From IMG/VR virus record IMGVR_UViG_3300002446_000155, positions 1-50,437 of that record: a stretch of 50,437 nucleotides of DNA; one strand, 5' to 3'. Both the position numbers and the translations under genes were made by a program. This DNA is from a virus (Duplodnaviria; Caudoviricetes). A model generated the notes under the pieces. The model was not told the DNA's origin, did not search any database, and saw nothing but the letters and a program-made list of their open reading frames with translations. Below are positions 1-50,437 of this stretch, in pieces; position 1 is the stretch's first letter; each line of letters starts with the position of its first letter.

Positions 1-40
1 TTGGGAGGTACCCGGACGGTACTATATGCACTTTCCGTGC

Positions 41-478
41 CTACAGAACCACCACCCCGGTCGAGTTCGCCCTGAGTGCCGCCCATACCTTGGTCGCCGC
101 TCTGAGTCGTTCGACAGGCCCGTTGTGGATCAGAGCGTCCGGGTCGTTCAGGCCGCGCTGAAGAGCCTCCCGGACGATACTATCCTGCACGTCTGTGGCG
201 TAGGGGAGCACCTCCTGAAGCATGTCGTCTGTGGCCTCAGCGGCTCCGACCGCCGCGTACGTTTCGACCGTGTCTCGGAGTTTCCCCATGACGTCCCAGG
301 GCTCCACTGGGTGCTCGCTGATCGTGCGCCCAAGGGCCGCTGCTCCGGCGGGGAACCATCCGAGCTCCTCCTCGAGCATGAAGATGAACCGGATGTCCAT
401 GAGCCCCATCCCCTGCGGACCCGGGCGATAGTGGATGGTCTTGTTGTCGAAGTTGATCACTGTAGTACTGTCTTGCAT
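41..478 (-). CDS. hypothetical protein (145 aa)
   Basis: ATG with GGAGG RBS and its own consensus sigma70 promoter immediately upstream; no recognisable motif. Confidence 0.7.
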   Translation of the reverse strand: MQDSTTVINFDNKTIHYRPGPQGMGLMDIRFIFMLEEELGWFPAGAAALGRTISEHPVEPWDVMGKLRDTVETYAAVGAAEATDDMLQEVLPYATDVQDSIVREALQRGLNDPDALIHNGPVERLRAATKVWAALRANSTGVVVL

Positions 479-498
479 AATTGCCTCCTGTTCCGTGT

Positions 499-527
499 AT
501 TCTAATGGACCCCGTTGGTCCTGTCAA
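499..527 (-). promoter_or_regulatory. sigma70-type promoter TTGACA-17-TAGAAT
   Basis: minus-strand -35 at 522-527, -10 at 499-504, 17-nt spacer, just upstream of CDS 41..478. Confidence 0.75.
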
Positions 528-787
528 CAACATTCTTCCGCATTATCCGATGCAACATCTAGGGCCCGTTGGAACATGTACCAGACCCGAGCCCTACCAT
601 CCCGGTGTGGCGAGAGTCCTCCGGTGAACGCCAGGCGTCCTGTGCGATCGGCCTTCAGGTAGCCCATACGGGTTTGAGAGGCCACCAGGAGATCGAACTC
701 CGACGAGACTTCAGACGGGTCGATATGTCCCTTCACGAGGGCAGCGAAGATGAACCGAGGATCAGTTGTGTTCATTTTGTAGTTCAT
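524..787 (-). CDS. hypothetical protein (~87 aa)
   Basis: ORF 524..973 trimmed to MNYKMN start, which forms an ATGA overlap with the stop of 784..1146. Confidence 0.6.
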   Translation of the reverse strand: MNYKMNTTDPRFIFAALVKGHIDPSEVSSEFDLLVASQTRMGYLKADRTGRLAFTGGLSPHRDGRARVWYMFQRALDVASDNAEECC

Positions 788-1146
788 GTTGTGCTCCATC
801 GGCGCTCTTCGGCCTCGCACTCGGCGTGGAGAGCTGCGTAGTACTCCTCCCGCTCCACGTACACATGAATTCCTGCGTCCACAACGGAGCCTCCGGGCGA
901 CTTCGGGTGGAAGACCCCCAGGAACGCGAGCGTGAGCTCGTCTCCTCCGTCGAGGTCCGGGTTGCGCTCCCACTGGCGGAAGCTGGCCTGTAGGAGTTCT
1001 TCACGCATAATCAACGCGAATCGGGGCCACACGCGCTCCTCATCCCAGTCGAGCTCGAAGCCAAGCTTGTTGAGGGCATCTGTGCCTGTGAGGGCCTCAT
1101 GGGCCTCCTGAATAAGAAGCGATGCAATGTGGAAGTTCAGAATCAT
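784..1146 (-). CDS. hypothetical protein (120 aa)
   Basis: GA-rich leader, promoter upstream, tight packing with neighbours. Confidence 0.65.
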   Translation of the reverse strand: MILNFHIASLLIQEAHEALTGTDALNKLGFELDWDEERVWPRFALIMREELLQASFRQWERNPDLDGGDELTLAFLGVFHPKSPGGSVVDAGIHVYVEREEYYAALHAECEAEERRWSTT

Positions 1147-1174
1147 GTGTTTCTCTCTCTCTTAAGGTTCGAGG

Positions 1175-1203
1175 ACTCTATGTGAGCTTCGGGCTCCCGT
1201 CAA
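1175..1203 (-). promoter_or_regulatory. sigma70-type promoter TTGACG-17-TAGAGT
   Basis: -35 at 1198-1203, -10 at 1175-1180, upstream of CDS 784..1146. Confidence 0.65.
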
Positions 1204-1676
1204 GTCCATCCGTAAATTGGTTTGCGCATTTCCTGGAGCACCGCGTCTGTGACCTGAACCGGGGTCGGAGTGTCCATGTGGTAGATCCTGGCGTAGTAGC
1301 GCATTGCTTCCTTGAGGCGCACTGTAGCGAGGTTAGCAGTGAGCTCCTGGTTCCATCCATGCGCGAGGTACGACTCGAGAACATACTGGGCGGCGTACGC
1401 CTCGAGCTCAAGCTCCATGCGTCCCTTAGGCGACAGATACTTCAAGAAGTACTTGAGGATTCCCATGCGCATCCACTGGGCGACGTGCTGTTCCTCATGG
1501 TAGGTGACCTCAGTGCTGATTGTGGGTGCCTTCCCGTAGGCGTAGCCTACTCCGTTGGAGCTGAGATCGGGAATCACCGTGACGAAGTTGTTCCCGACGA
1601 TGAGCCGAGCTACTCCTACCCATACGCGATGCCACCACGGGCCCTGTCCGAACTGCCGATAGACGATGTGTGTCAT
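1200..1676 (-). CDS. putative HExxH zinc metallopeptidase-like protein
   Basis: YHEEQHVAQ (HExxH) followed by RMELELEAY (candidate third-ligand Glu motif). Confidence 0.6.
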   Translation of the reverse strand: MTHIVYRQFGQGPWWHRVWVGVARLIVGNNFVTVIPDLSSNGVGYAYGKAPTISTEVTYHEEQHVAQWMRMGILKYFLKYLSPKGRMELELEAYAAQYVLESYLAHGWNQELTANLATVRLKEAMRYYARIYHMDTPTPVQVTDAVLQEMRKPIYGWT

Positions 1677-1888
1677 ACTTCGCCTTCTGGTACTGGTGTG
1701 CGTGACAGGGCCCGTTCTGCGAGGAGCCTGTAGAGGTTTACGTCCTGAGCCATAAGCTCGATAGCTACAGCGATATTCATCGCCGCGAGGGTGGCCGCGT
1801 CAGGGGTGTCCTCCCCGAAGATGGCGACCACCATTGCGTGGCTAGCCTCTACCGTGTACATCAGGTGCTTCATCTCTTCGCTTTCCAT
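1673..1888 (-). CDS. hypothetical protein (71 aa)
   Basis: GGAGG RBS, ATGA overlap with next gene, promoter upstream. Confidence 0.65.
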   Translation of the reverse strand: MESEEMKHLMYTVEASHAMVVAIFGEDTPDAATLAAMNIAVAIELMAQDVNLYRLLAERALSRTPVPEGEV

Positions 1889-1930
1889 GGGAACCTCCGT
1901 TGTGACAGGTAATCTGTCGGTGTGAGAGGT

Positions 1931-1959
1931 ACCCTACGGTTTCCCGCGAGGTCTGTCAA
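1931..1959 (-). promoter_or_regulatory. sigma70-type promoter TTGACA-17-TAGGGT
   Basis: -35 at 1954-1959, -10 at 1931-1936; A-rich UP-like tract upstream (~1973-1990). Confidence 0.65.
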
Positions 1960-2184
1960 GACTCTTTGTGCGTTTTTTTGTGCTTTTTCTAGAAGGCCCT
2001 GTACGCCACGGAAGCGCCTGTCCCCTTCTCTTAACCCGTACGAAGCAACAGAATGGACCACAGAGGCCTCTGAGCTCGTCTGAGGGGCCTTTTAACCGTC
2101 ACACCGTAGGCGGGAGAACCACCGGAACCGGGCCCGAGGTACCTGCGCCTTCGGCAGGCAAGGGTGGCACTGCGCCTTCGGCGG

Positions 2185-2536
2185 GTCTGTGAGCTGTGTG
2201 AGCTGGGCGTTTTTAAGGAGCTCACAGGAGCGCACGGGCCGAGGTTCAATGAATTCGCGGTTTTTTGAGGTTCGGGGTGCTCCTTGTGCACGTGAGCTCA
2301 TTTTTCCAGATTTGCTATAGGATATTTTTTTTATATTTTTTTTCTCTATATTAAATTCAAAAAAAGAGCTCACAAGCTCACAGAGGGTCTGAGAGGCGCA
2401 TAGAATCTAGTCGAAACCTTGTGAGCTCATTTTTTTCTAAAAGTCACAGAGCTCACAGAACCCGGACTTTTTTGAGCTAAGTACTTGAATTCGTTACGTT
2501 GTGCCTAAAAAGCACAGAGCTCACAGAACCCGGACG
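2185..2536 (+). repeat. 352-bp inverted repeat, copy L (iteron-rich, AT-rich core; putative replication origin)
   Basis: reverse complement of 47460-47811 with 8 mismatches by manual alignment; 9 GTGAGCT/AGCTCAC heptamers; near-pure A/T tract ~2323-2365. Confidence 0.95.
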
Positions 2537-2769
2537 CGGGGTGCACACCCGCATAGATCCTCGCCTTGGGGCGTATGCGGCAGCGCCCGAGGACGCCCAG
2601 GGACGCCTTGTGCAGTATCTTAGCGCCTTCGGCTGGCAGTATACCCGGACGTTTACACATCCTATATGTAGAGGGTTTGAAGCTGACACACGCGCCTCCC
2701 GTGATGTGTGGCTCACCCTCTACCCATTTGCGGCGTTTAGGATTGGGAGAACCCGGTCGCGCTGCATGA

Positions 2770-2840
2770 TGCGGAGTAGAGAAAAGGTATCTCGTCAGGC
2801 TCATAACCTGAAGTCACGGGTTCGATTCCCGTCTCCGCTA
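2770..2840 (+). tRNA. tRNA-Met(CAT), initiator-like
   Basis: cloverleaf: GCGGAG/CTCCGC acceptor with unpaired 1:72, anticodon arm TCAGG-CTCATAA-CCTGA, T-loop TTCGATT. Confidence 0.9.
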
Positions 2841-2842
2841 CT

Positions 2843-2906
2843 AGGGGATTCAGTCTCGCGAACTGACTTGGACATGCAAGCACCCGTTCGGGTGTCGTCT
2901 CCCCTG
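2843..2906 (+). ncRNA. D-armless tRNA-like four-way junction RNA
   Basis: AGGGGA/TCCCCT closing stem enclosing three adjacent hairpins (TCAGT-CTCGCGA-ACTGA, CTTG-GACATG-CAAG, CACCC-GTTC-GGGTG). Confidence 0.5.
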
Positions 2907-2995
2907 CTACTGCGTACTGAGCTTCTCACAGCACATACGACCGTCGCCCCTGCGCAAGTACGCGGCGGTTATCTTTCGCCAACACCGACCACCTT

Positions 2996-3421
2996 ATGCC
3001 TGAAATTACAGAAGAGCATATCAAGGTAGCTCTCGCACGCCGTCTCGGAGAGGGACGGGAACGTGCGGGGGCGCGGGTCGGTGTTGATGAGCACATCGTT
3101 CGCTCCTGGGAGCAGAGCGCCTGGTGGCCGGAGGCAGAAGCACAAGCTGCCAAACTCCACAACGCGCGCATATTAGGGAAGGCACGGAGGGTCGTCGAAA
3201 GCGTCCTCGACCGTGCCCTCGAGCCCGACTGCCCTTCCAGTGTACTGAACCAGGCTGCCAATCTCTCGAAGTGGTACATTGAGACTCGTGACCCCGACTT
3301 CATGGTCGAGAACGATTCCAGTACCGCCCGAGCAATGCAGAAACTCTCGAAGGCACTTGATGCCTTGAGTGAAGATGAACTCCGAGCACTGGCTGAAGAG
3401 CCTGTAGTGTTTGGGTTCTAA
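2996..3421 (+). CDS. terS: putative terminase small subunit
   Basis: N-terminal HTH-like segment (RERAGARVGVDEHIVRSW), helical 141-aa protein upstream of terL. Confidence 0.7.
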   Translation: MPEITEEHIKVALARRLGEGRERAGARVGVDEHIVRSWEQSAWWPEAEAQAAKLHNARILGKARRVVESVLDRALEPDCPSSVLNQAANLSKWYIETRDPDFMVENDSSTARAMQKLSKALDALSEDELRALAEEPVVFGF

Positions 3422-3424
3422 AAC

Positions 3425-3498
3425 GGGGTCGCATGTCCCAAGGGCGGCGAGTGAGGTTTGCACCTTTACTGTGGTGAGTTCGATTCTCACCGACTCCA
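3425..3498 (+). tRNA. tRNA-Ala(TGC)
   Basis: acceptor GGGGTCG/CGACTCC with G3:U70 Ala determinant, anticodon loop TTTGCAC, T-arm GTGAG-TTCGATT-CTCAC, A73. Confidence 0.88.
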
Positions 3499-3508
3499 TG
3501 TTTCCCAT

Positions 3509-3581
3509 CTAGGTGTAACGCAGTTGGCAGCGAGCCCGGTCTGGACCCGGGAAGTCGCAGGTTCGAGTCCTGCCATCTAGA
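3509..3581 (+). tRNA. tRNA-Pro(TGG)
   Basis: acceptor CTAGGTG/CATCTAG (C1-G72, A73), anticodon arm CCCGG-TCTGGAC-CCGGG, T-arm GCAGG-TTCGAGT-CCTGC. Confidence 0.88.
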
Positions 3582-3594
3582 CTAAGAGACACAT

Positions 3595-5127
3595 ATGGAC
3601 CTACAAGAGCACTTCAAACAAGAAGCGCGTAAGAAATTAGCGCGACGATCGCTGCTCTCGTATACCACCTATGTGTCTCCGAAATATCGCCCATTCTGGT
3701 ACCACAAGCGTGTTGCTGACGTACTGGACCTGTGGGTACAGCACGAAATTCGGAACCTGATCATCGTCCTACCGCCTCGACACGGCAAAACGGACCTTGC
3801 ATCCCGACACCTTCCGGCCCACATTCTGGGTCGTGATCCCTCGAAGCTCGTTATTGGAGCAGCCGCTACTCAGGAGCTGGCCGAGGCAAACTCACGCGAC
3901 GTGAAGAAGATCATGCGCTCCCCCGAGCACATTGAGCTCTTCGGCGACGCGTTCGATCATTCCATCAAAGACACAGATAAGGTTTGGACGTTCCAGCAGG
4001 GCGGCACCTATAATGCCGTTGGTACCGGGAACAACATCGCAGGTCGTGGTGCCGACTATCTGATCGTCGACGATTACATCAACAACCGCGAACAGGCTGA
4101 GTCTGCTACCCAACGGGATAAGCAGTGGCAGTGGTTCCTGGATGACATTCTTACTCGTCGGCATTATCCCGCATCTACGCTCGTTATGGCGACGCGGTGG
4201 CACTTCGACGACATCATTGGTCGCATCCTCTCAGGGGATAGCTCCGAGCAGTGGACGGTTCTACACCTCCCTAAGATGCTCGAAGGTGCTCCTGGCCCCT
4301 ACGATCTTCGCACGAACGAAGGGGAGATGCTGCTGAGTCCGTTTGCATTGGCTCCATGGGAGTACTTCCCGGGCTCTCCTGTCCCTAAGCTCTCAGGTAT
4401 TCTGGAGCGTAAGGCGGTTGAGATCACGGTCGAAGAAGTACAGGAGCGGGAGCGTGAGGCATTTCTTGCGCGCCGAGCGAAGAACCCCTACGGCGTGGAA
4501 GCTCTCGAGCAGGGCAACCCCGTACCGAAGTCTGGCGGCCTCTTCGCTACTGAATCCTTCATCACATACGCGGGAACGCCTGAGGCCATGGTCGAGAAGG
4601 CGGAGTATCTCATCATCTCCGTTGATGCCAGCTTCAAGGATACCGCCACAAGCGACTTCTGTGCAATGCTGGTTCTGGCGCGCATTGGAGGCCTTCTGTT
4701 CCTCATCGACGAAGATGTAGACAGAATGGACTATCCGAAACTGAAGCGCCGATTGAAGAGCCTCCACGAGCGATACCCAAACGCCACGATTCTCATTGAG
4801 GACAAGGCGAACGGGCCCGCACTTATTGCTGAACTGCGTACAGAGATCCCTCGCGTTGTAGCGTTCGATCCCTCGAAGTACGGCAACAAAGTGTCACGTG
4901 CACAGGGAGCAGCCGACCGTTATCAGTCTGGCTCCATTCTTCACCCGACACCTGCCGTGGCCCCTTGGATTGAAAAGTTCGAGGAAGAGCTCACTGGCTT
5001 CCCCTATCGTAAGCACGATGACCGTGTAGATGCCCTGTCACAGGCTGTTCTCTACGTGGATCAACGCCGAGGCGGCAGGCAGAAGCTCACGAACGCCATC
5101 GACGCACTCACTACCCTATTCCGCTGA
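3595..5127 (+). CDS. terL: terminase large subunit
   Basis: Walker A PPRHGKT, Walker B LIVDD, ATRW coupling motif, C-terminal RNase H-like nuclease motifs SVDASF, IEDKANG, HDDRVDA. Confidence 0.95.
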   Translation: MDLQEHFKQEARKKLARRSLLSYTTYVSPKYRPFWYHKRVADVLDLWVQHEIRNLIIVLPPRHGKTDLASRHLPAHILGRDPSKLVIGAAATQELAEANSRDVKKIMRSPEHIELFGDAFDHSIKDTDKVWTFQQGGTYNAVGTGNNIAGRGADYLIVDDYINNREQAESATQRDKQWQWFLDDILTRRHYPASTLVMATRWHFDDIIGRILSGDSSEQWTVLHLPKMLEGAPGPYDLRTNEGEMLLSPFALAPWEYFPGSPVPKLSGILERKAVEITVEEVQEREREAFLARRAKNPYGVEALEQGNPVPKSGGLFATESFITYAGTPEAMVEKAEYLIISVDASFKDTATSDFCAMLVLARIGGLLFLIDEDVDRMDYPKLKRRLKSLHERYPNATILIEDKANGPALIAELRTEIPRVVAFDPSKYGNKVSRAQGAADRYQSGSILHPTPAVAPWIEKFEEELTGFPYRKHDDRVDALSQAVLYVDQRRGGRQKLTNAIDALTTLFR

Positions 5128-5136
5128 TGGTGTTTT

Positions 5137-6546
5137 ATGTCCCTACTTTCAAAAGCCTTTGGGTTCCTCTCCACCGTTGTGGACGCATCCCCCCGACTGG
5201 ACTCGATCCAGAATGCGGTTACAGGCCTGGGAACGCAGGAAGACAACGCCACCTACGGGCGTCCTACAATGAATCGCCGCCTCGACCTCGAGGGGCTGAT
5301 GACCCTCTACGCTACCAGCGACCTCGCCCAGCGTATTGTGGATGAGATTGTAGATGACGCAATGCGTCAAGGGTATATCGCCCGCGACGACGAATCCAAC
5401 GAAGAGATCGAAGAGCCCGAAGAGCTCGACATCCGTGCAGCCATTACAGAGGCTCTCAAAGAGGCGCGTCTACTGGGCGGCGCAGGCGTCATGCTGGTAT
5501 TGGAGGGCGTAGAGGACTACTCAAAGCCTCTCGATCTCTCGAAGAAATACAAGATCCAGAACCTACTGGTCCTTGATCGCACAGAACTTCAGCCTGTTGA
5601 GCGGAATTACGACTACCGTACTCCGGGCTTCGGGCAGCCTACCGTGTATCAGGTTTCGCCCCGAGGCGGAGCTCTCACAGGGGGGCTGGGGCTCTTTCGA
5701 GTCCACACCTCGTACCTGTTGCTCTTCCGAGGACAGCGGCTTCCTAAGTATCTTCGCTACGTCAACGACGAGTGGGATGACAGCGTCCTTCAGGCCGCAT
5801 GGGACCGCATTCGGAACTTCGAGCAGGTCGAACTGTCGATGGGGAACATCGTACAGCGGTTTGAGATCGCCACGTACTCGATTGACAATCTGGGAGAGAT
5901 CCTTGAGTCGGTCGACGGTCGTGAGAAGATCCTTCAACGGCTTCAGCTCATTCAGCGCACGATCTCCATGGTCCGCGCTGTGGTGCTCGATAAGCAGGCA
6001 GGCGAGTCATACGATCGATCCTTTACGTCGGTCAACGGCCTGGACACCATCTGGGACCGTCTGGCTCACTCGGTTGCAAAGTCGGCACGTATGTCGATGA
6101 CCCAGCTCTTCGGGGCAGCTCCCAGCGGTCTGGCAACAGACGACGAGAGCGGCCGTGCGAACTGGCGCAAGCAGAATAAGAACATCCAAACCCGAGACAT
6201 CGGCCCTGCGCTCGAGCGATACTACCGTATCCTGAATGAGGGTCGTCCTGTTAAGATCGTATGGGCTGCGCTCGACGAAGCCACCGCCATGGAAGAGGCC
6301 ACCATCCAGAAACTTCGCGCCGAAACGCGTGAGGTATACACTCGGATGGGAGCGGCTGTTCCTCAGGAGTTCCGTGAGCACCTGGTGCGTGAAGGTGTGA
6401 TCATCACACTCGACCCGGACCTCGACGAACTCGGAGACGCTGATGTGTTCAATCCTGACGAAGATGACGCCGATCCAAATGCAGGCGGTGATCTTGAACA
6501 GGGCGGCGACGAAGGCGACGACGGACTCCCTGAGTTTGAGGAATGA
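5137..6546 (+). CDS. portal protein (DUF1073/HI1409-like)
   Basis: directly after terL; RIVDEIVDDAMR, ARLLGG, LFGAAPSGL motifs; acidic C-terminal tail. Confidence 0.85.
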   Translation: MSLLSKAFGFLSTVVDASPRLDSIQNAVTGLGTQEDNATYGRPTMNRRLDLEGLMTLYATSDLAQRIVDEIVDDAMRQGYIARDDESNEEIEEPEELDIRAAITEALKEARLLGGAGVMLVLEGVEDYSKPLDLSKKYKIQNLLVLDRTELQPVERNYDYRTPGFGQPTVYQVSPRGGALTGGLGLFRVHTSYLLLFRGQRLPKYLRYVNDEWDDSVLQAAWDRIRNFEQVELSMGNIVQRFEIATYSIDNLGEILESVDGREKILQRLQLIQRTISMVRAVVLDKQAGESYDRSFTSVNGLDTIWDRLAHSVAKSARMSMTQLFGAAPSGLATDDESGRANWRKQNKNIQTRDIGPALERYYRILNEGRPVKIVWAALDEATAMEEATIQKLRAETREVYTRMGAAVPQEFREHLVREGVIITLDPDLDELGDADVFNPDEDDADPNAGGDLEQGGDEGDDGLPEFEE

Positions 6547-7177
6547 CGCAGAAGACTTCGACTTCCCTCATCACTTAGAGCGCCAGTACAATCTGGAACT
6601 CGTGAGGATGTCGAAGGCACTCGACCGTCAGCTCAAGGCGGCCGCTAAAAGGGCACTCAACGGGGTTCATTACGAGCGCCTGGCACGCGAGGCCATGGAG
6701 GCGGTTCTCACTACCTTCAGGCACACGGAGCTCGCTACGCGCATCGTGGAGCTCTTCTACGCGTGGGTGCCTATTGCGTGGCGCAGCGCCCAACGTGCGA
6801 CGACCATCGGACAGCAGGTAGACGTCCTTCGACAGCAGCTCATGATAGAGGCGATGCTACGAAAGCAGGTCACCGACTACACGAAAGCATTCCATGCAGG
6901 CGAGACGAAGTTCGGAAACCAGGCGAAGAAAAGCGCCAACAGGGCAGCCTTCTACTCTCGCGATCAATCCGGCCACCTATATCACCGAGCAGCCGTTAAA
7001 CAGGCCGCGACGGACAACTATATTGGCTACATCTGGCTCCGTACGACCTCGGCTTCGCCTCGAGACGAACACCTCAACCGCGTTGGGAAGTTCTTCTACT
7101 TCGGACAGGTTGGTGACGAGCCGGGCGTGCTGCCAAACTGTAAATGCGGGATGCGTCCCGTACGAGAGGAACCATGA
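6536..7177 (+). CDS. minor head morphogenesis protein (Mu gpF/SPP1 gp7-like)
   Basis: follows portal; C-terminal YIW...RDEH...GKFF...PGVLPNCKC signature; start uncertain (ORF open from 6443). Confidence 0.8.
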   Translation: MRNDAEDFDFPHHLERQYNLELVRMSKALDRQLKAAAKRALNGVHYERLAREAMEAVLTTFRHTELATRIVELFYAWVPIAWRSAQRATTIGQQVDVLRQQLMIEAMLRKQVTDYTKAFHAGETKFGNQAKKSANRAAFYSRDQSGHLYHRAAVKQAATDNYIGYIWLRTTSASPRDEHLNRVGKFFYFGQVGDEPGVLPNCKCGMRPVREEP

Positions 7178-8607
7178 CCATCAAACGACTGAAGGCTCCG
7201 TACGACGACTACGGCATTGATTCCAGTGGGACTGTGTGGTCGTTCAAAGGCGGGACAAAGTCAAAGGTCAAGCCTCGCGACGACAAAGACGGCTATCAGC
7301 GGGTCAATCTCGCAGACAAAGGCGCGTCAAAGAACGGTTTCAAAGAAGTATACATTCACAAACTGGTGGCGAAAGCATTTCTTCAAGGCTCCGGCCACGT
7401 ACTCCACAAAGACGGCAACCGTAAAAACAACAAGGCTAGCAACCTGAAGTACGGCACCATTCAGGAGAACGCCAAGCAGCGTGAATCTGACAAGCGAGCC
7501 GACAGCGAAGACTTCGTGGACACAGAAGACTGCGACGCCCCATTCTGGCGTATTGATGCGGCTGTTAAAGCCACATGGCGTCTGACGCCTGAGGGCTACC
7601 TCGAGGCTGATCGTATTGTCGTGGCGGAAGCTAAGGTCTACGAATACGCCGACCCGAATGTCCCTGGCGGCAAGCGGTTCGAGCTGGTGACTGAAGAGGC
7701 CCTGACTACTCTCGCGATCACACTGGTCGGGAAGCCGATCACAGATGAGCACCCTGCGCATGGGAAGGTTGACGCTGCTACGTGGCGGCTTCTAGCGCGT
7801 GGTGTGGTTCAGCGTGCATGGGTGGAAACACCAGAGACTCACGACGTACCGCACGCACTGTGTGTGGCCAGCGCCATCATCACAGACAAAGAGCTCATTG
7901 ACAAAGTACTGAACGACAACATCCGCGAAGTATCTCCGGGATACGACGCAACACTGGCCCGCGCCCCTGAGGGCGTGACCGAATACCATTTCATGCAGAC
8001 AGCGCGCAGCGGGAACCATCTAGCCGTAACCAAGGCAGGTCGAGGCGGCGCTACTTCATCCATTCGGCTCGATTCTATGGGCCACGCCACCACCACCGAG
8101 GATACGATGGAAAACGAAAAGAACGACGCCGTTGAGGATCTGGAGCAGAAGCTCGATGCTATGCAGAAGAAGCTGGACGCGGCCCAGGCCAAGGTCGACG
8201 CCTACGAGAAGGCAGCCGAGGACGCGAAGAAAGATAAAAAAGACGCAATGCCTCCAGAGGACAAAGAGAAGGACGAACGTACCGACTCCGCCAACTTCGT
8301 GAAGCTCTACAACGAGCGTCGAGGAGTCGAAGAGGTCGCTACCCGCCTCGGTGTCAAGTACGAAGTGAACACCACTACTGCTGACATTAAGAAGCAGGTC
8401 GTACTGGGCAAGTTTGGCGCTGACTTCCGAGTGGACTCTGTGGAGCGCATCGACGCTGCGTTCGAGGCTGTGGAGAAATTGCTCCCATCACCGTCGCATC
8501 CTCAGGCACTGGCTGACGCATTCAAGCGTGCTGACAGCACCTTCAACCGTCCTACGCAGGACACCGCGAATGATGACTTGTTCGCCGCATACGACAACAA
8601 ACGATAA
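7174..8607 (+). CDS. HNH endonuclease fused to DUF2213-type prohead protease/scaffold
   Basis: N-terminal IHKLVAKAF..VLHKDGNRKNN..NL (HNH); central GKPITDEHP, EVSPGY, NHLAV..GRGG (DUF2213); C-terminal charged coiled coil; GAGGA RBS and ATGA overlap at 7174. Confidence 0.85.
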   Translation: MTIKRLKAPYDDYGIDSSGTVWSFKGGTKSKVKPRDDKDGYQRVNLADKGASKNGFKEVYIHKLVAKAFLQGSGHVLHKDGNRKNNKASNLKYGTIQENAKQRESDKRADSEDFVDTEDCDAPFWRIDAAVKATWRLTPEGYLEADRIVVAEAKVYEYADPNVPGGKRFELVTEEALTTLAITLVGKPITDEHPAHGKVDAATWRLLARGVVQRAWVETPETHDVPHALCVASAIITDKELIDKVLNDNIREVSPGYDATLARAPEGVTEYHFMQTARSGNHLAVTKAGRGGATSSIRLDSMGHATTTEDTMENEKNDAVEDLEQKLDAMQKKLDAAQAKVDAYEKAAEDAKKDKKDAMPPEDKEKDERTDSANFVKLYNERRGVEEVATRLGVKYEVNTTTADIKKQVVLGKFGADFRVDSVERIDAAFEAVEKLLPSPSHPQALADAFKRADSTFNRPTQDTANDDLFAAYDNKR

Positions 8608-8618
8608 GGAGAAACCCT

Positions 8619-9404
8619 ATGACTGTATCGCAACTAAGCGTACGGCGAACTTTGAGAGCGGGACGAAACGGTCAGCTTTACGACGCCGACCACCGCTTGT
8701 ACCACGAGGAGGCGTATGAGTTTGGCGCTTCCCACACCGCAGCTTCCGTGGTCGTTGACCTCGCCGGAGCAGCTGCCAACTTGACTGAGTATGCGTTCTA
8801 CTTCGGCGACGAACTGATCTCGTATACTTCGGATGGCACTGCCACTGAAACTGAGATCCACGCGGGTCTGAAAGCAGCTTTCGACGCCAATCCAGTCGCT
8901 TTTGGGCAGGCCACTGCCGTAGCTACTGCGACTGAGCTGACCATCACCGCTCGGTACAATTCCATTCCTCTGGACGTTGAACCGGCCGATGCGCTGCTCA
9001 CTGCTGTCGCCACTGCAGCAAGCACGAGCCCACTGCCATTTGGTCGTGCCGTAGTTGCTAACGGCGATGAGGTTGAGCTTCCAGATGGCGCTTCTGCATT
9101 GGCAGATGTCGTAGGTATCTCGATCTTCACGTACGACGAGAGCTCGAACACTGTAGGCGACGCCTCCGTTCTCGGGTATCGACAGGGCACCACTGCTCGC
9201 GTCCTACTCACGGGTCGCATCTTCGTTGAAGGTACGCAGGCAGCTCAGGCCACCAAGGCAAGCGACGTGTGGATCGGTACCGATGCAGACGAAGCGGGTC
9301 AATTCTTCACAGCAGACAACGTAGGCACTACGCGACTTGAGGTCACTGACGGCTCGCTGAAGTGGTTTGCTCCAAACGTCATCGAAATCAAGCGAGGTCT
9401 ATAA
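8619..9404 (+). CDS. putative head decoration/cement protein
   Basis: Ala/Thr-rich 261-aa protein between scaffold and capsid genes; LPFGRAVV and VLLTGRIFV motifs. Confidence 0.65.
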   Translation: MTVSQLSVRRTLRAGRNGQLYDADHRLYHEEAYEFGASHTAASVVVDLAGAAANLTEYAFYFGDELISYTSDGTATETEIHAGLKAAFDANPVAFGQATAVATATELTITARYNSIPLDVEPADALLTAVATAASTSPLPFGRAVVANGDEVELPDGASALADVVGISIFTYDESSNTVGDASVLGYRQGTTARVLLTGRIFVEGTQAAQATKASDVWIGTDADEAGQFFTADNVGTTRLEVTDGSLKWFAPNVIEIKRGL

Positions 9405-10459
9405 TGTCTAACATCCCTATGTATCTCGATTCGCTCTCGCAGGCGACGGGTAAATACAAGGTCGGAGACAGTGCCGTACGCATCCTGCTCAACACCTCGC
9501 AAGGTCGAGAGCGGGCTGAGGCCATCTTCGAGATCAACAAACAGCGTCTGGATGCCCTGGCCCCTGGCCATGGTGTCCATCTGGCGCGCGAGCTCGAGTT
9601 CACCTATCAGCGTGTGATTGAGCAGAAATACACCGCCCTTAAGGCGCTTGAGATGTTCCCTGTGGACGGCTCGGTGCCTGCTGGAGCCTTGACCTACCGT
9701 ATCACGTCGGAAGACATGACCGGCTCGGCCAAGTACCATCGCGGTGAATCGTACTCCATGCCTTCGATGAGCATGACTCGCAACGAAGAGATTCGTCCAG
9801 TGCGTCACATCATCAACGGCTTCTCTCTCGACATGTTCGAGCTGAAGGCTTCCAACTACGCCGGGACCAACATCCGGGCAACGTTTGAACGTGCGGCTCG
9901 TCGATCGATGATGGAGTTCGTTGACGCGAAGTCGTGGACCGGATCGGTTGCAGATGACGTCTACGGCGTGATCACGTACCCATACGTTTCCAAGACCGCT
10001 TCGACCATCACGATTGATGACTCCAGTACGCCTGAGGACATCCTCGCAGAATTGGTACGACTGGCGCAGCTCCAGTTCCTCAATACTGACGAAGTCTTCT
10101 CGCCAGACACTCTCGCGTTGCCTACTCGCCAGCGTGAGTACATCCGTTCGACGTACTTGTCGCTCGCTTCTGGTAATCAGGAGACGATCGAGCAGGCGTT
10201 CCTTCGATTGAACGGACACATCGATCAGGTCATGAGCGTTCCACATCTCCGTGGAGCAGGCGAAGGTGGAACCGACGTTCTGTTGTTCTTCAAGCGCAAC
10301 GATGCGGATGCGATCGCTAACGTGATCCCTGAAGCGTTCCAGATGCTTCCTGCGGAGACGCAGGGCTTCCAGATGCATGTGCCTTGCTACATGTCACATG
10401 GTGGTATCCGCATGTGGTATCCGCTCTACAATCTCGTTGTGTTCTCGCCAAGCGTGTAA
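9404..10459 (+). CDS. major capsid protein (DUF2184-like, HK97 fold)
   Basis: 351 aa, canonical position, YGVITYP, PDTLALP and C-terminal GGIRMWYP motifs; TAATG overlap with upstream stop. Confidence 0.85.
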   Translation: MSNIPMYLDSLSQATGKYKVGDSAVRILLNTSQGRERAEAIFEINKQRLDALAPGHGVHLARELEFTYQRVIEQKYTALKALEMFPVDGSVPAGALTYRITSEDMTGSAKYHRGESYSMPSMSMTRNEEIRPVRHIINGFSLDMFELKASNYAGTNIRATFERAARRSMMEFVDAKSWTGSVADDVYGVITYPYVSKTASTITIDDSSTPEDILAELVRLAQLQFLNTDEVFSPDTLALPTRQREYIRSTYLSLASGNQETIEQAFLRLNGHIDQVMSVPHLRGAGEGGTDVLLFFKRNDADAIANVIPEAFQMLPAETQGFQMHVPCYMSHGGIRMWYPLYNLVVFSPSV

Positions 10460-10489
10460 CAAAACGTACACACTTATCAACAAGTGTGA

Positions 10490-10562
10490 AGACGACTAGC
10501 TCAATTGGTAGAGCATCGGACTGATAATCCGACGGTTTCAGGTTCGAGTCCTGAGTCGGCTA
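10490..10562 (+). tRNA. tRNA-Ile(GAT)
   Basis: D-arm GCTC-AATTGGTA-GAGC, anticodon arm TCGGA-CTGATAA-TCCGA, T-arm TCAGG-TTCGAGT-CCTGA; one A:G mismatch in acceptor stem. Confidence 0.92.
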
Positions 10563-10603
10563 CTATTTCACATGCCCGTGTAGGGCCAACCAAAGGTGCC
10601 AGG

Positions 10604-10885
10604 ATGCCAACATTGATCAACACAAGCCAGGGTGAAGTCTCGATTCCATACAAGCGTCAGAACGTTCAGGAGAACGCCACGACCATGCTGGTGAATCTGG
10701 ATGGACAGTACATGCCAGTGGAGCGCGAGCGTCGAGTGAATAAGGTGATGGGCCATGTTAAGATCCCTTCGGCCGTACGCGACACTCCGGGACAGATCAC
10801 GATCTCGAAGAAAGAGGCCGAGATGCTCGACCCAGCCGCTCTCGAAATGATGAAACGAACAGTCTCTCTCGTATCGGACAAGTAA
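10604..10885 (+). CDS. hypothetical virion-associated protein (93 aa)
   Basis: ORF trimmed to the ATG downstream of tRNA-Ile; abuts next gene. Confidence 0.65.
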   Translation: MPTLINTSQGEVSIPYKRQNVQENATTMLVNLDGQYMPVERERRVNKVMGHVKIPSAVRDTPGQITISKKEAEMLDPAALEMMKRTVSLVSDK

Positions 10886-10886
10886 T

Positions 10887-11312
10887 ATGGGCGCACTAGA
10901 CACAGTCAAGCTAATCGCGGCGAATCTGGTAACGGGACTCACCGACGACCAGATCAATCAGTACATCGCACTGGCAGTCGCACAGCTCGATCCTTGTGTC
11001 TGGGGCAGCCTGTACACCCTTGCTGTTGCCAATCTCACTGCACACCTGATCTCACTGTACACAGTACAGGCGGCCGCTTCTGGCGGTGGAGCAGCGGGTC
11101 CGGTGACGATGGAGATCGCAGGACGAGTCACTATTCAGTACGCGACCCCCAAAGACTGGGAATCAAACGCATTACGCCTCACGCCGTGGGGAACCGAACT
11201 GGAACGACTCGGCAAGCGGCTCCCGGGCCGTCGCATGTTCAATACGGGATTCCGTCAGGCGGACATGTGCAATCCGAACCCGGCCTTGCTGGGTGAAAAC
11301 AACGAGTGGTAA
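10887..11312 (+). CDS. head-tail adaptor (DUF4054-like)
   Basis: AVANLTAHL and TPWG motifs; position after capsid gene. Confidence 0.75.
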   Translation: MGALDTVKLIAANLVTGLTDDQINQYIALAVAQLDPCVWGSLYTLAVANLTAHLISLYTVQAAASGGGAAGPVTMEIAGRVTIQYATPKDWESNALRLTPWGTELERLGKRLPGRRMFNTGFRQADMCNPNPALLGENNEW

Positions 11313-11353
11313 AACACAAAACCCCCGATACCGAGGTACCGAGGGTCTGTGCG
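11311..11353 (-). terminator. intrinsic terminator (minus strand)
   Basis: minus strand ACCCTCGGTAC-CTCG-GTATCGGGGGT followed by TTTGTGTTTT; G-U pairs work only on the minus strand. Confidence 0.65.
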
Positions 11354-11405
11354 TTTTTGAGAGAAACTACACGGCTGTTGTTATGGACACCTGCCGCTGG
11401 TCCAT
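11311..11405 (-). ncRNA. putative ~95-nt antisense small RNA (may encode a leaderless 12-aa peptide)
   Basis: bounded by a minus-strand TTGACA-16-TATTCT promoter and a minus-strand GC hairpin plus U-rich tail in a 120-bp gap of the + strand late operon. Confidence 0.55.
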
Positions 11406-11411
11406 TCCTAG

Positions 11412-11439
11412 AGAATATACACAATTCAGAGAGTGTCAA
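11412..11439 (-). promoter_or_regulatory. sigma70-type promoter TTGACA-16-TATTCT, antisense to late operon
   Basis: -35 at 11434-11439, -10 at 11412-11417. Confidence 0.55.
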
Positions 11440-11441
11440 CC

Positions 11442-11930
11442 ATGAAAATGAAGGTAACAGGCCATTTCATGGACAAAGACCTCGGCATGAAGAACATGCT
11501 GCGTCTGATGAACACCTTGCGCGACCCTCGAAGCCTCGAGATTGGGCTCCCCGAGGGGACTCCTATGCGGGCACTGAAGCTCGGGCTCTGGCATGAGTTC
11601 GGAACACGAACCAATACTCCAGCGCGACCATGGTTGTCCACGACGACCGACCGCTATGCAGCAGATTGGCTCGAGGCCTGGGAGAAGGACTTCTGGACGG
11701 TCTTTAAGAATCCCCAGTCAAAGCAGACGGCCGTGTGGCTCCAGACGCGTATGGGACAGCGGGCGGTGCGCGACATGAAACGCACCATTTTGGATTCCAG
11801 TAACTGGCAGGCCAATGCTGAAGCCACGGTCATCAAAAAAGGATTCGACTGGCCGCTGTACGAGAACGGCTGGTTCGCCGATCAAATCTCCTTCAAGCTA
11901 CACCCACCGCCACTAAAGGTTAAGAAATGA
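11442..11930 (+). CDS. neck/tail completion protein
   Basis: HEFGT..PARPW and C-terminal NA..T..KKGFD.PL motifs typical of myovirus neck proteins. Confidence 0.75.
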   Translation: MKMKVTGHFMDKDLGMKNMLRLMNTLRDPRSLEIGLPEGTPMRALKLGLWHEFGTRTNTPARPWLSTTTDRYAADWLEAWEKDFWTVFKNPQSKQTAVWLQTRMGQRAVRDMKRTILDSSNWQANAEATVIKKGFDWPLYENGWFADQISFKLHPPPLKVKK

Positions 11931-12328
11931 GATGGTCAGTAGGTGAGGAGCTCACATCATTCACACGTATTCGACGAGAGGTTTCAGGTACGAAGGTGGA
12001 CCAGTATGGCTACCCTGTGGAGCCTGTCCCTGAGTATCTGGTGTTCCCTGCGACCCGCGATCCTGTTCCAGGTGACGTCCTCATGACGCTGCCTGAAGGT
12101 GACCGCGCCGGGTCCAACATGATCATCATCACGGAAACCGAGCTGCGCACAGGGTCGGACAATCAAGGCTGGCTACCTGACTACGTTATGGCAGACGGAG
12201 AAGTCTGGGAAGTTCGCGAAGTACAGCATTTCCCTCGACGCATCCCGCACTACGAAGCTCGTGTAATGCGCCTCAAGTCAGTCGCGAGCCTTGGATTCGA
12301 CATCACATTGGATAGTGGACTGACATGA
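11927..12328 (+). CDS. putative head closure/head-tail joining protein
   Basis: LPEGDR and beta-rich DGEVWEV segment; position in neck cluster. Confidence 0.65.
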   Translation: MRWSVGEELTSFTRIRREVSGTKVDQYGYPVEPVPEYLVFPATRDPVPGDVLMTLPEGDRAGSNMIIITETELRTGSDNQGWLPDYVMADGEVWEVREVQHFPRRIPHYEARVMRLKSVASLGFDITLDSGLT

Positions 12329-12921
12329 CAATTACAAAGCCCGACATCGTAACGAAAGAGTCTTTCCGCACCACGACGCTTCCCATTGAGAAGACGCTGG
12401 TCGCGGCCGATGTGAACGAGATTCATCGAGCGATCGATGACACTATCGATGTCCTGACTGAGCAATCCTTGTATGCAAATGCTCCGTTGCTGGATCGATA
12501 CCTCACGGTCGGCACTTTCGATTCAGTATCGGCTACAGGTGGACGGGTCGTGGAGGCGTATACGGGCGTCGAGATCAACGGACTGGATGACGGGGCGTTC
12601 ATCATATGCGAGTTTGCGTCGGCCAGCTATACATCAGGAGCACTAATCACGTTCGATGTGAACGCTGGCGACGATCTACTGGATATGTATTTTAACATGC
12701 CGGGCGGAGCCTCCGCGTTCTCAATCGACATCCCTGCTGGCTTCATTTTCGATGCAGCGTATCTCATCGCTACACGAGGGACGATGCAGCGTATAGGGAA
12801 CTATGTTGTCCTGCGCAACGTATACCTTGAGGAGCTCACAGAGGCAGCGAGCGCACCATGGAACCCTGGACCAGCCACCGCCTTCATCCGCGAAATGGTG
12901 ATTCCGTTCGTGGAGGTATGA
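12325..12921 (+). CDS. hypothetical protein (198 aa), probably structural
   Basis: ATGA-coupled ORF within neck/tail cluster. Confidence 0.6.
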   Translation: MTITKPDIVTKESFRTTTLPIEKTLVAADVNEIHRAIDDTIDVLTEQSLYANAPLLDRYLTVGTFDSVSATGGRVVEAYTGVEINGLDDGAFIICEFASASYTSGALITFDVNAGDDLLDMYFNMPGGASAFSIDIPAGFIFDAAYLIATRGTMQRIGNYVVLRNVYLEELTEAASAPWNPGPATAFIREMVIPFVEV

Positions 12922-12922
12922 A

Positions 12923-13450
12923 ATGGTCATCACGCTCAGACACACACTTATCCAGGCAGTCCGTAGCTGGGTGAAGGCATCCCTCGAGGTCGGCGACGAG
13001 CAGGTCATTCCTGTGGTTCGCGGCTCGAATACGAAATTGATGCGTCTCCCTCTTCCATATCTGACCGTGAATCTGACCAGCTTCGACATCGAGAACGGTG
13101 TGGACTGGGAGGGATGGACGGCCGACGGCACATACCATCGCGGTAACCGTACGGCGACAGTTCGTATCATGGGATTCGGCGAGGAGACGAACGACTGGCT
13201 CACTATTCTCGGAATGCTGACGGGCGACTATCCCAAAGACTACGGCTCGCTGATCAACCTTGGGAACGGCGTCATGGACGTATCAACCGAGGTGTCTGAC
13301 CACATCGAGCCTCAGTACGTGCGCGACTTCCGACTGGACTACCGTTTGGGGCTGACGCTCACAGACACCGACAATCCAACCACATACGCAGACACCTTCG
13401 TTGTTCACATTGAAGAAGACGACGAGCCCCTAACCACCATAGAGGTATGA
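12923..13450 (+). CDS. putative tail terminator/neck protein
   Basis: PLPYLTV motif, directly upstream of the sheath gene. Confidence 0.6.
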   Translation: MVITLRHTLIQAVRSWVKASLEVGDEQVIPVVRGSNTKLMRLPLPYLTVNLTSFDIENGVDWEGWTADGTYHRGNRTATVRIMGFGEETNDWLTILGMLTGDYPKDYGSLINLGNGVMDVSTEVSDHIEPQYVRDFRLDYRLGLTLTDTDNPTTYADTFVVHIEEDDEPLTTIEV

Positions 13451-13451
13451 C

Positions 13452-14498
13452 ATGACCGTGGCGCATCAGCTACTGACTTTTAACATTTCGCTCCTTCCGT
13501 CGCCAACGGCACGCACATCCCTCGGGACCATCGCGTTGCTGGTTGAGGACGTAGGAACACTCACTCAGGGCGGAGGTCGCTATCAGGTCTTCAGGCGACT
13601 CGAGGACATCATCGACGCAGGGATCTCCGGGGCCAATCTGGACGCATGCACCGCTGCGTTCTCTCAGCCTCGAAAGCCCACACTGATCCTCGTGGATGTG
13701 GATGCCGCAGGCGCAGAGACGCATCTCGCGGCCTACACAGACTTCCGCACCATGGGTGTGAAACACTTCGCGCTGGCTACGGTGTCGCGCGATGCTACGG
13801 ACATCTTGGCGCTTGCGGCACTGGTCGAGACGATCAATTTCCGCACAGGATTCGCCGCCCAGACTTCGGCTTCGGCCGTCTCTGCGTGGCCAGTAGCCAT
13901 CGCCGCTGTGGAAGGTAACACGCACTCGAGCGTGAACTTCTGCTCCGACGACACCCAGTATCACGACATCGCATGGCTCTCCAACCGCCTGACGTTCGAC
14001 TGGGATCAGACGGCTCCTACGATGACGGGCGAGATCAAGGGCGTCGAGGGTGAAACAACGCTCACCAATGCGAACCTCGCGGCTGTCACGGGACGCAACA
14101 TTAACGTGATCGCTCCCTTCGGACCAGCGGACGCGTACAACTATCCTGGTGTGAATGCAGACGGCCAGCCATTTGACGAAGTCTTCGCGGTGTACTGGTT
14201 CGTGGATCGCTTGGAGACATTGCTTCAGGACACCAAACTCTCGAAAGACGCGAGCGGCCAGAAGATTCCGGTCGGCCCTGAAGGGCAGGCGATCCTCAAG
14301 TCCGCCATTGCCGCTCAATACAACATTGGTGTGCAGGCAGGTCACTTCGTCGACGGTCAGCTTGAGGTCGAGTTCCCAAGTGATCTCACGGCAGACATCG
14401 CAGCCAAACAGATCACCGCTACCGCCAGCATCCAGACTGCGCGCGGTGCCAACAAGTTCACCCTCAACCTGAACTTCTCAGCCAGTCCGCTGGTCTAA
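13452..14498 (+). CDS. tail sheath protein (DUF3383-like)
   Basis: FSQPRKP N-terminal motif, KIP..PEGQAIL C-terminal motif, followed by tube gene. Confidence 0.8.
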   Translation: MTVAHQLLTFNISLLPSPTARTSLGTIALLVEDVGTLTQGGGRYQVFRRLEDIIDAGISGANLDACTAAFSQPRKPTLILVDVDAAGAETHLAAYTDFRTMGVKHFALATVSRDATDILALAALVETINFRTGFAAQTSASAVSAWPVAIAAVEGNTHSSVNFCSDDTQYHDIAWLSNRLTFDWDQTAPTMTGEIKGVEGETTLTNANLAAVTGRNINVIAPFGPADAYNYPGVNADGQPFDEVFAVYWFVDRLETLLQDTKLSKDASGQKIPVGPEGQAILKSAIAAQYNIGVQAGHFVDGQLEVEFPSDLTADIAAKQITATASIQTARGANKFTLNLNFSASPLV

Positions 14499-14511
14499 TA
14501 GGAGATAGAAG

Positions 14512-14979
14512 ATGCCAAGACCACTTGCGCCCTTGAAGACGTATAACCTCAAAGATCAGCAGATCCTCGCCATCGGTGGGGTGATTGTCGGCGGGTACGG
14601 AACGGAAGGCGGTATTGAATACGAATACCCATCTGATCGCTACCAGGACGACGTCGGAGCTGACGGGCAGGTTACCGTCTCGCGACTCAACGATGAACGC
14701 GTCTATGTGACGATCACTCTCATGGACAACAGCCCGGCCTACAAAGAGCTCATGTCGCTCTTGAGGTTGCAGGAGCTTCAGGCGAAGACGCCCACGGGTG
14801 TTCTTCCGCTCCCATACTTGCATGAAGACTTTGCGAACGGCGACACGATTGCCAGCTCGCACTGTGTGTTCCTGACTCAGCCTGCTCCGACGAAGAATCG
14901 GACCGTAGGTGAAGTCGAGTTCAGATTGCTTCTTCCCAACACAGCCGGACGTATGACTCTCGCAGTCGCGTCCTTCTAA
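14512..14979 (+). CDS. tail tube protein (DUF3277-like)
   Basis: VGADG, TITLM..SP, FLTQP motifs; 155 aa directly after sheath. Confidence 0.8.
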   Translation: MPRPLAPLKTYNLKDQQILAIGGVIVGGYGTEGGIEYEYPSDRYQDDVGADGQVTVSRLNDERVYVTITLMDNSPAYKELMSLLRLQELQAKTPTGVLPLPYLHEDFANGDTIASSHCVFLTQPAPTKNRTVGEVEFRLLLPNTAGRMTLAVASF

Positions 14980-15012
14980 ACCACTGGGCCTCGTGCCCTT
15001 TCCAAACGGTAG

Positions 15013-15423
15013 GTGCCACCTATGGAACAATCACGCTTTGAAATTGACGGTCATGAATACATTGTAACTCCTCACGACGGACTCGAAGGAATCCCTATCG
15101 TGGCGGAGATTGCAGCTATCGCGGCCGAACCTCTCCTGAACTTCATCAAAACTCAGATCGTCAAGGGCCAGGAAAACGGGCTCGACGTTGCCGCAGTGAT
15201 GGCAGCTATTGACGTGTCTGACGTGTCGAAGAACGTACGAGATTCTCTCTATCGTCTTGCCGAGCGCCCTCAGATTATTCAGGCGGTGTTCTCTCGCACG
15301 ATCCGGGACGGCCAACAGCTCTCGAACTCTGCCGCCTTCAAGATGGCGTTTCAGGGTCGCTGGAAAGAGATGCTTCAAGCTCTCGTACAGATCGTTCGCA
15401 TCAACGGCTTCATCCCTTTCTGA
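15013..15423 (+). CDS. tail assembly chaperone (gpG-like)
   Basis: between tube and tape measure; ends in slippery C CCT TTC immediately before stop. Confidence 0.75.
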   Translation: MPPMEQSRFEIDGHEYIVTPHDGLEGIPIVAEIAAIAAEPLLNFIKTQIVKGQENGLDVAAVMAAIDVSDVSKNVRDSLYRLAERPQIIQAVFSRTIRDGQQLSNSAAFKMAFQGRWKEMLQALVQIVRINGFIPF

Positions 15424-15668
15424 TATACCTGGCCCATCTTCGGGATATTCAGCCACACACTGATCCGTACCATCTCCAAAAAATCCGAGACGTAGGTAAC
15501 GCCACAGGGTGGCCCCAGTTCATCTGGCTACTGGTCGATCGTATGCAACAGCCCTACACGGTGGTCGCACGTGAGATGACCTGTGGCGAGATTGCTCAGG
15601 GGCTCCTTTTCGCAGAGTACCGCGATGCGTCCAAACAATACGCCGAAGAGCAGGCAGCAAAAAGGTGA
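15414..15668 (+). CDS. -1 frameshift extension of tail assembly chaperone (gpGT-like)
   Basis: -1 frame from C CCT TTC (15414-15420) is open to TGA at 15666-15668, 3 nt before the tape measure ATG. Confidence 0.75.
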   Translation, partial: PFLIYLAHLRDIQPHTDPYHLQKIRDVGNATGWPQFIWLLVDRMQQPYTVVAREMTCGEIAQGLLFAEYRDASKQYAEEQAAKR

Positions 15669-15671
15669 CGT

Positions 15672-17687
15672 ATGGCTGGTGAAGGTGTAGTCAGAAATAT
15701 CATGGTGGTGTTTGGGGTCAAGGTCAAAGACCTGTTCCAAGCCGAGCGCCTACAGGACGGCATCAATTCGATCGAGCAGGGACTCAACGACCTCAACCGC
15801 ATGGCGATTAAAGCGTCTGTGGCCATGGTTGGACTGGGAGCCGGGCTCATCGCTGCGACCAAACCTGTGGCCGAAGCCGCCAATGAGACAGCTAAGTTCG
15901 CGAATGCGTTCGGGATCAGCGTTCAGAAGATGCAGGAGATGTCCTTCGGGATGGAGTCTCTCGGCGCTGAAGCAGATGACCTCGCAGACGTGATGCTCCA
16001 GCTCTCAGAAAAGGTGGGTCAGGTAAACGAGGGATCAAAAGAGGCTGTCAAAAACTTCCTCGCACTGGGGCTCTCTCAGGAGCAGCTCGCGAGCATGTCT
16101 CCGGTCGAAATTTTCGAGGCCACAATGCAGGGCCTTCGCGGGGTCACTGACCAGACTTTGAAGTTTCAGGTAGCCTCCCAGCTTCTCGGGGAAGACCTTG
16201 GAAAAAAGCTGCTCCCCTTGATTACAAAGGGCGGGAGTACGCTTGAGGACTATGCCCAGATCGCACGGGATGCGGGGGCGATCATGGACGAGTCGCAGGT
16301 CAAAACTGGCCAGCGAGTTCACATGACATACAAGCGTCTGGGGGCTGTCGTAAAGGCACTCCGCACGCGCATCGGTCTGGAGCTCATGCCTTATGTGGAC
16401 CGTATCGGTCAGCTCACATGGGACTGGTATCAGGCCAACAAAGAGCTCATCAATTCCAAGATCGCAGAGTATGCTGAGGAGATCGGGAAGTCGATGGAGT
16501 GGGTGAAGGAAACTGCGGGACAGATCGAGCGACTCATTGAGCGTTCGGGCGGCCTCGAGAAGAACTTCAAACGCCTCGCCGCACTGGCCGCAGCAGGCAT
16601 CGGATTAAAGGTCGTGATCGCCCTGATTACCCTGGCTTCCGGTGTGATTACGGTGCTGGGCGCTGTGACAGCAAAGGTGGCGATTGTGTTCGCGATTGTG
16701 GCAGCACAGGTCGCGATCTTCGGGGCAACGTTCGCCGCTCTGGCAGAAGACTTCATGGTCCTCGAGCGCGGTGGCCAGTCCTTCATTGGATTCCTACGCG
16801 ACAATTTCAGCGAGCTGCCTTTGGGATTCCAGGCGCTCTCTGTGGCGATTGATGCGCTGATCGCAGGCTTTAAGGCGTTCGGCTCATGGATTGGCTGGGT
16901 GGTTGAGGCGTTCGGGTGGCTCTGGGTACTTGTGAAGCCGTTCGTGCCTTACCTCATCGCAGGCCTTTTGGCGATTGGCGGGGTGATATTCGTCGCGCTG
17001 CTCTCACCTATCCTTGCCGTCACTTCCGCCATCGCGCTGCTTCTGCACGCCATGAAGCTGTTCTGGAACGTGGGCGTTGATACGTGGCGAGCGATTCGCG
17101 AGGAGTTCGGAGTATTCTGGGCTGAGATCAAAGGCGTGCCTGATGCGCTCGCTGAGGAGTTCTCGCGCTTCGTCGAAACAGTGGCGACCATTCCGTCCCA
17201 GATCGTGAAGGCGTTCTCCGGTGGGGTCTTTTCGGGCGTAGGCACTGCTCTTTCAGAGGAGTTCTCTGCGTTCATCGCAGCGACCGATGCGCTACCTGGG
17301 GAGATCATCAAGGCCTTCGCGGGCATCGGCGACGCCATTGCCGAGGAGTTCGGGTTCGACAAGCTGTCAGGAATGATGGCCAAACTGAATCCGATGCGCG
17401 CCATTGAAGGCATGTTCAACACTCCCGCAGGTATGGCAGCTGCCCAGTACGGGGTTACTGGGGAAATGAACTCCATGGGTAACGCGGGTGTCCAAAGCGC
17501 GGCAGCACAGAGCGCCGCATCCAATATGACCACGAACCGTAGTGTTGTGGTCAACGCGGGCGATACCACCATTCGTGTGGACGGCGCAGCAGACCCGCTG
17601 GCAACTGCGAAGGCCGTCAAGGCGCAGCAGGCCATGTCCTGGGATTCAATTCTCAATTCGGCGCAAAATTCGTCTGGAGGTCTGTGA
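15672..17687 (+). CDS. tape measure protein
   Basis: 671-aa Ala/Gly-rich helical protein with hydrophobic central segments and repeated EEF motifs, after chaperones. Confidence 0.88.
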   Translation: MAGEGVVRNIMVVFGVKVKDLFQAERLQDGINSIEQGLNDLNRMAIKASVAMVGLGAGLIAATKPVAEAANETAKFANAFGISVQKMQEMSFGMESLGAEADDLADVMLQLSEKVGQVNEGSKEAVKNFLALGLSQEQLASMSPVEIFEATMQGLRGVTDQTLKFQVASQLLGEDLGKKLLPLITKGGSTLEDYAQIARDAGAIMDESQVKTGQRVHMTYKRLGAVVKALRTRIGLELMPYVDRIGQLTWDWYQANKELINSKIAEYAEEIGKSMEWVKETAGQIERLIERSGGLEKNFKRLAALAAAGIGLKVVIALITLASGVITVLGAVTAKVAIVFAIVAAQVAIFGATFAALAEDFMVLERGGQSFIGFLRDNFSELPLGFQALSVAIDALIAGFKAFGSWIGWVVEAFGWLWVLVKPFVPYLIAGLLAIGGVIFVALLSPILAVTSAIALLLHAMKLFWNVGVDTWRAIREEFGVFWAEIKGVPDALAEEFSRFVETVATIPSQIVKAFSGGVFSGVGTALSEEFSAFIAATDALPGEIIKAFAGIGDAIAEEFGFDKLSGMMAKLNPMRAIEGMFNTPAGMAAAQYGVTGEMNSMGNAGVQSAAAQSAASNMTTNRSVVVNAGDTTIRVDGAADPLATAKAVKAQQAMSWDSILNSAQNSSGGL

Positions 17688-18370
17688 TGCCGTTGATTCA
17701 TATTGGAGATGAGGGCCGCATCTGGTTCACAGCCGACAACGTGATGGGCGAGGATTTTACACACCCCGCACAGGTCACGAACCATCCGATTGGGAATCGT
17801 TCGACGCCCGCTGACTTCCGGCTACGGGAGCCCATTACTATCGACCTCGTGTTGAGGGTGACGGAGTCTCCACTGGTCCCTGCGGCGGGCGGACCTAATC
17901 CGCTTGTGGCACCTGAAGGTGGCCTGAGTCTAGCTCCTGCGGCGGCGGATCTGAATCCTACGACACGTCCAAGGGCAGCCGGATTTAAGGCTGAACTCAA
18001 ACGATACGAGGCGGGGCTCTGGGAGTATCTCTCGGAGTCCATGGGACTGTACACCCCCCTAGTGATGGTGAACTGGTCCTACTCAATTCGCACACCCGTA
18101 CACGTCGACTTCAACATCACGCTTCAAGAGATCGAGTTCATTCAATCACAGCGTGTGGAGCTTCCACCACTGGTCGTTCTGAAGAAGGCTCCTGAGGTGT
18201 GTCCTGTAGTCGACAAGGGCGACAAGGCGAAGCAGTCCCTAGGTAGCGGTGGCAGTGGTGGAAGCGGAGTTTCTCCTCGGGACCAGAGCTTCCTGAGTCG
18301 TGGAGTACAGGGCAATCTCTCAGACGACGAGCTCGTCAACAAATTAACCGCAGGCTTCGGGTTCTTCTAA
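17684..18370 (+). CDS. baseplate tube-initiator/Dit-like protein
   Basis: VTNHPIG...D motif; position after tape measure. Confidence 0.65.
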   Translation: MMPLIHIGDEGRIWFTADNVMGEDFTHPAQVTNHPIGNRSTPADFRLREPITIDLVLRVTESPLVPAAGGPNPLVAPEGGLSLAPAAADLNPTTRPRAAGFKAELKRYEAGLWEYLSESMGLYTPLVMVNWSYSIRTPVHVDFNITLQEIEFIQSQRVELPPLVVLKKAPEVCPVVDKGDKAKQSLGSGGSGGSGVSPRDQSFLSRGVQGNLSDDELVNKLTAGFGFF

Positions 18371-18675
18371 TGCCAATCGCACGAATCACACCGGAGCGCA
18401 CACCGCGCTTCTCGAATACCATTGAGGCGGGCGCACGTCGCCTTCGGTTCGACTGGTACTGGAACAACCGCACGCGCGGCTGGTACGTCTCGATCTACGA
18501 TTCCGAGGGGAATGCCTTGGTCGAGGGGGAGCGCCTGAGTGTAAACAGTCGCGTGGGCTTCGGGAACGTCGACGTGAACTTCCTGCTCCTTCCGGGCGGG
18601 GACGACGCCTTCATTACGTGGGAGAACTGGCGCGAATGGGCTCCAGAACGCTTCTCACTTTACATCGTGGACTGA
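18370..18675 (+). CDS. small baseplate protein
   Basis: WNNR..GWYVSIYD.EG..LV.G motif; position between Dit-like and hub genes. Confidence 0.65.
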   Translation: MPIARITPERTPRFSNTIEAGARRLRFDWYWNNRTRGWYVSIYDSEGNALVEGERLSVNSRVGFGNVDVNFLLLPGGDDAFITWENWREWAPERFSLYIVD

Positions 18676-18676
18676 T

Positions 18677-19645
18677 ATGCCAATCAATGAACCGTCGAGG
18701 CTGTGGGGGCGTAAGGTCATCGTCCAACTGGATGACGAAGTCTGGGACGGGTTGCGTGTATCGTTCGCTGTGACGAAGACGCTCAAGGGCGAACCGAACA
18801 AGGCCACCATCTCCGTGTACGGACTGGACCCTGACACCTATCAGCGCCTTCAGGCTCGAGGGCGCGACCTCGTTGTATCGCTCTATGCGGGGCACGAGAT
18901 CCCTGGCCTGGTGTTCCGTGGCAATCCGGTAAAGGATGGCGTGGAGTACCGTCTGGACTCGCCTGAGCGGGTGTTACTCATTGAGGCAAAGGATGGATAC
19001 CGCGCCTATTCGCGCGCGAGGGTCAAGGGCTCATTCTCTGGTGAGATACTGGTCAAGGACGTTGTGGAGAAGGCAGCCGCCCAGCTCGGGCTCCCTGTCT
19101 CACTCATCGACGTTCCAGGAGACATGCGACTAACACAGGGCCTTCATATGAGGGGCCCTGCCCACCGTATTCTCGATCGGCTCGCGCAGAGCACAGGCTC
19201 CGACTGGTCGATCCAGAACGGCACGTTCCAATTCCTTCCGAAGTCGAAGGTACGCCGGAACTCAGGGCCTCTCTACTCGCCGGATGCACCGCTCTCGAAC
19301 CTGATAAAGCGTCCTGTGAAGAAAGAATCCGGCGTCGAGCTCACAGTGATGCTTGAACCTTCGTTGATTCCCGGCGACCGCTTTGAGATTCGTGACGGTG
19401 AGATTCCAATGTTCGACGGGGTGTACAAGGTCAAAGCTGTGAAGCACACAGGCGACAACTGGGATCAGGTATTCTACACCGAGATTGAGGCCGCTGAAGT
19501 ACGTGACCCGGTCCCGGCACCGGAGCCTCAGCCGTTCGTCAGCACCATCTTCACCGACCAGTACCTTGATCTCATCGAGTACGGGAAGCAGTCTGACGAG
19601 TTCCAGCGGGATACAATACACAAGTTCTTCTGGAATAAGGAGTAA
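18677..19645 (+). CDS. baseplate hub protein
   Basis: PNKATISVYGL, LYAG, WSIQNG, HTGDN motifs. Confidence 0.78.
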   Translation: MPINEPSRLWGRKVIVQLDDEVWDGLRVSFAVTKTLKGEPNKATISVYGLDPDTYQRLQARGRDLVVSLYAGHEIPGLVFRGNPVKDGVEYRLDSPERVLLIEAKDGYRAYSRARVKGSFSGEILVKDVVEKAAAQLGLPVSLIDVPGDMRLTQGLHMRGPAHRILDRLAQSTGSDWSIQNGTFQFLPKSKVRRNSGPLYSPDAPLSNLIKRPVKKESGVELTVMLEPSLIPGDRFEIRDGEIPMFDGVYKVKAVKHTGDNWDQVFYTEIEAAEVRDPVPAPEPQPFVSTIFTDQYLDLIEYGKQSDEFQRDTIHKFFWNKE

Positions 19646-19647
19646 AC

Positions 19648-20286
19648 ATGCCTATCCGCACACTCGAGGACGTCCTTGCCGGGTGGTCACGAAGGGCGCA
19701 GTCTGAAGTAAACGTCTCGCTTCCGGGCGTGGTTCTGAGCTACGATTCTGTGACTCAGACAGCGACGGTGCGTCCTGTAATCCGGGAAGCGTTTGAGGAT
19801 GACGACGAGGAGATTTATGTCACCGAGTTCGAGCCCATCCCGCAGGTGCCTGTATGCCATTGGCGCGCTGGCGGCTTCACGATGCATGCTCCCCTCGAGC
19901 CTGGCGACTTCGTAACACTCGTGGTGATGGACCGATCGATTGACGAATTCATGGGCACAGGGAACACCGACAACATCCCACAGATTCTGCGACGATTCGA
20001 CTGGTCGGACGCCGTTGCAATCCCCATGCCACCTGCCCCGAGTCCTATTGCGGGACTGTCGGACGATATGTTTGTAGGCGCTGAGGACGGTACCGTGGGC
20101 GTCATCATGAAGCCAACCGGAAAAATTCGCATCGAGGCGTCAGGGGACGAACTGCTAACCACGGTAATCGACCTAATTAGTGACCTTACAACCTCGCTGA
20201 CGGGGATGGGCGCTACCACGTTTGATCCTGCCTCACAACTGGCGCTTCAGGGCATCAAACTACGACTTCAAGCCATGCGAGGCTAA
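19648..20286 (+). CDS. baseplate spike (Gp138-like)
   Basis: SLPGVVLSYD..QTATV.P, PGD, DRSID, RRFDWSDA motifs. Confidence 0.82.
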   Translation: MPIRTLEDVLAGWSRRAQSEVNVSLPGVVLSYDSVTQTATVRPVIREAFEDDDEEIYVTEFEPIPQVPVCHWRAGGFTMHAPLEPGDFVTLVVMDRSIDEFMGTGNTDNIPQILRRFDWSDAVAIPMPPAPSPIAGLSDDMFVGAEDGTVGVIMKPTGKIRIEASGDELLTTVIDLISDLTTSLTGMGATTFDPASQLALQGIKLRLQAMRG

Positions 20287-20291
20287 CTAAT

Positions 20292-21083
20292 ATGGCACTT
20301 AACCCTACTACGCTACGCGAAAGCATCGTTGATGGCATCGACGCACTATCGGATTCCGACAAGGCCGACCGTGACGTCTTCTGGCAGATGATCGCCGAGA
20401 AATTGGCCGCATGGGTGCCCGAGGGAGGAGGAGGCGGTGGTGCATGGCTTCGAGGGGTTCATGATGACTTCCATTCAACGATTGCCACAACGGCTACAAA
20501 CTGCCGCAACTTCTACCACTCTGCGCTTGCAAGCGGTACGCAATCACTAGATCCGTCGTCCTTTGTCTCCGGGGCAGGTGTTTTGTGCATGTCGAGTTCC
20601 ACGTCCGCTGACTCTGGTGCCATGTGGCGTACCGCGTCCTCAGCGTATCGGATCGGGGACGCAGGCAAGATCGTCTTCGTGTTCCGGCCAGAAACGCTCA
20701 CAGATGTGGCCATGGATGTTGGGTTACACTCACGCACGTCTGTAGCAGGCGTTCACGGGAACGGCTTGTTTATCAGCATCACGAATAACGCCTTGACACT
20801 GAAGTCCGCCAACGCTGGTGTGATAGCCACAACAACCAACATCACGCTCAGTTTGAGCTGGTACAGGTGCGAAGTATCCTGGGAGGCGGGAGTGGCCACG
20901 ATGCGTCTTTATTTCGCAGAAACAGGGGCCCTTGCGGCGGAGCGTACGCTTACTATCACGGCCCCGACTACCCTGAACGCACCTGTTGTTCTGATTGCCT
21001 ACCGCACCGTGGCGACTACGGCTTCCGTCCTATACCGGGTCGACTACCTCGGATTCCAACCGCAGGAGATTACATATGGCTGA
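20292..21083 (+). CDS. hypothetical virion protein with beta-sandwich-like C-terminus
   Basis: short helical N-terminus, poly-Gly linker, Ser/Thr-rich beta region; located in baseplate cluster. Confidence 0.55.
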   Translation: MALNPTTLRESIVDGIDALSDSDKADRDVFWQMIAEKLAAWVPEGGGGGGAWLRGVHDDFHSTIATTATNCRNFYHSALASGTQSLDPSSFVSGAGVLCMSSSTSADSGAMWRTASSAYRIGDAGKIVFVFRPETLTDVAMDVGLHSRTSVAGVHGNGLFISITNNALTLKSANAGVIATTTNITLSLSWYRCEVSWEAGVATMRLYFAETGALAAERTLTITAPTTLNAPVVLIAYRTVATTASVLYRVDYLGFQPQEITYG

Positions 21084-21450
21084 CGTGGCTCTGGTGAATG
21101 GTGATCTCGTGGCGCAGAACAGATGGATCGATGGGCCTGAGAAGGTCGTTCAGTCCATTCAGATCAGACTGGGGCGCTTCCGGGGCGAATGGTTCCTCGA
21201 TCCCACGAGCGGCCTGCAATGGATGGAATGGCTGGGAACACGAAACGTCAGTGTCTCGGAGATTGTGGCGCGTGTCTCGTCCGAGATTCTGCGCGTCGAA
21301 GGTGTCGATCGTATCCAATCAATCGTGCCTGTCAAGGACACAAGTGGGTCCGTCACGATCAATGTGGAAATTGTGCTCAACCCTGAAATTACAGATCAAC
21401 CTGTTCTCGGCGTAAGTGTCCAGGGAACCGGACGCGTGGTGGTCCTCTAA
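21076..21450 (+). CDS. baseplate wedge/sheath initiator (DUF2634/gpW-like)
   Basis: RL..FRGEWFLD...GL.W and ILRVEGV motifs; AGGAG RBS. Confidence 0.8.
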   Translation: MADVALVNGDLVAQNRWIDGPEKVVQSIQIRLGRFRGEWFLDPTSGLQWMEWLGTRNVSVSEIVARVSSEILRVEGVDRIQSIVPVKDTSGSVTINVEIVLNPEITDQPVLGVSVQGTGRVVVL

Positions 21451-22586
21451 TGCCTATTTCATCTACTGGTTTTACAGTCGAGACGTTTGATTCCCGTATG
21501 GCTCGTCTCCGAGCGGCTTTTGAGGCCGATGCGGGGATCACGCCTGATTGGGACTCCGACGAGGAGTTCATTTCTATTCTGTTCGACGTAGTGGGCGCGG
21601 AGCTCCAAACCATCGCCGAAGCGCATCAGGCGCTCTGGGATGCCTACGCGCCGAATAACGCTTCAGGGCGTGCGCTTGAGAACATCGCGGCTATTGCCGG
21701 AATCTCGCGCATTCCCGCTTCCCGGTCGCGGGCCACTGTTACGCTTGGCGGCACCCCAGGCACCGTGGTTCCGGCCGGGAAGATTATCAGACACGCATCC
21801 ACCAAGACGAGGTGGACGCTCCTTGAGGACGTAATAGTGCCGGGAAGCGGCATCGTCGAGGCGGAAACCACAGGCCCTGTATCGGCTGCCCCGGGGACGC
21901 TGACTGAGATTGTCACGCCTGTTGGGGGGTGGAGCTCCGTCACGAACGCAGATTCTGCGGCACTTGGATCGGTTACTGAATCAGATGCCAGACTCCGGGC
22001 TCGCAGGAATGCCGAACTGGCGCGAGCGTCGACAGGAACAATCCCCTCCATCAGTGCTGCGGTGCTGGGTGTGGATGGCATTTCTGGCGCGAAGGTGGTC
22101 GCAAACGACACAGGGGTCACGACTACCGTGGGGAGCTTCGTGCTACCTCACGCATCGATCATCGTCCTCGTGCTTCCTGACCCGCTCACTGCCAACGAGA
22201 AGTCCGCACTGGCAGCGGCCATGCTCTCCGTCGTACCTGCGGGGATTCTGACAGTAGGAGCAGAGTCGTGCTCTACGGCACTCAATGGTGTCACATACTC
22301 GTTCGCATACGATCACGCTACATCCAGTGTGGTCAACGTTGCGGTCACTATCTCTCCGAAGCCTGGTTTCACGGTAGCGGATCTGGAGCCAGAAGTAGAG
22401 AACGCAATCACAGCGTACTTCGGTGATCTCGCAATCGGCGGAGATGTTCGGCTGCTTCCTATCTGGGGGGCGCTGGATAACATCGCAGGGGTGGAGGCCG
22501 TTACTGTACTGCTCAACGGCGTAGGTGCGGACTTCACGATCGCAGATACAGAGATTGCAACGCTTGGAACCATCACGGTGCTATAA
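21450..22586 (+). CDS. baseplate J/gp47-family wedge protein
   Basis: ASGRALE, AETTG, ESDARLRAR motifs. Confidence 0.9.
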   Translation: MPISSTGFTVETFDSRMARLRAAFEADAGITPDWDSDEEFISILFDVVGAELQTIAEAHQALWDAYAPNNASGRALENIAAIAGISRIPASRSRATVTLGGTPGTVVPAGKIIRHASTKTRWTLLEDVIVPGSGIVEAETTGPVSAAPGTLTEIVTPVGGWSSVTNADSAALGSVTESDARLRARRNAELARASTGTIPSISAAVLGVDGISGAKVVANDTGVTTTVGSFVLPHASIIVLVLPDPLTANEKSALAAAMLSVVPAGILTVGAESCSTALNGVTYSFAYDHATSSVVNVAVTISPKPGFTVADLEPEVENAITAYFGDLAIGGDVRLLPIWGALDNIAGVEAVTVLLNGVGADFTIADTEIATLGTITVL

Positions 22587-23122
22587 TGGATTACATTCAG
22601 GACCACAAAACTCGACTACAGGACAGGATGCCTTCGCGCCTTCGGGGCCGTATTATCCTCTCACTACTCAAGGCGATTGGCGACGAGGTACAGCTCCTCG
22701 AGGATGAAACCTTTGACCACTATCTCTCAGAGAACATCAATCTCGCTGGTGGGGTAATGCTGGATCGCTGGGGGCTCATCGTAGGCGAGGCGAGGTACGG
22801 ACTGGACGATTCTGACTACAGGCGCATCCTTGAGGCACGGCTCCTCGCACTGAAGGCCGCAGGCAGACGCGAGGTCATTGTGCGCGTGGTCGGTTTGCTG
22901 TTCGAGGAGGAGAAGATCACCTATTCCAACTACCACACACACTTCCGCGTGAACGTAGACTTGGGACTGGTGCCGTCGCCCGCATATGAGCGCCGTGTGT
23001 TGCGTCTCGTGACGTTCATGGCCGTAGTAGGCATCTCAGGGACCATCGCAGTAGGGCCTCCGGGCATGTTTCGACTTTCATCAAGCGCGGGCTTTGGCTC
23101 GCCACTAGGTAGGGTGCTATGA
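22586..23122 (+). CDS. baseplate wedge protein (DUF2612-like)
   Basis: GVMLDRWGLIVG..R..LDDSDYR motif. Confidence 0.8.
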   Translation: MDYIQDHKTRLQDRMPSRLRGRIILSLLKAIGDEVQLLEDETFDHYLSENINLAGGVMLDRWGLIVGEARYGLDDSDYRRILEARLLALKAAGRREVIVRVVGLLFEEEKITYSNYHTHFRVNVDLGLVPSPAYERRVLRLVTFMAVVGISGTIAVGPPGMFRLSSSAGFGSPLGRVL

Positions 23123-24399
23123 CAATCAGACGAACATGGGCCGCGAGCGCAATTCCGGCCGACCTTTCTGAGCCTCCGTTTGGAGTACGTGACTCGGGCT
23201 ATCAGTTTGAGGATGCACTGCCTCACGACGAGCTCAATAAGATCCTCAAAGACCTGTATGAACTGGGAGATCGCGGCGGGGAGTTCGAGAACGTTCCCGA
23301 TCTACTGGTGGATGGGGTCGCAGGTCGACAATACATTATGCATCGCCCACTGTCAGGCTCGGAATTCCCCTTCAAAGAGGAGAACACCACGACGCTCACG
23401 GACATGGTGGCGGAGGATTGCCGTGCCATTGCCACGAACGGGACTCATGTTGTGGTCGCCTCGGAGACGAAGATCGGTGTGTTCGATTGTAGCACATTGG
23501 GCTGGTCGGCTCTAACATCAGCGCCGCGTTTCTCGACACTCCCGGGAACGCCCACGGATGTGACGGCCATTGCGGTAGGGCGCACCACATACGCGGTAGG
23601 CTACAATGCGGCGGCGGGGCGAGTTCTGGGCATCTTCAGCCTGGCAGACGATACGCTCCTGGGATCATATACGCACTCCGCCAGTGGCGCGATCAGTGCT
23701 GTGGTAGCGTACGGTACAAACAGCGGCGACGAAACCTACGTGCTCACCGGGACGGCGTCGACGATCGACTCAAACACGACACGCATGATTGACGAAACGG
23801 GCGCGGCTGTGTGGTCAATGACACGAGGTGCGGCAGGACTGGTCGCCACGACTGACGGCTATCGTATCTTCACGGGCGGGGGAGCGGGGACAGGCGGGGC
23901 GACCATTGAGGAACTTCACCCCTTGACGGGTGCGGTAATCGAGCTTCAGGCATCGGCGGCTCCTGATGGTGGCGGCGGATTCGTCACTGACGGCCAAATG
24001 ATTTACTACACCTCAGGCGGGACGGATCTCTACAGTACGTCCTGCAATCTGGCGTACAGTGCATTCCCGCGCTTCCCAGCTCTAGGAGCAGGCACAAAGC
24101 GACTCGCGCTCGCAGGGGACACAATCTTCATGTCGCTGTTCGCGGGGAATCAGGTTTTCTGGTTCAACCAGACGGTACCTGGGGAAGAGTTTGGAATCCT
24201 CCAGTCCCTACCGCATGCGGCCCCGGTCGGTGTGTGTGTGATCGACAACATGGTGGTCTGGCTCGGAGAGGACGCAGCGGCTCCCGGGATTGCGATCTAT
24301 CATTTCGACGGGAAGCCTCGACGTGTGCGCATCGCATCCGAATCCGCAGGCACCTTTCGTGGCGGGCCGAACGCTGTCATCAACTACATCCGATCCTAA
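23119..24399 (+). CDS. putative tail fibre/receptor-binding protein
   Basis: WA..GY...ELN fibre-attachment-like N-terminus; repeated ATNG/TTDG/VTDG beta-hairpin (propeller-like) units. Confidence 0.6.
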   Translation: MTIRRTWAASAIPADLSEPPFGVRDSGYQFEDALPHDELNKILKDLYELGDRGGEFENVPDLLVDGVAGRQYIMHRPLSGSEFPFKEENTTTLTDMVAEDCRAIATNGTHVVVASETKIGVFDCSTLGWSALTSAPRFSTLPGTPTDVTAIAVGRTTYAVGYNAAAGRVLGIFSLADDTLLGSYTHSASGAISAVVAYGTNSGDETYVLTGTASTIDSNTTRMIDETGAAVWSMTRGAAGLVATTDGYRIFTGGGAGTGGATIEELHPLTGAVIELQASAAPDGGGGFVTDGQMIYYTSGGTDLYSTSCNLAYSAFPRFPALGAGTKRLALAGDTIFMSLFAGNQVFWFNQTVPGEEFGILQSLPHAAPVGVCVIDNMVVWLGEDAAAPGIAIYHFDGKPRRVRIASESAGTFRGGPNAVINYIRS

Positions 24400-24414
24400 T
24401 TACAACGAGGACAT

Positions 24415-24789
24415 ATGCCTACTTTTGAAGATGCCAATCGCGCGGTCGTGGAGGCTGCGTATGACAAACTATCGATCACCCAGACGGCAAACGCCATCGC
24501 GGCGGACCAGTCTGCCCCTACCCTCGCATCAGACGGCGTGCCTCTACTAGGCTCATCGCGTGCGATCGTGGTCGTGAAGCCGTCTGCGGGCGAAACATGT
24601 GACGCGAAAGTGTACGCCTACACCGAAGACACTGGATGGTTCCTTATCTCCGAGCTGGAGGTTACAGGCATCACGGATGAAGGCGACTCATGGAAGATCA
24701 ACATCGGAGGCCCCTCACGCGTAGCACTTCGCATTCTGAATATCTCAGGTGGAACAGTAGATGCGTGGGTTCTCAGGAGCTATGTATGA
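24415..24789 (+). CDS. hypothetical protein (124 aa)
   Basis: GAGG RBS, ATGA-coupled to endolysin. Confidence 0.65.
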   Translation: MPTFEDANRAVVEAAYDKLSITQTANAIAADQSAPTLASDGVPLLGSSRAIVVVKPSAGETCDAKVYAYTEDTGWFLISELEVTGITDEGDSWKINIGGPSRVALRILNISGGTVDAWVLRSYV

Positions 24790-25280
24790 AGTACACATGG
24801 AACGTTGCAAAATGGCTGGGGGATGCGGAAATTCACGCACCTGACATCGACCCTGCGGTCGTCCTGTCCATCATCCACGTTGAGAGCGCGGGCGACCCTA
24901 CGGCAAAGCGGCCAGGTTCCCAGTTCCACGGACTGATGCAGATGGGGCGTGCGGCGGGTATCGACGTTGGCTACCGCGACATGGGGAAAGACACGACACG
25001 GAACCTACATGGAGACGGCCCTGCGGCCATCCGCGCCTTCGCTGCCTACCTCTCGCGCTACAAAGAACATGCGGGCGATACTCCTGAAGGGGTGGCGCTG
25101 GTATGGAAGGGAGGCCCGGGGTACGCAAAGAAGGTCAGGGCGTTGGTTGCATCGGGGATGATGCCGTTCGATGAGGCCGTAGAGGCCATTGGGGATGAGC
25201 TCGGATTCTCCGCCACAGAGTACATCAGGCGTTTTCGCGCCGCTCTTAGGATCTGGGAAGAAGGAGTCTGCGATGCCTAA
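24786..25280 (+). CDS. endolysin, lytic transglycosylase (SLT/lysozyme-like)
   Basis: IIHVESAG catalytic Glu, GLMQM motif, AYL and WKGGPG motifs. Confidence 0.85.
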   Translation: MKYTWNVAKWLGDAEIHAPDIDPAVVLSIIHVESAGDPTAKRPGSQFHGLMQMGRAAGIDVGYRDMGKDTTRNLHGDGPAAIRAFAAYLSRYKEHAGDTPEGVALVWKGGPGYAKKVRALVASGMMPFDEAVEAIGDELGFSATEYIRRFRAALRIWEEGVCDA

Positions 25281-25500
25281 CACCATCAAACATATTCGAC
25301 AGCTCTTCGACGAGCATCACGAGATTGCCGCGTGGCTCATCATTATCATGGCAGGGGCTGGTCGCTGGTTCGATAAGATTGAGGACTGGCCCATGGTCGC
25401 CATGATCGCCATTTCGATGCTGACATTGCTCGGCGTGGAGAGGTTCCGTGGGGTGAGGGTTGGGCCCGGAGGCGTGGAGGTAAGCGATGGAAAAGATTAA
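25273..25500 (+). CDS. putative holin (two TM segments)
   Basis: two hydrophobic helices, AAGGAG RBS, adjacent to endolysin. Confidence 0.55.
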   Translation: MPNTIKHIRQLFDEHHEIAAWLIIIMAGAGRWFDKIEDWPMVAMIAISMLTLLGVERFRGVRVGPGGVEVSDGKD

Positions 25501-25747
25501 GGATCTCCTTCCTGGACTCGTCACAAGCCTGGTGTCCTCATTCGTCGTAGGGGCCTTTAGTGCGTACATGACCGGGACAGCCATCATCGCCAGACTCGAA
25601 ACTCGACTTGAGCGGGCGGAGCAGGACGTCGTGACGCTCAATCAGAAACTTGAGGAAACTCAACGTGCATCGGCAACCTCAAACGAGCGCCTAATCCGGG
25701 TCGAAACAAAAATTGACATTCTTCTTCAGGCAGGAGGTCGCCCATGA
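25487..25747 (+). CDS. putative holin-like membrane protein (N-terminal TM plus coiled coil)
   Basis: hydrophobic N-terminus, C-terminal RLIRVETKID coiled coil; GGAGG RBS. Confidence 0.55.
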   Translation: MEKIKDLLPGLVTSLVSSFVVGAFSAYMTGTAIIARLETRLERAEQDVVTLNQKLEETQRASATSNERLIRVETKIDILLQAGGRP

Positions 25748-26037
25748 GCTGGTCCGAAGAGGGATGGGCACGAAAGAAAGGAGGGCCTGGGGTTGTGGCG
25801 TTCGCTACCGTTTCCGAGCTCCTCACAGCGTCACAAGGCGTCCTTGCCTCGGGATATTACGAAGTCGTCGGTGAGTGGATCACGTATTGGGACGGTGCGA
25901 CGTTCGCGCCTGAATTACCAGAAACTCCACCTGATCAGTTTTCGTTCTACAGTGTTGGGTTTGACTTCACCGATTTTGATCCAGACGACGACACGACGCA
26001 AGCACCAAATATGTTCGACGACTTCGCACTAAGCTGA
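25744..26037 (+). CDS. hypothetical protein (97 aa)
   Basis: GGAGG RBS, ATGA overlap. Confidence 0.6.
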   Translation: MSWSEEGWARKKGGPGVVAFATVSELLTASQGVLASGYYEVVGEWITYWDGATFAPELPETPPDQFSFYSVGFDFTDFDPDDDTTQAPNMFDDFALS

Positions 26038-26044
26038 GGAAATT

Positions 26045-26929
26045 ATGGCAACGATGCAACCAACAAAGAGTCACAAGTATTTCGTTTTAGGCGGTGTGGC
26101 CGCAGATGCTTTTGTGGCTTTACGAAACAAGTTTGACCTTTCCGATCATTGGGAGGTTCAGTTCCAGACGTCCGACACGGGCTTCGTGGTTCGCCAACTT
26201 CTGGGCGATACGACGTCACAATATCTATTCGTGCGATCAGCAAATAACGTCACAATGCGGATCGATCCAAGCGGCACCATTTCCGATGGTAGCGGTACAG
26301 GAATCAGCACAATGGCATCACCTGCAACAAACACAATCGCGTTCAACACTGCCTACTGGCAGTTCCATGAATGGAGTGATGCTTTCACAATTTTTACGTG
26401 TGACTATTCGTCGTCGATCGTCGACTATCCGCTGGGGATTCACGCGGGATATATCCACACGCCAGCATTCTCAACAGATCCCGCCGTCGGCCTTACGGGG
26501 CAAGGTTTTATGGCAGGCATTCCAGATACAGCTGGCGGGGCTAGCGTATGGTTTGCGGGACTCTCAAGCTCATCCACTGTCTCTCGGATTCGCGTTGCAA
26601 ACACAGGTGTTCAGGCGACAGATTGGGTTCAGAACGCAATGAACATATCCACGAGCGGAGCTATCGTCGCGGGCGGGGGCATAAACGGAAACCTGATTGC
26701 AAACCGCGACCAGCCTGAGCCTATTGTGTGCTGTGTAACTTTGAACGTTGGGAGGAAGGTCGGGATTTACAAGTACATTTTCACGCGCCGCCCAGAGGCC
26801 TTTCCGGGCGTTTGCCAGTTCGTTGGTGGAGTTCGTAAAATGCAACATTTCGCGTCAGCGCACACAACGAACACACAAGCAGTGATGGGGATTGAAGACA
26901 ACTTCCAACCCGCGGGTGCTCCGACATGA
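26045..26929 (+). CDS. hypothetical protein (294 aa), beta-rich, possibly virion-associated
   Basis: GAGG RBS; long Gly/Ser/Thr-rich ORF. Confidence 0.7.
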   Translation: MATMQPTKSHKYFVLGGVAADAFVALRNKFDLSDHWEVQFQTSDTGFVVRQLLGDTTSQYLFVRSANNVTMRIDPSGTISDGSGTGISTMASPATNTIAFNTAYWQFHEWSDAFTIFTCDYSSSIVDYPLGIHAGYIHTPAFSTDPAVGLTGQGFMAGIPDTAGGASVWFAGLSSSSTVSRIRVANTGVQATDWVQNAMNISTSGAIVAGGGINGNLIANRDQPEPIVCCVTLNVGRKVGIYKYIFTRRPEAFPGVCQFVGGVRKMQHFASAHTTNTQAVMGIEDNFQPAGAPT

Positions 26930-27177
26930 CAGTAGAGCTTTTCATTTCGTTTCTGGCTGGGGCTGTGATCGCATTTGTTGCACTTTGGGGAAGCCGATCA
27001 GCAACGCCACCGAAGCCTCCAGTCCCTACTCCCTCACCTCCACCACCAGACCGTAAGGACGTATCCGATGTCAAAATTGACGCTGCAAACACTGATATTG
27101 ATCGTGGCACTTTGGATGCCCGGCTTAAACGCCTACGCGCAAAACTTGCCACCCGAGGTCGAGGAGGTACTGACTGA
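26926..27177 (+). CDS. membrane protein, possible spanin-like component
   Basis: N-terminal TM helix, Pro-rich linker, basic helical C-terminus. Confidence 0.5.
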   Translation: MTVELFISFLAGAVIAFVALWGSRSATPPKPPVPTPSPPPPDRKDVSDVKIDAANTDIDRGTLDARLKRLRAKLATRGRGGTD

Positions 27178-27436
27178 GTGTGAACTGGTCACAGACGCAC
27201 TTGTCGACCAGCGCAACCGGGCGATACAAGCCGCCGACCGAGCCGCCCAGGAACGGGACGAAGCACGAGGGAAACTTCTGTTTCTCGTTCCCGAATATGA
27301 AACGCTGAAAGACGAAAACCTCCGACTGCACTTGAAGGTGGCGGAGGCTCCGAATAGGTGGGTGTGGTTGGGTGTGGGCGTCGGCGCGGGGGTTGCTACA
27401 ACGGTCCTGGTATCACTCGTCCTCGTTTCCCTCTAA
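27068..27436 (+). CDS. exported coiled-coil protein with C-terminal TM anchor, possible spanin-like component
   Basis: AAGGA RBS, signal peptide ending AYA, coiled coil, C-terminal hydrophobic helix; last + strand late gene. Confidence 0.55.
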   Translation: MSKLTLQTLILIVALWMPGLNAYAQNLPPEVEEVLTECELVTDALVDQRNRAIQAADRAAQERDEARGKLLFLVPEYETLKDENLRLHLKVAEAPNRWVWLGVGVGAGVATTVLVSLVLVSL

Positions 27437-27766
27437 TGGGAGCAGGGGGAGCTGGGTGCGGTCGAGTTCGCTGTGCATCAGGTCCTGTAGGTTTTCAAAG
27501 TGGCCGAAGCTAAAGCCTACGATGATGTCGCGGTCCGGGTCATACTTCGACCTCTTCGCGGCGCCCTTACTTCCGAACGGCCCTAACCAACTAAGCTCGC
27601 CCGCCTTGGAACGCCGTACGATCCAATGCACGTTTGGCCCTGTGGCCGTTCGTTGCGCAGCGCCGTGGGAGTCGTAAGGGCCATATGCGCCATGGGAGTA
27701 TGCCCCTTGAGTGTCCATGAAATGGAATACGTAATAGACCTGGTCGACGATGTATGTATATCTCAT
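27413..27766 (-). CDS. hypothetical protein with two GP[YF]..A motifs
   Basis: YGPYDSHGAAQR and LGPFGSKGAAKR; GGAG RBS, ATGA overlap. Confidence 0.65.
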   Translation of the reverse strand: MRYTYIVDQVYYVFHFMDTQGAYSHGAYGPYDSHGAAQRTATGPNVHWIVRRSKAGELSWLGPFGSKGAAKRSKYDPDRDIIVGFSFGHFENLQDLMHSELDRTQLPLLPLEGNEDE

Positions 27767-28011
27767 AGATTCTGCTCCTCCGGTTCCTGCTGTGTAAGTG
27801 TCACAGGCACAATGTAATACCTCGCGGGGGTGCCTGCCTTCGCCTGATCCTCTCGTCTCCAGGACTTCCGGTCATAGTAGATTGCACGACGTGCGCCGCC
27901 TTCCGTGTCGTACGGCCCCATGACTCTCCTCTCCTCCACGCCCCCGACGGTCACTTTGATGAAGTAGAATTGTTCGGGGATTCCATGATACCCGTCTCTT
28001 GCTTTTGTCAT
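27763..28011 (-). CDS. hypothetical protein with GPY..A motif
   Basis: trimmed to MTKARD start with AGGA RBS; MGPYDTEGGARR. Confidence 0.6.
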   Translation of the reverse strand: MTKARDGYHGIPEQFYFIKVTVGGVEERRVMGPYDTEGGARRAIYYDRKSWRREDQAKAGTPARYYIVPVTLTQQEPEEQNL

Positions 28012-28045
28012 TTCCTGCTCCTTTTGGTGCTCTTTGCCAGCTGTC

Positions 28046-28414
28046 TCATTGGTATATCCATGTGTGGATGGCTTCCGCCGTTTTTTCGTGCCAGCGCTTC
28101 TCGGTGGTACTATAATGGGGGAAGAATGAGCCGTTTGCAAGCCTGTTTTCGAGATACGCCCTGGTGACATACGCGGGCGACCACTGCCCTTCAAAGCCGT
28201 AACATGAGCAATGGTCGGCCTCTACCTCGTATACCTCACCTTCGTGTGCGAATAGGAAGTAGGCTTGTCCTGAGTACCCGTCGCCTCCCATATACGCCAC
28301 GATGAACTCGGGTGTGAAGTCGAACTCCATTCTGAATTCTTCCTCAATGTACCGAATCACATCCGCCTGCTCCATTCCCTCAAGACTTCCCATATATGGA
28401 CTTCTCATACTCAC
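28046..28414 (-). CDS. phage hypothetical protein (HCSCYG motif)
   Basis: YSGQAY..F..G.VYEV..HCSCYG pattern. Confidence 0.7.
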   Translation of the reverse strand: MSMRSPYMGSLEGMEQADVIRYIEEEFRMEFDFTPEFIVAYMGGDGYSGQAYFLFAHEGEVYEVEADHCSCYGFEGQWSPAYVTRAYLENRLANGSFFPHYSTTEKRWHEKTAEAIHTWIYQ

Positions 28415-28530
28415 TCCGAGAGGCCAAGTAGTTCAAGGCCGAGTTCATGTGTGTACTGCGTTTTCTGCATTGCCGCGTCACCGGCCATCATGCGAAAGGC
28501 TTTCTCGTGGAAAACTTCTTTGAGGTTCAT
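28411..28530 (-). CDS. small hypothetical protein (39 aa)
   Basis: MNLKEV start with GGAG RBS, downstream of promoter at 28580-28608. Confidence 0.4.
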   Translation of the reverse strand: MNLKEVFHEKAFRMMAGDAAMQKTQYTHELGLELLGLSE

Positions 28531-28579
28531 TCGTAGCTCCTGTGTGTATGCGTCGGACCAACTCCGACCTTGTTTGAAG

Positions 28580-28608
28580 ACCTTACGGGACTGAAGCAGG
28601 TGTGTCAA
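28580..28608 (-). promoter_or_regulatory. sigma70-type promoter TTGACA-17-TAAGGT
   Basis: -35 at 28603-28608, -10 at 28580-28585. Confidence 0.6.
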
Positions 28609-28771
28609 GACATTTTCGCAGCAGACGTCGACCATTTGTGTAATAAATAAACACAAGGCCATCGTGTTTTCTCCGCTTCCGCTTTACCGAAACGTGCAGG
28701 GATACCCTGTACTCCGGAGGGCCGAACGCCTCCCCTACCTGCGTGCCTTGGAAGCGTACGCGCCTCTTCAT
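28583..28771 (-). CDS. small basic hypothetical protein (62 aa)
   Basis: AAGGAG RBS and ATGA overlap with 28768..29046. Confidence 0.5.
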   Translation of the reverse strand: MKRRVRFQGTQVGEAFGPPEYRVSLHVSVKRKRRKHDGLVFIYYTNGRRLLRKCLDTPASVP

Positions 28772-29046
28772 TTGCTCTCCTTCAGGCCCACACCGATAAG
28801 CAGGTCTGGTTCATCCACCCGTGCCCAATACATAGTCACGTCCGTGCCAAGTCTGTAATGGATCTTGGGTGTCCCCCACCTTCCCCCTCCAGTACTCGTA
28901 AACTCCGACCACACGCCGTCGGTCTGAATGCGCAGCTTCGCCTTAGAAGCCCTGCCCTCGCATTCCAGAATAAACCTCCCATTCTTATCCCGCTCCGTAG
29001 TCAGAAACTTCGTCTCGCCTTTCGGCCCAATGATTTTGTACGTCAT
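28768..29046 (-). CDS. hypothetical protein (92 aa)
   Basis: ATGA-coupled chain of small minus-strand ORFs. Confidence 0.6.
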   Translation of the reverse strand: MTYKIIGPKGETKFLTTERDKNGRFILECEGRASKAKLRIQTDGVWSEFTSTGGGRWGTPKIHYRLGTDVTMYWARVDEPDLLIGVGLKESK

Positions 29047-29294
29047 TTTTTATCCCATGCGTTTGCGACGCGTGCGGACCATTCCGCGAGCTCCTTGGCC
29101 TCACCAGGGAACCCTGACGTCATGACGCTCACCATATAGTCCAGTGCACCTCTTCCCAGCCACCATTCTTTGCGCTGCCCGTTTTCGGGGTGAATGATGA
29201 TGATTTCCTGTTCAGGAATCGACTGCCGATCGTACTCGGTGCGCAGGTACGTCATGATGTCGGGGTACATTTTGTCTTCAACTTGTATCATCAT
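29043..29294 (-). CDS. hypothetical protein (83 aa)
   Basis: GAGG RBS, ATGA-coupled. Confidence 0.6.
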   Translation of the reverse strand: MMIQVEDKMYPDIMTYLRTEYDRQSIPEQEIIIIHPENGQRKEWWLGRGALDYMVSVMTSGFPGEAKELAEWSARVANAWDKK

Positions 29295-29491
29295 TTCTTC
29301 CTCTGCAAAGGCTGATCAGTGTCAATCAGCGCCACTTTCATGTACAGGTTCCATCCCACAAAGGCCCCGGCGCGGACTCGATAGATCCCCCAGTGGTCCT
29401 CAGGGTTCTCCTCATTCTCCACATAGACCTCGAGGTCGCCGTGGACCTTCTGGATGTACACGAGTTCCGCAATGAGTTCACTAATCTGCAT
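29291..29491 (-). CDS. hypothetical protein (66 aa)
   Basis: M.ISELI..L....HGDLEV pattern common in small phage proteins. Confidence 0.6.
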   Translation of the reverse strand: MQISELIAELVYIQKVHGDLEVYVENEENPEDHWGIYRVRAGAFVGWNLYMKVALIDTDQPLQRKK

Positions 29492-29699
29492 CCCACACCT
29501 CGCCTGCGTTCTTCCGCCACACTGTCTCCTGCCGTACTCGGATCACGAAGAACTCGTCTGGGCCCACGTTCACGCGCCATCGGCGCTTGTTGGAGAGCAC
29601 GTTCTTCGCTGCAACGAGTGTGGCATAGGGTCCATACATCACCCCGCCTGCGTCGACGTAGTAGATGTATTCACTCAGGCTCAATTTCCTTGAGTTCAC
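29481..29699 (-). CDS. hypothetical protein with GPY..A motif
   Basis: GTG start with GGAGG RBS and GTGA overlap; MYGPYATLVAAKN. Confidence 0.55.
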   Translation of the reverse strand: MNSRKLSLSEYIYYVDAGGVMYGPYATLVAAKNVLSNKRRWRVNVGPDEFFVIRVRQETVWRKNAGEVWDAD

Positions 29700-31129
29700 T
29701 TCAGCCTCCAAAATGTGGTTTCGAGCCCCTGGCTCTTATTGTACACATCCGCACGAATCCCGTGCTGTGACGTATAGCCACCTTTCTCTTCCCAGTGGTT
29801 GTGCTTGAGGCTCTTCGGGGCGCTCAACTGGAAGCACAGCACGCCTGCTACGTCGAGCATCTTCGCATGATGAAGGTGTCCGGTGTACAGGAAGCGGCGT
29901 TCGTGCGGTGAGGCACCCCAGATTGACGTCGCTTTCATGATGATGTTCTCAATCTTCCCTCGACCTCCATCGCCATGCTCAAACATGATCTTGTTGAATC
30001 CGAACTGGATACACGCCATCTCGAGCCCTGCGGCGGGTACCAAGCCAATGGGCTGCTTACCCATGAGCTCCTCGAGCCACACCGCGAATCCGATGGTCTG
30101 CATACGGTCGTGATTACCTGCCACCACTACACAGTCGACAGTCGCAAAGCCAGCCTTGACGAGCTCCACGGCCTTACGCGCTGCCGCATACGCCAACCGC
30201 ACCATCTCCACAGGGTCGCCGTCTCCTACCAGCGTGCCTTTCGTGGTGGTCTTACCGAACGTGTCGTAATGGAACCAGTCTCCAAGGAACACCAGGACCG
30301 CCCGAGAGGACTCTTTACGCATCCGCGTCACGAGTTCGGCAAGGTGTCCGAGTTTCGTCTCTGCGTCCAACTGGTCCTCGATGTGCCAGTCTGCGAGCGG
30401 AATCACTGTCAGCCGATCGGAGATGTTGTCACTGGCGCGGTAGTTGATGGGCGTAAGGTCCACAAGGCTCAACTGATCACCGAAGTACCGCACCACAGCC
30501 TCATCCCAGTGCTTCGCCTTCTGCTCCATTTCCACCAGGTGAATCTTCTTCGCTTCCTGCTCCAGTAGCCACCGCGACCGCTGCTCTCGGTCCTCAAGGA
30601 GCGCACGCGTATCGAGCTCGAGGTGCTCTTCGCGGGTGAACTCGTCCTGATCGTGGGTCCATCCAAGTTCCTGGCGAACGAATTGAAACTCGCGACGCCC
30701 GATCTTGAAATGCTTGCACACCTGATTGATCGTCCACCCGAGGCCTAGTGGGCGGTTCGCATATGCCCGCTTCATTTCCTCGATCACCGTCTCAGGGATG
30801 TAGAAGGGGCTCTTGGAGTAGAAGATGTAGTGACGCTCGCCATCGGCCCCAATCGTCATGCCGTGCCGAGTGTGATAGGGGCGTGTGACTGCGCGTGGAG
30901 GCGCTGGAGGCGTTTCTTCGGCTTCCACGGCTTCTGGTGTGGACAGGGGTCGCAGAACGCGTAGGACTTGCGCATAGGAGCGCAGGTTACCTTCTGGGAG
31001 CCTCCCGCACTGGATGGCCGCCCGCAGGAATCCCATCTGGTCCACATCAGGAGCACTATGTGTCTCGAAGAAGCCGTCGTCGTATGCCTGTAGTATTGCC
31101 TCAATTCGCTCTTTACGTGTACTATTCAT
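29696..31129 (-). CDS. calcineurin-like metallophosphoesterase with N-terminal HTH-like extension
   Basis: DWH, GD, GNHD, HGD and GHLH motifs all present; WTINQVCKHFKIGRREF HTH-like segment. Confidence 0.85.
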   Translation of the reverse strand: MNSTRKERIEAILQAYDDGFFETHSAPDVDQMGFLRAAIQCGRLPEGNLRSYAQVLRVLRPLSTPEAVEAEETPPAPPRAVTRPYHTRHGMTIGADGERHYIFYSKSPFYIPETVIEEMKRAYANRPLGLGWTINQVCKHFKIGRREFQFVRQELGWTHDQDEFTREEHLELDTRALLEDREQRSRWLLEQEAKKIHLVEMEQKAKHWDEAVVRYFGDQLSLVDLTPINYRASDNISDRLTVIPLADWHIEDQLDAETKLGHLAELVTRMRKESSRAVLVFLGDWFHYDTFGKTTTKGTLVGDGDPVEMVRLAYAAARKAVELVKAGFATVDCVVVAGNHDRMQTIGFAVWLEELMGKQPIGLVPAAGLEMACIQFGFNKIMFEHGDGGRGKIENIIMKATSIWGASPHERRFLYTGHLHHAKMLDVAGVLCFQLSAPKSLKHNHWEEKGGYTSQHGIRADVYNKSQGLETTFWRLK

Positions 31130-31412
31130 CGTCTTCTCCGGTGATCTCAAACAGTTCGTCTTCAAGGTGGTGGTGGGGCTCAGTTTCGATGAGCACGTAC
31201 GGTGATTCTGACGCAACGGCCTGCGCAATAATGGTCATGATGTAGTCCAGGCTGTTTCGCGTGCCTGCAATCAGTGGGATGTCCTGGTCGCCACCTGTAG
31301 CAAGGAGCACCCATGTGAGGGGATCTTCCGGGTGGCGCTCCATCCAGAGCTGCGTGTTGGCCCCGATCACATACATCATGCGCTCGTAGCCGAAGTGGAC
31401 TGTAGTGGTCAT
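31122..31412 (-). CDS. hypothetical protein (96 aa)
   Basis: AGGAG RBS before MTTTV, ATGA overlap. Confidence 0.55.
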   Translation of the reverse strand: MTTTVHFGYERMMYVIGANTQLWMERHPEDPLTWVLLATGGDQDIPLIAGTRNSLDYIMTIIAQAVASESPYVLIETEPHHHLEDELFEITGEDDE

Positions 31413-31687
31413 AGTTCTCCTGAGGTAATGTGCCATTCCGTTGTGCCGCTGCGTACAATGACGACTCCGCCGCACGCTTCTACGAGTTCCACGAACCTCT
31501 CAATACTGGGCGACTGTTCACCCTCTTCGTACTTCTTCAAGGACGTGGACTGTACTTTATGACCTGTCTTACGGCATACCGCGAACTTTGTCAACCCTGC
31601 GAGCTCTCGCACGAATGTCAGAGCACAATACCATGGTGTACTGGTCACGCGACCGCTCAGGCCGATGTCTTTGAGTGTTCTGGTCAT
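31409..31687 (-). CDS. XRE/Cro-family HTH protein
   Basis: RELAGLT...LKKYEEGEQSPSIERF..L motif. Confidence 0.75.
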   Translation of the reverse strand: MTRTLKDIGLSGRVTSTPWYCALTFVRELAGLTKFAVCRKTGHKVQSTSLKKYEEGEQSPSIERFVELVEACGGVVIVRSGTTEWHITSGEL

Positions 31688-32109
31688 AGTGGGAGATCCA
31701 GTGTCCATTCTTCCAAGGTCCCGTTACATGGGAGCACTCGAAAGACTGTTAATGCGTCAATGTCGGCCAGTACGGGTCTTCCGTCGATCCCCTCGGGCTT
31801 CAACACTCGTCCCAGCGTCCCGTTGAACTTGTAGATCCCTCGGTGCTTTGCGTCCTGAACGGTGACCCTCTTAATGCCTTCCCGAATGACAGTGAATTTC
31901 TGTTCCGGTGCAACTTTGAGGCTCCATGGCAGGTGGTTCGGTCCCCTCAGTGTGACCACACACGCACAGACTTTTGACTTCAGAGAGATGTCATCCACTG
32001 GCAGGGTGAAGTCTCCCAGACGCACGCGATCGCCGATCTGCAGCTTATTGGCCTCGCATTTTAGTTCTTCTACCTGTACCACAGGCACATACTTGGTTGG
32101 TGTCCACAT
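31684..32109 (-). CDS. hypothetical protein
   Basis: AGGAG RBS before MWTPTK (alternative start 32190); LQIGDRV SH3-like start. Confidence 0.55.
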   Translation of the reverse strand: MWTPTKYVPVVQVEELKCEANKLQIGDRVRLGDFTLPVDDISLKSKVCACVVTLRGPNHLPWSLKVAPEQKFTVIREGIKRVTVQDAKHRGIYKFNGTLGRVLKPEGIDGRPVLADIDALTVFRVLPCNGTLEEWTLDLPL

Positions 32110-32186
32110 ATCTTTTCTCCTGATTGGGGGATTACATCGAAGGCATCCACTACATATACTATCTAAGCCGTTCTGGCAACCCATAT

Positions 32187-32675
32187 TCATAATCGCTCCA
32201 AATGAAACAGCCCCAGACCTACGGCGTCCAGAATCTCTTTGTGGTTCGCCGCTGGACAATCCCGTAGTCCTGCCTCGAGGTTCCGTGTTTCCTGCGCACT
32301 GAGGCGCTTGCGGATACGCAGGTGGTTGATCTTCTTCGTGCGTCCTCCTGTCCACGAACTGGGACGCAGGTAGAGTACCGGAGCTCCGTGCGAGAGCGTA
32401 CTTCCTCCGATCATCGCCAGGTCAATAAGGCTACTCCAGGCGTCGCTTCGGCTTCCCCGAGGCTCCATCCGCTCGACGATCAGTCCCGTCGCACCACACT
32501 CCCCTATGCGGGAGTTCAGGGCATTCGCCATGGCCCCGACGCGCTCATCGATCGGCATGGTTTTATCGAGCTCAGGGCTCTGGATGAGCTCCGTGAACCA
32601 CAACACTCCGTCCACGAAGAGCGCCAAACCACACTCATTCAGTCCCGGATCAATCGCTACAAGTCTCTCACTCAT
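32187..32675 (-). CDS. RuvC-like Holliday junction resolvase
   Basis: AIDPG...G, IVE, PSSW, DAVGLG acidic RNase H-fold motifs. Confidence 0.8.
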   Translation of the reverse strand: MSERLVAIDPGLNECGLALFVDGVLWFTELIQSPELDKTMPIDERVGAMANALNSRIGECGATGLIVERMEPRGSRSDAWSSLIDLAMIGGSTLSHGAPVLYLRPSSWTGGRTKKINHLRIRKRLSAQETRNLEAGLRDCPAANHKEILDAVGLGLFHLERL

Positions 32676-32877
32676 TGTCTGTCTCCTTTAGTATCTCAGC
32701 CCACATTTCGGAATAGTCAGCAGGTGGAGCGAAGAGCTCCCAGGCGTACCCATGCTCCTCGGCACATTGTGGGCACACATGCGCCCTGATGTCAACCATA
32801 ATGACCCACCGCCCGGTGTCCCACCCGTAGCGCCCACACAATCGGCATCGAAGTGCAAGAGGTCTCATTTTGCCCAC
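32668..32877 (-). CDS. small zinc-finger protein
   Basis: CxxC...CxxC. Confidence 0.55.
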   Translation of the reverse strand: MGKMRPLALRCRLCGRYGWDTGRWVIMVDIRAHVCPQCAEEHGYAWELFAPPADYSEMWAEILKETDNE

Positions 32878-34862
32878 CTCTCTCGAAGGATCTTAGGTTT
32901 CGCCTCTACCAGAAGGTCGGGAAGAAACACCTTCATCCCCATTACCATCAGGCGGCTGAGTTCAGGTGCCGCAACCTCGGCCTTCTCTACTGGAGTCTCA
33001 ATCAGGATCTCATCGTGCACAAAGAGGAGCCCGTGCGACCCATACAGTGGAGACTCGAGCTCCGTGTAGCACGCCTTCTGTACGAGATGCACTGAGTACA
33101 ATGCCCCGTCGGCCACGATGCCTTGGAACCCTGTGTTCGCAGCCGCTGGGAACCGATTGGTCACTCGTGTGCGCCATCCCGATGTACGCCTGCCTGGACC
33201 ATGCTGCTCTACATGGAACGATCCACGAACCGACTGGAGCGAATTGATGTGACGGAAGTACGGGTCCACTTCGGTCCATGCCTTCCCCCACGCCGCACGC
33301 ATCTTCTCAGCATCGTATTGCGTGATCTTCACGCCGAAGCCGTCTGCGTACTCCACGAAAGTTCGAGGGGAGGCACCGCCTGCAAAGCCGTAATTAGCGA
33401 TCTTGGAGATTTGGCGCATCTCCACCACCACGGGATCGCCGTCTTTGTATCGTGCCACGGCATCTTCATAGCTCATGTTGAGGAGCTTCGCGGTGACGTA
33501 GAGGTGGAGGTCCATTCCGTTGTTGATGGCCAGTGCCAGGGTACCCAACTGCCCGGTAATGTTACGACATATCTGTGCAAGACCCGCCATTTCAATCGCG
33601 GTGTAGTCGGCCGCCACGAAGACGTACCCTGGTCGAGGGATAAAGCAGCCCCGAATGTCAGGACCAATGGCCATTCCTGCCAACAGGCGATCGATGGGTT
33701 CGCTCTCATCGTCGTCCTCCCCTTCCCCCTCAGTGAGCTCCTCCCACGCCTTCAGTGACGCCGAATCCTGAGCGTTCACACGACTTGGGAAGTTCTGAAC
33801 GTTCGGCCCGGATGCCGAAGTTCGCCCGGAGTCTACAGTCTCATTGTACCGAGGACACAGTGGTCCGTCGCCCGCATCGGTGAGAGGGTCCAGGTAGGTC
33901 GACAGGAACTTCTCCGAGCGATTCATGCGGCTGTACCACTGGAAGATGGGCTCAGTCACGCCCTTGCCCTCAAGGTACTTCATGGTCTTCGCGTCGGCCT
34001 TGATGGCCCCTTTATCTGTGAGGATAGGATTCTCTCCAATCTCTGCCCACGCCCGACGAATCACTTCCTGAATGACAGGCCGCTTCTTTGTTCCGCCTTC
34101 GATAAGCGTTCGATCCTTACCATCCGGCATCGTGATGTGCTCCTGCTCCAGAATGCCACGGTACTTCGCCGCCTCCGCCTCGTAGTGGGTGCGAAGAGCT
34201 CGCGTCCACTGCCCGTCAACCATGAGCCCCCAGGCTGACATCAGGTGAAGATCGAATGCGTACTGGGAGCGCACAGGAACGCCCCCTGAGTTCACACTCT
34301 TCACGGTACGCAACTTGTGGAAGATGCGCCATGTGACATCCGCGTCACGTAGTGCATAGGCGTAGGCGGCCGCTGGGTAATCCTCAGCCCGCTTCCCCTC
34401 GAGCTCATTGTAGCGATTGCGCCATACATCGGGACCAAGGCCCTCACGCACCTTCCCGTCGAGCTTCTCCCCGAGCCATCGCTCCGTGAGTGCTGCCAGG
34501 GAATAGCGTCCACGTAGGAACATCCCACCAAGGGAGATGTCGTACAGCTTCGTCTCAATACCGACGTCCCACTTCTTTGCGGCGTAAATCTTGTTGAAGA
34601 GCGCCTGGGCCTCCTCAGGATACGCCTCCTCCATTGCTCGAGCCATCACAGCCATATCGAACGCCAGATTCAGGCCGATGAAACAGGCTCCCTCAATCTC
34701 CAGCCATTCTTTGAAGAGCGGGATCGCCCTTTCACGCTCCACAAGCACGGGCGTACCACCGTCAATGCAGTAGCTCATACACACAAGGCGAGGTACGATG
34801 TCTTTGGTCGCCTTCCCGTTCTGGTAGAATGGGTATGTTTCGGTGTCGAATGCGATGTTCAT
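32865..34862 (-). CDS. polA: DNA polymerase family A with 3'-5' exonuclease
   Basis: ExoI DTET, ExoII NLAFD, ExoIII YALRDA; SGRTS..PNVQN; motif A ADYTAIE, motif B RQISKIANYG, motif C VHDE. Confidence 0.95.
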   Translation of the reverse strand: MNIAFDTETYPFYQNGKATKDIVPRLVCMSYCIDGGTPVLVERERAIPLFKEWLEIEGACFIGLNLAFDMAVMARAMEEAYPEEAQALFNKIYAAKKWDVGIETKLYDISLGGMFLRGRYSLAALTERWLGEKLDGKVREGLGPDVWRNRYNELEGKRAEDYPAAAYAYALRDADVTWRIFHKLRTVKSVNSGGVPVRSQYAFDLHLMSAWGLMVDGQWTRALRTHYEAEAAKYRGILEQEHITMPDGKDRTLIEGGTKKRPVIQEVIRRAWAEIGENPILTDKGAIKADAKTMKYLEGKGVTEPIFQWYSRMNRSEKFLSTYLDPLTDAGDGPLCPRYNETVDSGRTSASGPNVQNFPSRVNAQDSASLKAWEELTEGEGEDDDESEPIDRLLAGMAIGPDIRGCFIPRPGYVFVAADYTAIEMAGLAQICRNITGQLGTLALAINNGMDLHLYVTAKLLNMSYEDAVARYKDGDPVVVEMRQISKIANYGFAGGASPRTFVEYADGFGVKITQYDAEKMRAAWGKAWTEVDPYFRHINSLQSVRGSFHVEQHGPGRRTSGWRTRVTNRFPAAANTGFQGIVADGALYSVHLVQKACYTELESPLYGSHGLLFVHDEILIETPVEKAEVAAPELSRLMVMGMKVFLPDLLVEAKPKILRERWAK

Positions 34863-35074
34863 TTCTTATCCTGTGCGTACGGGTTATGCAGGGACACTTT
34901 TGCCACCTCACCTGCCTCAGCGGCCCGGTTCAGTTCTACCAGGGACTGGAGAGCAGCGTAGGCGTCATTTGGGTTACTGAACGACATGATCGCCGTATAG
35001 GTACCTGTCTCCTGATTATGTGCCACAAGGGCCCAGCGGTCTTCTGTTTTCTGCCTCGATACGAAATACATCAT
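34859..35074 (-). CDS. hypothetical protein (71 aa)
   Basis: GGAGG RBS before MMYFVS; ATGA overlap with polymerase start. Confidence 0.6.
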   Translation of the reverse strand: MMYFVSRQKTEDRWALVAHNQETGTYTAIMSFSNPNDAYAALQSLVELNRAAEAGEVAKVSLHNPYAQDKK

Positions 35075-35093
35075 GATGCCTCCGGTTGATTGC

Positions 35094-35345
35094 TTAACGC
35101 TTGATTTTCTTAAGAGCTTTCGGCCGTAGTCCATGTACGATGATCGATTGAGGTGTGAGCTCGTTCGCTTCTGTAATCTGGAACGTGAATTCCTCTCCAC
35201 CACTGATGGTCGTGACGGTTGCGGAAAACTCCCCAGGCTCAAGCCTCATCTTGAGTACCTGGTCCACGAACTCGTCGAAATTAGTAACTTTGATGCGATT
35301 CACTACTGTGTAGTCGCGGAATATAAACACGTTCATGACTGGCAT
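35094..35345 (-). CDS. hypothetical protein (83 aa)
   Basis: AGGAGG RBS. Confidence 0.6.
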   Translation of the reverse strand: MPVMNVFIFRDYTVVNRIKVTNFDEFVDQVLKMRLEPGEFSATVTTISGGEEFTFQITEANELTPQSIIVHGLRPKALKKIKR

Positions 35346-35560
35346 GATGCCTCCTGTTGATCTTTAAGGTATGCCTCGAGGTCTGCTGTTGCGTCGGCAA
35401 TACACGCAGCGCGCCATTCTTCTGTCACAGTGATGTACCCAACCCCAAGGCCCCAGGGCGAGTAGAACTGGCCCACACGAAACGCTTCGGCGCGACGGAG
35501 ACGGGCTTGTAGGACTTCAAGCTGGGACGGGGAAATGAGTGATTCGGTTTCAGGTGTCAT
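35333..35560 (-). CDS. hypothetical protein (75 aa)
   Basis: AAGGAG RBS directly after a promoter. Confidence 0.6.
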   Translation of the reverse strand: MTPETESLISPSQLEVLQARLRRAEAFRVGQFYSPWGLGVGYITVTEEWRAACIADATADLEAYLKDQQEASCQS

Positions 35561-35583
35561 CTGTTCTCCTTCAGTGAAATTGA

Positions 35584-35611
35584 ATCCTACAGGTTATTTT
35601 CGACCAGTCAA
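35584..35611 (-). promoter_or_regulatory. sigma70-type promoter TTGACT-16-TAGGAT
   Basis: -35 at 35606-35611, -10 at 35584-35589, immediately after a terminator, heading the polymerase operon. Confidence 0.6.
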
Positions 35612-35615
35612 GCAT

Positions 35616-35651
35616 AAAAAAGAACCCCCGAGGAAATAATCCGTCGGGGGC
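35616..35651 (-). terminator. intrinsic terminator after SSB-like gene
   Basis: minus strand CCCCCGA-CGGA-TTATT-TCC-TCGGGGG then TTCTTTTTT. Confidence 0.8.
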
Positions 35652-35700
35652 TGGGTGCACCGTTCGTGGCGCTGGGGGACTTCCGTGTCCCAGGTGAGTC

Positions 35701-36300
35701 TTACTTCTTCGCGGACTTCTTTGGCTCGGCGTAGGCGACTTCGACAGGTGCGACTTCATCCTCAGGGACGAGCTCGTAGCTGTTGTTATAGTAGCCGTTT
35801 TTGTTCTCTGCCAGGGCGACGATGCGCATACGCTTACCGATGAAGCGTTCGGGCTGTGCGAAGAGATCACGAAGACCCTTCGAGCCCAGCTCACCGTTGG
35901 GGTAGAACGCCTCAGGGTCTACGCCTGCAAGGGTACCGATCAGCGAAGTAAGCTCCCGGAACTCCGCCTTGGAGCGAGCCTTAGACCACCCGCCTGCCGA
36001 GAGTTCCTTCAGGAGGTTCACAGAATCGCCCGGGCGACCGACGATGTCCTGGTAGTTCTTCGGCCCCAGTTGGCGCTGAAGAGGACATTTCCCGTCGTTC
36101 ACGTCCACGACCTCCATCTCAAGGCGCAGGTAAGGCTCCTTGTAGCGTGGACTGTTGTCGTTCGAGTGAACGTCGCAGATGAAGTCTTTGATCTCAACTA
36201 CGAAGTCCTTGGGTCCGTTGTCGCGGATGTACTTTGCAGTCTCCTTGATCTCGCCCTCGAACTTTCCGCCTTCCTCAAACATATCAAGTAAATCAGCCAT
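35701..36300 (-). CDS. putative single-stranded DNA-binding protein
   Basis: GGAG RBS before MADLLDMF; 199-aa beta-rich charged protein between helicase and polymerase; function inferred from position and size. Confidence 0.5.
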   Translation of the reverse strand: MADLLDMFEEGGKFEGEIKETAKYIRDNGPKDFVVEIKDFICDVHSNDNSPRYKEPYLRLEMEVVDVNDGKCPLQRQLGPKNYQDIVGRPGDSVNLLKELSAGGWSKARSKAEFRELTSLIGTLAGVDPEAFYPNGELGSKGLRDLFAQPERFIGKRMRIVALAENKNGYYNNSYELVPEDEVAPVEVAYAEPKKSAKK

Positions 36301-36349
36301 GTGCTTCTCCAGTGTAAGGTGTACCGGGGCTGAATCCGATACACAGTCA

Positions 36350-36416
36350 AAACACACCGAGGACTCGAACCTCGCCGACAGGATTGTCTCCATCGCACGC
36401 CCGGTGCTGTGTGTTT
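36350..36416 (-). ncRNA. tRNA-like element A (non-canonical anticodon arm)
   Basis: 8-bp AAACACAC/GTGTGTTT closing stem, GCAC-CGGGC-GTGC hairpin, GACA-ATCC-TGTC hairpin, perfect T-arm CGAGG-TTCGAGT-CCTCG. Confidence 0.65.
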
Positions 36417-36443
36417 GCCGATTAGAGTCTCGGTCGGACTATT

Positions 36444-36510
36444 TTGAGTTCGTGACAGGGACTCGAACCCTACCACAGTCGTCACTGTGTTTCCTGACTC
36501 ACGAACTCAA
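36444..36510 (-). ncRNA. tRNA-like element B (D-armless, long closing stem)
   Basis: 12-bp TTGAGTTCGTGA/TCACGAACTCAA stem, CACAGT-GACG-ACTGTG hairpin, T-arm TAGGG-TTCGAGT-CCCTG. Confidence 0.65.
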
Positions 36511-36587
36511 GGGCATTCAAAGGAATCGAACCTAAATCTCCGAGCCACTCCGGGCCCGGCGTCTTAGCCTATTTGGACTATTTGCCC
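36510..36587 (-). ncRNA. tRNA-like element C (degenerate tRNA with expanded anticodon arm)
   Basis: GGGCA/TGCCC acceptor, TAGTCC..GG..GAC D-arm, CCGGG-(10 nt)-CTCGG anticodon arm, AGG-TTCGATT-CCT T-arm. Confidence 0.6.
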
Positions 36588-36613
36588 TCCTCGTCTCTCC
36601 AAGGTGTCCGGCA

Positions 36614-36642
36614 CTTCTACCTCAGCTCTCTTTCTTTGTCAA
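36614..36642 (-). promoter_or_regulatory. possible sigma70 promoter TTGACA-17-TAGAAG upstream of tRNA-like array
   Basis: perfect -35 at 36637-36642; -10 at 36614-36619 lacks the final T. Confidence 0.4.
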
Positions 36643-36900
36643 GAGGCTTTTCGTGGTCGCCGTCACGAACTCACGGACGGCCGCTTCTGTCTCCTCAATG
36701 CGCGTCACATGACACGGAACCGAGACGCTCACCTCAACCTTGAGGCTATTGAAGTTTCCCATGTTTTTCGTGATGCCCGTGCTGACCTTCACATAAGCAG
36801 GGTTCTCGATGATCGGAACCTCGAGTTCACTTTCCACGCTCGTCTGAGCCAGTACGAGTTTTCCCTGAAGTTCTGTAAGTTCGATATTAACGTATGCCAT
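36622..36900 (-). CDS. hypothetical protein (92 aa)
   Basis: AGGAGG RBS before MAYVNI; TKNMGNFNSLKV motif seen in small phage proteins. Confidence 0.65.
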   Translation of the reverse strand: MAYVNIELTELQGKLVLAQTSVESELEVPIIENPAYVKVSTGITKNMGNFNSLKVEVSVSVPCHVTRIEETEAAVREFVTATTKSLLTKKES

Positions 36901-36925
36901 GTTGCCTCCTAAGCAGTGTTCGAGG

Positions 36926-36954
36926 ACTCTATAGTCCGTCCATTTCGTTGTCAA
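36926..36954 (-). promoter_or_regulatory. sigma70-type promoter TTGACA-17-TAGAGT
   Basis: -35 at 36949-36954, -10 at 36926-36931. Confidence 0.7.
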
Positions 36955-38617
36955 GTTCGTTTTCGCAAGATTCTGGCGCTTTCCATTCCAGGTGATTCAG
37001 TTTCTGGATGAGCCCGAACGTCTCCTCTATGTATTTCGCCTGTACGCGTGACGTGCTCCATGCCTTACGGTACGGCCTTGAATGCTGAAGGACCGTCACA
37101 TGTACGTCCTGTGCTTGTCCGTTTCGATGCGTCCTCCCCAGGAGCTGCTGCCACAGGGCGGCGTTCGAGGGAGGGGAGGCGATCACGTTGTAGGTGTACT
37201 CCTGAAGATTGTATCCAGTGGCGTGCGATCTGATGTGAACGCCCATCACACCATTGGCAGGAGGAGGGCCCGGCCGCTTGTTGAGCCTGGCTACCTCAAT
37301 CCCCCATTCACGGAGCTTGTCGGCTACCGCCGTGTGATCAATCCAGAGCAGCGTCGGCCCCGGCATATTCAAAGCCAATTCGACGATGGAGCGCAGGACT
37401 GAATCGTCCACCCAGTCCGTAGCTCTTGGAGGTGCAAGGCGGAAGCGGACCTCCTTCCATGCCTCCCACGCCCTGTTGAGAGCTGTGTGGGTGATCTTCT
37501 TCTCGGCCAGCGCGCGCTCGACCAGAAATGGTGTGTCCAGTCCCTTCTTCCCGAGTCCTGCGTATGCGTAGAGCTCGCGGTTGAAGTCCCGTTTACGCTT
37601 CAGCCACACAGTATCGACCTCCCCATTCGGCCAGTCCGGGTAGTAAAAGAACCCCATGGAAAGCTGCTTCCAGGCTCCTACGACGTGCATAGGGGTGTCG
37701 ATCTCCGAGCCGTTCGGGAGCTCCCCGTATTCTCGCAGATGGCTCACAGCGATCTCGATGGACGGAGGCACTGGCAGCTTGACGTGCTCGCAGTAGAGCG
37801 CCCTATCACACGAGTCACCATCGCTCACGACGACGCCCGGAGTCGACATCATGCGTGCCTGAAGTGCCGATCGAGCTATCTCTCGCCCTGTCTGGCCCTC
37901 GCTCCCGAACGCATCCATCAGTGGGCGCACAAAGTGCCAGTCCATTCCACTGGGCGGAATCTGAGGCTGTGCATCAATACAGCGTCCCCAGGTGGCCAGC
38001 GTGGGCCAGTGTAGTGGCAGCGGTGAGCCTTCCCGAAGCGCAAGGGCCGAGAGATGCCCAAAGTCCACCAGGGCAGATGTGGAGAACGTGGCGGACATCG
38101 CTACGAATCGCACATGAGGGTTCGCGTGCATGTACATCAGGAATCGATTCGTACGCGCCGCGTCTTTGTTGCGGAGGTTGTGCGCCTCGTCTGCGATAAT
38201 GAGATCGGGAGCCAGCGTATCCAAAAGCGTGATCCCTGCCTCGCGACTGAGCCTCGAATAAGGCACGTAAATGGGCCCTTTCTCCCCCAGGTCGAAGTGT
38301 CGAAGGTATTTCTCGCGCTCGAGAGCCGCCTCCTCCTCGAGTCCCGGAGGGCACAGGACCACTGTCCGCTCAGGGGCGATCCCTACAGCAAATGGCAGAA
38401 CCATGCTGAGAAGCGTTTTCCCCCCGCCCGTGGTGATAGGGAGCAAAGCCGCTTTTGTGATCGACGCCTCCTCTAGGGACGTAGCCTGATCTGGATTGAA
38501 TCTCCACTCCCCGCCCGGAACACGGAACCTGGCAGTCCACTTGTCCCGAAGTTCTTCGACCTCCTCAGGCGTCCACTCCATCCGTGGGAGCTCCAGAATC
38601 CGGTTCATGTCGTTCAT
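36929..38617 (-). CDS. superfamily 2 (DEAH) helicase
   Basis: TGGGKT, ADEAH, MSAT, TGYNLQ, QLLGRTHR motifs. Confidence 0.9.
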   Translation of the reverse strand: MNDMNRILELPRMEWTPEEVEELRDKWTARFRVPGGEWRFNPDQATSLEEASITKAALLPITTGGGKTLLSMVLPFAVGIAPERTVVLCPPGLEEEAALEREKYLRHFDLGEKGPIYVPYSRLSREAGITLLDTLAPDLIIADEAHNLRNKDAARTNRFLMYMHANPHVRFVAMSATFSTSALVDFGHLSALALREGSPLPLHWPTLATWGRCIDAQPQIPPSGMDWHFVRPLMDAFGSEGQTGREIARSALQARMMSTPGVVVSDGDSCDRALYCEHVKLPVPPSIEIAVSHLREYGELPNGSEIDTPMHVVGAWKQLSMGFFYYPDWPNGEVDTVWLKRKRDFNRELYAYAGLGKKGLDTPFLVERALAEKKITHTALNRAWEAWKEVRFRLAPPRATDWVDDSVLRSIVELALNMPGPTLLWIDHTAVADKLREWGIEVARLNKRPGPPPANGVMGVHIRSHATGYNLQEYTYNVIASPPSNAALWQQLLGRTHRNGQAQDVHVTVLQHSRPYRKAWSTSRVQAKYIEETFGLIQKLNHLEWKAPESCENELDNEMDGL

Positions 38618-38919
38618 GCCAGCTCCCCGATCTGTGTGCGGAGCTGCTCAATGATGAGCTGGAGGGCCTCGAGGTTCTCCCGTACGGCATCTTCATAATC
38701 ACGCGCACTCTCGCCCTCAAACTCCGCGATGAAGCGCACACGACCGTACTTGCCCACGATCGTCTCGATGTCCGCGGCGCGATCTCGAGCGGTCGCCAGT
38801 TCGACCCGTATGTCAAGGAGACTCAGCGGCGTGGTCAGGCGTTCGATGGCCTCGCGAAGAGCCTCAGGGTCATCATGGCCCGGGGCTCCTGGAATCAAAA
38901 TGGGATGTCTGTAGCTCAT
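38614..38919 (-). CDS. hypothetical protein (101 aa)
   Basis: ATGA-coupled ORF. Confidence 0.6.
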   Translation of the reverse strand: MSYRHPILIPGAPGHDDPEALREAIERLTTPLSLLDIRVELATARDRAADIETIVGKYGRVRFIAEFEGESARDYEDAVRENLEALQLIIEQLRTQIGELA

Positions 38920-39182
38920 ATGGCCAAACCTATGGTTGCGGGTGTGTGTGGTTCTGCAGTGATGTAGATGCGGCCGTACGCCTTGACTGCATCGGTGATC
39001 TTAAACGTCTGGGTTACATACACGCCTGGCGCCAGAATTGCCAGCTCGACGTACATGTTCTCTTCCAATACCGTATCCTCGTCTACGAACACGGCCTGAA
39101 GCTCCCCCGTCTTATTGTTTACATGAGCCGTCGCGAAGGGCAACAGACGACCATGTGCGCTGAGTGTGATAGCCGACTTCAT
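38916..39182 (-). CDS. hypothetical protein (88 aa)
   Basis: GGAG RBS, ATGA-coupled. Confidence 0.6.
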   Translation of the reverse strand: MKSAITLSAHGRLLPFATAHVNNKTGELQAVFVDEDTVLEENMYVELAILAPGVYVTQTFKITDAVKAYGRIYITAEPHTPATIGLAI

Positions 39183-39703
39183 GTCATCAATCTCCGATAT
39201 TTCCCCAGTTCTTCTGGGATGTTTACGTCACCAACAATGATCAGTGCGTTCGCGTGTCGTGGGCTGGGCCCCGGTTTACCAAACTCAGTGATGAACTGGA
39301 TGCGTGGGTAGACGAGGGCGACTTTCGCGTTATACTTCATCGCCAAGCGAGGCACCCATGCGTCGTAGTTCACCAGAAACACGCTCCCGACCAACTTACG
39401 AGCGAGCGGTGGGTATGTCAAGAGCCTTTCGATATGTTTCTGGGCCCCTCCGCTCGCCGCACTATACGGAGGATTGCCCCACAGGCGCAGGTTCTCACAG
39501 TCCTCAGTCATGATGTACTCAACCACCTTGTCCAAAAATTCGTCCGTGTGAATGTCTCCCCAGAAGTACTTATACAGTCCCTCGACCTCCGGCGTCAGAG
39601 GACTCGTCATCACATCGATCCACATCCCCTCATTGGCGTCGATGATCGGTTGAAGGAATTTGGGGGGTGTGTACCAGTGGTCGGTGGGATGCTCATGTCT
39701 CAT
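39179..39703 (-). CDS. phage DNA N6-adenine methyltransferase
   Basis: DHWYTP, NPPYS catalytic motif, RIQF. Confidence 0.8.
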   Translation of the reverse strand: MRHEHPTDHWYTPPKFLQPIIDANEGMWIDVMTSPLTPEVEGLYKYFWGDIHTDEFLDKVVEYIMTEDCENLRLWGNPPYSAASGGAQKHIERLLTYPPLARKLVGSVFLVNYDAWVPRLAMKYNAKVALVYPRIQFITEFGKPGPSPRHANALIIVGDVNIPEELGKYRRLMT

Positions 39704-40548
39704 AGTGCCTCCATAAATGCTTGAATGAACTCTGCTGCTACTTGCGGGACGATCGCGTTACCATAGGCGCGCAGGCGTCCCACTCTGCCGGAATCCCCAT
39801 AAGCCATCGGGAATGTGCCGCGTTCAACTGGACGCCAGACGGGTAGTCCGGCTGGTTCGCGACAAAGGAGCCAATCGCATCGCTCTCCTCGATAGCGGTG
39901 GACGACGACTCCGGGGGCAAACTCTTCCATCCCACCGTGCTCGCCACCCTCGGAAGCTGGTCGAGTCGAACGCGTGTTGTGCCATCCGGATTGGTCCCCA
40001 GGATAGACATTCCCGGTGTGTCTTTCCAATCGCGTGTGGCGGCTGTTGGCCAACCTCGCACCAAAGAAGAGCCTCTGTCGGATGTGGGGAGCGCCGACGC
40101 CCGCAGCGCACAGATCGGCGGCCCCGACTTCATATCCCAGTGCTTCCAGGTCAGTGCGTACAGCGTCGAGCCAATCCCTTCCAGCCGGAGACGCAACCTG
40201 CTCTCCAAAGATGACTGCAGGACGGTGCTCCTCGATGAGTCTTCGCCATTCTGGCCACAAATGTCTTTCATCCTGCTCTCCTTGTTGTTTCCCGGCCACC
40301 GAGAACGGCTGGCACGGACATGAACCTGTCCACACATTAGCATCTTCTGCTATTCCGGCTATCCGCAGCGCGAGGGACCAGATGCCGATCCCCGCGAAGA
40401 AATGAGCCTGGCCGCCCTGAGGGATGTCGTCACGTTGTACATCCACGATCGAGCGGGAGTCCACCTTCCCATGGACGATGTGTCCTGCCTCCACGAGGTT
40501 CTCCAACCACTGTGCCGCGAACGGATCGAACTCGTTGTAGTACGTCAC
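39700..40548 (-). CDS. DNA cytosine-C5 methyltransferase (main polypeptide)
   Basis: YYNEFD, FFAGIG (motif I), GSCPCQPFS (catalytic Cys), [18 protein letters not shown] (motif X). Confidence 0.92.
39738..40271 (-). CDS. nested alternative-frame methyltransferase polypeptide (TRD/motif IX-like)
   Basis: same strand, different frame, entirely inside 39700..40548; [34 protein letters not shown]; GGAG RBS. Confidence 0.65.
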
Positions 40549-40874
40549 GACTCCTCCATCTCAGTGTACGCCTCAATGGCCTGCTCGATCTTCGCAGCGG
40601 TGGAGGCACCCACTCCCGGACAGTCCGTCAGTTTGAAGTTGTGATTCGTGCGCCGCATTGTGTGTAGTACGCCGAGGTGTGTAACCCCATACTCTGTGCG
40701 CATGAACTCGATGGCCTTCGCCGGGAATCCGACGTCACTCAGCGGTCGCTGTTGCCAGGGTACCGGAAGCAAGTCCTCAGGTGCTTGGGGGCTTCGTACA
40801 ATGCTCATATCATCTCCATATTGTGAAAATTCGTCATAAAGGAACCAGGCCGCTCGGCCCCGTATACTACCCAT
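40545..40874 (-). CDS. protein with C-terminal helix-hairpin-helix (RNAP alpha-CTD-like)
   Basis: PLSDVGFP.KA...G...LG and LTDCPGVGASTAAKI. Confidence 0.55.
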   Translation of the reverse strand: MGSIRGRAAWFLYDEFSQYGDDMSIVRSPQAPEDLLPVPWQQRPLSDVGFPAKAIEFMRTEYGVTHLGVLHTMRRTNHNFKLTDCPGVGASTAAKIEQAIEAYTEMEES

Positions 40875-41238
40875 TGTCGCAATCCACAAGTAGAACGACA
40901 CGATTCTCTGCTGTTACCTCCATGCCTACGAGCAGGATACCTTCCCCACTCCCATAGTTAGCAATCCACACGCGCGTTTTGTCGTGCACCGTGTACGTCC
41001 CGCCTTTGTATCCCTCCATGGTCGTCATCGCCCCGAGTTCCTTCTCGAGGTAATGACATGGGACATACTCCTCCGTGAGCTCGAGCGCCAGGTCGTCGTA
41101 ATAGCCTCTGAAGGAATGAGGATGCGCCAGTGCAATGATTGCCGTTGGATGGCTCCGCAGGAACCCCAGAACGTCCTTCACGTTCCAGTAGCGGTCAGGG
41201 CACGGCGTGCGGTTGTGTAGTCGAAAAGCGTAGTCCAT
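40867..41238 (-). CDS. phage hypothetical protein (123 aa)
   Basis: PHSFRGYYDDLA and GYKGG motifs; GAGGAG RBS. Confidence 0.7.
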   Translation of the reverse strand: MDYAFRLHNRTPCPDRYWNVKDVLGFLRSHPTAIIALAHPHSFRGYYDDLALELTEEYVPCHYLEKELGAMTTMEGYKGGTYTVHDKTRVWIANYGSGEGILLVGMEVTAENRVVLLVDCDNG

Positions 41239-41247
41239 GATGTCTCC

Positions 41248-42102
41248 TCAGAAGAACGCGAAGGGGTCTTCTTCTTCCGTTGTGTTCTTGAATGCCGCGA
41301 AGGGATCTTCTTCCTTCTCTTCGCGAGTCTGTCCGCAGATGCCGTAGAACTGACATTGCCCGTAGTTCCAGCACGCTCCTCGATTTACAGGAACGTCCTC
41401 CTCACACTTGGTGCTAGCGAGCGCCTTCATCGCAGGAACAACCTTTTTGTCGAGATCTTCCCACACCATGCGCAGGTAAGGAATCGGCAAGTCTACTCCG
41501 ATGACTTCGACGCCTTCGTTGGGAGGTCGGAGGACATTAACGTGCTCGACATGGATGTGATCCCAACCTGTCGCGCGGGCGACCACAGCAGCATAGTACG
41601 ACTGCTGGACATCAGCGCGGAAGTCCTCATCGGTGCGCAGCGTGAATCGCATAGACCCTCGCGTCTTGTAGTCGCGAATGGTATGTGTGGCAGGAATGTA
41701 CACGTCGATGTACCCACTGGCGACGACATCGCCGTCCAACACGAGGCCGAAGTCATCAAGGGGCTTCTCGAGTTCGACACCTTCGGTTGTGAATACATCC
41801 AGAATTTCTGGATGCTCCCGAAGGACGTACTGTGCCATGTGGAAACCTTGCTCTTTTGACTTTGGGAACTTACGGACTGACTCAATCGGATCATCATAGC
41901 TCCCTTTCATTGCGGCGAACTCGCCGTCAGTAGGCCATCGGCCCTTGCTCGCGCGAAACTCCATGAACGCATGGAACACCGTACCTACGGCCATGGCCTC
42001 GTTCTGTGCCTGCTCCAAGGGATTCTCGTCGCGATAGCGGTACCAGAATTTCCGAGGGCACTGGACGTACGCGCCGATACTTGTTGAGGATACTCGATTC
42101 AT
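41248..42102 (-). CDS. PD-(D/E)XK RecB/Cas4-like exonuclease
   Basis: S.TSI..Y..CPRKF, GTVFH, GYID, DYKT, QQSYY, C-terminal C.....C....C; AAGGA RBS at MNRVSS. Confidence 0.88.
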   Translation of the reverse strand: MNRVSSTSIGAYVQCPRKFWYRYRDENPLEQAQNEAMAVGTVFHAFMEFRASKGRWPTDGEFAAMKGSYDDPIESVRKFPKSKEQGFHMAQYVLREHPEILDVFTTEGVELEKPLDDFGLVLDGDVVASGYIDVYIPATHTIRDYKTRGSMRFTLRTDEDFRADVQQSYYAAVVARATGWDHIHVEHVNVLRPPNEGVEVIGVDLPIPYLRMVWEDLDKKVVPAMKALASTKCEEDVPVNRGACWNYGQCQFYGICGQTREEKEEDPFAAFKNTTEEEDPFAFF

Positions 42103-42112
42103 CACTTCTTCC

Positions 42113-42391
42113 TTAAAAGGGCCACTCGACATCTGCGTCGGCTGACTTCGGTTTTGGTTTCTTCGGCTCTTTTTGCTTCTGCTCCCAGATCCACTCACTT
42201 ACAATGAGTGTACCGTCTTCGTCAAGGAACGATTGACTCTTTGGCCACCAATATCCCTCCGAGTCCAGATAGGCCATGGCCGTCTCACGCTCGATGGTGC
42301 GGTCTTTCACACACCTCCAGTTGTCATCACTGCCTCGCTCGTCTGAGTAGTAGTCGTAGTCATCATAGTCACCAGGGGTATGCCAGCTCAT
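42113..42391 (-). CDS. hypothetical protein (92 aa)
   Basis: ETAMAYL..WWPKSQ...VSEWI pattern; ATGA-coupled. Confidence 0.65.
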   Translation of the reverse strand: MSWHTPGDYDDYDYYSDERGSDDNWRCVKDRTIERETAMAYLDSEGYWWPKSQSFLDEDGTLIVSEWIWEQKQKEPKKPKPKSADADVEWPF

Positions 42392-42630
42392 CTTGTACCT
42401 CGGATATATGGGTTGCGTGCGTTGTCTCGTTTCAGTTGTTTAAGGTCATTGTATAGCCCGTTCGACTCCGCAAGTTCGGTGGCTTTTTGCTTTATGATGT
42501 CGCGAAGAATTGGTGCCTCTTCGGGTGTCAAGCACCCGTTATAGTGGAGATGGCCGCATCGCCTACACGGATACGGCTGGTCCCATTGGTCTATGATGAA
42601 GCAGTCTTCAATCTGCTGCCGAGTTCGCAT
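42388..42630 (-). CDS. hypothetical protein with CxxC..H..C motif
   Basis: AGGAGG RBS; CRRCGHLHYNGC. Confidence 0.6.
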   Translation of the reverse strand: MRTRQQIEDCFIIDQWDQPYPCRRCGHLHYNGCLTPEEAPILRDIIKQKATELAESNGLYNDLKQLKRDNARNPYIRGTR

Positions 42631-42642
42631 CTTCTTTGCCTC

Positions 42643-43065
42643 CTATTCGTCATCGCCTTTATAGTATTGCCGATCTTCGGGTGTCAAGGCTATTTTGATG
42701 CCTATTGCCGTTTCATACATCCGAGCGCGCCGGACCACCGTATCTAATGCCTCCTGGAGCTGCTCGATTGCGTCTTCAGGTATCTGGTCGATCCTGTCTA
42801 GATCCTCGTCGAAGTAGTGCTCTAGGACGTTCATGGCGTCGAACGGGACCGCGTAGTAGAACTCCGCTTCTATGGTGTCTCCCAGCTCCTCCGCAGCATC
42901 CTCGAGATAGTGTACCTCTTCGTCATTGACCCTGAACGACGCATACCCCGCACCTGCGTCTTCCCACTGCTCCATCCACGCATACGCCTCGGCGAGCGAA
43001 ATGGGCCCCTCTAGTTTTCGTGCTCGCAGACGAGCTTCAACCACTGACTGTGCTCCTGACATCAT
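42643..43065 (-). CDS. acidic hypothetical protein (140 aa)
   Basis: GAGG RBS, ATGA overlap with kinase stop. Confidence 0.6.
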   Translation of the reverse strand: MMSGAQSVVEARLRARKLEGPISLAEAYAWMEQWEDAGAGYASFRVNDEEVHYLEDAAEELGDTIEAEFYYAVPFDAMNVLEHYFDEDLDRIDQIPEDAIEQLQEALDTVVRRARMYETAIGIKIALTPEDRQYYKGDDE

Positions 43066-43655
43066 ATCTTCCTCATCATGTTGGTGGCGAGCGCCTGGGA
43101 TACCACGATGCCTGCCATGCATTCAATCTCTCGTCGGGAGATCACGTCGATGGATGCCCCGTAGTACGGCTCGCCATCCGGAGGCTCGTCCCCGATCTGG
43201 TATATGGTACGTCCCCACGTCCACGACTTCAGAATGGTGTAGTACTCAGCCTCGAAGCGCACGTCGTCGATGACCACATGATCAGGACACGCCATGATGC
43301 TGTCACGGAGCTTGTTGATCCAGTGGAATGGGTCGCGGCTACGCTCGTACTCCCCCAGCTCAATGAGGATGTCGCGAGGTGTGACTTCCATACCAGGAAT
43401 CGGGAGATCCTTAGCTCCATGCCCGAAGGGATCTGCCGTGGTCTGAAGGTACATCTTGACCAGCGGGTCACGAACAGCCTCGTTGCGCAACAGCTCCCAG
43501 CCTGCCTCACGCAGAGGGTCCGCGAAGGACATCCGCCTCCAACCCACATAGCGATCACAGATAGCCTTCGCTGTCGTGGTCTTCCCTGCTCCTCGAGCCC
43601 CGCACAGTCCGATCAGAAGAGGGCCCGGTGCGTTGATGCGTCGTTTCTTACTCAT
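43062..43655 (-). CDS. deoxynucleoside monophosphate kinase
   Basis: GLCGARGAGKTT P-loop, SFADPLR, TPRDILIELG, VIDDVRFEAE. Confidence 0.88.
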   Translation of the reverse strand: MSKKRRINAPGPLLIGLCGARGAGKTTTAKAICDRYVGWRRMSFADPLREAGWELLRNEAVRDPLVKMYLQTTADPFGHGAKDLPIPGMEVTPRDILIELGEYERSRDPFHWINKLRDSIMACPDHVVIDDVRFEAEYYTILKSWTWGRTIYQIGDEPPDGEPYYGASIDVISRREIECMAGIVVSQALATNMMRKI

Positions 43656-44115
43656 AGAATGCTCCTTCAATCAGGTCTGCTACTGTTACGTCGTACGCTT
43701 CCGCAAGGTCGATCACCTGAAGCAGGGTAGGCAAATGCTTTCCCTTCTCCCACGAAGCCAGCGTGCTGGTGGCGACTCCAATCTCGTGTGCGGCGTCGGC
43801 CAGTGGTATTTCCTCGAGGACACGGTAGCCCTTCAGGCTCTCGCCGAACTTCACAGCGTCGAATCGATCCGCGGTCCCGAAGACCGGAAGTGTGTCCGTC
43901 GACGGCCGCTGCTTCGACAGGGCGTCCGCGAAGTCCTGAATATCGAGCCCGAGGGCCTCCGCGATACGCATAGTCTTCACGATGTCCGGAACCGACTCGT
44001 CCTTCTCATACATACGGAGTGTGGAGTCCGGGCAGCCGCTCGCAGCGGAGAGTTTGCCCTGGGTCATGTTGATGTGCTTACGCTGTTCTACGATGTAGGT
44101 TCCGAGGGTGGTCAT
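43648..44115 (-). CDS. tandem double XRE-HTH transcriptional regulator
   Basis: two XRE domains (MTQGKLS...YEKDESVP..IAEALG; AAHEIGV...WEKGKHLP..LAEAY); AAGGA RBS. Confidence 0.85.
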   Translation of the reverse strand: MTTLGTYIVEQRKHINMTQGKLSAASGCPDSTLRMYEKDESVPDIVKTMRIAEALGLDIQDFADALSKQRPSTDTLPVFGTADRFDAVKFGESLKGYRVLEEIPLADAAHEIGVATSTLASWEKGKHLPTLLQVIDLAEAYDVTVADLIEGAFYE

Positions 44116-44456
44116 ACTACTTCCTTTTCGTCGATGATGACAGTTCCAAAGTATTTCGATTCGCCACATGAAAAACACTTCACGAGGTGGGAGTCAACAT
44201 ATCCACAGCTCTGACAGAAGTCCAGCTCTTTTTTCGACTTGGTGACGAATTGGTACAGCGCGCCCAACACCGCCTTCTCGTAGCGGTTGAATTTGGGCTG
44301 CGAGATGTGCTCCGGGAGCAAGGTGATGCCTCCCATTTTGACATCGTTGCCGACCTTGTGGATGACCTGTGCCTCGATCAGACCATCGGATTCGTAGTCG
44401 GAGGAGACTGCTTCAACAGTATGGTAGCCGAAGGCTTTTGTGATTGTGACTTGCAT
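44112..44456 (-). CDS. hypothetical protein with C-terminal zinc ribbon
   Basis: CQSCG...CFSCG. Confidence 0.6.
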   Translation of the reverse strand: MQVTITKAFGYHTVEAVSSDYESDGLIEAQVIHKVGNDVKMGGITLLPEHISQPKFNRYEKAVLGALYQFVTKSKKELDFCQSCGYVDSHLVKCFSCGESKYFGTVIIDEKEVV

Positions 44457-44857
44457 TAGTTCTTACCTGCGTTGAGCGCCTGAAGCGCGAGTTTCTGAAG
44501 TTCGTTTTTGACAAATGCCACGTTTCTGTACTCGAGTCCACCGCCAAGTACGCCCCATGGCATTTCAGGCACGAAGTCGTTGCTGTGGGCACAATCGAAT
44601 CCGACCCAAAATTGGTTCGGATCTTCATCTACGAGCCAGCCCGAGAACGTGATTCCTCCATGTACCTCCACGCCGATAGTGTTCAACTTCCAGAACCCCT
44701 TCTGCCAGGGACCGTCTGCCGACCGCCAGGGATGATCCTCCGGGATGGCGAGGTAGCCGCATAGATGACCGTAGGATTGACGAAACACTCGACAACGGAA
44801 ACCATGGAACTCAAATGTGAGGTCGTCTGGCTCGGTTTCCCATTCTGGTAGACACAT
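44456..44857 (-). CDS. phage hypothetical protein
   Basis: GHLCGY..IP..HPW, VHGGITF, WVGFDCAH.D motifs; AAGGAG RBS. Confidence 0.75.
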   Translation of the reverse strand: MCLPEWETEPDDLTFEFHGFRCRVFRQSYGHLCGYLAIPEDHPWRSADGPWQKGFWKLNTIGVEVHGGITFSGWLVDEDPNQFWVGFDCAHSNDFVPEMPWGVLGGGLEYRNVAFVKNELQKLALQALNAGKN

Positions 44858-44873
44858 ATGCTCTCCTTTATCG

Positions 44874-47348
44874 TTAGAGTTTGAACACATACTCAGAGTG
44901 TTCTTCTGTTGTTCGGGCATCTTCGCGCTCTCTTGCACAGTTGTCAATAATAAAATCGTATTCTGCCAAAGCTCTGTCTTTTGCCGCTTCCGCAATGACC
45001 GAGGCGGGGATCTGCCAGTACATGCGCTGGGTGCGCTGGGCCCCATAAGTGTCCACATCTAGACGACGTGTCTCTCCTCCTGAGAGCGAGCGAAGCGCCT
45101 TCATACGTCCATTACTCAAGGGCACACGGTCACCCGGCATCAACTGCTCCCATTCGGCCGCCAGTGCCGGGTTATTGATGAAGACGTGATTGTCGAACCA
45201 GCGCACGGACTCCCACTGACGTCCTGAGAGGATAGCTGACACAGCCGCATCGATGATCAGTCCTGCCGATCCCACCGTACTTGGCAGGTGTTTGATGAGC
45301 GGGCTGTCCCATCCCTCTACAAGGAAGCGTGAGCCCGGAGTGAACTCGCGGTGCTGTGCGAGCCACAGGATGTGTCGGGCGATCAGGCCGTCCGATCTCC
45401 AGCGATCCGCCATACTGCGCGCTGAGGGAGCTCCCCTCTTCTTCGCTAGGTCGATGAGGTACTTCTCGCCACCAGGACCCACCTTCACGTATCCAAGGCG
45501 CAGACGGAGCGCGTCGATGTCGTTCGGGTCGAGATCCTCCCGGAACGTGAGAGCCTCAGAATTGTTCGCTGTGATGATGATCCGAGGATACCCCTCGACG
45601 ATGGCCGCCGAACGATGCTTCAGGTTCACGCGGAAGCTCGAGTTTCCTACCATCCGGCGGAAGACGCTCGAGTCCTGCTGCTTCCCATGAGGGACTTTCT
45701 CGTCGGCATACACCAGGGGACTTTGTGTGAGCGTTTCGTTGAAGTCCTCGAGGAGCTCCTCGTAAGGCACAGTGCGACATTCCCGTGACCACAGGCGTGC
45801 GAGGCCATACGTGAGCAGGCCCTTACCTACCGACCGAGGCCCGTCGATGTACAGGGCGCATACAGGCATGTCGAGCTGAGGGAGCGCAGCCAGCCAGTCC
45901 ATGACCGACTCATAGTACTCTGAATCCACACCGAAGAGTGCCTCGAGCCACCCCTGAATATCGGGATCGTACTTCGGAGTGAGCGCCGCGTCTGGACGAC
46001 AAACAGGCACATACATTGTCTCCGTGTTGGGATCGAAGCCGCCCTGCTCTGGGATGTACGTGTAGACCAGACGGTTCGCCTTCGTACTGTGCGCACGCAT
46101 GATCTCTGCGAACGAAGAATACCAGTCGCTCAGGAGAGTAGGACAGAGCTGGTCTGCCGTTGTGAGCACCTGATGCTGATGGGAGCAGCCCGACGCATAA
46201 CGCTCGCGACCTTCATCCCACACGAACTGCTCGGAGCCCAGGTCGACGATGAGCCGACGAGCCACATCATGCACAGGCACATTCATAGCCTTCGCTGCTC
46301 GCTGGAGTGCTGTGCGCCGCTCCTCTTTGTCGTTCGTCTGGAAGCCGTCATAGGCCGCCGCCGCCCATTCACAAATGCGCCAGACTTCCGCTTCCTGCTT
46401 GCCGAGCTTCTTCGCGGCTTTCACGATGAGACGGTAGGGGATCAGGGGATCGTTCGAGGCGTACGCGGTCACAATGCGCAGGGATGCCTCCAGGAGTGTT
46501 TTGTGCCGCTCGCCCACAAGGCAGGTCAAGGTGCCATGGTAGAGCTGGTCGGCGAGGTCGGGGGACGTCTTCGCAAGGTTCTTCAAGTCTGCCTTGGTGA
46601 TCTTGTAGTCCTCTACGTGAGTGATCGCCTCCGAGAGTGTACGAGGCGCTGCCGAGCCAATTGCCGAGGCCGTTGTCTCCTCCAGATGCTCCGGCATCCA
46701 GTGGAGTACCACACCGTCACGAAGCGCCGAGAGATCCATTGGGTACGTACGTCCACCCGCTCGAGGGGCACGGAAGAGTCGAGTCCAGTCGACGGTGCCT
46801 GAGTCCGTTGGAATGCCCATGGCCTGGAGCGCGGTGTGTGCCTGCGACAGGAAGGAGCCTGCGAGTGGTAGAGGGATAGGGCGCGCCAGTGCGTACACGA
46901 GACGGAGCCCATGTGGCGTTCGATACCACGCGCAGGCTGAGGCAAACTCCCCGGTGAGTTTGGAGAGGATCTCCTGCTCCCATCCCTCGTGAGGTGGTTC
47001 GTGATTCAGGTAATCGATGTCAATCAGAAGACACGTTAGCTTAGGGTCAGTTGAGTCCCAGGAGGAGGAGTAGTTCACCACGGCGCTGGAATGAAGTCGA
47101 GGATACGTGATGTCCTCATCGTTCGAGGGGCAGTAGCCTACAATACAGGTATCAGGATCGCGGAAGTGTGTCTCAAGCGCGGAGTAGAGCGACATACGCT
47201 CCAGGAGAGGCACCGCCTTCGTCCCAATAAATATCTCGTTGCTCGTTCGGTTGTCAACAGGGGCACCCGTCCACGCACGTACATAGAGATGGGGTACAAT
47301 GAGGACTTCAGTCTTGTGCGCTTGTGAGCTGTTTTTTTCTTCTGTCAT
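44874..47348 (-). CDS. primase-helicase (AEP-like N-terminus plus SF3/D5-like NTPase)
   Basis: LIDID and TPHGLR primase-like motifs, GERH PriCT-like segment, Walker A GPRSVGKG, ADE, ITAN. Confidence 0.85.
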   Translation of the reverse strand: MTEEKNSSQAHKTEVLIVPHLYVRAWTGAPVDNRTSNEIFIGTKAVPLLERMSLYSALETHFRDPDTCIVGYCPSNDEDITYPRLHSSAVVNYSSSWDSTDPKLTCLLIDIDYLNHEPPHEGWEQEILSKLTGEFASACAWYRTPHGLRLVYALARPIPLPLAGSFLSQAHTALQAMGIPTDSGTVDWTRLFRAPRAGGRTYPMDLSALRDGVVLHWMPEHLEETTASAIGSAAPRTLSEAITHVEDYKITKADLKNLAKTSPDLADQLYHGTLTCLVGERHKTLLEASLRIVTAYASNDPLIPYRLIVKAAKKLGKQEAEVWRICEWAAAAYDGFQTNDKEERRTALQRAAKAMNVPVHDVARRLIVDLGSEQFVWDEGRERYASGCSHQHQVLTTADQLCPTLLSDWYSSFAEIMRAHSTKANRLVYTYIPEQGGFDPNTETMYVPVCRPDAALTPKYDPDIQGWLEALFGVDSEYYESVMDWLAALPQLDMPVCALYIDGPRSVGKGLLTYGLARLWSRECRTVPYEELLEDFNETLTQSPLVYADEKVPHGKQQDSSVFRRMVGNSSFRVNLKHRSAAIVEGYPRIIITANNSEALTFREDLDPNDIDALRLRLGYVKVGPGGEKYLIDLAKKRGAPSARSMADRWRSDGLIARHILWLAQHREFTPGSRFLVEGWDSPLIKHLPSTVGSAGLIIDAAVSAILSGRQWESVRWFDNHVFINNPALAAEWEQLMPGDRVPLSNGRMKALRSLSGGETRRLDVDTYGAQRTQRMYWQIPASVIAEAAKDRALAEYDFIIDNCAREREDARTTEEHSEYVFKL

Positions 47349-47378
47349 GTAAAACTCCGTCGTTTTTCAGGGATTGTG

Positions 47379-47407
47379 AAGGTACGCCAATGTGTCGAAG
47401 GCGTCAA
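47379..47407 (-). promoter_or_regulatory. sigma70-type promoter TTGACG-17-TACCTT
   Basis: -35 at 47402-47407, -10 at 47379-47384, upstream of primase-helicase. Confidence 0.65.
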
Positions 47408-47459
47408 GTGGCATTCGCGGAAGGTTGCGACCCACGCAGAATCAAGCACTTACGTCCTC

Positions 47460-47811
47460 CGTCCGGGTTCTGTGAGCTCTGTGCTTTTTAGGCACAACGT
47501 AACGAATTCAAGTACTTAGCTCAAAATAGTCCGGGTTCTGTGAGCTCTGTGACTTTTAGAAAAAAATGAGCTCACAAGGTTTCGACTAGATTCTATGCGC
47601 CTCTCAGACCCTTTGTGAGCTTGTGAGCTCTTTTTTTAAGTTTAATATAGAGAAAAAAAATATAAAAAAAATATCCTATAGCAAATCTGGAAAAATGAGC
47701 TCACGTGCACAAGGAGCACCCCGAACCTCAAAAAACCGCGAATTCATTGAACCTCAGCCCGTGCGCCCCTGTGAGCTCCTCAAAAACGTCCAGCTCACAC
47801 AGCTCACAGAC
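47460..47811 (-). repeat. 352-bp inverted repeat, copy R (iteron-rich, AT-rich core; putative replication origin)
   Basis: reverse complement of 2185-2536; lies between divergent promoters next to the primase-helicase gene. Confidence 0.95.
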
Positions 47812-47843
47812 TCCCTCCCGACGGTGTGACGGTGAGGCCTTGC

Positions 47844-47872
47844 TTGACTTCGCAGAATCTCAATGTTATCTT
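47844..47872 (+). promoter_or_regulatory. sigma70-type promoter TTGACT-17-TATCTT with extended -10 TG
   Basis: -35 at 47844-47849, TG at 47864-47865, -10 at 47867-47872. Confidence 0.7.
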
Positions 47873-47904
47873 CTCGCGCGTAACCTGTAACGTGGAGCGA
47901 TGGA

Positions 47905-48378
47905 ATGCAGCACAACGAAGTAGTATTTTTGGGAGGGGATCGTCGTATTGACGAAGGATTCGATGGGCAGGTCGACTGGGGGTCGAGTGCCTCGGGCGTG
48001 GCGAAGCGTATCCTTCAGGTCCGAGCGATCCTGGCCGAGATCGTGGCGAGTGGGGGCATTGGTGCTATCGACTACGAGGCTGCGGGCGGCAGCGGGAGCT
48101 CGGGGCGCGTGCCCAGTACTCCAAAGGCCATCTGGGCAGTGGAGATGCTTCATATCGTCGACGCTATCTTCGTGGAGGTCTACGAGATCGTCGGCCGGGA
48201 CAACTGGCGCTCCTGGGCTCTCTATCGTCGGGGAATCGTTGGTGGAGTCGATTCTTGGAGCATTGATGCAATTGGTGAATTTTTGAACTTGACGCCTCGA
48301 ACTGTACGCTCTAAGGTGGCTCTTGTGGACGAAGAGTTCCAGAACGCAATGGTGCGTCGCCAATGGAGGCTACAATGA
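47905..48378 (+). CDS. putative transcription regulator with C-terminal sigma region 4-like HTH
   Basis: WSIDAIGEFLNLTPRTVRSKV HTH; first gene after promoter. Confidence 0.6.
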   Translation: MQHNEVVFLGGDRRIDEGFDGQVDWGSSASGVAKRILQVRAILAEIVASGGIGAIDYEAAGGSGSSGRVPSTPKAIWAVEMLHIVDAIFVEVYEIVGRDNWRSWALYRRGIVGGVDSWSIDAIGEFLNLTPRTVRSKVALVDEEFQNAMVRRQWRLQ

Positions 48379-48695
48379 CACGAGAAGAACGACGAATACT
48401 ACTACTGCTGGTGGCACGCGAAGGAGCCATCGCCTATGAGGATCGGGAGGGCGTATTCGTGCCGGCGATTCCTCTTAAGTCCTGCCCGGGCAACTGGCCA
48501 TCCATGAAGATCGCCGCGAGCATGGTGTCTAACGCCAACTCCCTCGGACTGGATATGGATGTGGTCGCCAGTATTCTCGCACAGGCACACATGCGGTACA
48601 TCACAGAAATACCCAGCCTTCTGATGTGCTGGAACGTGCCTCTTGAGGAAGGAGAGCTCCCACTCCCATGTGGCGAACAGACCAAGGAGAACTGA
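48375..48695 (+). CDS. hypothetical protein (106 aa)
   Basis: GGAGG RBS and ATGA overlap at 48375. Confidence 0.6.
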   Translation: MTREERRILLLLVAREGAIAYEDREGVFVPAIPLKSCPGNWPSMKIAASMVSNANSLGLDMDVVASILAQAHMRYITEIPSLLMCWNVPLEEGELPLPCGEQTKEN

Positions 48696-48696
48696 C

Positions 48697-49065
48697 ATGT
48701 ATGAAAAAATCGAACGAGAAGAACTAAAACTGCCAAATAGCTGCAGTGTGTGTTATCGACAAACCACCGGATTTGATACTGGCATTCAACTTATGTTTGA
48801 AGATGCGAATGAGGTGGCGTTCATAGAGGTTAAGCACTCGCGGGACGTCCAGGAACTCATCGACTTCCTTGCAGGACTCCAGAAGGGAATGGAGCGCGCC
48901 GAAACGTGTCGCATCTCTGACTTGAAACCCGGCGAGCGCTTCTACGATCGGAACGGGGACGTGTATACTCGTCTGAAGTCTGCCACCGCAACTACTTATG
49001 CGCTCGACGACAAATTTGAACTTCACCATATGGACCCTACCTTGACGGTACGGAGAGCAAAATGA
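48697..49065 (+). CDS. hypothetical protein (122 aa)
   Basis: AAGGAG RBS before MYEKIE; ISDLKPGERF motif. Confidence 0.6.
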   Translation: MYEKIEREELKLPNSCSVCYRQTTGFDTGIQLMFEDANEVAFIEVKHSRDVQELIDFLAGLQKGMERAETCRISDLKPGERFYDRNGDVYTRLKSATATTYALDDKFELHHMDPTLTVRRAK

Positions 49066-49277
49066 GAGCAGCAACCATGAATAACATGCACGAAAAAGCT
49101 CCAGGCGAGGAGAAGCGCCCCGCATGGGCCGGAGGAGATAGTCCCCGGATCGACAGTTGGTACGAGGCCTCGGACGGCCATCTTGAGGCCATCACCCGGG
49201 AGGGTAGGTGGCGCGTACGTTATGACGACAGCCGCTTCTTTGAGCAGGACCGCTGGACCGCTGTGAGGGTACCATGA
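49062..49277 (+). CDS. hypothetical protein (71 aa)
   Basis: GGAG RBS, ATGA-coupled. Confidence 0.55.
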   Translation: MRAATMNNMHEKAPGEEKRPAWAGGDSPRIDSWYEASDGHLEAITREGRWRVRYDDSRFFEQDRWTAVRVP

Positions 49278-49492
49278 AATACCTGAAACTTTGCTACACG
49301 TACGCCGATGTCAAACACAGCGAGTACCTCATTCGCAAGACGAGTGTGCGCCGCGTGGCGCTGGAATCGTGCGACAAGACACACATGGTCGTAGTACATA
49401 CCAAGTACGAGGACTACTTCTTTCACTTCGACACACGCACTGAGGCCCAGACACTCTTGGATTATGTGCGACGCAGCCTTGAGGAGGGCTAA
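49274..49492 (+). CDS. hypothetical protein (72 aa)
   Basis: GAGG RBS, ATGA-coupled. Confidence 0.55.
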   Translation: MKYLKLCYTYADVKHSEYLIRKTSVRRVALESCDKTHMVVVHTKYEDYFFHFDTRTEAQTLLDYVRRSLEEG

Positions 49493-49725
49493 TGAGTAAG
49501 TCAAAAACCGTTGTCACATCGAGCGGCTTTCCGTTTCTACCAGTGCTCACATTGGTGTTCATCGTCCTGAAGCTAACAGGGTATATCGCCTGGTCGTGGT
49601 TGTGGGTACTGTCGCCCATGCTGATACCAGTGTCCATTGCAGTTCTCATTTTCATATTACTCATCATCTGGAAGCGCCTGCTTCAGTCCCGTAAGGCCTT
49701 CAAACAAGGTTGGAGCTTCGCATGA
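49492..49725 (+). CDS. small phage membrane protein (LKL.G.I.WSW.WV.SP family)
   Basis: LTLVFIVLKLTGYIAWSWLWVLSPMLI signature, two TM helices, GGAGG RBS. Confidence 0.8.
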   Translation: MSKSKTVVTSSGFPFLPVLTLVFIVLKLTGYIAWSWLWVLSPMLIPVSIAVLIFILLIIWKRLLQSRKAFKQGWSFA

Positions 49726-50156
49726 AATTCGTAGCAAAAACACAAACGCAAGTCGTAAACCGCCGAATCGTGTTCCTTAGAGAGTCTGACGTCGTGTTGC
49801 TCAACGGGGAGCGTTTCCGGGTCAGCTTCCATCACTGGGACAAGGGCAATGCTGAGGCCCATGTGGTCGTAGTACTCACGCACGAAAATGACCCTTCGAG
49901 TGGTATGACCATCACAGCAAAGCGCGACACGAAACTTCTGGCCGAGACGCTGGGGGACGTTCGAGAGCCAATTGCCTGCCTCAAGGACGGCGACATCGTG
50001 GAGTACAACGACGAGCCGTGTGTGGTCGTGAGAGGGTACTATCAGGACCATCATGTCATCGGCCTGCGCTCCTTGAAGGTCAACTCGTGTAAGACAGTCG
50101 GACTGGATTACCTGTACAAGGTACTGGAGGTGGAGGTGGATCATGAAGAAGGGTAA
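49722..50156 (+). CDS. hypothetical protein (144 aa)
   Basis: GGAG RBS and ATGA overlap at 49722. Confidence 0.6.
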   Translation: MKFVAKTQTQVVNRRIVFLRESDVVLLNGERFRVSFHHWDKGNAEAHVVVVLTHENDPSSGMTITAKRDTKLLAETLGDVREPIACLKDGDIVEYNDEPCVVVRGYYQDHHVIGLRSLKVNSCKTVGLDYLYKVLEVEVDHEEG

Positions 50157-50437
50157 GGTGATTGTCGGATCCGGTCCGGTGCGGGTGGTACCGGGGTATG
50201 GGGGTAAGTACCTCATGCGCCAGGACAAGACCCTGTGGCGTCTCGGGCGCGGTGGGGAGTATGAGCCCTGTGCGGTGACGGACGGGCGCGTGCGCCTCTA
50301 CCATCTGGGCGAAGAGAGCCGTCGGTCGGTCGAGGTGCTCTTCCGGCTGGTGTTCCCGGACGAGCTCGGGTGGACTCGTTCTGAGATCCTGGAACATGAC
50401 CGGGGGGAGGGGGAGGGGGGTGGTCCCTCTTCGTCGC
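50143..50437 (+). CDS. NUMOD4-like protein, partial (runs off the window end)
   Basis: GGAGG RBS, ATG at 50143, VPGYGGKY....TLW..VRLY..G...SV..L...F, no stop before 50437. Confidence 0.55.
   Translation, partial: MKKGKVIVGSGPVRVVPGYGGKYLMRQDKTLWRLGRGGEYEPCAVTDGRVRLYHLGEESRRSVEVLFRLVFPDELGWTRSEILEHDRGEGEGGGPSSS

Follow-up and report, generated by a model that had tools for sequence, protein, structure and literature searches.

Why a phage should carry the same non-coding sequence twice, in opposite orientations, is the question raised by the DNA analyzed here, 50,437 nucleotides from a virus of the Caudoviricetes (IMG/VR record IMGVR_UViG_3300002446_000155; hereafter, the window). The answer that we favor, by a modest degree of belief, is that the two elements are one iteron-type origin in duplicate, similar to that of SaPIs and used with a two-copy logic like that of oriL and oriR in phage SPP1. 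The preliminary description of this locus, which had read the element as origin-like and the pair as a possible device for inverting the segment between the copies, is thus partly supported.

The repeat pair and its surroundings

The two copies of the 352-bp element, copy L (2185..2536) and copy R (47460..47811), are situated ~45 kb apart on the map and together make up 1.4% of the window. Copy R had been described as the reverse complement of copy L with eight substitutions and no indels, and both a repeat search (98% complementary over 352 nt) and blastn (97.7% over 352, gaps 0, E 5e-174) bore this out, with differences at copy-L positions 2207, 2215, 2229, 2240, 2356, 2358, 2383, and 2469 and an abrupt end of similarity at both borders. 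Further out, the 13-mer ACCGTCACACCGT, read from the sequence at 2095..2107, has its exact reverse complement at 47821..47833, again as described; it lies 77 nt from copy L, just 9 nt from copy R, and includes an 8-mer identical to the repeat motif of a related phage, G001 (see below). Both copies are intergenic, at the starts of transcription units, and each lies between divergent units. Where an open reading frame overlaps the repeat, four of the five codon differences between the copies change the amino acid, which argues that the element is non-coding.

Two public sequencing runs, X1 and X2, speak to the reality of the pair. In their contig graphs, four distinct flanks enter a shared 296-nt piece of the repeat, which has about double depth (25.2 vs 9.7 + 11.7 and 35.2 vs 13.4 + 14.6, respectively); hence, both copies are real and neither is an assembly artefact. 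In X1, one contig extends 584 nt past base 50437, and that of the left arm reaches 148 nt past base 1. Both ends of the window are therefore breaks in the assembly, and the segment that the copies bracket measures at least 5,542 bp instead of the ~4.8 kb first estimated. The same overruns, of at least 584 and at least 148 nt, tell against both the suggestion that base 50437 joins base 1 and the alternative of a linear genome with sub-terminal origins.

Outside the copies, transcription leads away from the repeats, as had been noted. Specifically, the left arm (41..1888, minus strand) reads away from copy L in packed small genes of unassigned function, none of the five scanned matching a PHROG family, and the right arm (47905..50437, plus strand) reads away from copy R in small overlapping genes, likewise unassigned, the last of which is still open at the window end. 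AT skew has opposite signs in the two arms. Promoter-like sequences were found for the primase operon (TTGACG-17-TACCTT, 47379..47407, minus strand, between copy R and the start codon), for the right arm (TTGACT-17-TATCTT, preceded by TG, 47844..47872, plus strand), and, by eye, for the left arm (TTGACA-17-TAGGGT, 1931..1959, minus strand, followed by GGAGG and then an ATG at 1888). Because three of the four flanking units have their promoter-like sites beyond the repeat, the element does not appear to be simply a promoter copy. The fourth unit is the late module downstream of copy L, whose start (2770..5127, plus strand) comprises tRNA-Met, a putative small terminase gene (2996-3421), tRNA-Ala and tRNA-Pro, and the large terminase gene (3595-5127). 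By eye, no sigma-70-like promoter was seen between copy L and these tRNA and terminase genes, so the late genes may need an activator.

This last observation, together with the place of both copies at the starts of transcription units, invites a regulatory explanation, in which the element is an array of operators or activator sites with a bent AT-rich tract, whose position at the borders of modules would serve to time the adjacent operons. The related operators of phage lambda, at OL and OR, offer a parallel, and the window encodes both a tandem double-HTH_3 protein (43648-44178) and a small HTH protein, either of which, or the multi-HTH protein of G001, could be the real binder of the motifs described below. 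We nonetheless regard this explanation as unlikely, if still deserving of some weight. The primase gene and both arms have consensus-like promoters that stand outside the repeat, and operators can do without 352 bp of conservation and without the genome's most AT-rich 66 nt. Further, HTH proteins are not common to the window and the two relatives compared with it, whereas the primase-helicase is.

Anatomy of the element and the neighboring primase-helicase

Each copy holds eight TGTGAGCT motifs, in both orientations, around a 66-nt core; in copy L, they run +,+,- to the left of the core and -,-,+,-,- to its right. Sixteen of the 23 occurrences of TGTGAGCT in the window fall inside the two copies, in opposed arrays flanking the core. 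For GAGCTCACA, with at most one mismatch allowed, there were 43 occurrences against 15.4 expected, a count reached by none of 100 shuffles, and the two copies contain 18 of the 43 overall and 10 of the 14 exact matches. The core of copy L (2300..2365) falls to 9-14% GC in 22-nt windows and recurs with two substitutions as the core of copy R (47631..47696); the two are the lowest-GC 60-nt windows of the genome, at 0.15 vs 0.35 for the next region. GC skew in the window is confounded with gene direction and argues neither for nor against an origin. Opposed motif arrays, the most AT-rich DNA of the genome, and an adjacent primase-helicase gene nevertheless amount to the origin-like anatomy that the preliminary description had proposed.

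The closest parallel is with the staphylococcal pathogenicity island type of origin. In SaPIs, the origin consists of 6-12 penta- or hexanucleotide iterons, opposed and at least two per side, around an AT-rich centre; the iterons are bound by the C-terminal winged helix of Rep, and the origin adjoins rep (PMC9371898). The element studied here likewise has short iterons, opposed across an AT-rich centre, beside a primase-helicase gene, and this point-by-point agreement is a further argument against a purely regulatory module. Three differences stand out: SaPIs have one origin immediately downstream of rep, whereas here there are two copies and the gene-adjacent one is upstream; the motif, at 8-9 nt, is longer than the 5-6 nt of SaPIs; and the carrier is a ~50-kb myovirus-like phage rather than a satellite.

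The gene next to copy R (44874..47348, minus strand) encodes an 824-aa fused primase/SF3 helicase (DUF5906), with copy R 111 bp upstream of its start codon. Its AlphaFold model (pLDDT 81) matched the helicase region of NrS-1 (Z 16.7), SaPI5 PriRep over model residues 433-774 (Z 14.1-14.2), and also vaccinia D5 and PriRep1 in complex with dsDNA (Z 12.6, model residues 450-801); identity to the SaPI proteins is only 10-15%. A winged-helix fold is predicted at approximately residues 690-810. When the C-terminal 145 aa were folded separately (pLDDT 79.7), the 50 matches listed were, by entry title, mostly winged-helix DNA-binding proteins or domains, with the C-terminal domain of SaPIbov1 Rep at rank 4 (Z 6.5); the match is middling, as the best Z was 7.3, none reached 8, and such values may mean a common fold. 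Between them, the full-length and C-terminal models matched structures 7ola, 7om0, 7pds, and 8tch. On the strength of these models, we propose the primase-helicase as the candidate initiator that binds the TGTGAGCT motifs, which would make it comparable to SaPI Rep/PriRep, SF3 helicases with a C-terminal winged-helix domain that act as initiators (PMC9371898).

Under the origin reading, the protein would be "self-loading" in the manner of SaPI Rep, poxvirus D5, and NrS-1. Its C-terminal winged-helix domains would bind the mostly opposed motifs on both sides of the core, two helicase rings would assemble and melt the 66-nt AT-rich stretch, and the primase domain would then begin synthesis.

Element pairs in two related phages

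The comparison spans three genomes: the window, G001 (complete), and G002 (a 45% fragment), whose primases are 36% and 33% identical, respectively, to that of the window. Two ORFs only had blastp matches in both relatives (G002 being a 45% fragment), namely, the primase-helicase and a 671-aa ORF at 15672-17687. The architecture seen in the window recurs in part, in that both relatives carry a pair of elements, but as direct rather than inverted repeats, with copies 76-84% alike. In G001, the pair lies at 3112-3464 and 25539-25894 (75.8% alike), copy 1 lying upstream of the terminase genes and copy 2 of the primase gene; together, the copies account for 25 of the 29 TGTGAC matches, which flank an AT-rich core as opposed arrays. 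After copy 2 comes a consensus TTGACA-16-TATAAT, and the GC skew of G001 showed no turning point. In G002, the motif is ATGTCCC, with 18 of 19 matches in the elements, of which one adjoins the primase gene and the other comes immediately behind the major head gene. Between the three genomes, the elements have no alignable sequence in common, and the motifs differ in each.

Since the copies within each relative are only 76-84% alike, the pair is old and maintained in this phage group, and its presence in such distant relatives makes a role in the DNA replication of these phages probable. For the near-identity of the copies in the window, recent duplication and gene conversion had both been put forward; the divergence of the relatives' pairs weighs against the former, and homogenisation is the more likely cause. 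The inner 296 nt are identical between the copies in both X1 and X2. The inverted arrangement in the window phage follows from its replication module being inverted relative to that of G001.

The relatives also bear on two further explanations, both highly improbable in our judgment. One would make the element a small non-autonomous mobile element, MITE-like or akin to the MPMEs of mycobacteriophages, that landed twice. A non-coding unit of ~350 bp with imperfect terminal inverted repeats (formed by the opposed motif arrays) and with GCGG on both sides of copy L would suit such an origin. However, copy R has no clear target duplication, and searches of 50,697 phage records and of IMG/VR with the element and with a 23-mer taken from it gave no match, although near-identical records may lie outside their scope. 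Further, the pairs of the window and G001 occupy matching places (pre-terminase and pre-primase) with copies only 76% alike in the latter, and thus look like old, maintained elements rather than recent insertions. The other explanation, just as hard to credit, is a duplicated packaging signal (pac), with small-terminase binding repeats around a cleavage region. The pac sites of P1 and SPP1 do consist of repeats flanking a central region, and copy L and copy 1 of G001 immediately precede the genes for the small and large terminase. Yet the other copy stands beside the primase gene in all three genomes, the second copy of G002 follows the major head gene, and two opposed pac sites would initiate packaging both ways.

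The place of the second copy is thus inconstant, before the terminase genes in the window and G001 and after the major head gene in G002, while one copy adjoins the primase gene and, in the window, the other marks the border of the late module. This variability would suit a transcription signal equally: the G002 position is typical of a terminator or late promoter, and a multi-HTH protein is encoded directly downstream of copy 1 in G001.

Possible recombination between the copies and a proposed role of the second

Inverted repeats also bracket flippable segments in the 2-micron plasmid of yeast (FRT/Flp), where the flip amplifies copy number, and in the G segment of phage Mu and the C segment of P1. 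By analogy, recombination between copies L and R during theta replication could reverse one fork, giving double rolling-circle amplification and two isomers, as the preliminary description had imagined. The copies are inverted and nearly identical, with the inner 296 nt the same, and the phage encodes recombination functions of its own, as had been supposed: a PD-(D/E)XK exonuclease, an Mre11-like exonuclease, and a RuvC-like Holliday-junction resolvase (32187..32675, minus strand; E 1.5e-5), with the exonucleases at 41248-42198 and 29696-31228. Further, in X3, a run from a different study, a single 3,102-nt contig joins the terminase-side flank, the whole repeat, and the right arm to 49227, and is the sole evidence for inversion. 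This flipped junction could be a real isomer, a fixed strain difference, or a chimera across the collapsed repeat, as the contig has a depth of 2.1 and the primase side is without cover in X3; short-read contigs break at the repeat and give no isomer ratios. The flippable segments of 2-micron, Mu, and P1 rely on a dedicated site-specific recombinase and short crossover sites, whereas the repeats here are long and origin-like, and no member of the tyrosine or serine recombinases (Flp/Int and Hin/Gin kinds) was found in the window, in line with the earlier observation. In G001 and G002, the pair consists of direct repeats, between which flipping is impossible, so flipping cannot be the conserved function of the pair. 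As the purpose of the duplication, we therefore consider such a switch improbable.

For a duplicated origin, SPP1 offers a different use for the second copy. In SPP1, one initiator serves two origin-type sites, only one of which is in the replication region; in the published model, the fork stalls where initiator occupies the second site, and theta turns into recombination-dependent sigma replication with the help of a phage exonuclease, recombinase, and resolvase (PMC3485210). The exonucleases and RuvC-like resolvase encoded here supply functions that this model requires. The SPP1 initiator G38P and its helicase G40P, which has a loader, belong to other families than the primase-helicase studied here, and oriL lies inside gene 38. 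In addition, oriL and oriR are not known to share more than short boxes, in contrast to the 352-bp near-identical module here. Satellite phage P4 is also comparable, in that its alpha primase-helicase, whose DNA-binding domain is C-terminal, depends in cis on two distinct clusters, ori and crr, of one short repeat; these clusters are structured differently and are separated by a few kb. For the second copy in the window phage, the SPP1 pattern gives the most likely role: it would start replication in its own right or, with initiator bound, would act as a barrier at which forks stall, after which replication would be handed to the phage exonuclease and resolvase functions, yielding concatemers for headful packaging.

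Homologous recombination between the copies would be harmless because they are inverted; it would hold their sequences almost the same and ought to flip the intervening segment, of at least 5.5 kb, as well. Herpes simplex virus combines these features: its oriS, an AT-rich centre between opposed initiator boxes, lies within the inverted repeats on either side of the short unique segment and is for that reason present twice, and its segments flip by homologous recombination into isomers. That animal virus has kb-long repeats, the initiator UL9, and proven equimolar isomers, against putative isomers here.

The repeat pair and the genome that carries it

The element analyzed here is a real, conserved and paired origin-like element, probably a SaPI-type origin with an SPP1-like duplication, whose functions we infer from its build and surroundings. 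Its two copies, L (2185-2536) and R (47460-47811), are inverted, 352 nt long and separated by 8 substitutions and no indels (E 5e-174), just as the preliminary description had stated, and the outer pair of 13-mers that flanks them is an exact match. The same description had the arms reading outward from the repeats, which is borne out by ORF packing, by a sign change in AT skew and by promoter-like sites outside the repeat. Specifically, TTGACT-17-TATCTT (47844-47872) lies in the right arm, outside the repeat, while TTGACA-17-TAGGGT (1931-1959), found by eye, is followed by GGAGG and an ATG at 1888. The primase operon has TTGACG-17-TACCTT (47379-47407) between copy R and the start codon.

IMG/VR holds the phage as a complete virus record of 50,437 bp (classed 'linear', CheckV completeness 100%, ~56% GC). 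Its plus strand carries a structural and lysis module (~2.8-27.4 kb) with the large terminase (3595-5127), portal, major capsid protein, baseplate J and Pam3/E217/XM1-like parts, and its minus strand carries a replication module (~27.4-47.3 kb) with a family A DNA polymerase (32865-34862), a DEAD-type helicase, PD-(D/E)XK and Mre11-like exonucleases, two methyltransferases, a RuvC-like resolvase and a primase-helicase (44874-47348). Four tRNA genes are present, three of them found by both ARAGORN and Rfam; tRNA-Ala (3425-3498) was called by ARAGORN and is absent from Rfam at gathering score. Among cultured phages, there was no close DNA match and no match to the primase, and identity to the large terminases of Bacillus, Listeria and Staphylococcus phages reaches just 30-34%; the primase, used as a single protein query against IMG/VR, also returned no match, in a search from which records close to the window may have been withheld. 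PHROGs gave nothing for 10 candidate arm ORFs (five of the right arm, four left-arm ORFs read from the minus strand and a plus-strand shadow frame at 26-505). The two arms show no paralogy to each other and have no homologues in the distant relatives G001 and G002, and no full-length version of the ORF cut by the window end was found among longer proteins.

Logan contigs of four public sequencing runs (X1 and X2 from one study, X3 from another, and X4) were aligned to window 46000-50437, and the contig graph of X1 and X2 is the pattern expected of a genuine two-copy repeat. In both runs, the primase-side contig stops at 47489, a 15.4-kb contig enters the repeat at 47460 with an overhang identical to 2537-2566 in reverse complement, a contig from the left arm enters at 47726-47811 with an overhang identical to 2155-2184 in reverse complement, and a right-arm contig is also present. 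The common 296-nt piece (47460-47755) has approximately double depth (25.2 vs 9.7+11.7 in X1; 35.2 vs 13.4+14.6 in X2) and carries copy-L letters at the four central substitution sites, so that the inner 296 nt are identical in both copies in these runs. The copies are told apart in the contigs by arm-proximal differences at 47756, 47767 and 47781, and probably by a fourth at 47789, as judged from the count of four other letters in that contig. The central substitutions of copy R in the window (47527, 47613, 47638 and 47640) are missing from the X1, X2 and X3 contigs, and the X4 contig begins right after 47640; these sites may vary from sample to sample instead of marking a constant difference between the copies. 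An assembly artefact, considered as the source of the second copy, was excluded by the X1 and X2 contigs together with the pairs in the relatives.

Further, X1 contigs overrun the window at both ends: the left-arm contig (2,418 nt, 86 of them within the repeat) extends 148 nt beyond base 1, and a second contig, beginning at 50400, extends 584 nt beyond 50437. The window ends are thus assembly breaks and the window is not the whole genome, which tells against the earlier suggestion of a linear genome with sub-terminal origins. Previously put at ~4.8 kb, the stretch between the copies is corrected to at least 5,542 bp (2184+148+2626+584). An identical primase-helicase is also found on a 53,526-nt contig. 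The left-arm contig (window 1-2184) is deeper than the others, at 22.3 vs 9.7-11.7 elsewhere in X1 (~2x) and 19.2 vs 13.4-16.5 in X2 (~1.3x), and this extra depth, for which contig depths are too crude a guide to decide, may reflect a second strain with the same arm, terminal redundancy or over-replication.

Anatomy of the element and a candidate initiator

Within the two copies, short motifs are concentrated around an AT-rich core. With up to one mismatch, GAGCTCACA has 43 matches in the window vs 15.4 expected, a number reached by none of 100 shuffles, and 18 of the 43, including 10 of the 14 exact ones, fall inside the copies. Likewise, 16 of 23 occurrences of TGTGAGCT lie within the copies, which make up 1.4% of the DNA. 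In copy L, TGTGAGCT is oriented +,+,- to the left of the core and -,-,+,-,- to its right, and neighboring motifs are often 9 nt apart, as in CACAG-AGCT-CACAG. The 66-nt tract between the motif arrays has a GC content of 9-14%, and no other 60-nt window of the genome is as poor in GC as the two cores (0.15 vs 0.35 for the next lowest). The single-strand fold of the element is strong (z -4.4) because the motifs are opposed, and Rfam identified no RNA family in it, the only families in the window being tRNAs. An ORF over the arm-side half of the repeat is not conserved as a protein, given that four of five codon differences are non-synonymous and that the two versions have unlike tails. GC skew gave no origin signal, being confounded with gene direction in the window and lacking a turning point in G001.

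Two sets of motif sites lie outside the copies. First, seven lone TGTGAGCT sites (1181, 11949, 12833, 16411, 19338, 35154 and 47323) occur beyond the elements, where ~1.5 would be expected for an 8-mer with both strands counted; the structural module has four of the seven, all in one orientation, and one is 137 nt from copy R, within the first codons of the primase gene. Second, the 11-mer GCGCCTTCGGC, a GCC-TTCG-GGC hairpin, occurs three times vs 0.05 expected (no shuffle of 100 reaches three), at 2145-2155, 2172-2182 and 2623-2633. All three are plus-strand sites that bracket copy L and not copy R, and most of the 68-nt difference in length between the outer flanks of the copies is due to the two arm-side ones.

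The origin of SaPIs is described (PMC9371898) as 6-12 penta- or hexanucleotide iterons that adjoin rep and surround an AT-rich center, with at least two per side in opposed directions; the iterons are read by the C-terminal winged helix of Rep, and the AT region is probably flanked by two hexamers on loading. In a 2026 preprint, the same SaPI group reports that the C-terminal domains of the helicase bend origin DNA. [quoted passage not shown] Specifically, the gene at 44874-47348 lies 111 bp from copy R, a putative SF3 initiator gene adjoining an origin-like element, as in the SaPI type. We therefore lean towards a duplicated iteron origin with the primase-helicase as its initiator, and the origin idea of the preliminary description gains support from the opposed arrays around an AT-rich core, the adjoining gene of the putative initiator and the pairs in relatives.

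The 824-aa product of this gene matches DUF5906 (30.3 bits, cut-off 27.6) and a PHROG DNA primase family. Its homologues number 12 among 5.8 billion proteins, at 35-71% identity, with one further weak partial match (E 2e-6, 17% of the query covered), and a profile search against PDB sequences gave nothing meaningful. An AlphaFold model built on these 12 homologues (pLDDT 81) matches SF3 'self-loading' helicases, namely the NrS-1 helicase region (Z 16.7), SaPI5 PriRep (Z 14.1-14.2, model residues 433-774) and PriRep1 on dsDNA (Z 12.6, residues 450-801), as well as vaccinia D5, mpox E5, the ASFV primase-polymerase, AAV Rep and papillomavirus E1. Alignments of the full-length model to 7om0, 7pds and 8apl reach residues 774-801. 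When the C-terminal 145 aa were folded separately (pLDDT 79.7), the 50 matches listed were, by entry titles, mostly winged-helix DNA binders or domains. The best Z among them is 7.3, all being below 8 and thus middling, and the C-terminal domain of SaPIbov1 Rep ranks fourth (Z 6.5, 93 residues aligned). The C-terminal domain is thus predicted to be winged-helix-like, and its fold and position would suit a putative reader of the iterons. A 176-aa protein of the primase operon (43648-44178, minus strand) has two tandem Cro/CI-type HTH_3 domains (E 1e-19). This protein could recognize half-sites arranged as direct repeats, and among potential binders of the motifs spaced at 9 nt it is the chief rival to the primase-helicase. 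The relatives do not conserve the HTH_3 proteins found in the window.

Pairs in distant relatives and the near-identity of the copies

Two related virus records, G001 and G002, whose primases are 36% and 33% identical to that of the window, were compared with it. G001 is 48,670 bp long and 100% complete, with a 99-nt terminal overlap and all modules on one strand. It is syntenic with the window and gives the best matches for 23 window ORFs, three of these being antisense shadows. G001 carries a direct repeat (3112-3464 vs 25539-25894, 75.8% alike over 363 columns), the first copy of which is upstream of genes for a multi-HTH protein and the small and large terminase. The second precedes the primase gene by ~2 kb and has a consensus TTGACA-16-TATAAT after it. 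Each copy carries TGTGAC(GG) arrays, 25 of the 29 matches in the genome being inside the copies, with six of seven motifs plus on the left of copy 1 and six of seven minus on its right, and the AT-rich cores between the arrays have GC contents of 0.18 and 0.20. Such cores are the lowest-GC windows of each genome. G002 is a 22,965-bp fragment (45% complete) in which a first, repeat-rich element separates the minus-strand primase gene from the plus-strand terminase module, and a second follows directly after the major head gene; 18 of 19 occurrences of ATGTCCC and the two lowest-GC windows are in these elements.

Two separated sites with common repeats in one genome are thus found in the window, G001 and G002 alike, and each genome has a motif of its own. 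Cross-genome alignment of the elements gave shuffle-level scores in both orientations, with no alignable sequence in common, and polarity is not comparable between genomes. An apparent common 'TTTTTTCT..TTAAATTC', seen by eye across elements, was dropped, given this shuffle-level alignment. Only two ORFs have a blastp match in both relatives, the primase-helicase and a 671-aa ORF (15672-17687). In a search of genome contigs, the only match was a 7,070-nt contig (L017) from a bin labelled Bacteroidetes, 99.9% identical to G001 26229-33298; it is not independent of G001 and stops short of the element. That a G001-type phage turns up in a bacterial bin may hint weakly at its host, or else the binning is at fault.

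Upstream of the early genes of G001 (46,700-48,010; L009 ~6700-8010) are five tandem sigma-54-type promoter-like motifs (TGGCACG-N4-TTGC), directly preceded by a 60-nt window of 17% GC and followed by three ~90-nt repeats, each with TTGACA-17-TA(C/T)TTT and a leader before a small ORF. Stacked sigma-54-like sites are, to our knowledge, unusual for a phage.

The varying position of the second copy and the HTH proteins at hand would fit an element that is a regulatory module. This is the serious alternative, yet we think it rather unlikely, as the repeat does not contain three of the four promoters at its flanks and has an anatomy that suits an origin better. That the element is instead mobile (MITE-like or MPME-like) is very improbable, given that, in searches from which near-identical records may have been withheld, it has no match in phage records and its 23-mer has none in IMG/VR, and that the pairs of the relatives are old and sit at corresponding places; we give equally little credence to a pac site.

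Returning to the paired origin, the pairing is old and has been maintained, since arrays and core survive even in copies whose identity has drifted to 76%. The recent duplication proposed earlier does not fit these old pairs, and the 98-99% identity of the window copies is best explained, on the strength of three genomes, by homogenization between inverted copies. An inverted pair can be homogenized because exchange between inverted copies is harmless, while exchange between direct copies would split the genome. The pair is inverted in the window because the replication module, with its own copy, is inverted relative to G001. If the reading as a paired origin is right, direct pairs at 76-84% identity vs an inverted pair at 98-99% would provide a natural comparison, informative on the way concerted evolution and genome rearrangement in phages depend on repeat orientation.

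The second copy and the question of inversion

The nearest published logic for the second copy is that of SPP1, by which an initiator-bound site would stall a fork, with recombination-dependent, concatemer-forming replication ensuing. SPP1 has two origins, and the initiator at oriR is thought to stall the fork, after which phage exonuclease, recombinase and resolvase turn theta into concatemer-forming replication (PMC3485210). The window phage has genes for matching functions, exonucleases and a RuvC-like resolvase. If the element is indeed a duplicated iteron origin, a whole phage group retains two copies of a SaPI-type origin, and the two-origin idea from SPP1 would be extended to SF3 self-loading helicases. 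P4 ori/crr, HSV oriS and the 2-micron plasmid are further systems for comparison. Among the titles and abstract openings listed in literature searches, none describes a phage with an origin of the primase-helicase type duplicated as a long-range inverted repeat, and the origins of uncultured phages are, as far as we know, almost never located. Here, the anatomy, the neighboring gene of the putative initiator and the conservation in three divergent genomes point to a specific 352-bp element that is testable in vitro without the host.

Alternatively, the inverted, initiator-bound origins could form a recombination-driven flip switch, in which homologous exchange during theta replication reverses one fork and leads to double rolling-circle amplification without a site-specific recombinase, so that virions contain two genome isomers, a state with parallels in herpes simplex virus, in plastid DNA and in the 2-micron plasmid. 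One 3,102-nt X3 contig does have the flipped junction of terminase side to right arm: it comprises 1,334 nt (the last 30 being the terminase-side flank), the whole repeat and the right arm to 49227, with copy-R letters on the arm side. However, this contig has a depth of 2.1, and X3 leaves the primase side uncovered, which we do not read as absence. The contig could stem from true isomers, but with equal likelihood from a chimera through the collapsed repeat or from a fixed difference between strains. The window has one arrangement, and the X1 and X2 contigs break at the repeat and so cannot tell orientation. We regard the flip switch as unlikely.

The preliminary description saw no site-specific recombinase, and this stands within the window: in six frames, PF00589 and PF00239 (tyrosine and serine recombinases of Int/Flp or Hin/Gin type) had no match at E <= 1 while controls matched, and, of 37 Pfam families over the 83 ORFs, the top 25 included no recombinase. 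These searches covered the window, and at least 0.7 kb between the arms lies beyond it and could hold one. If flipping is true, this would be a recombinase-free invertible segment in a phage. A separate inverted match of 49 nt (88%) joins 28562-28610, in the tail of the replication module, and 49667-49715, in the right arm; it falls in two small genes on opposite strands, hence in the same coding sense in both, and its two halves are on separate contigs in X1 and X2.
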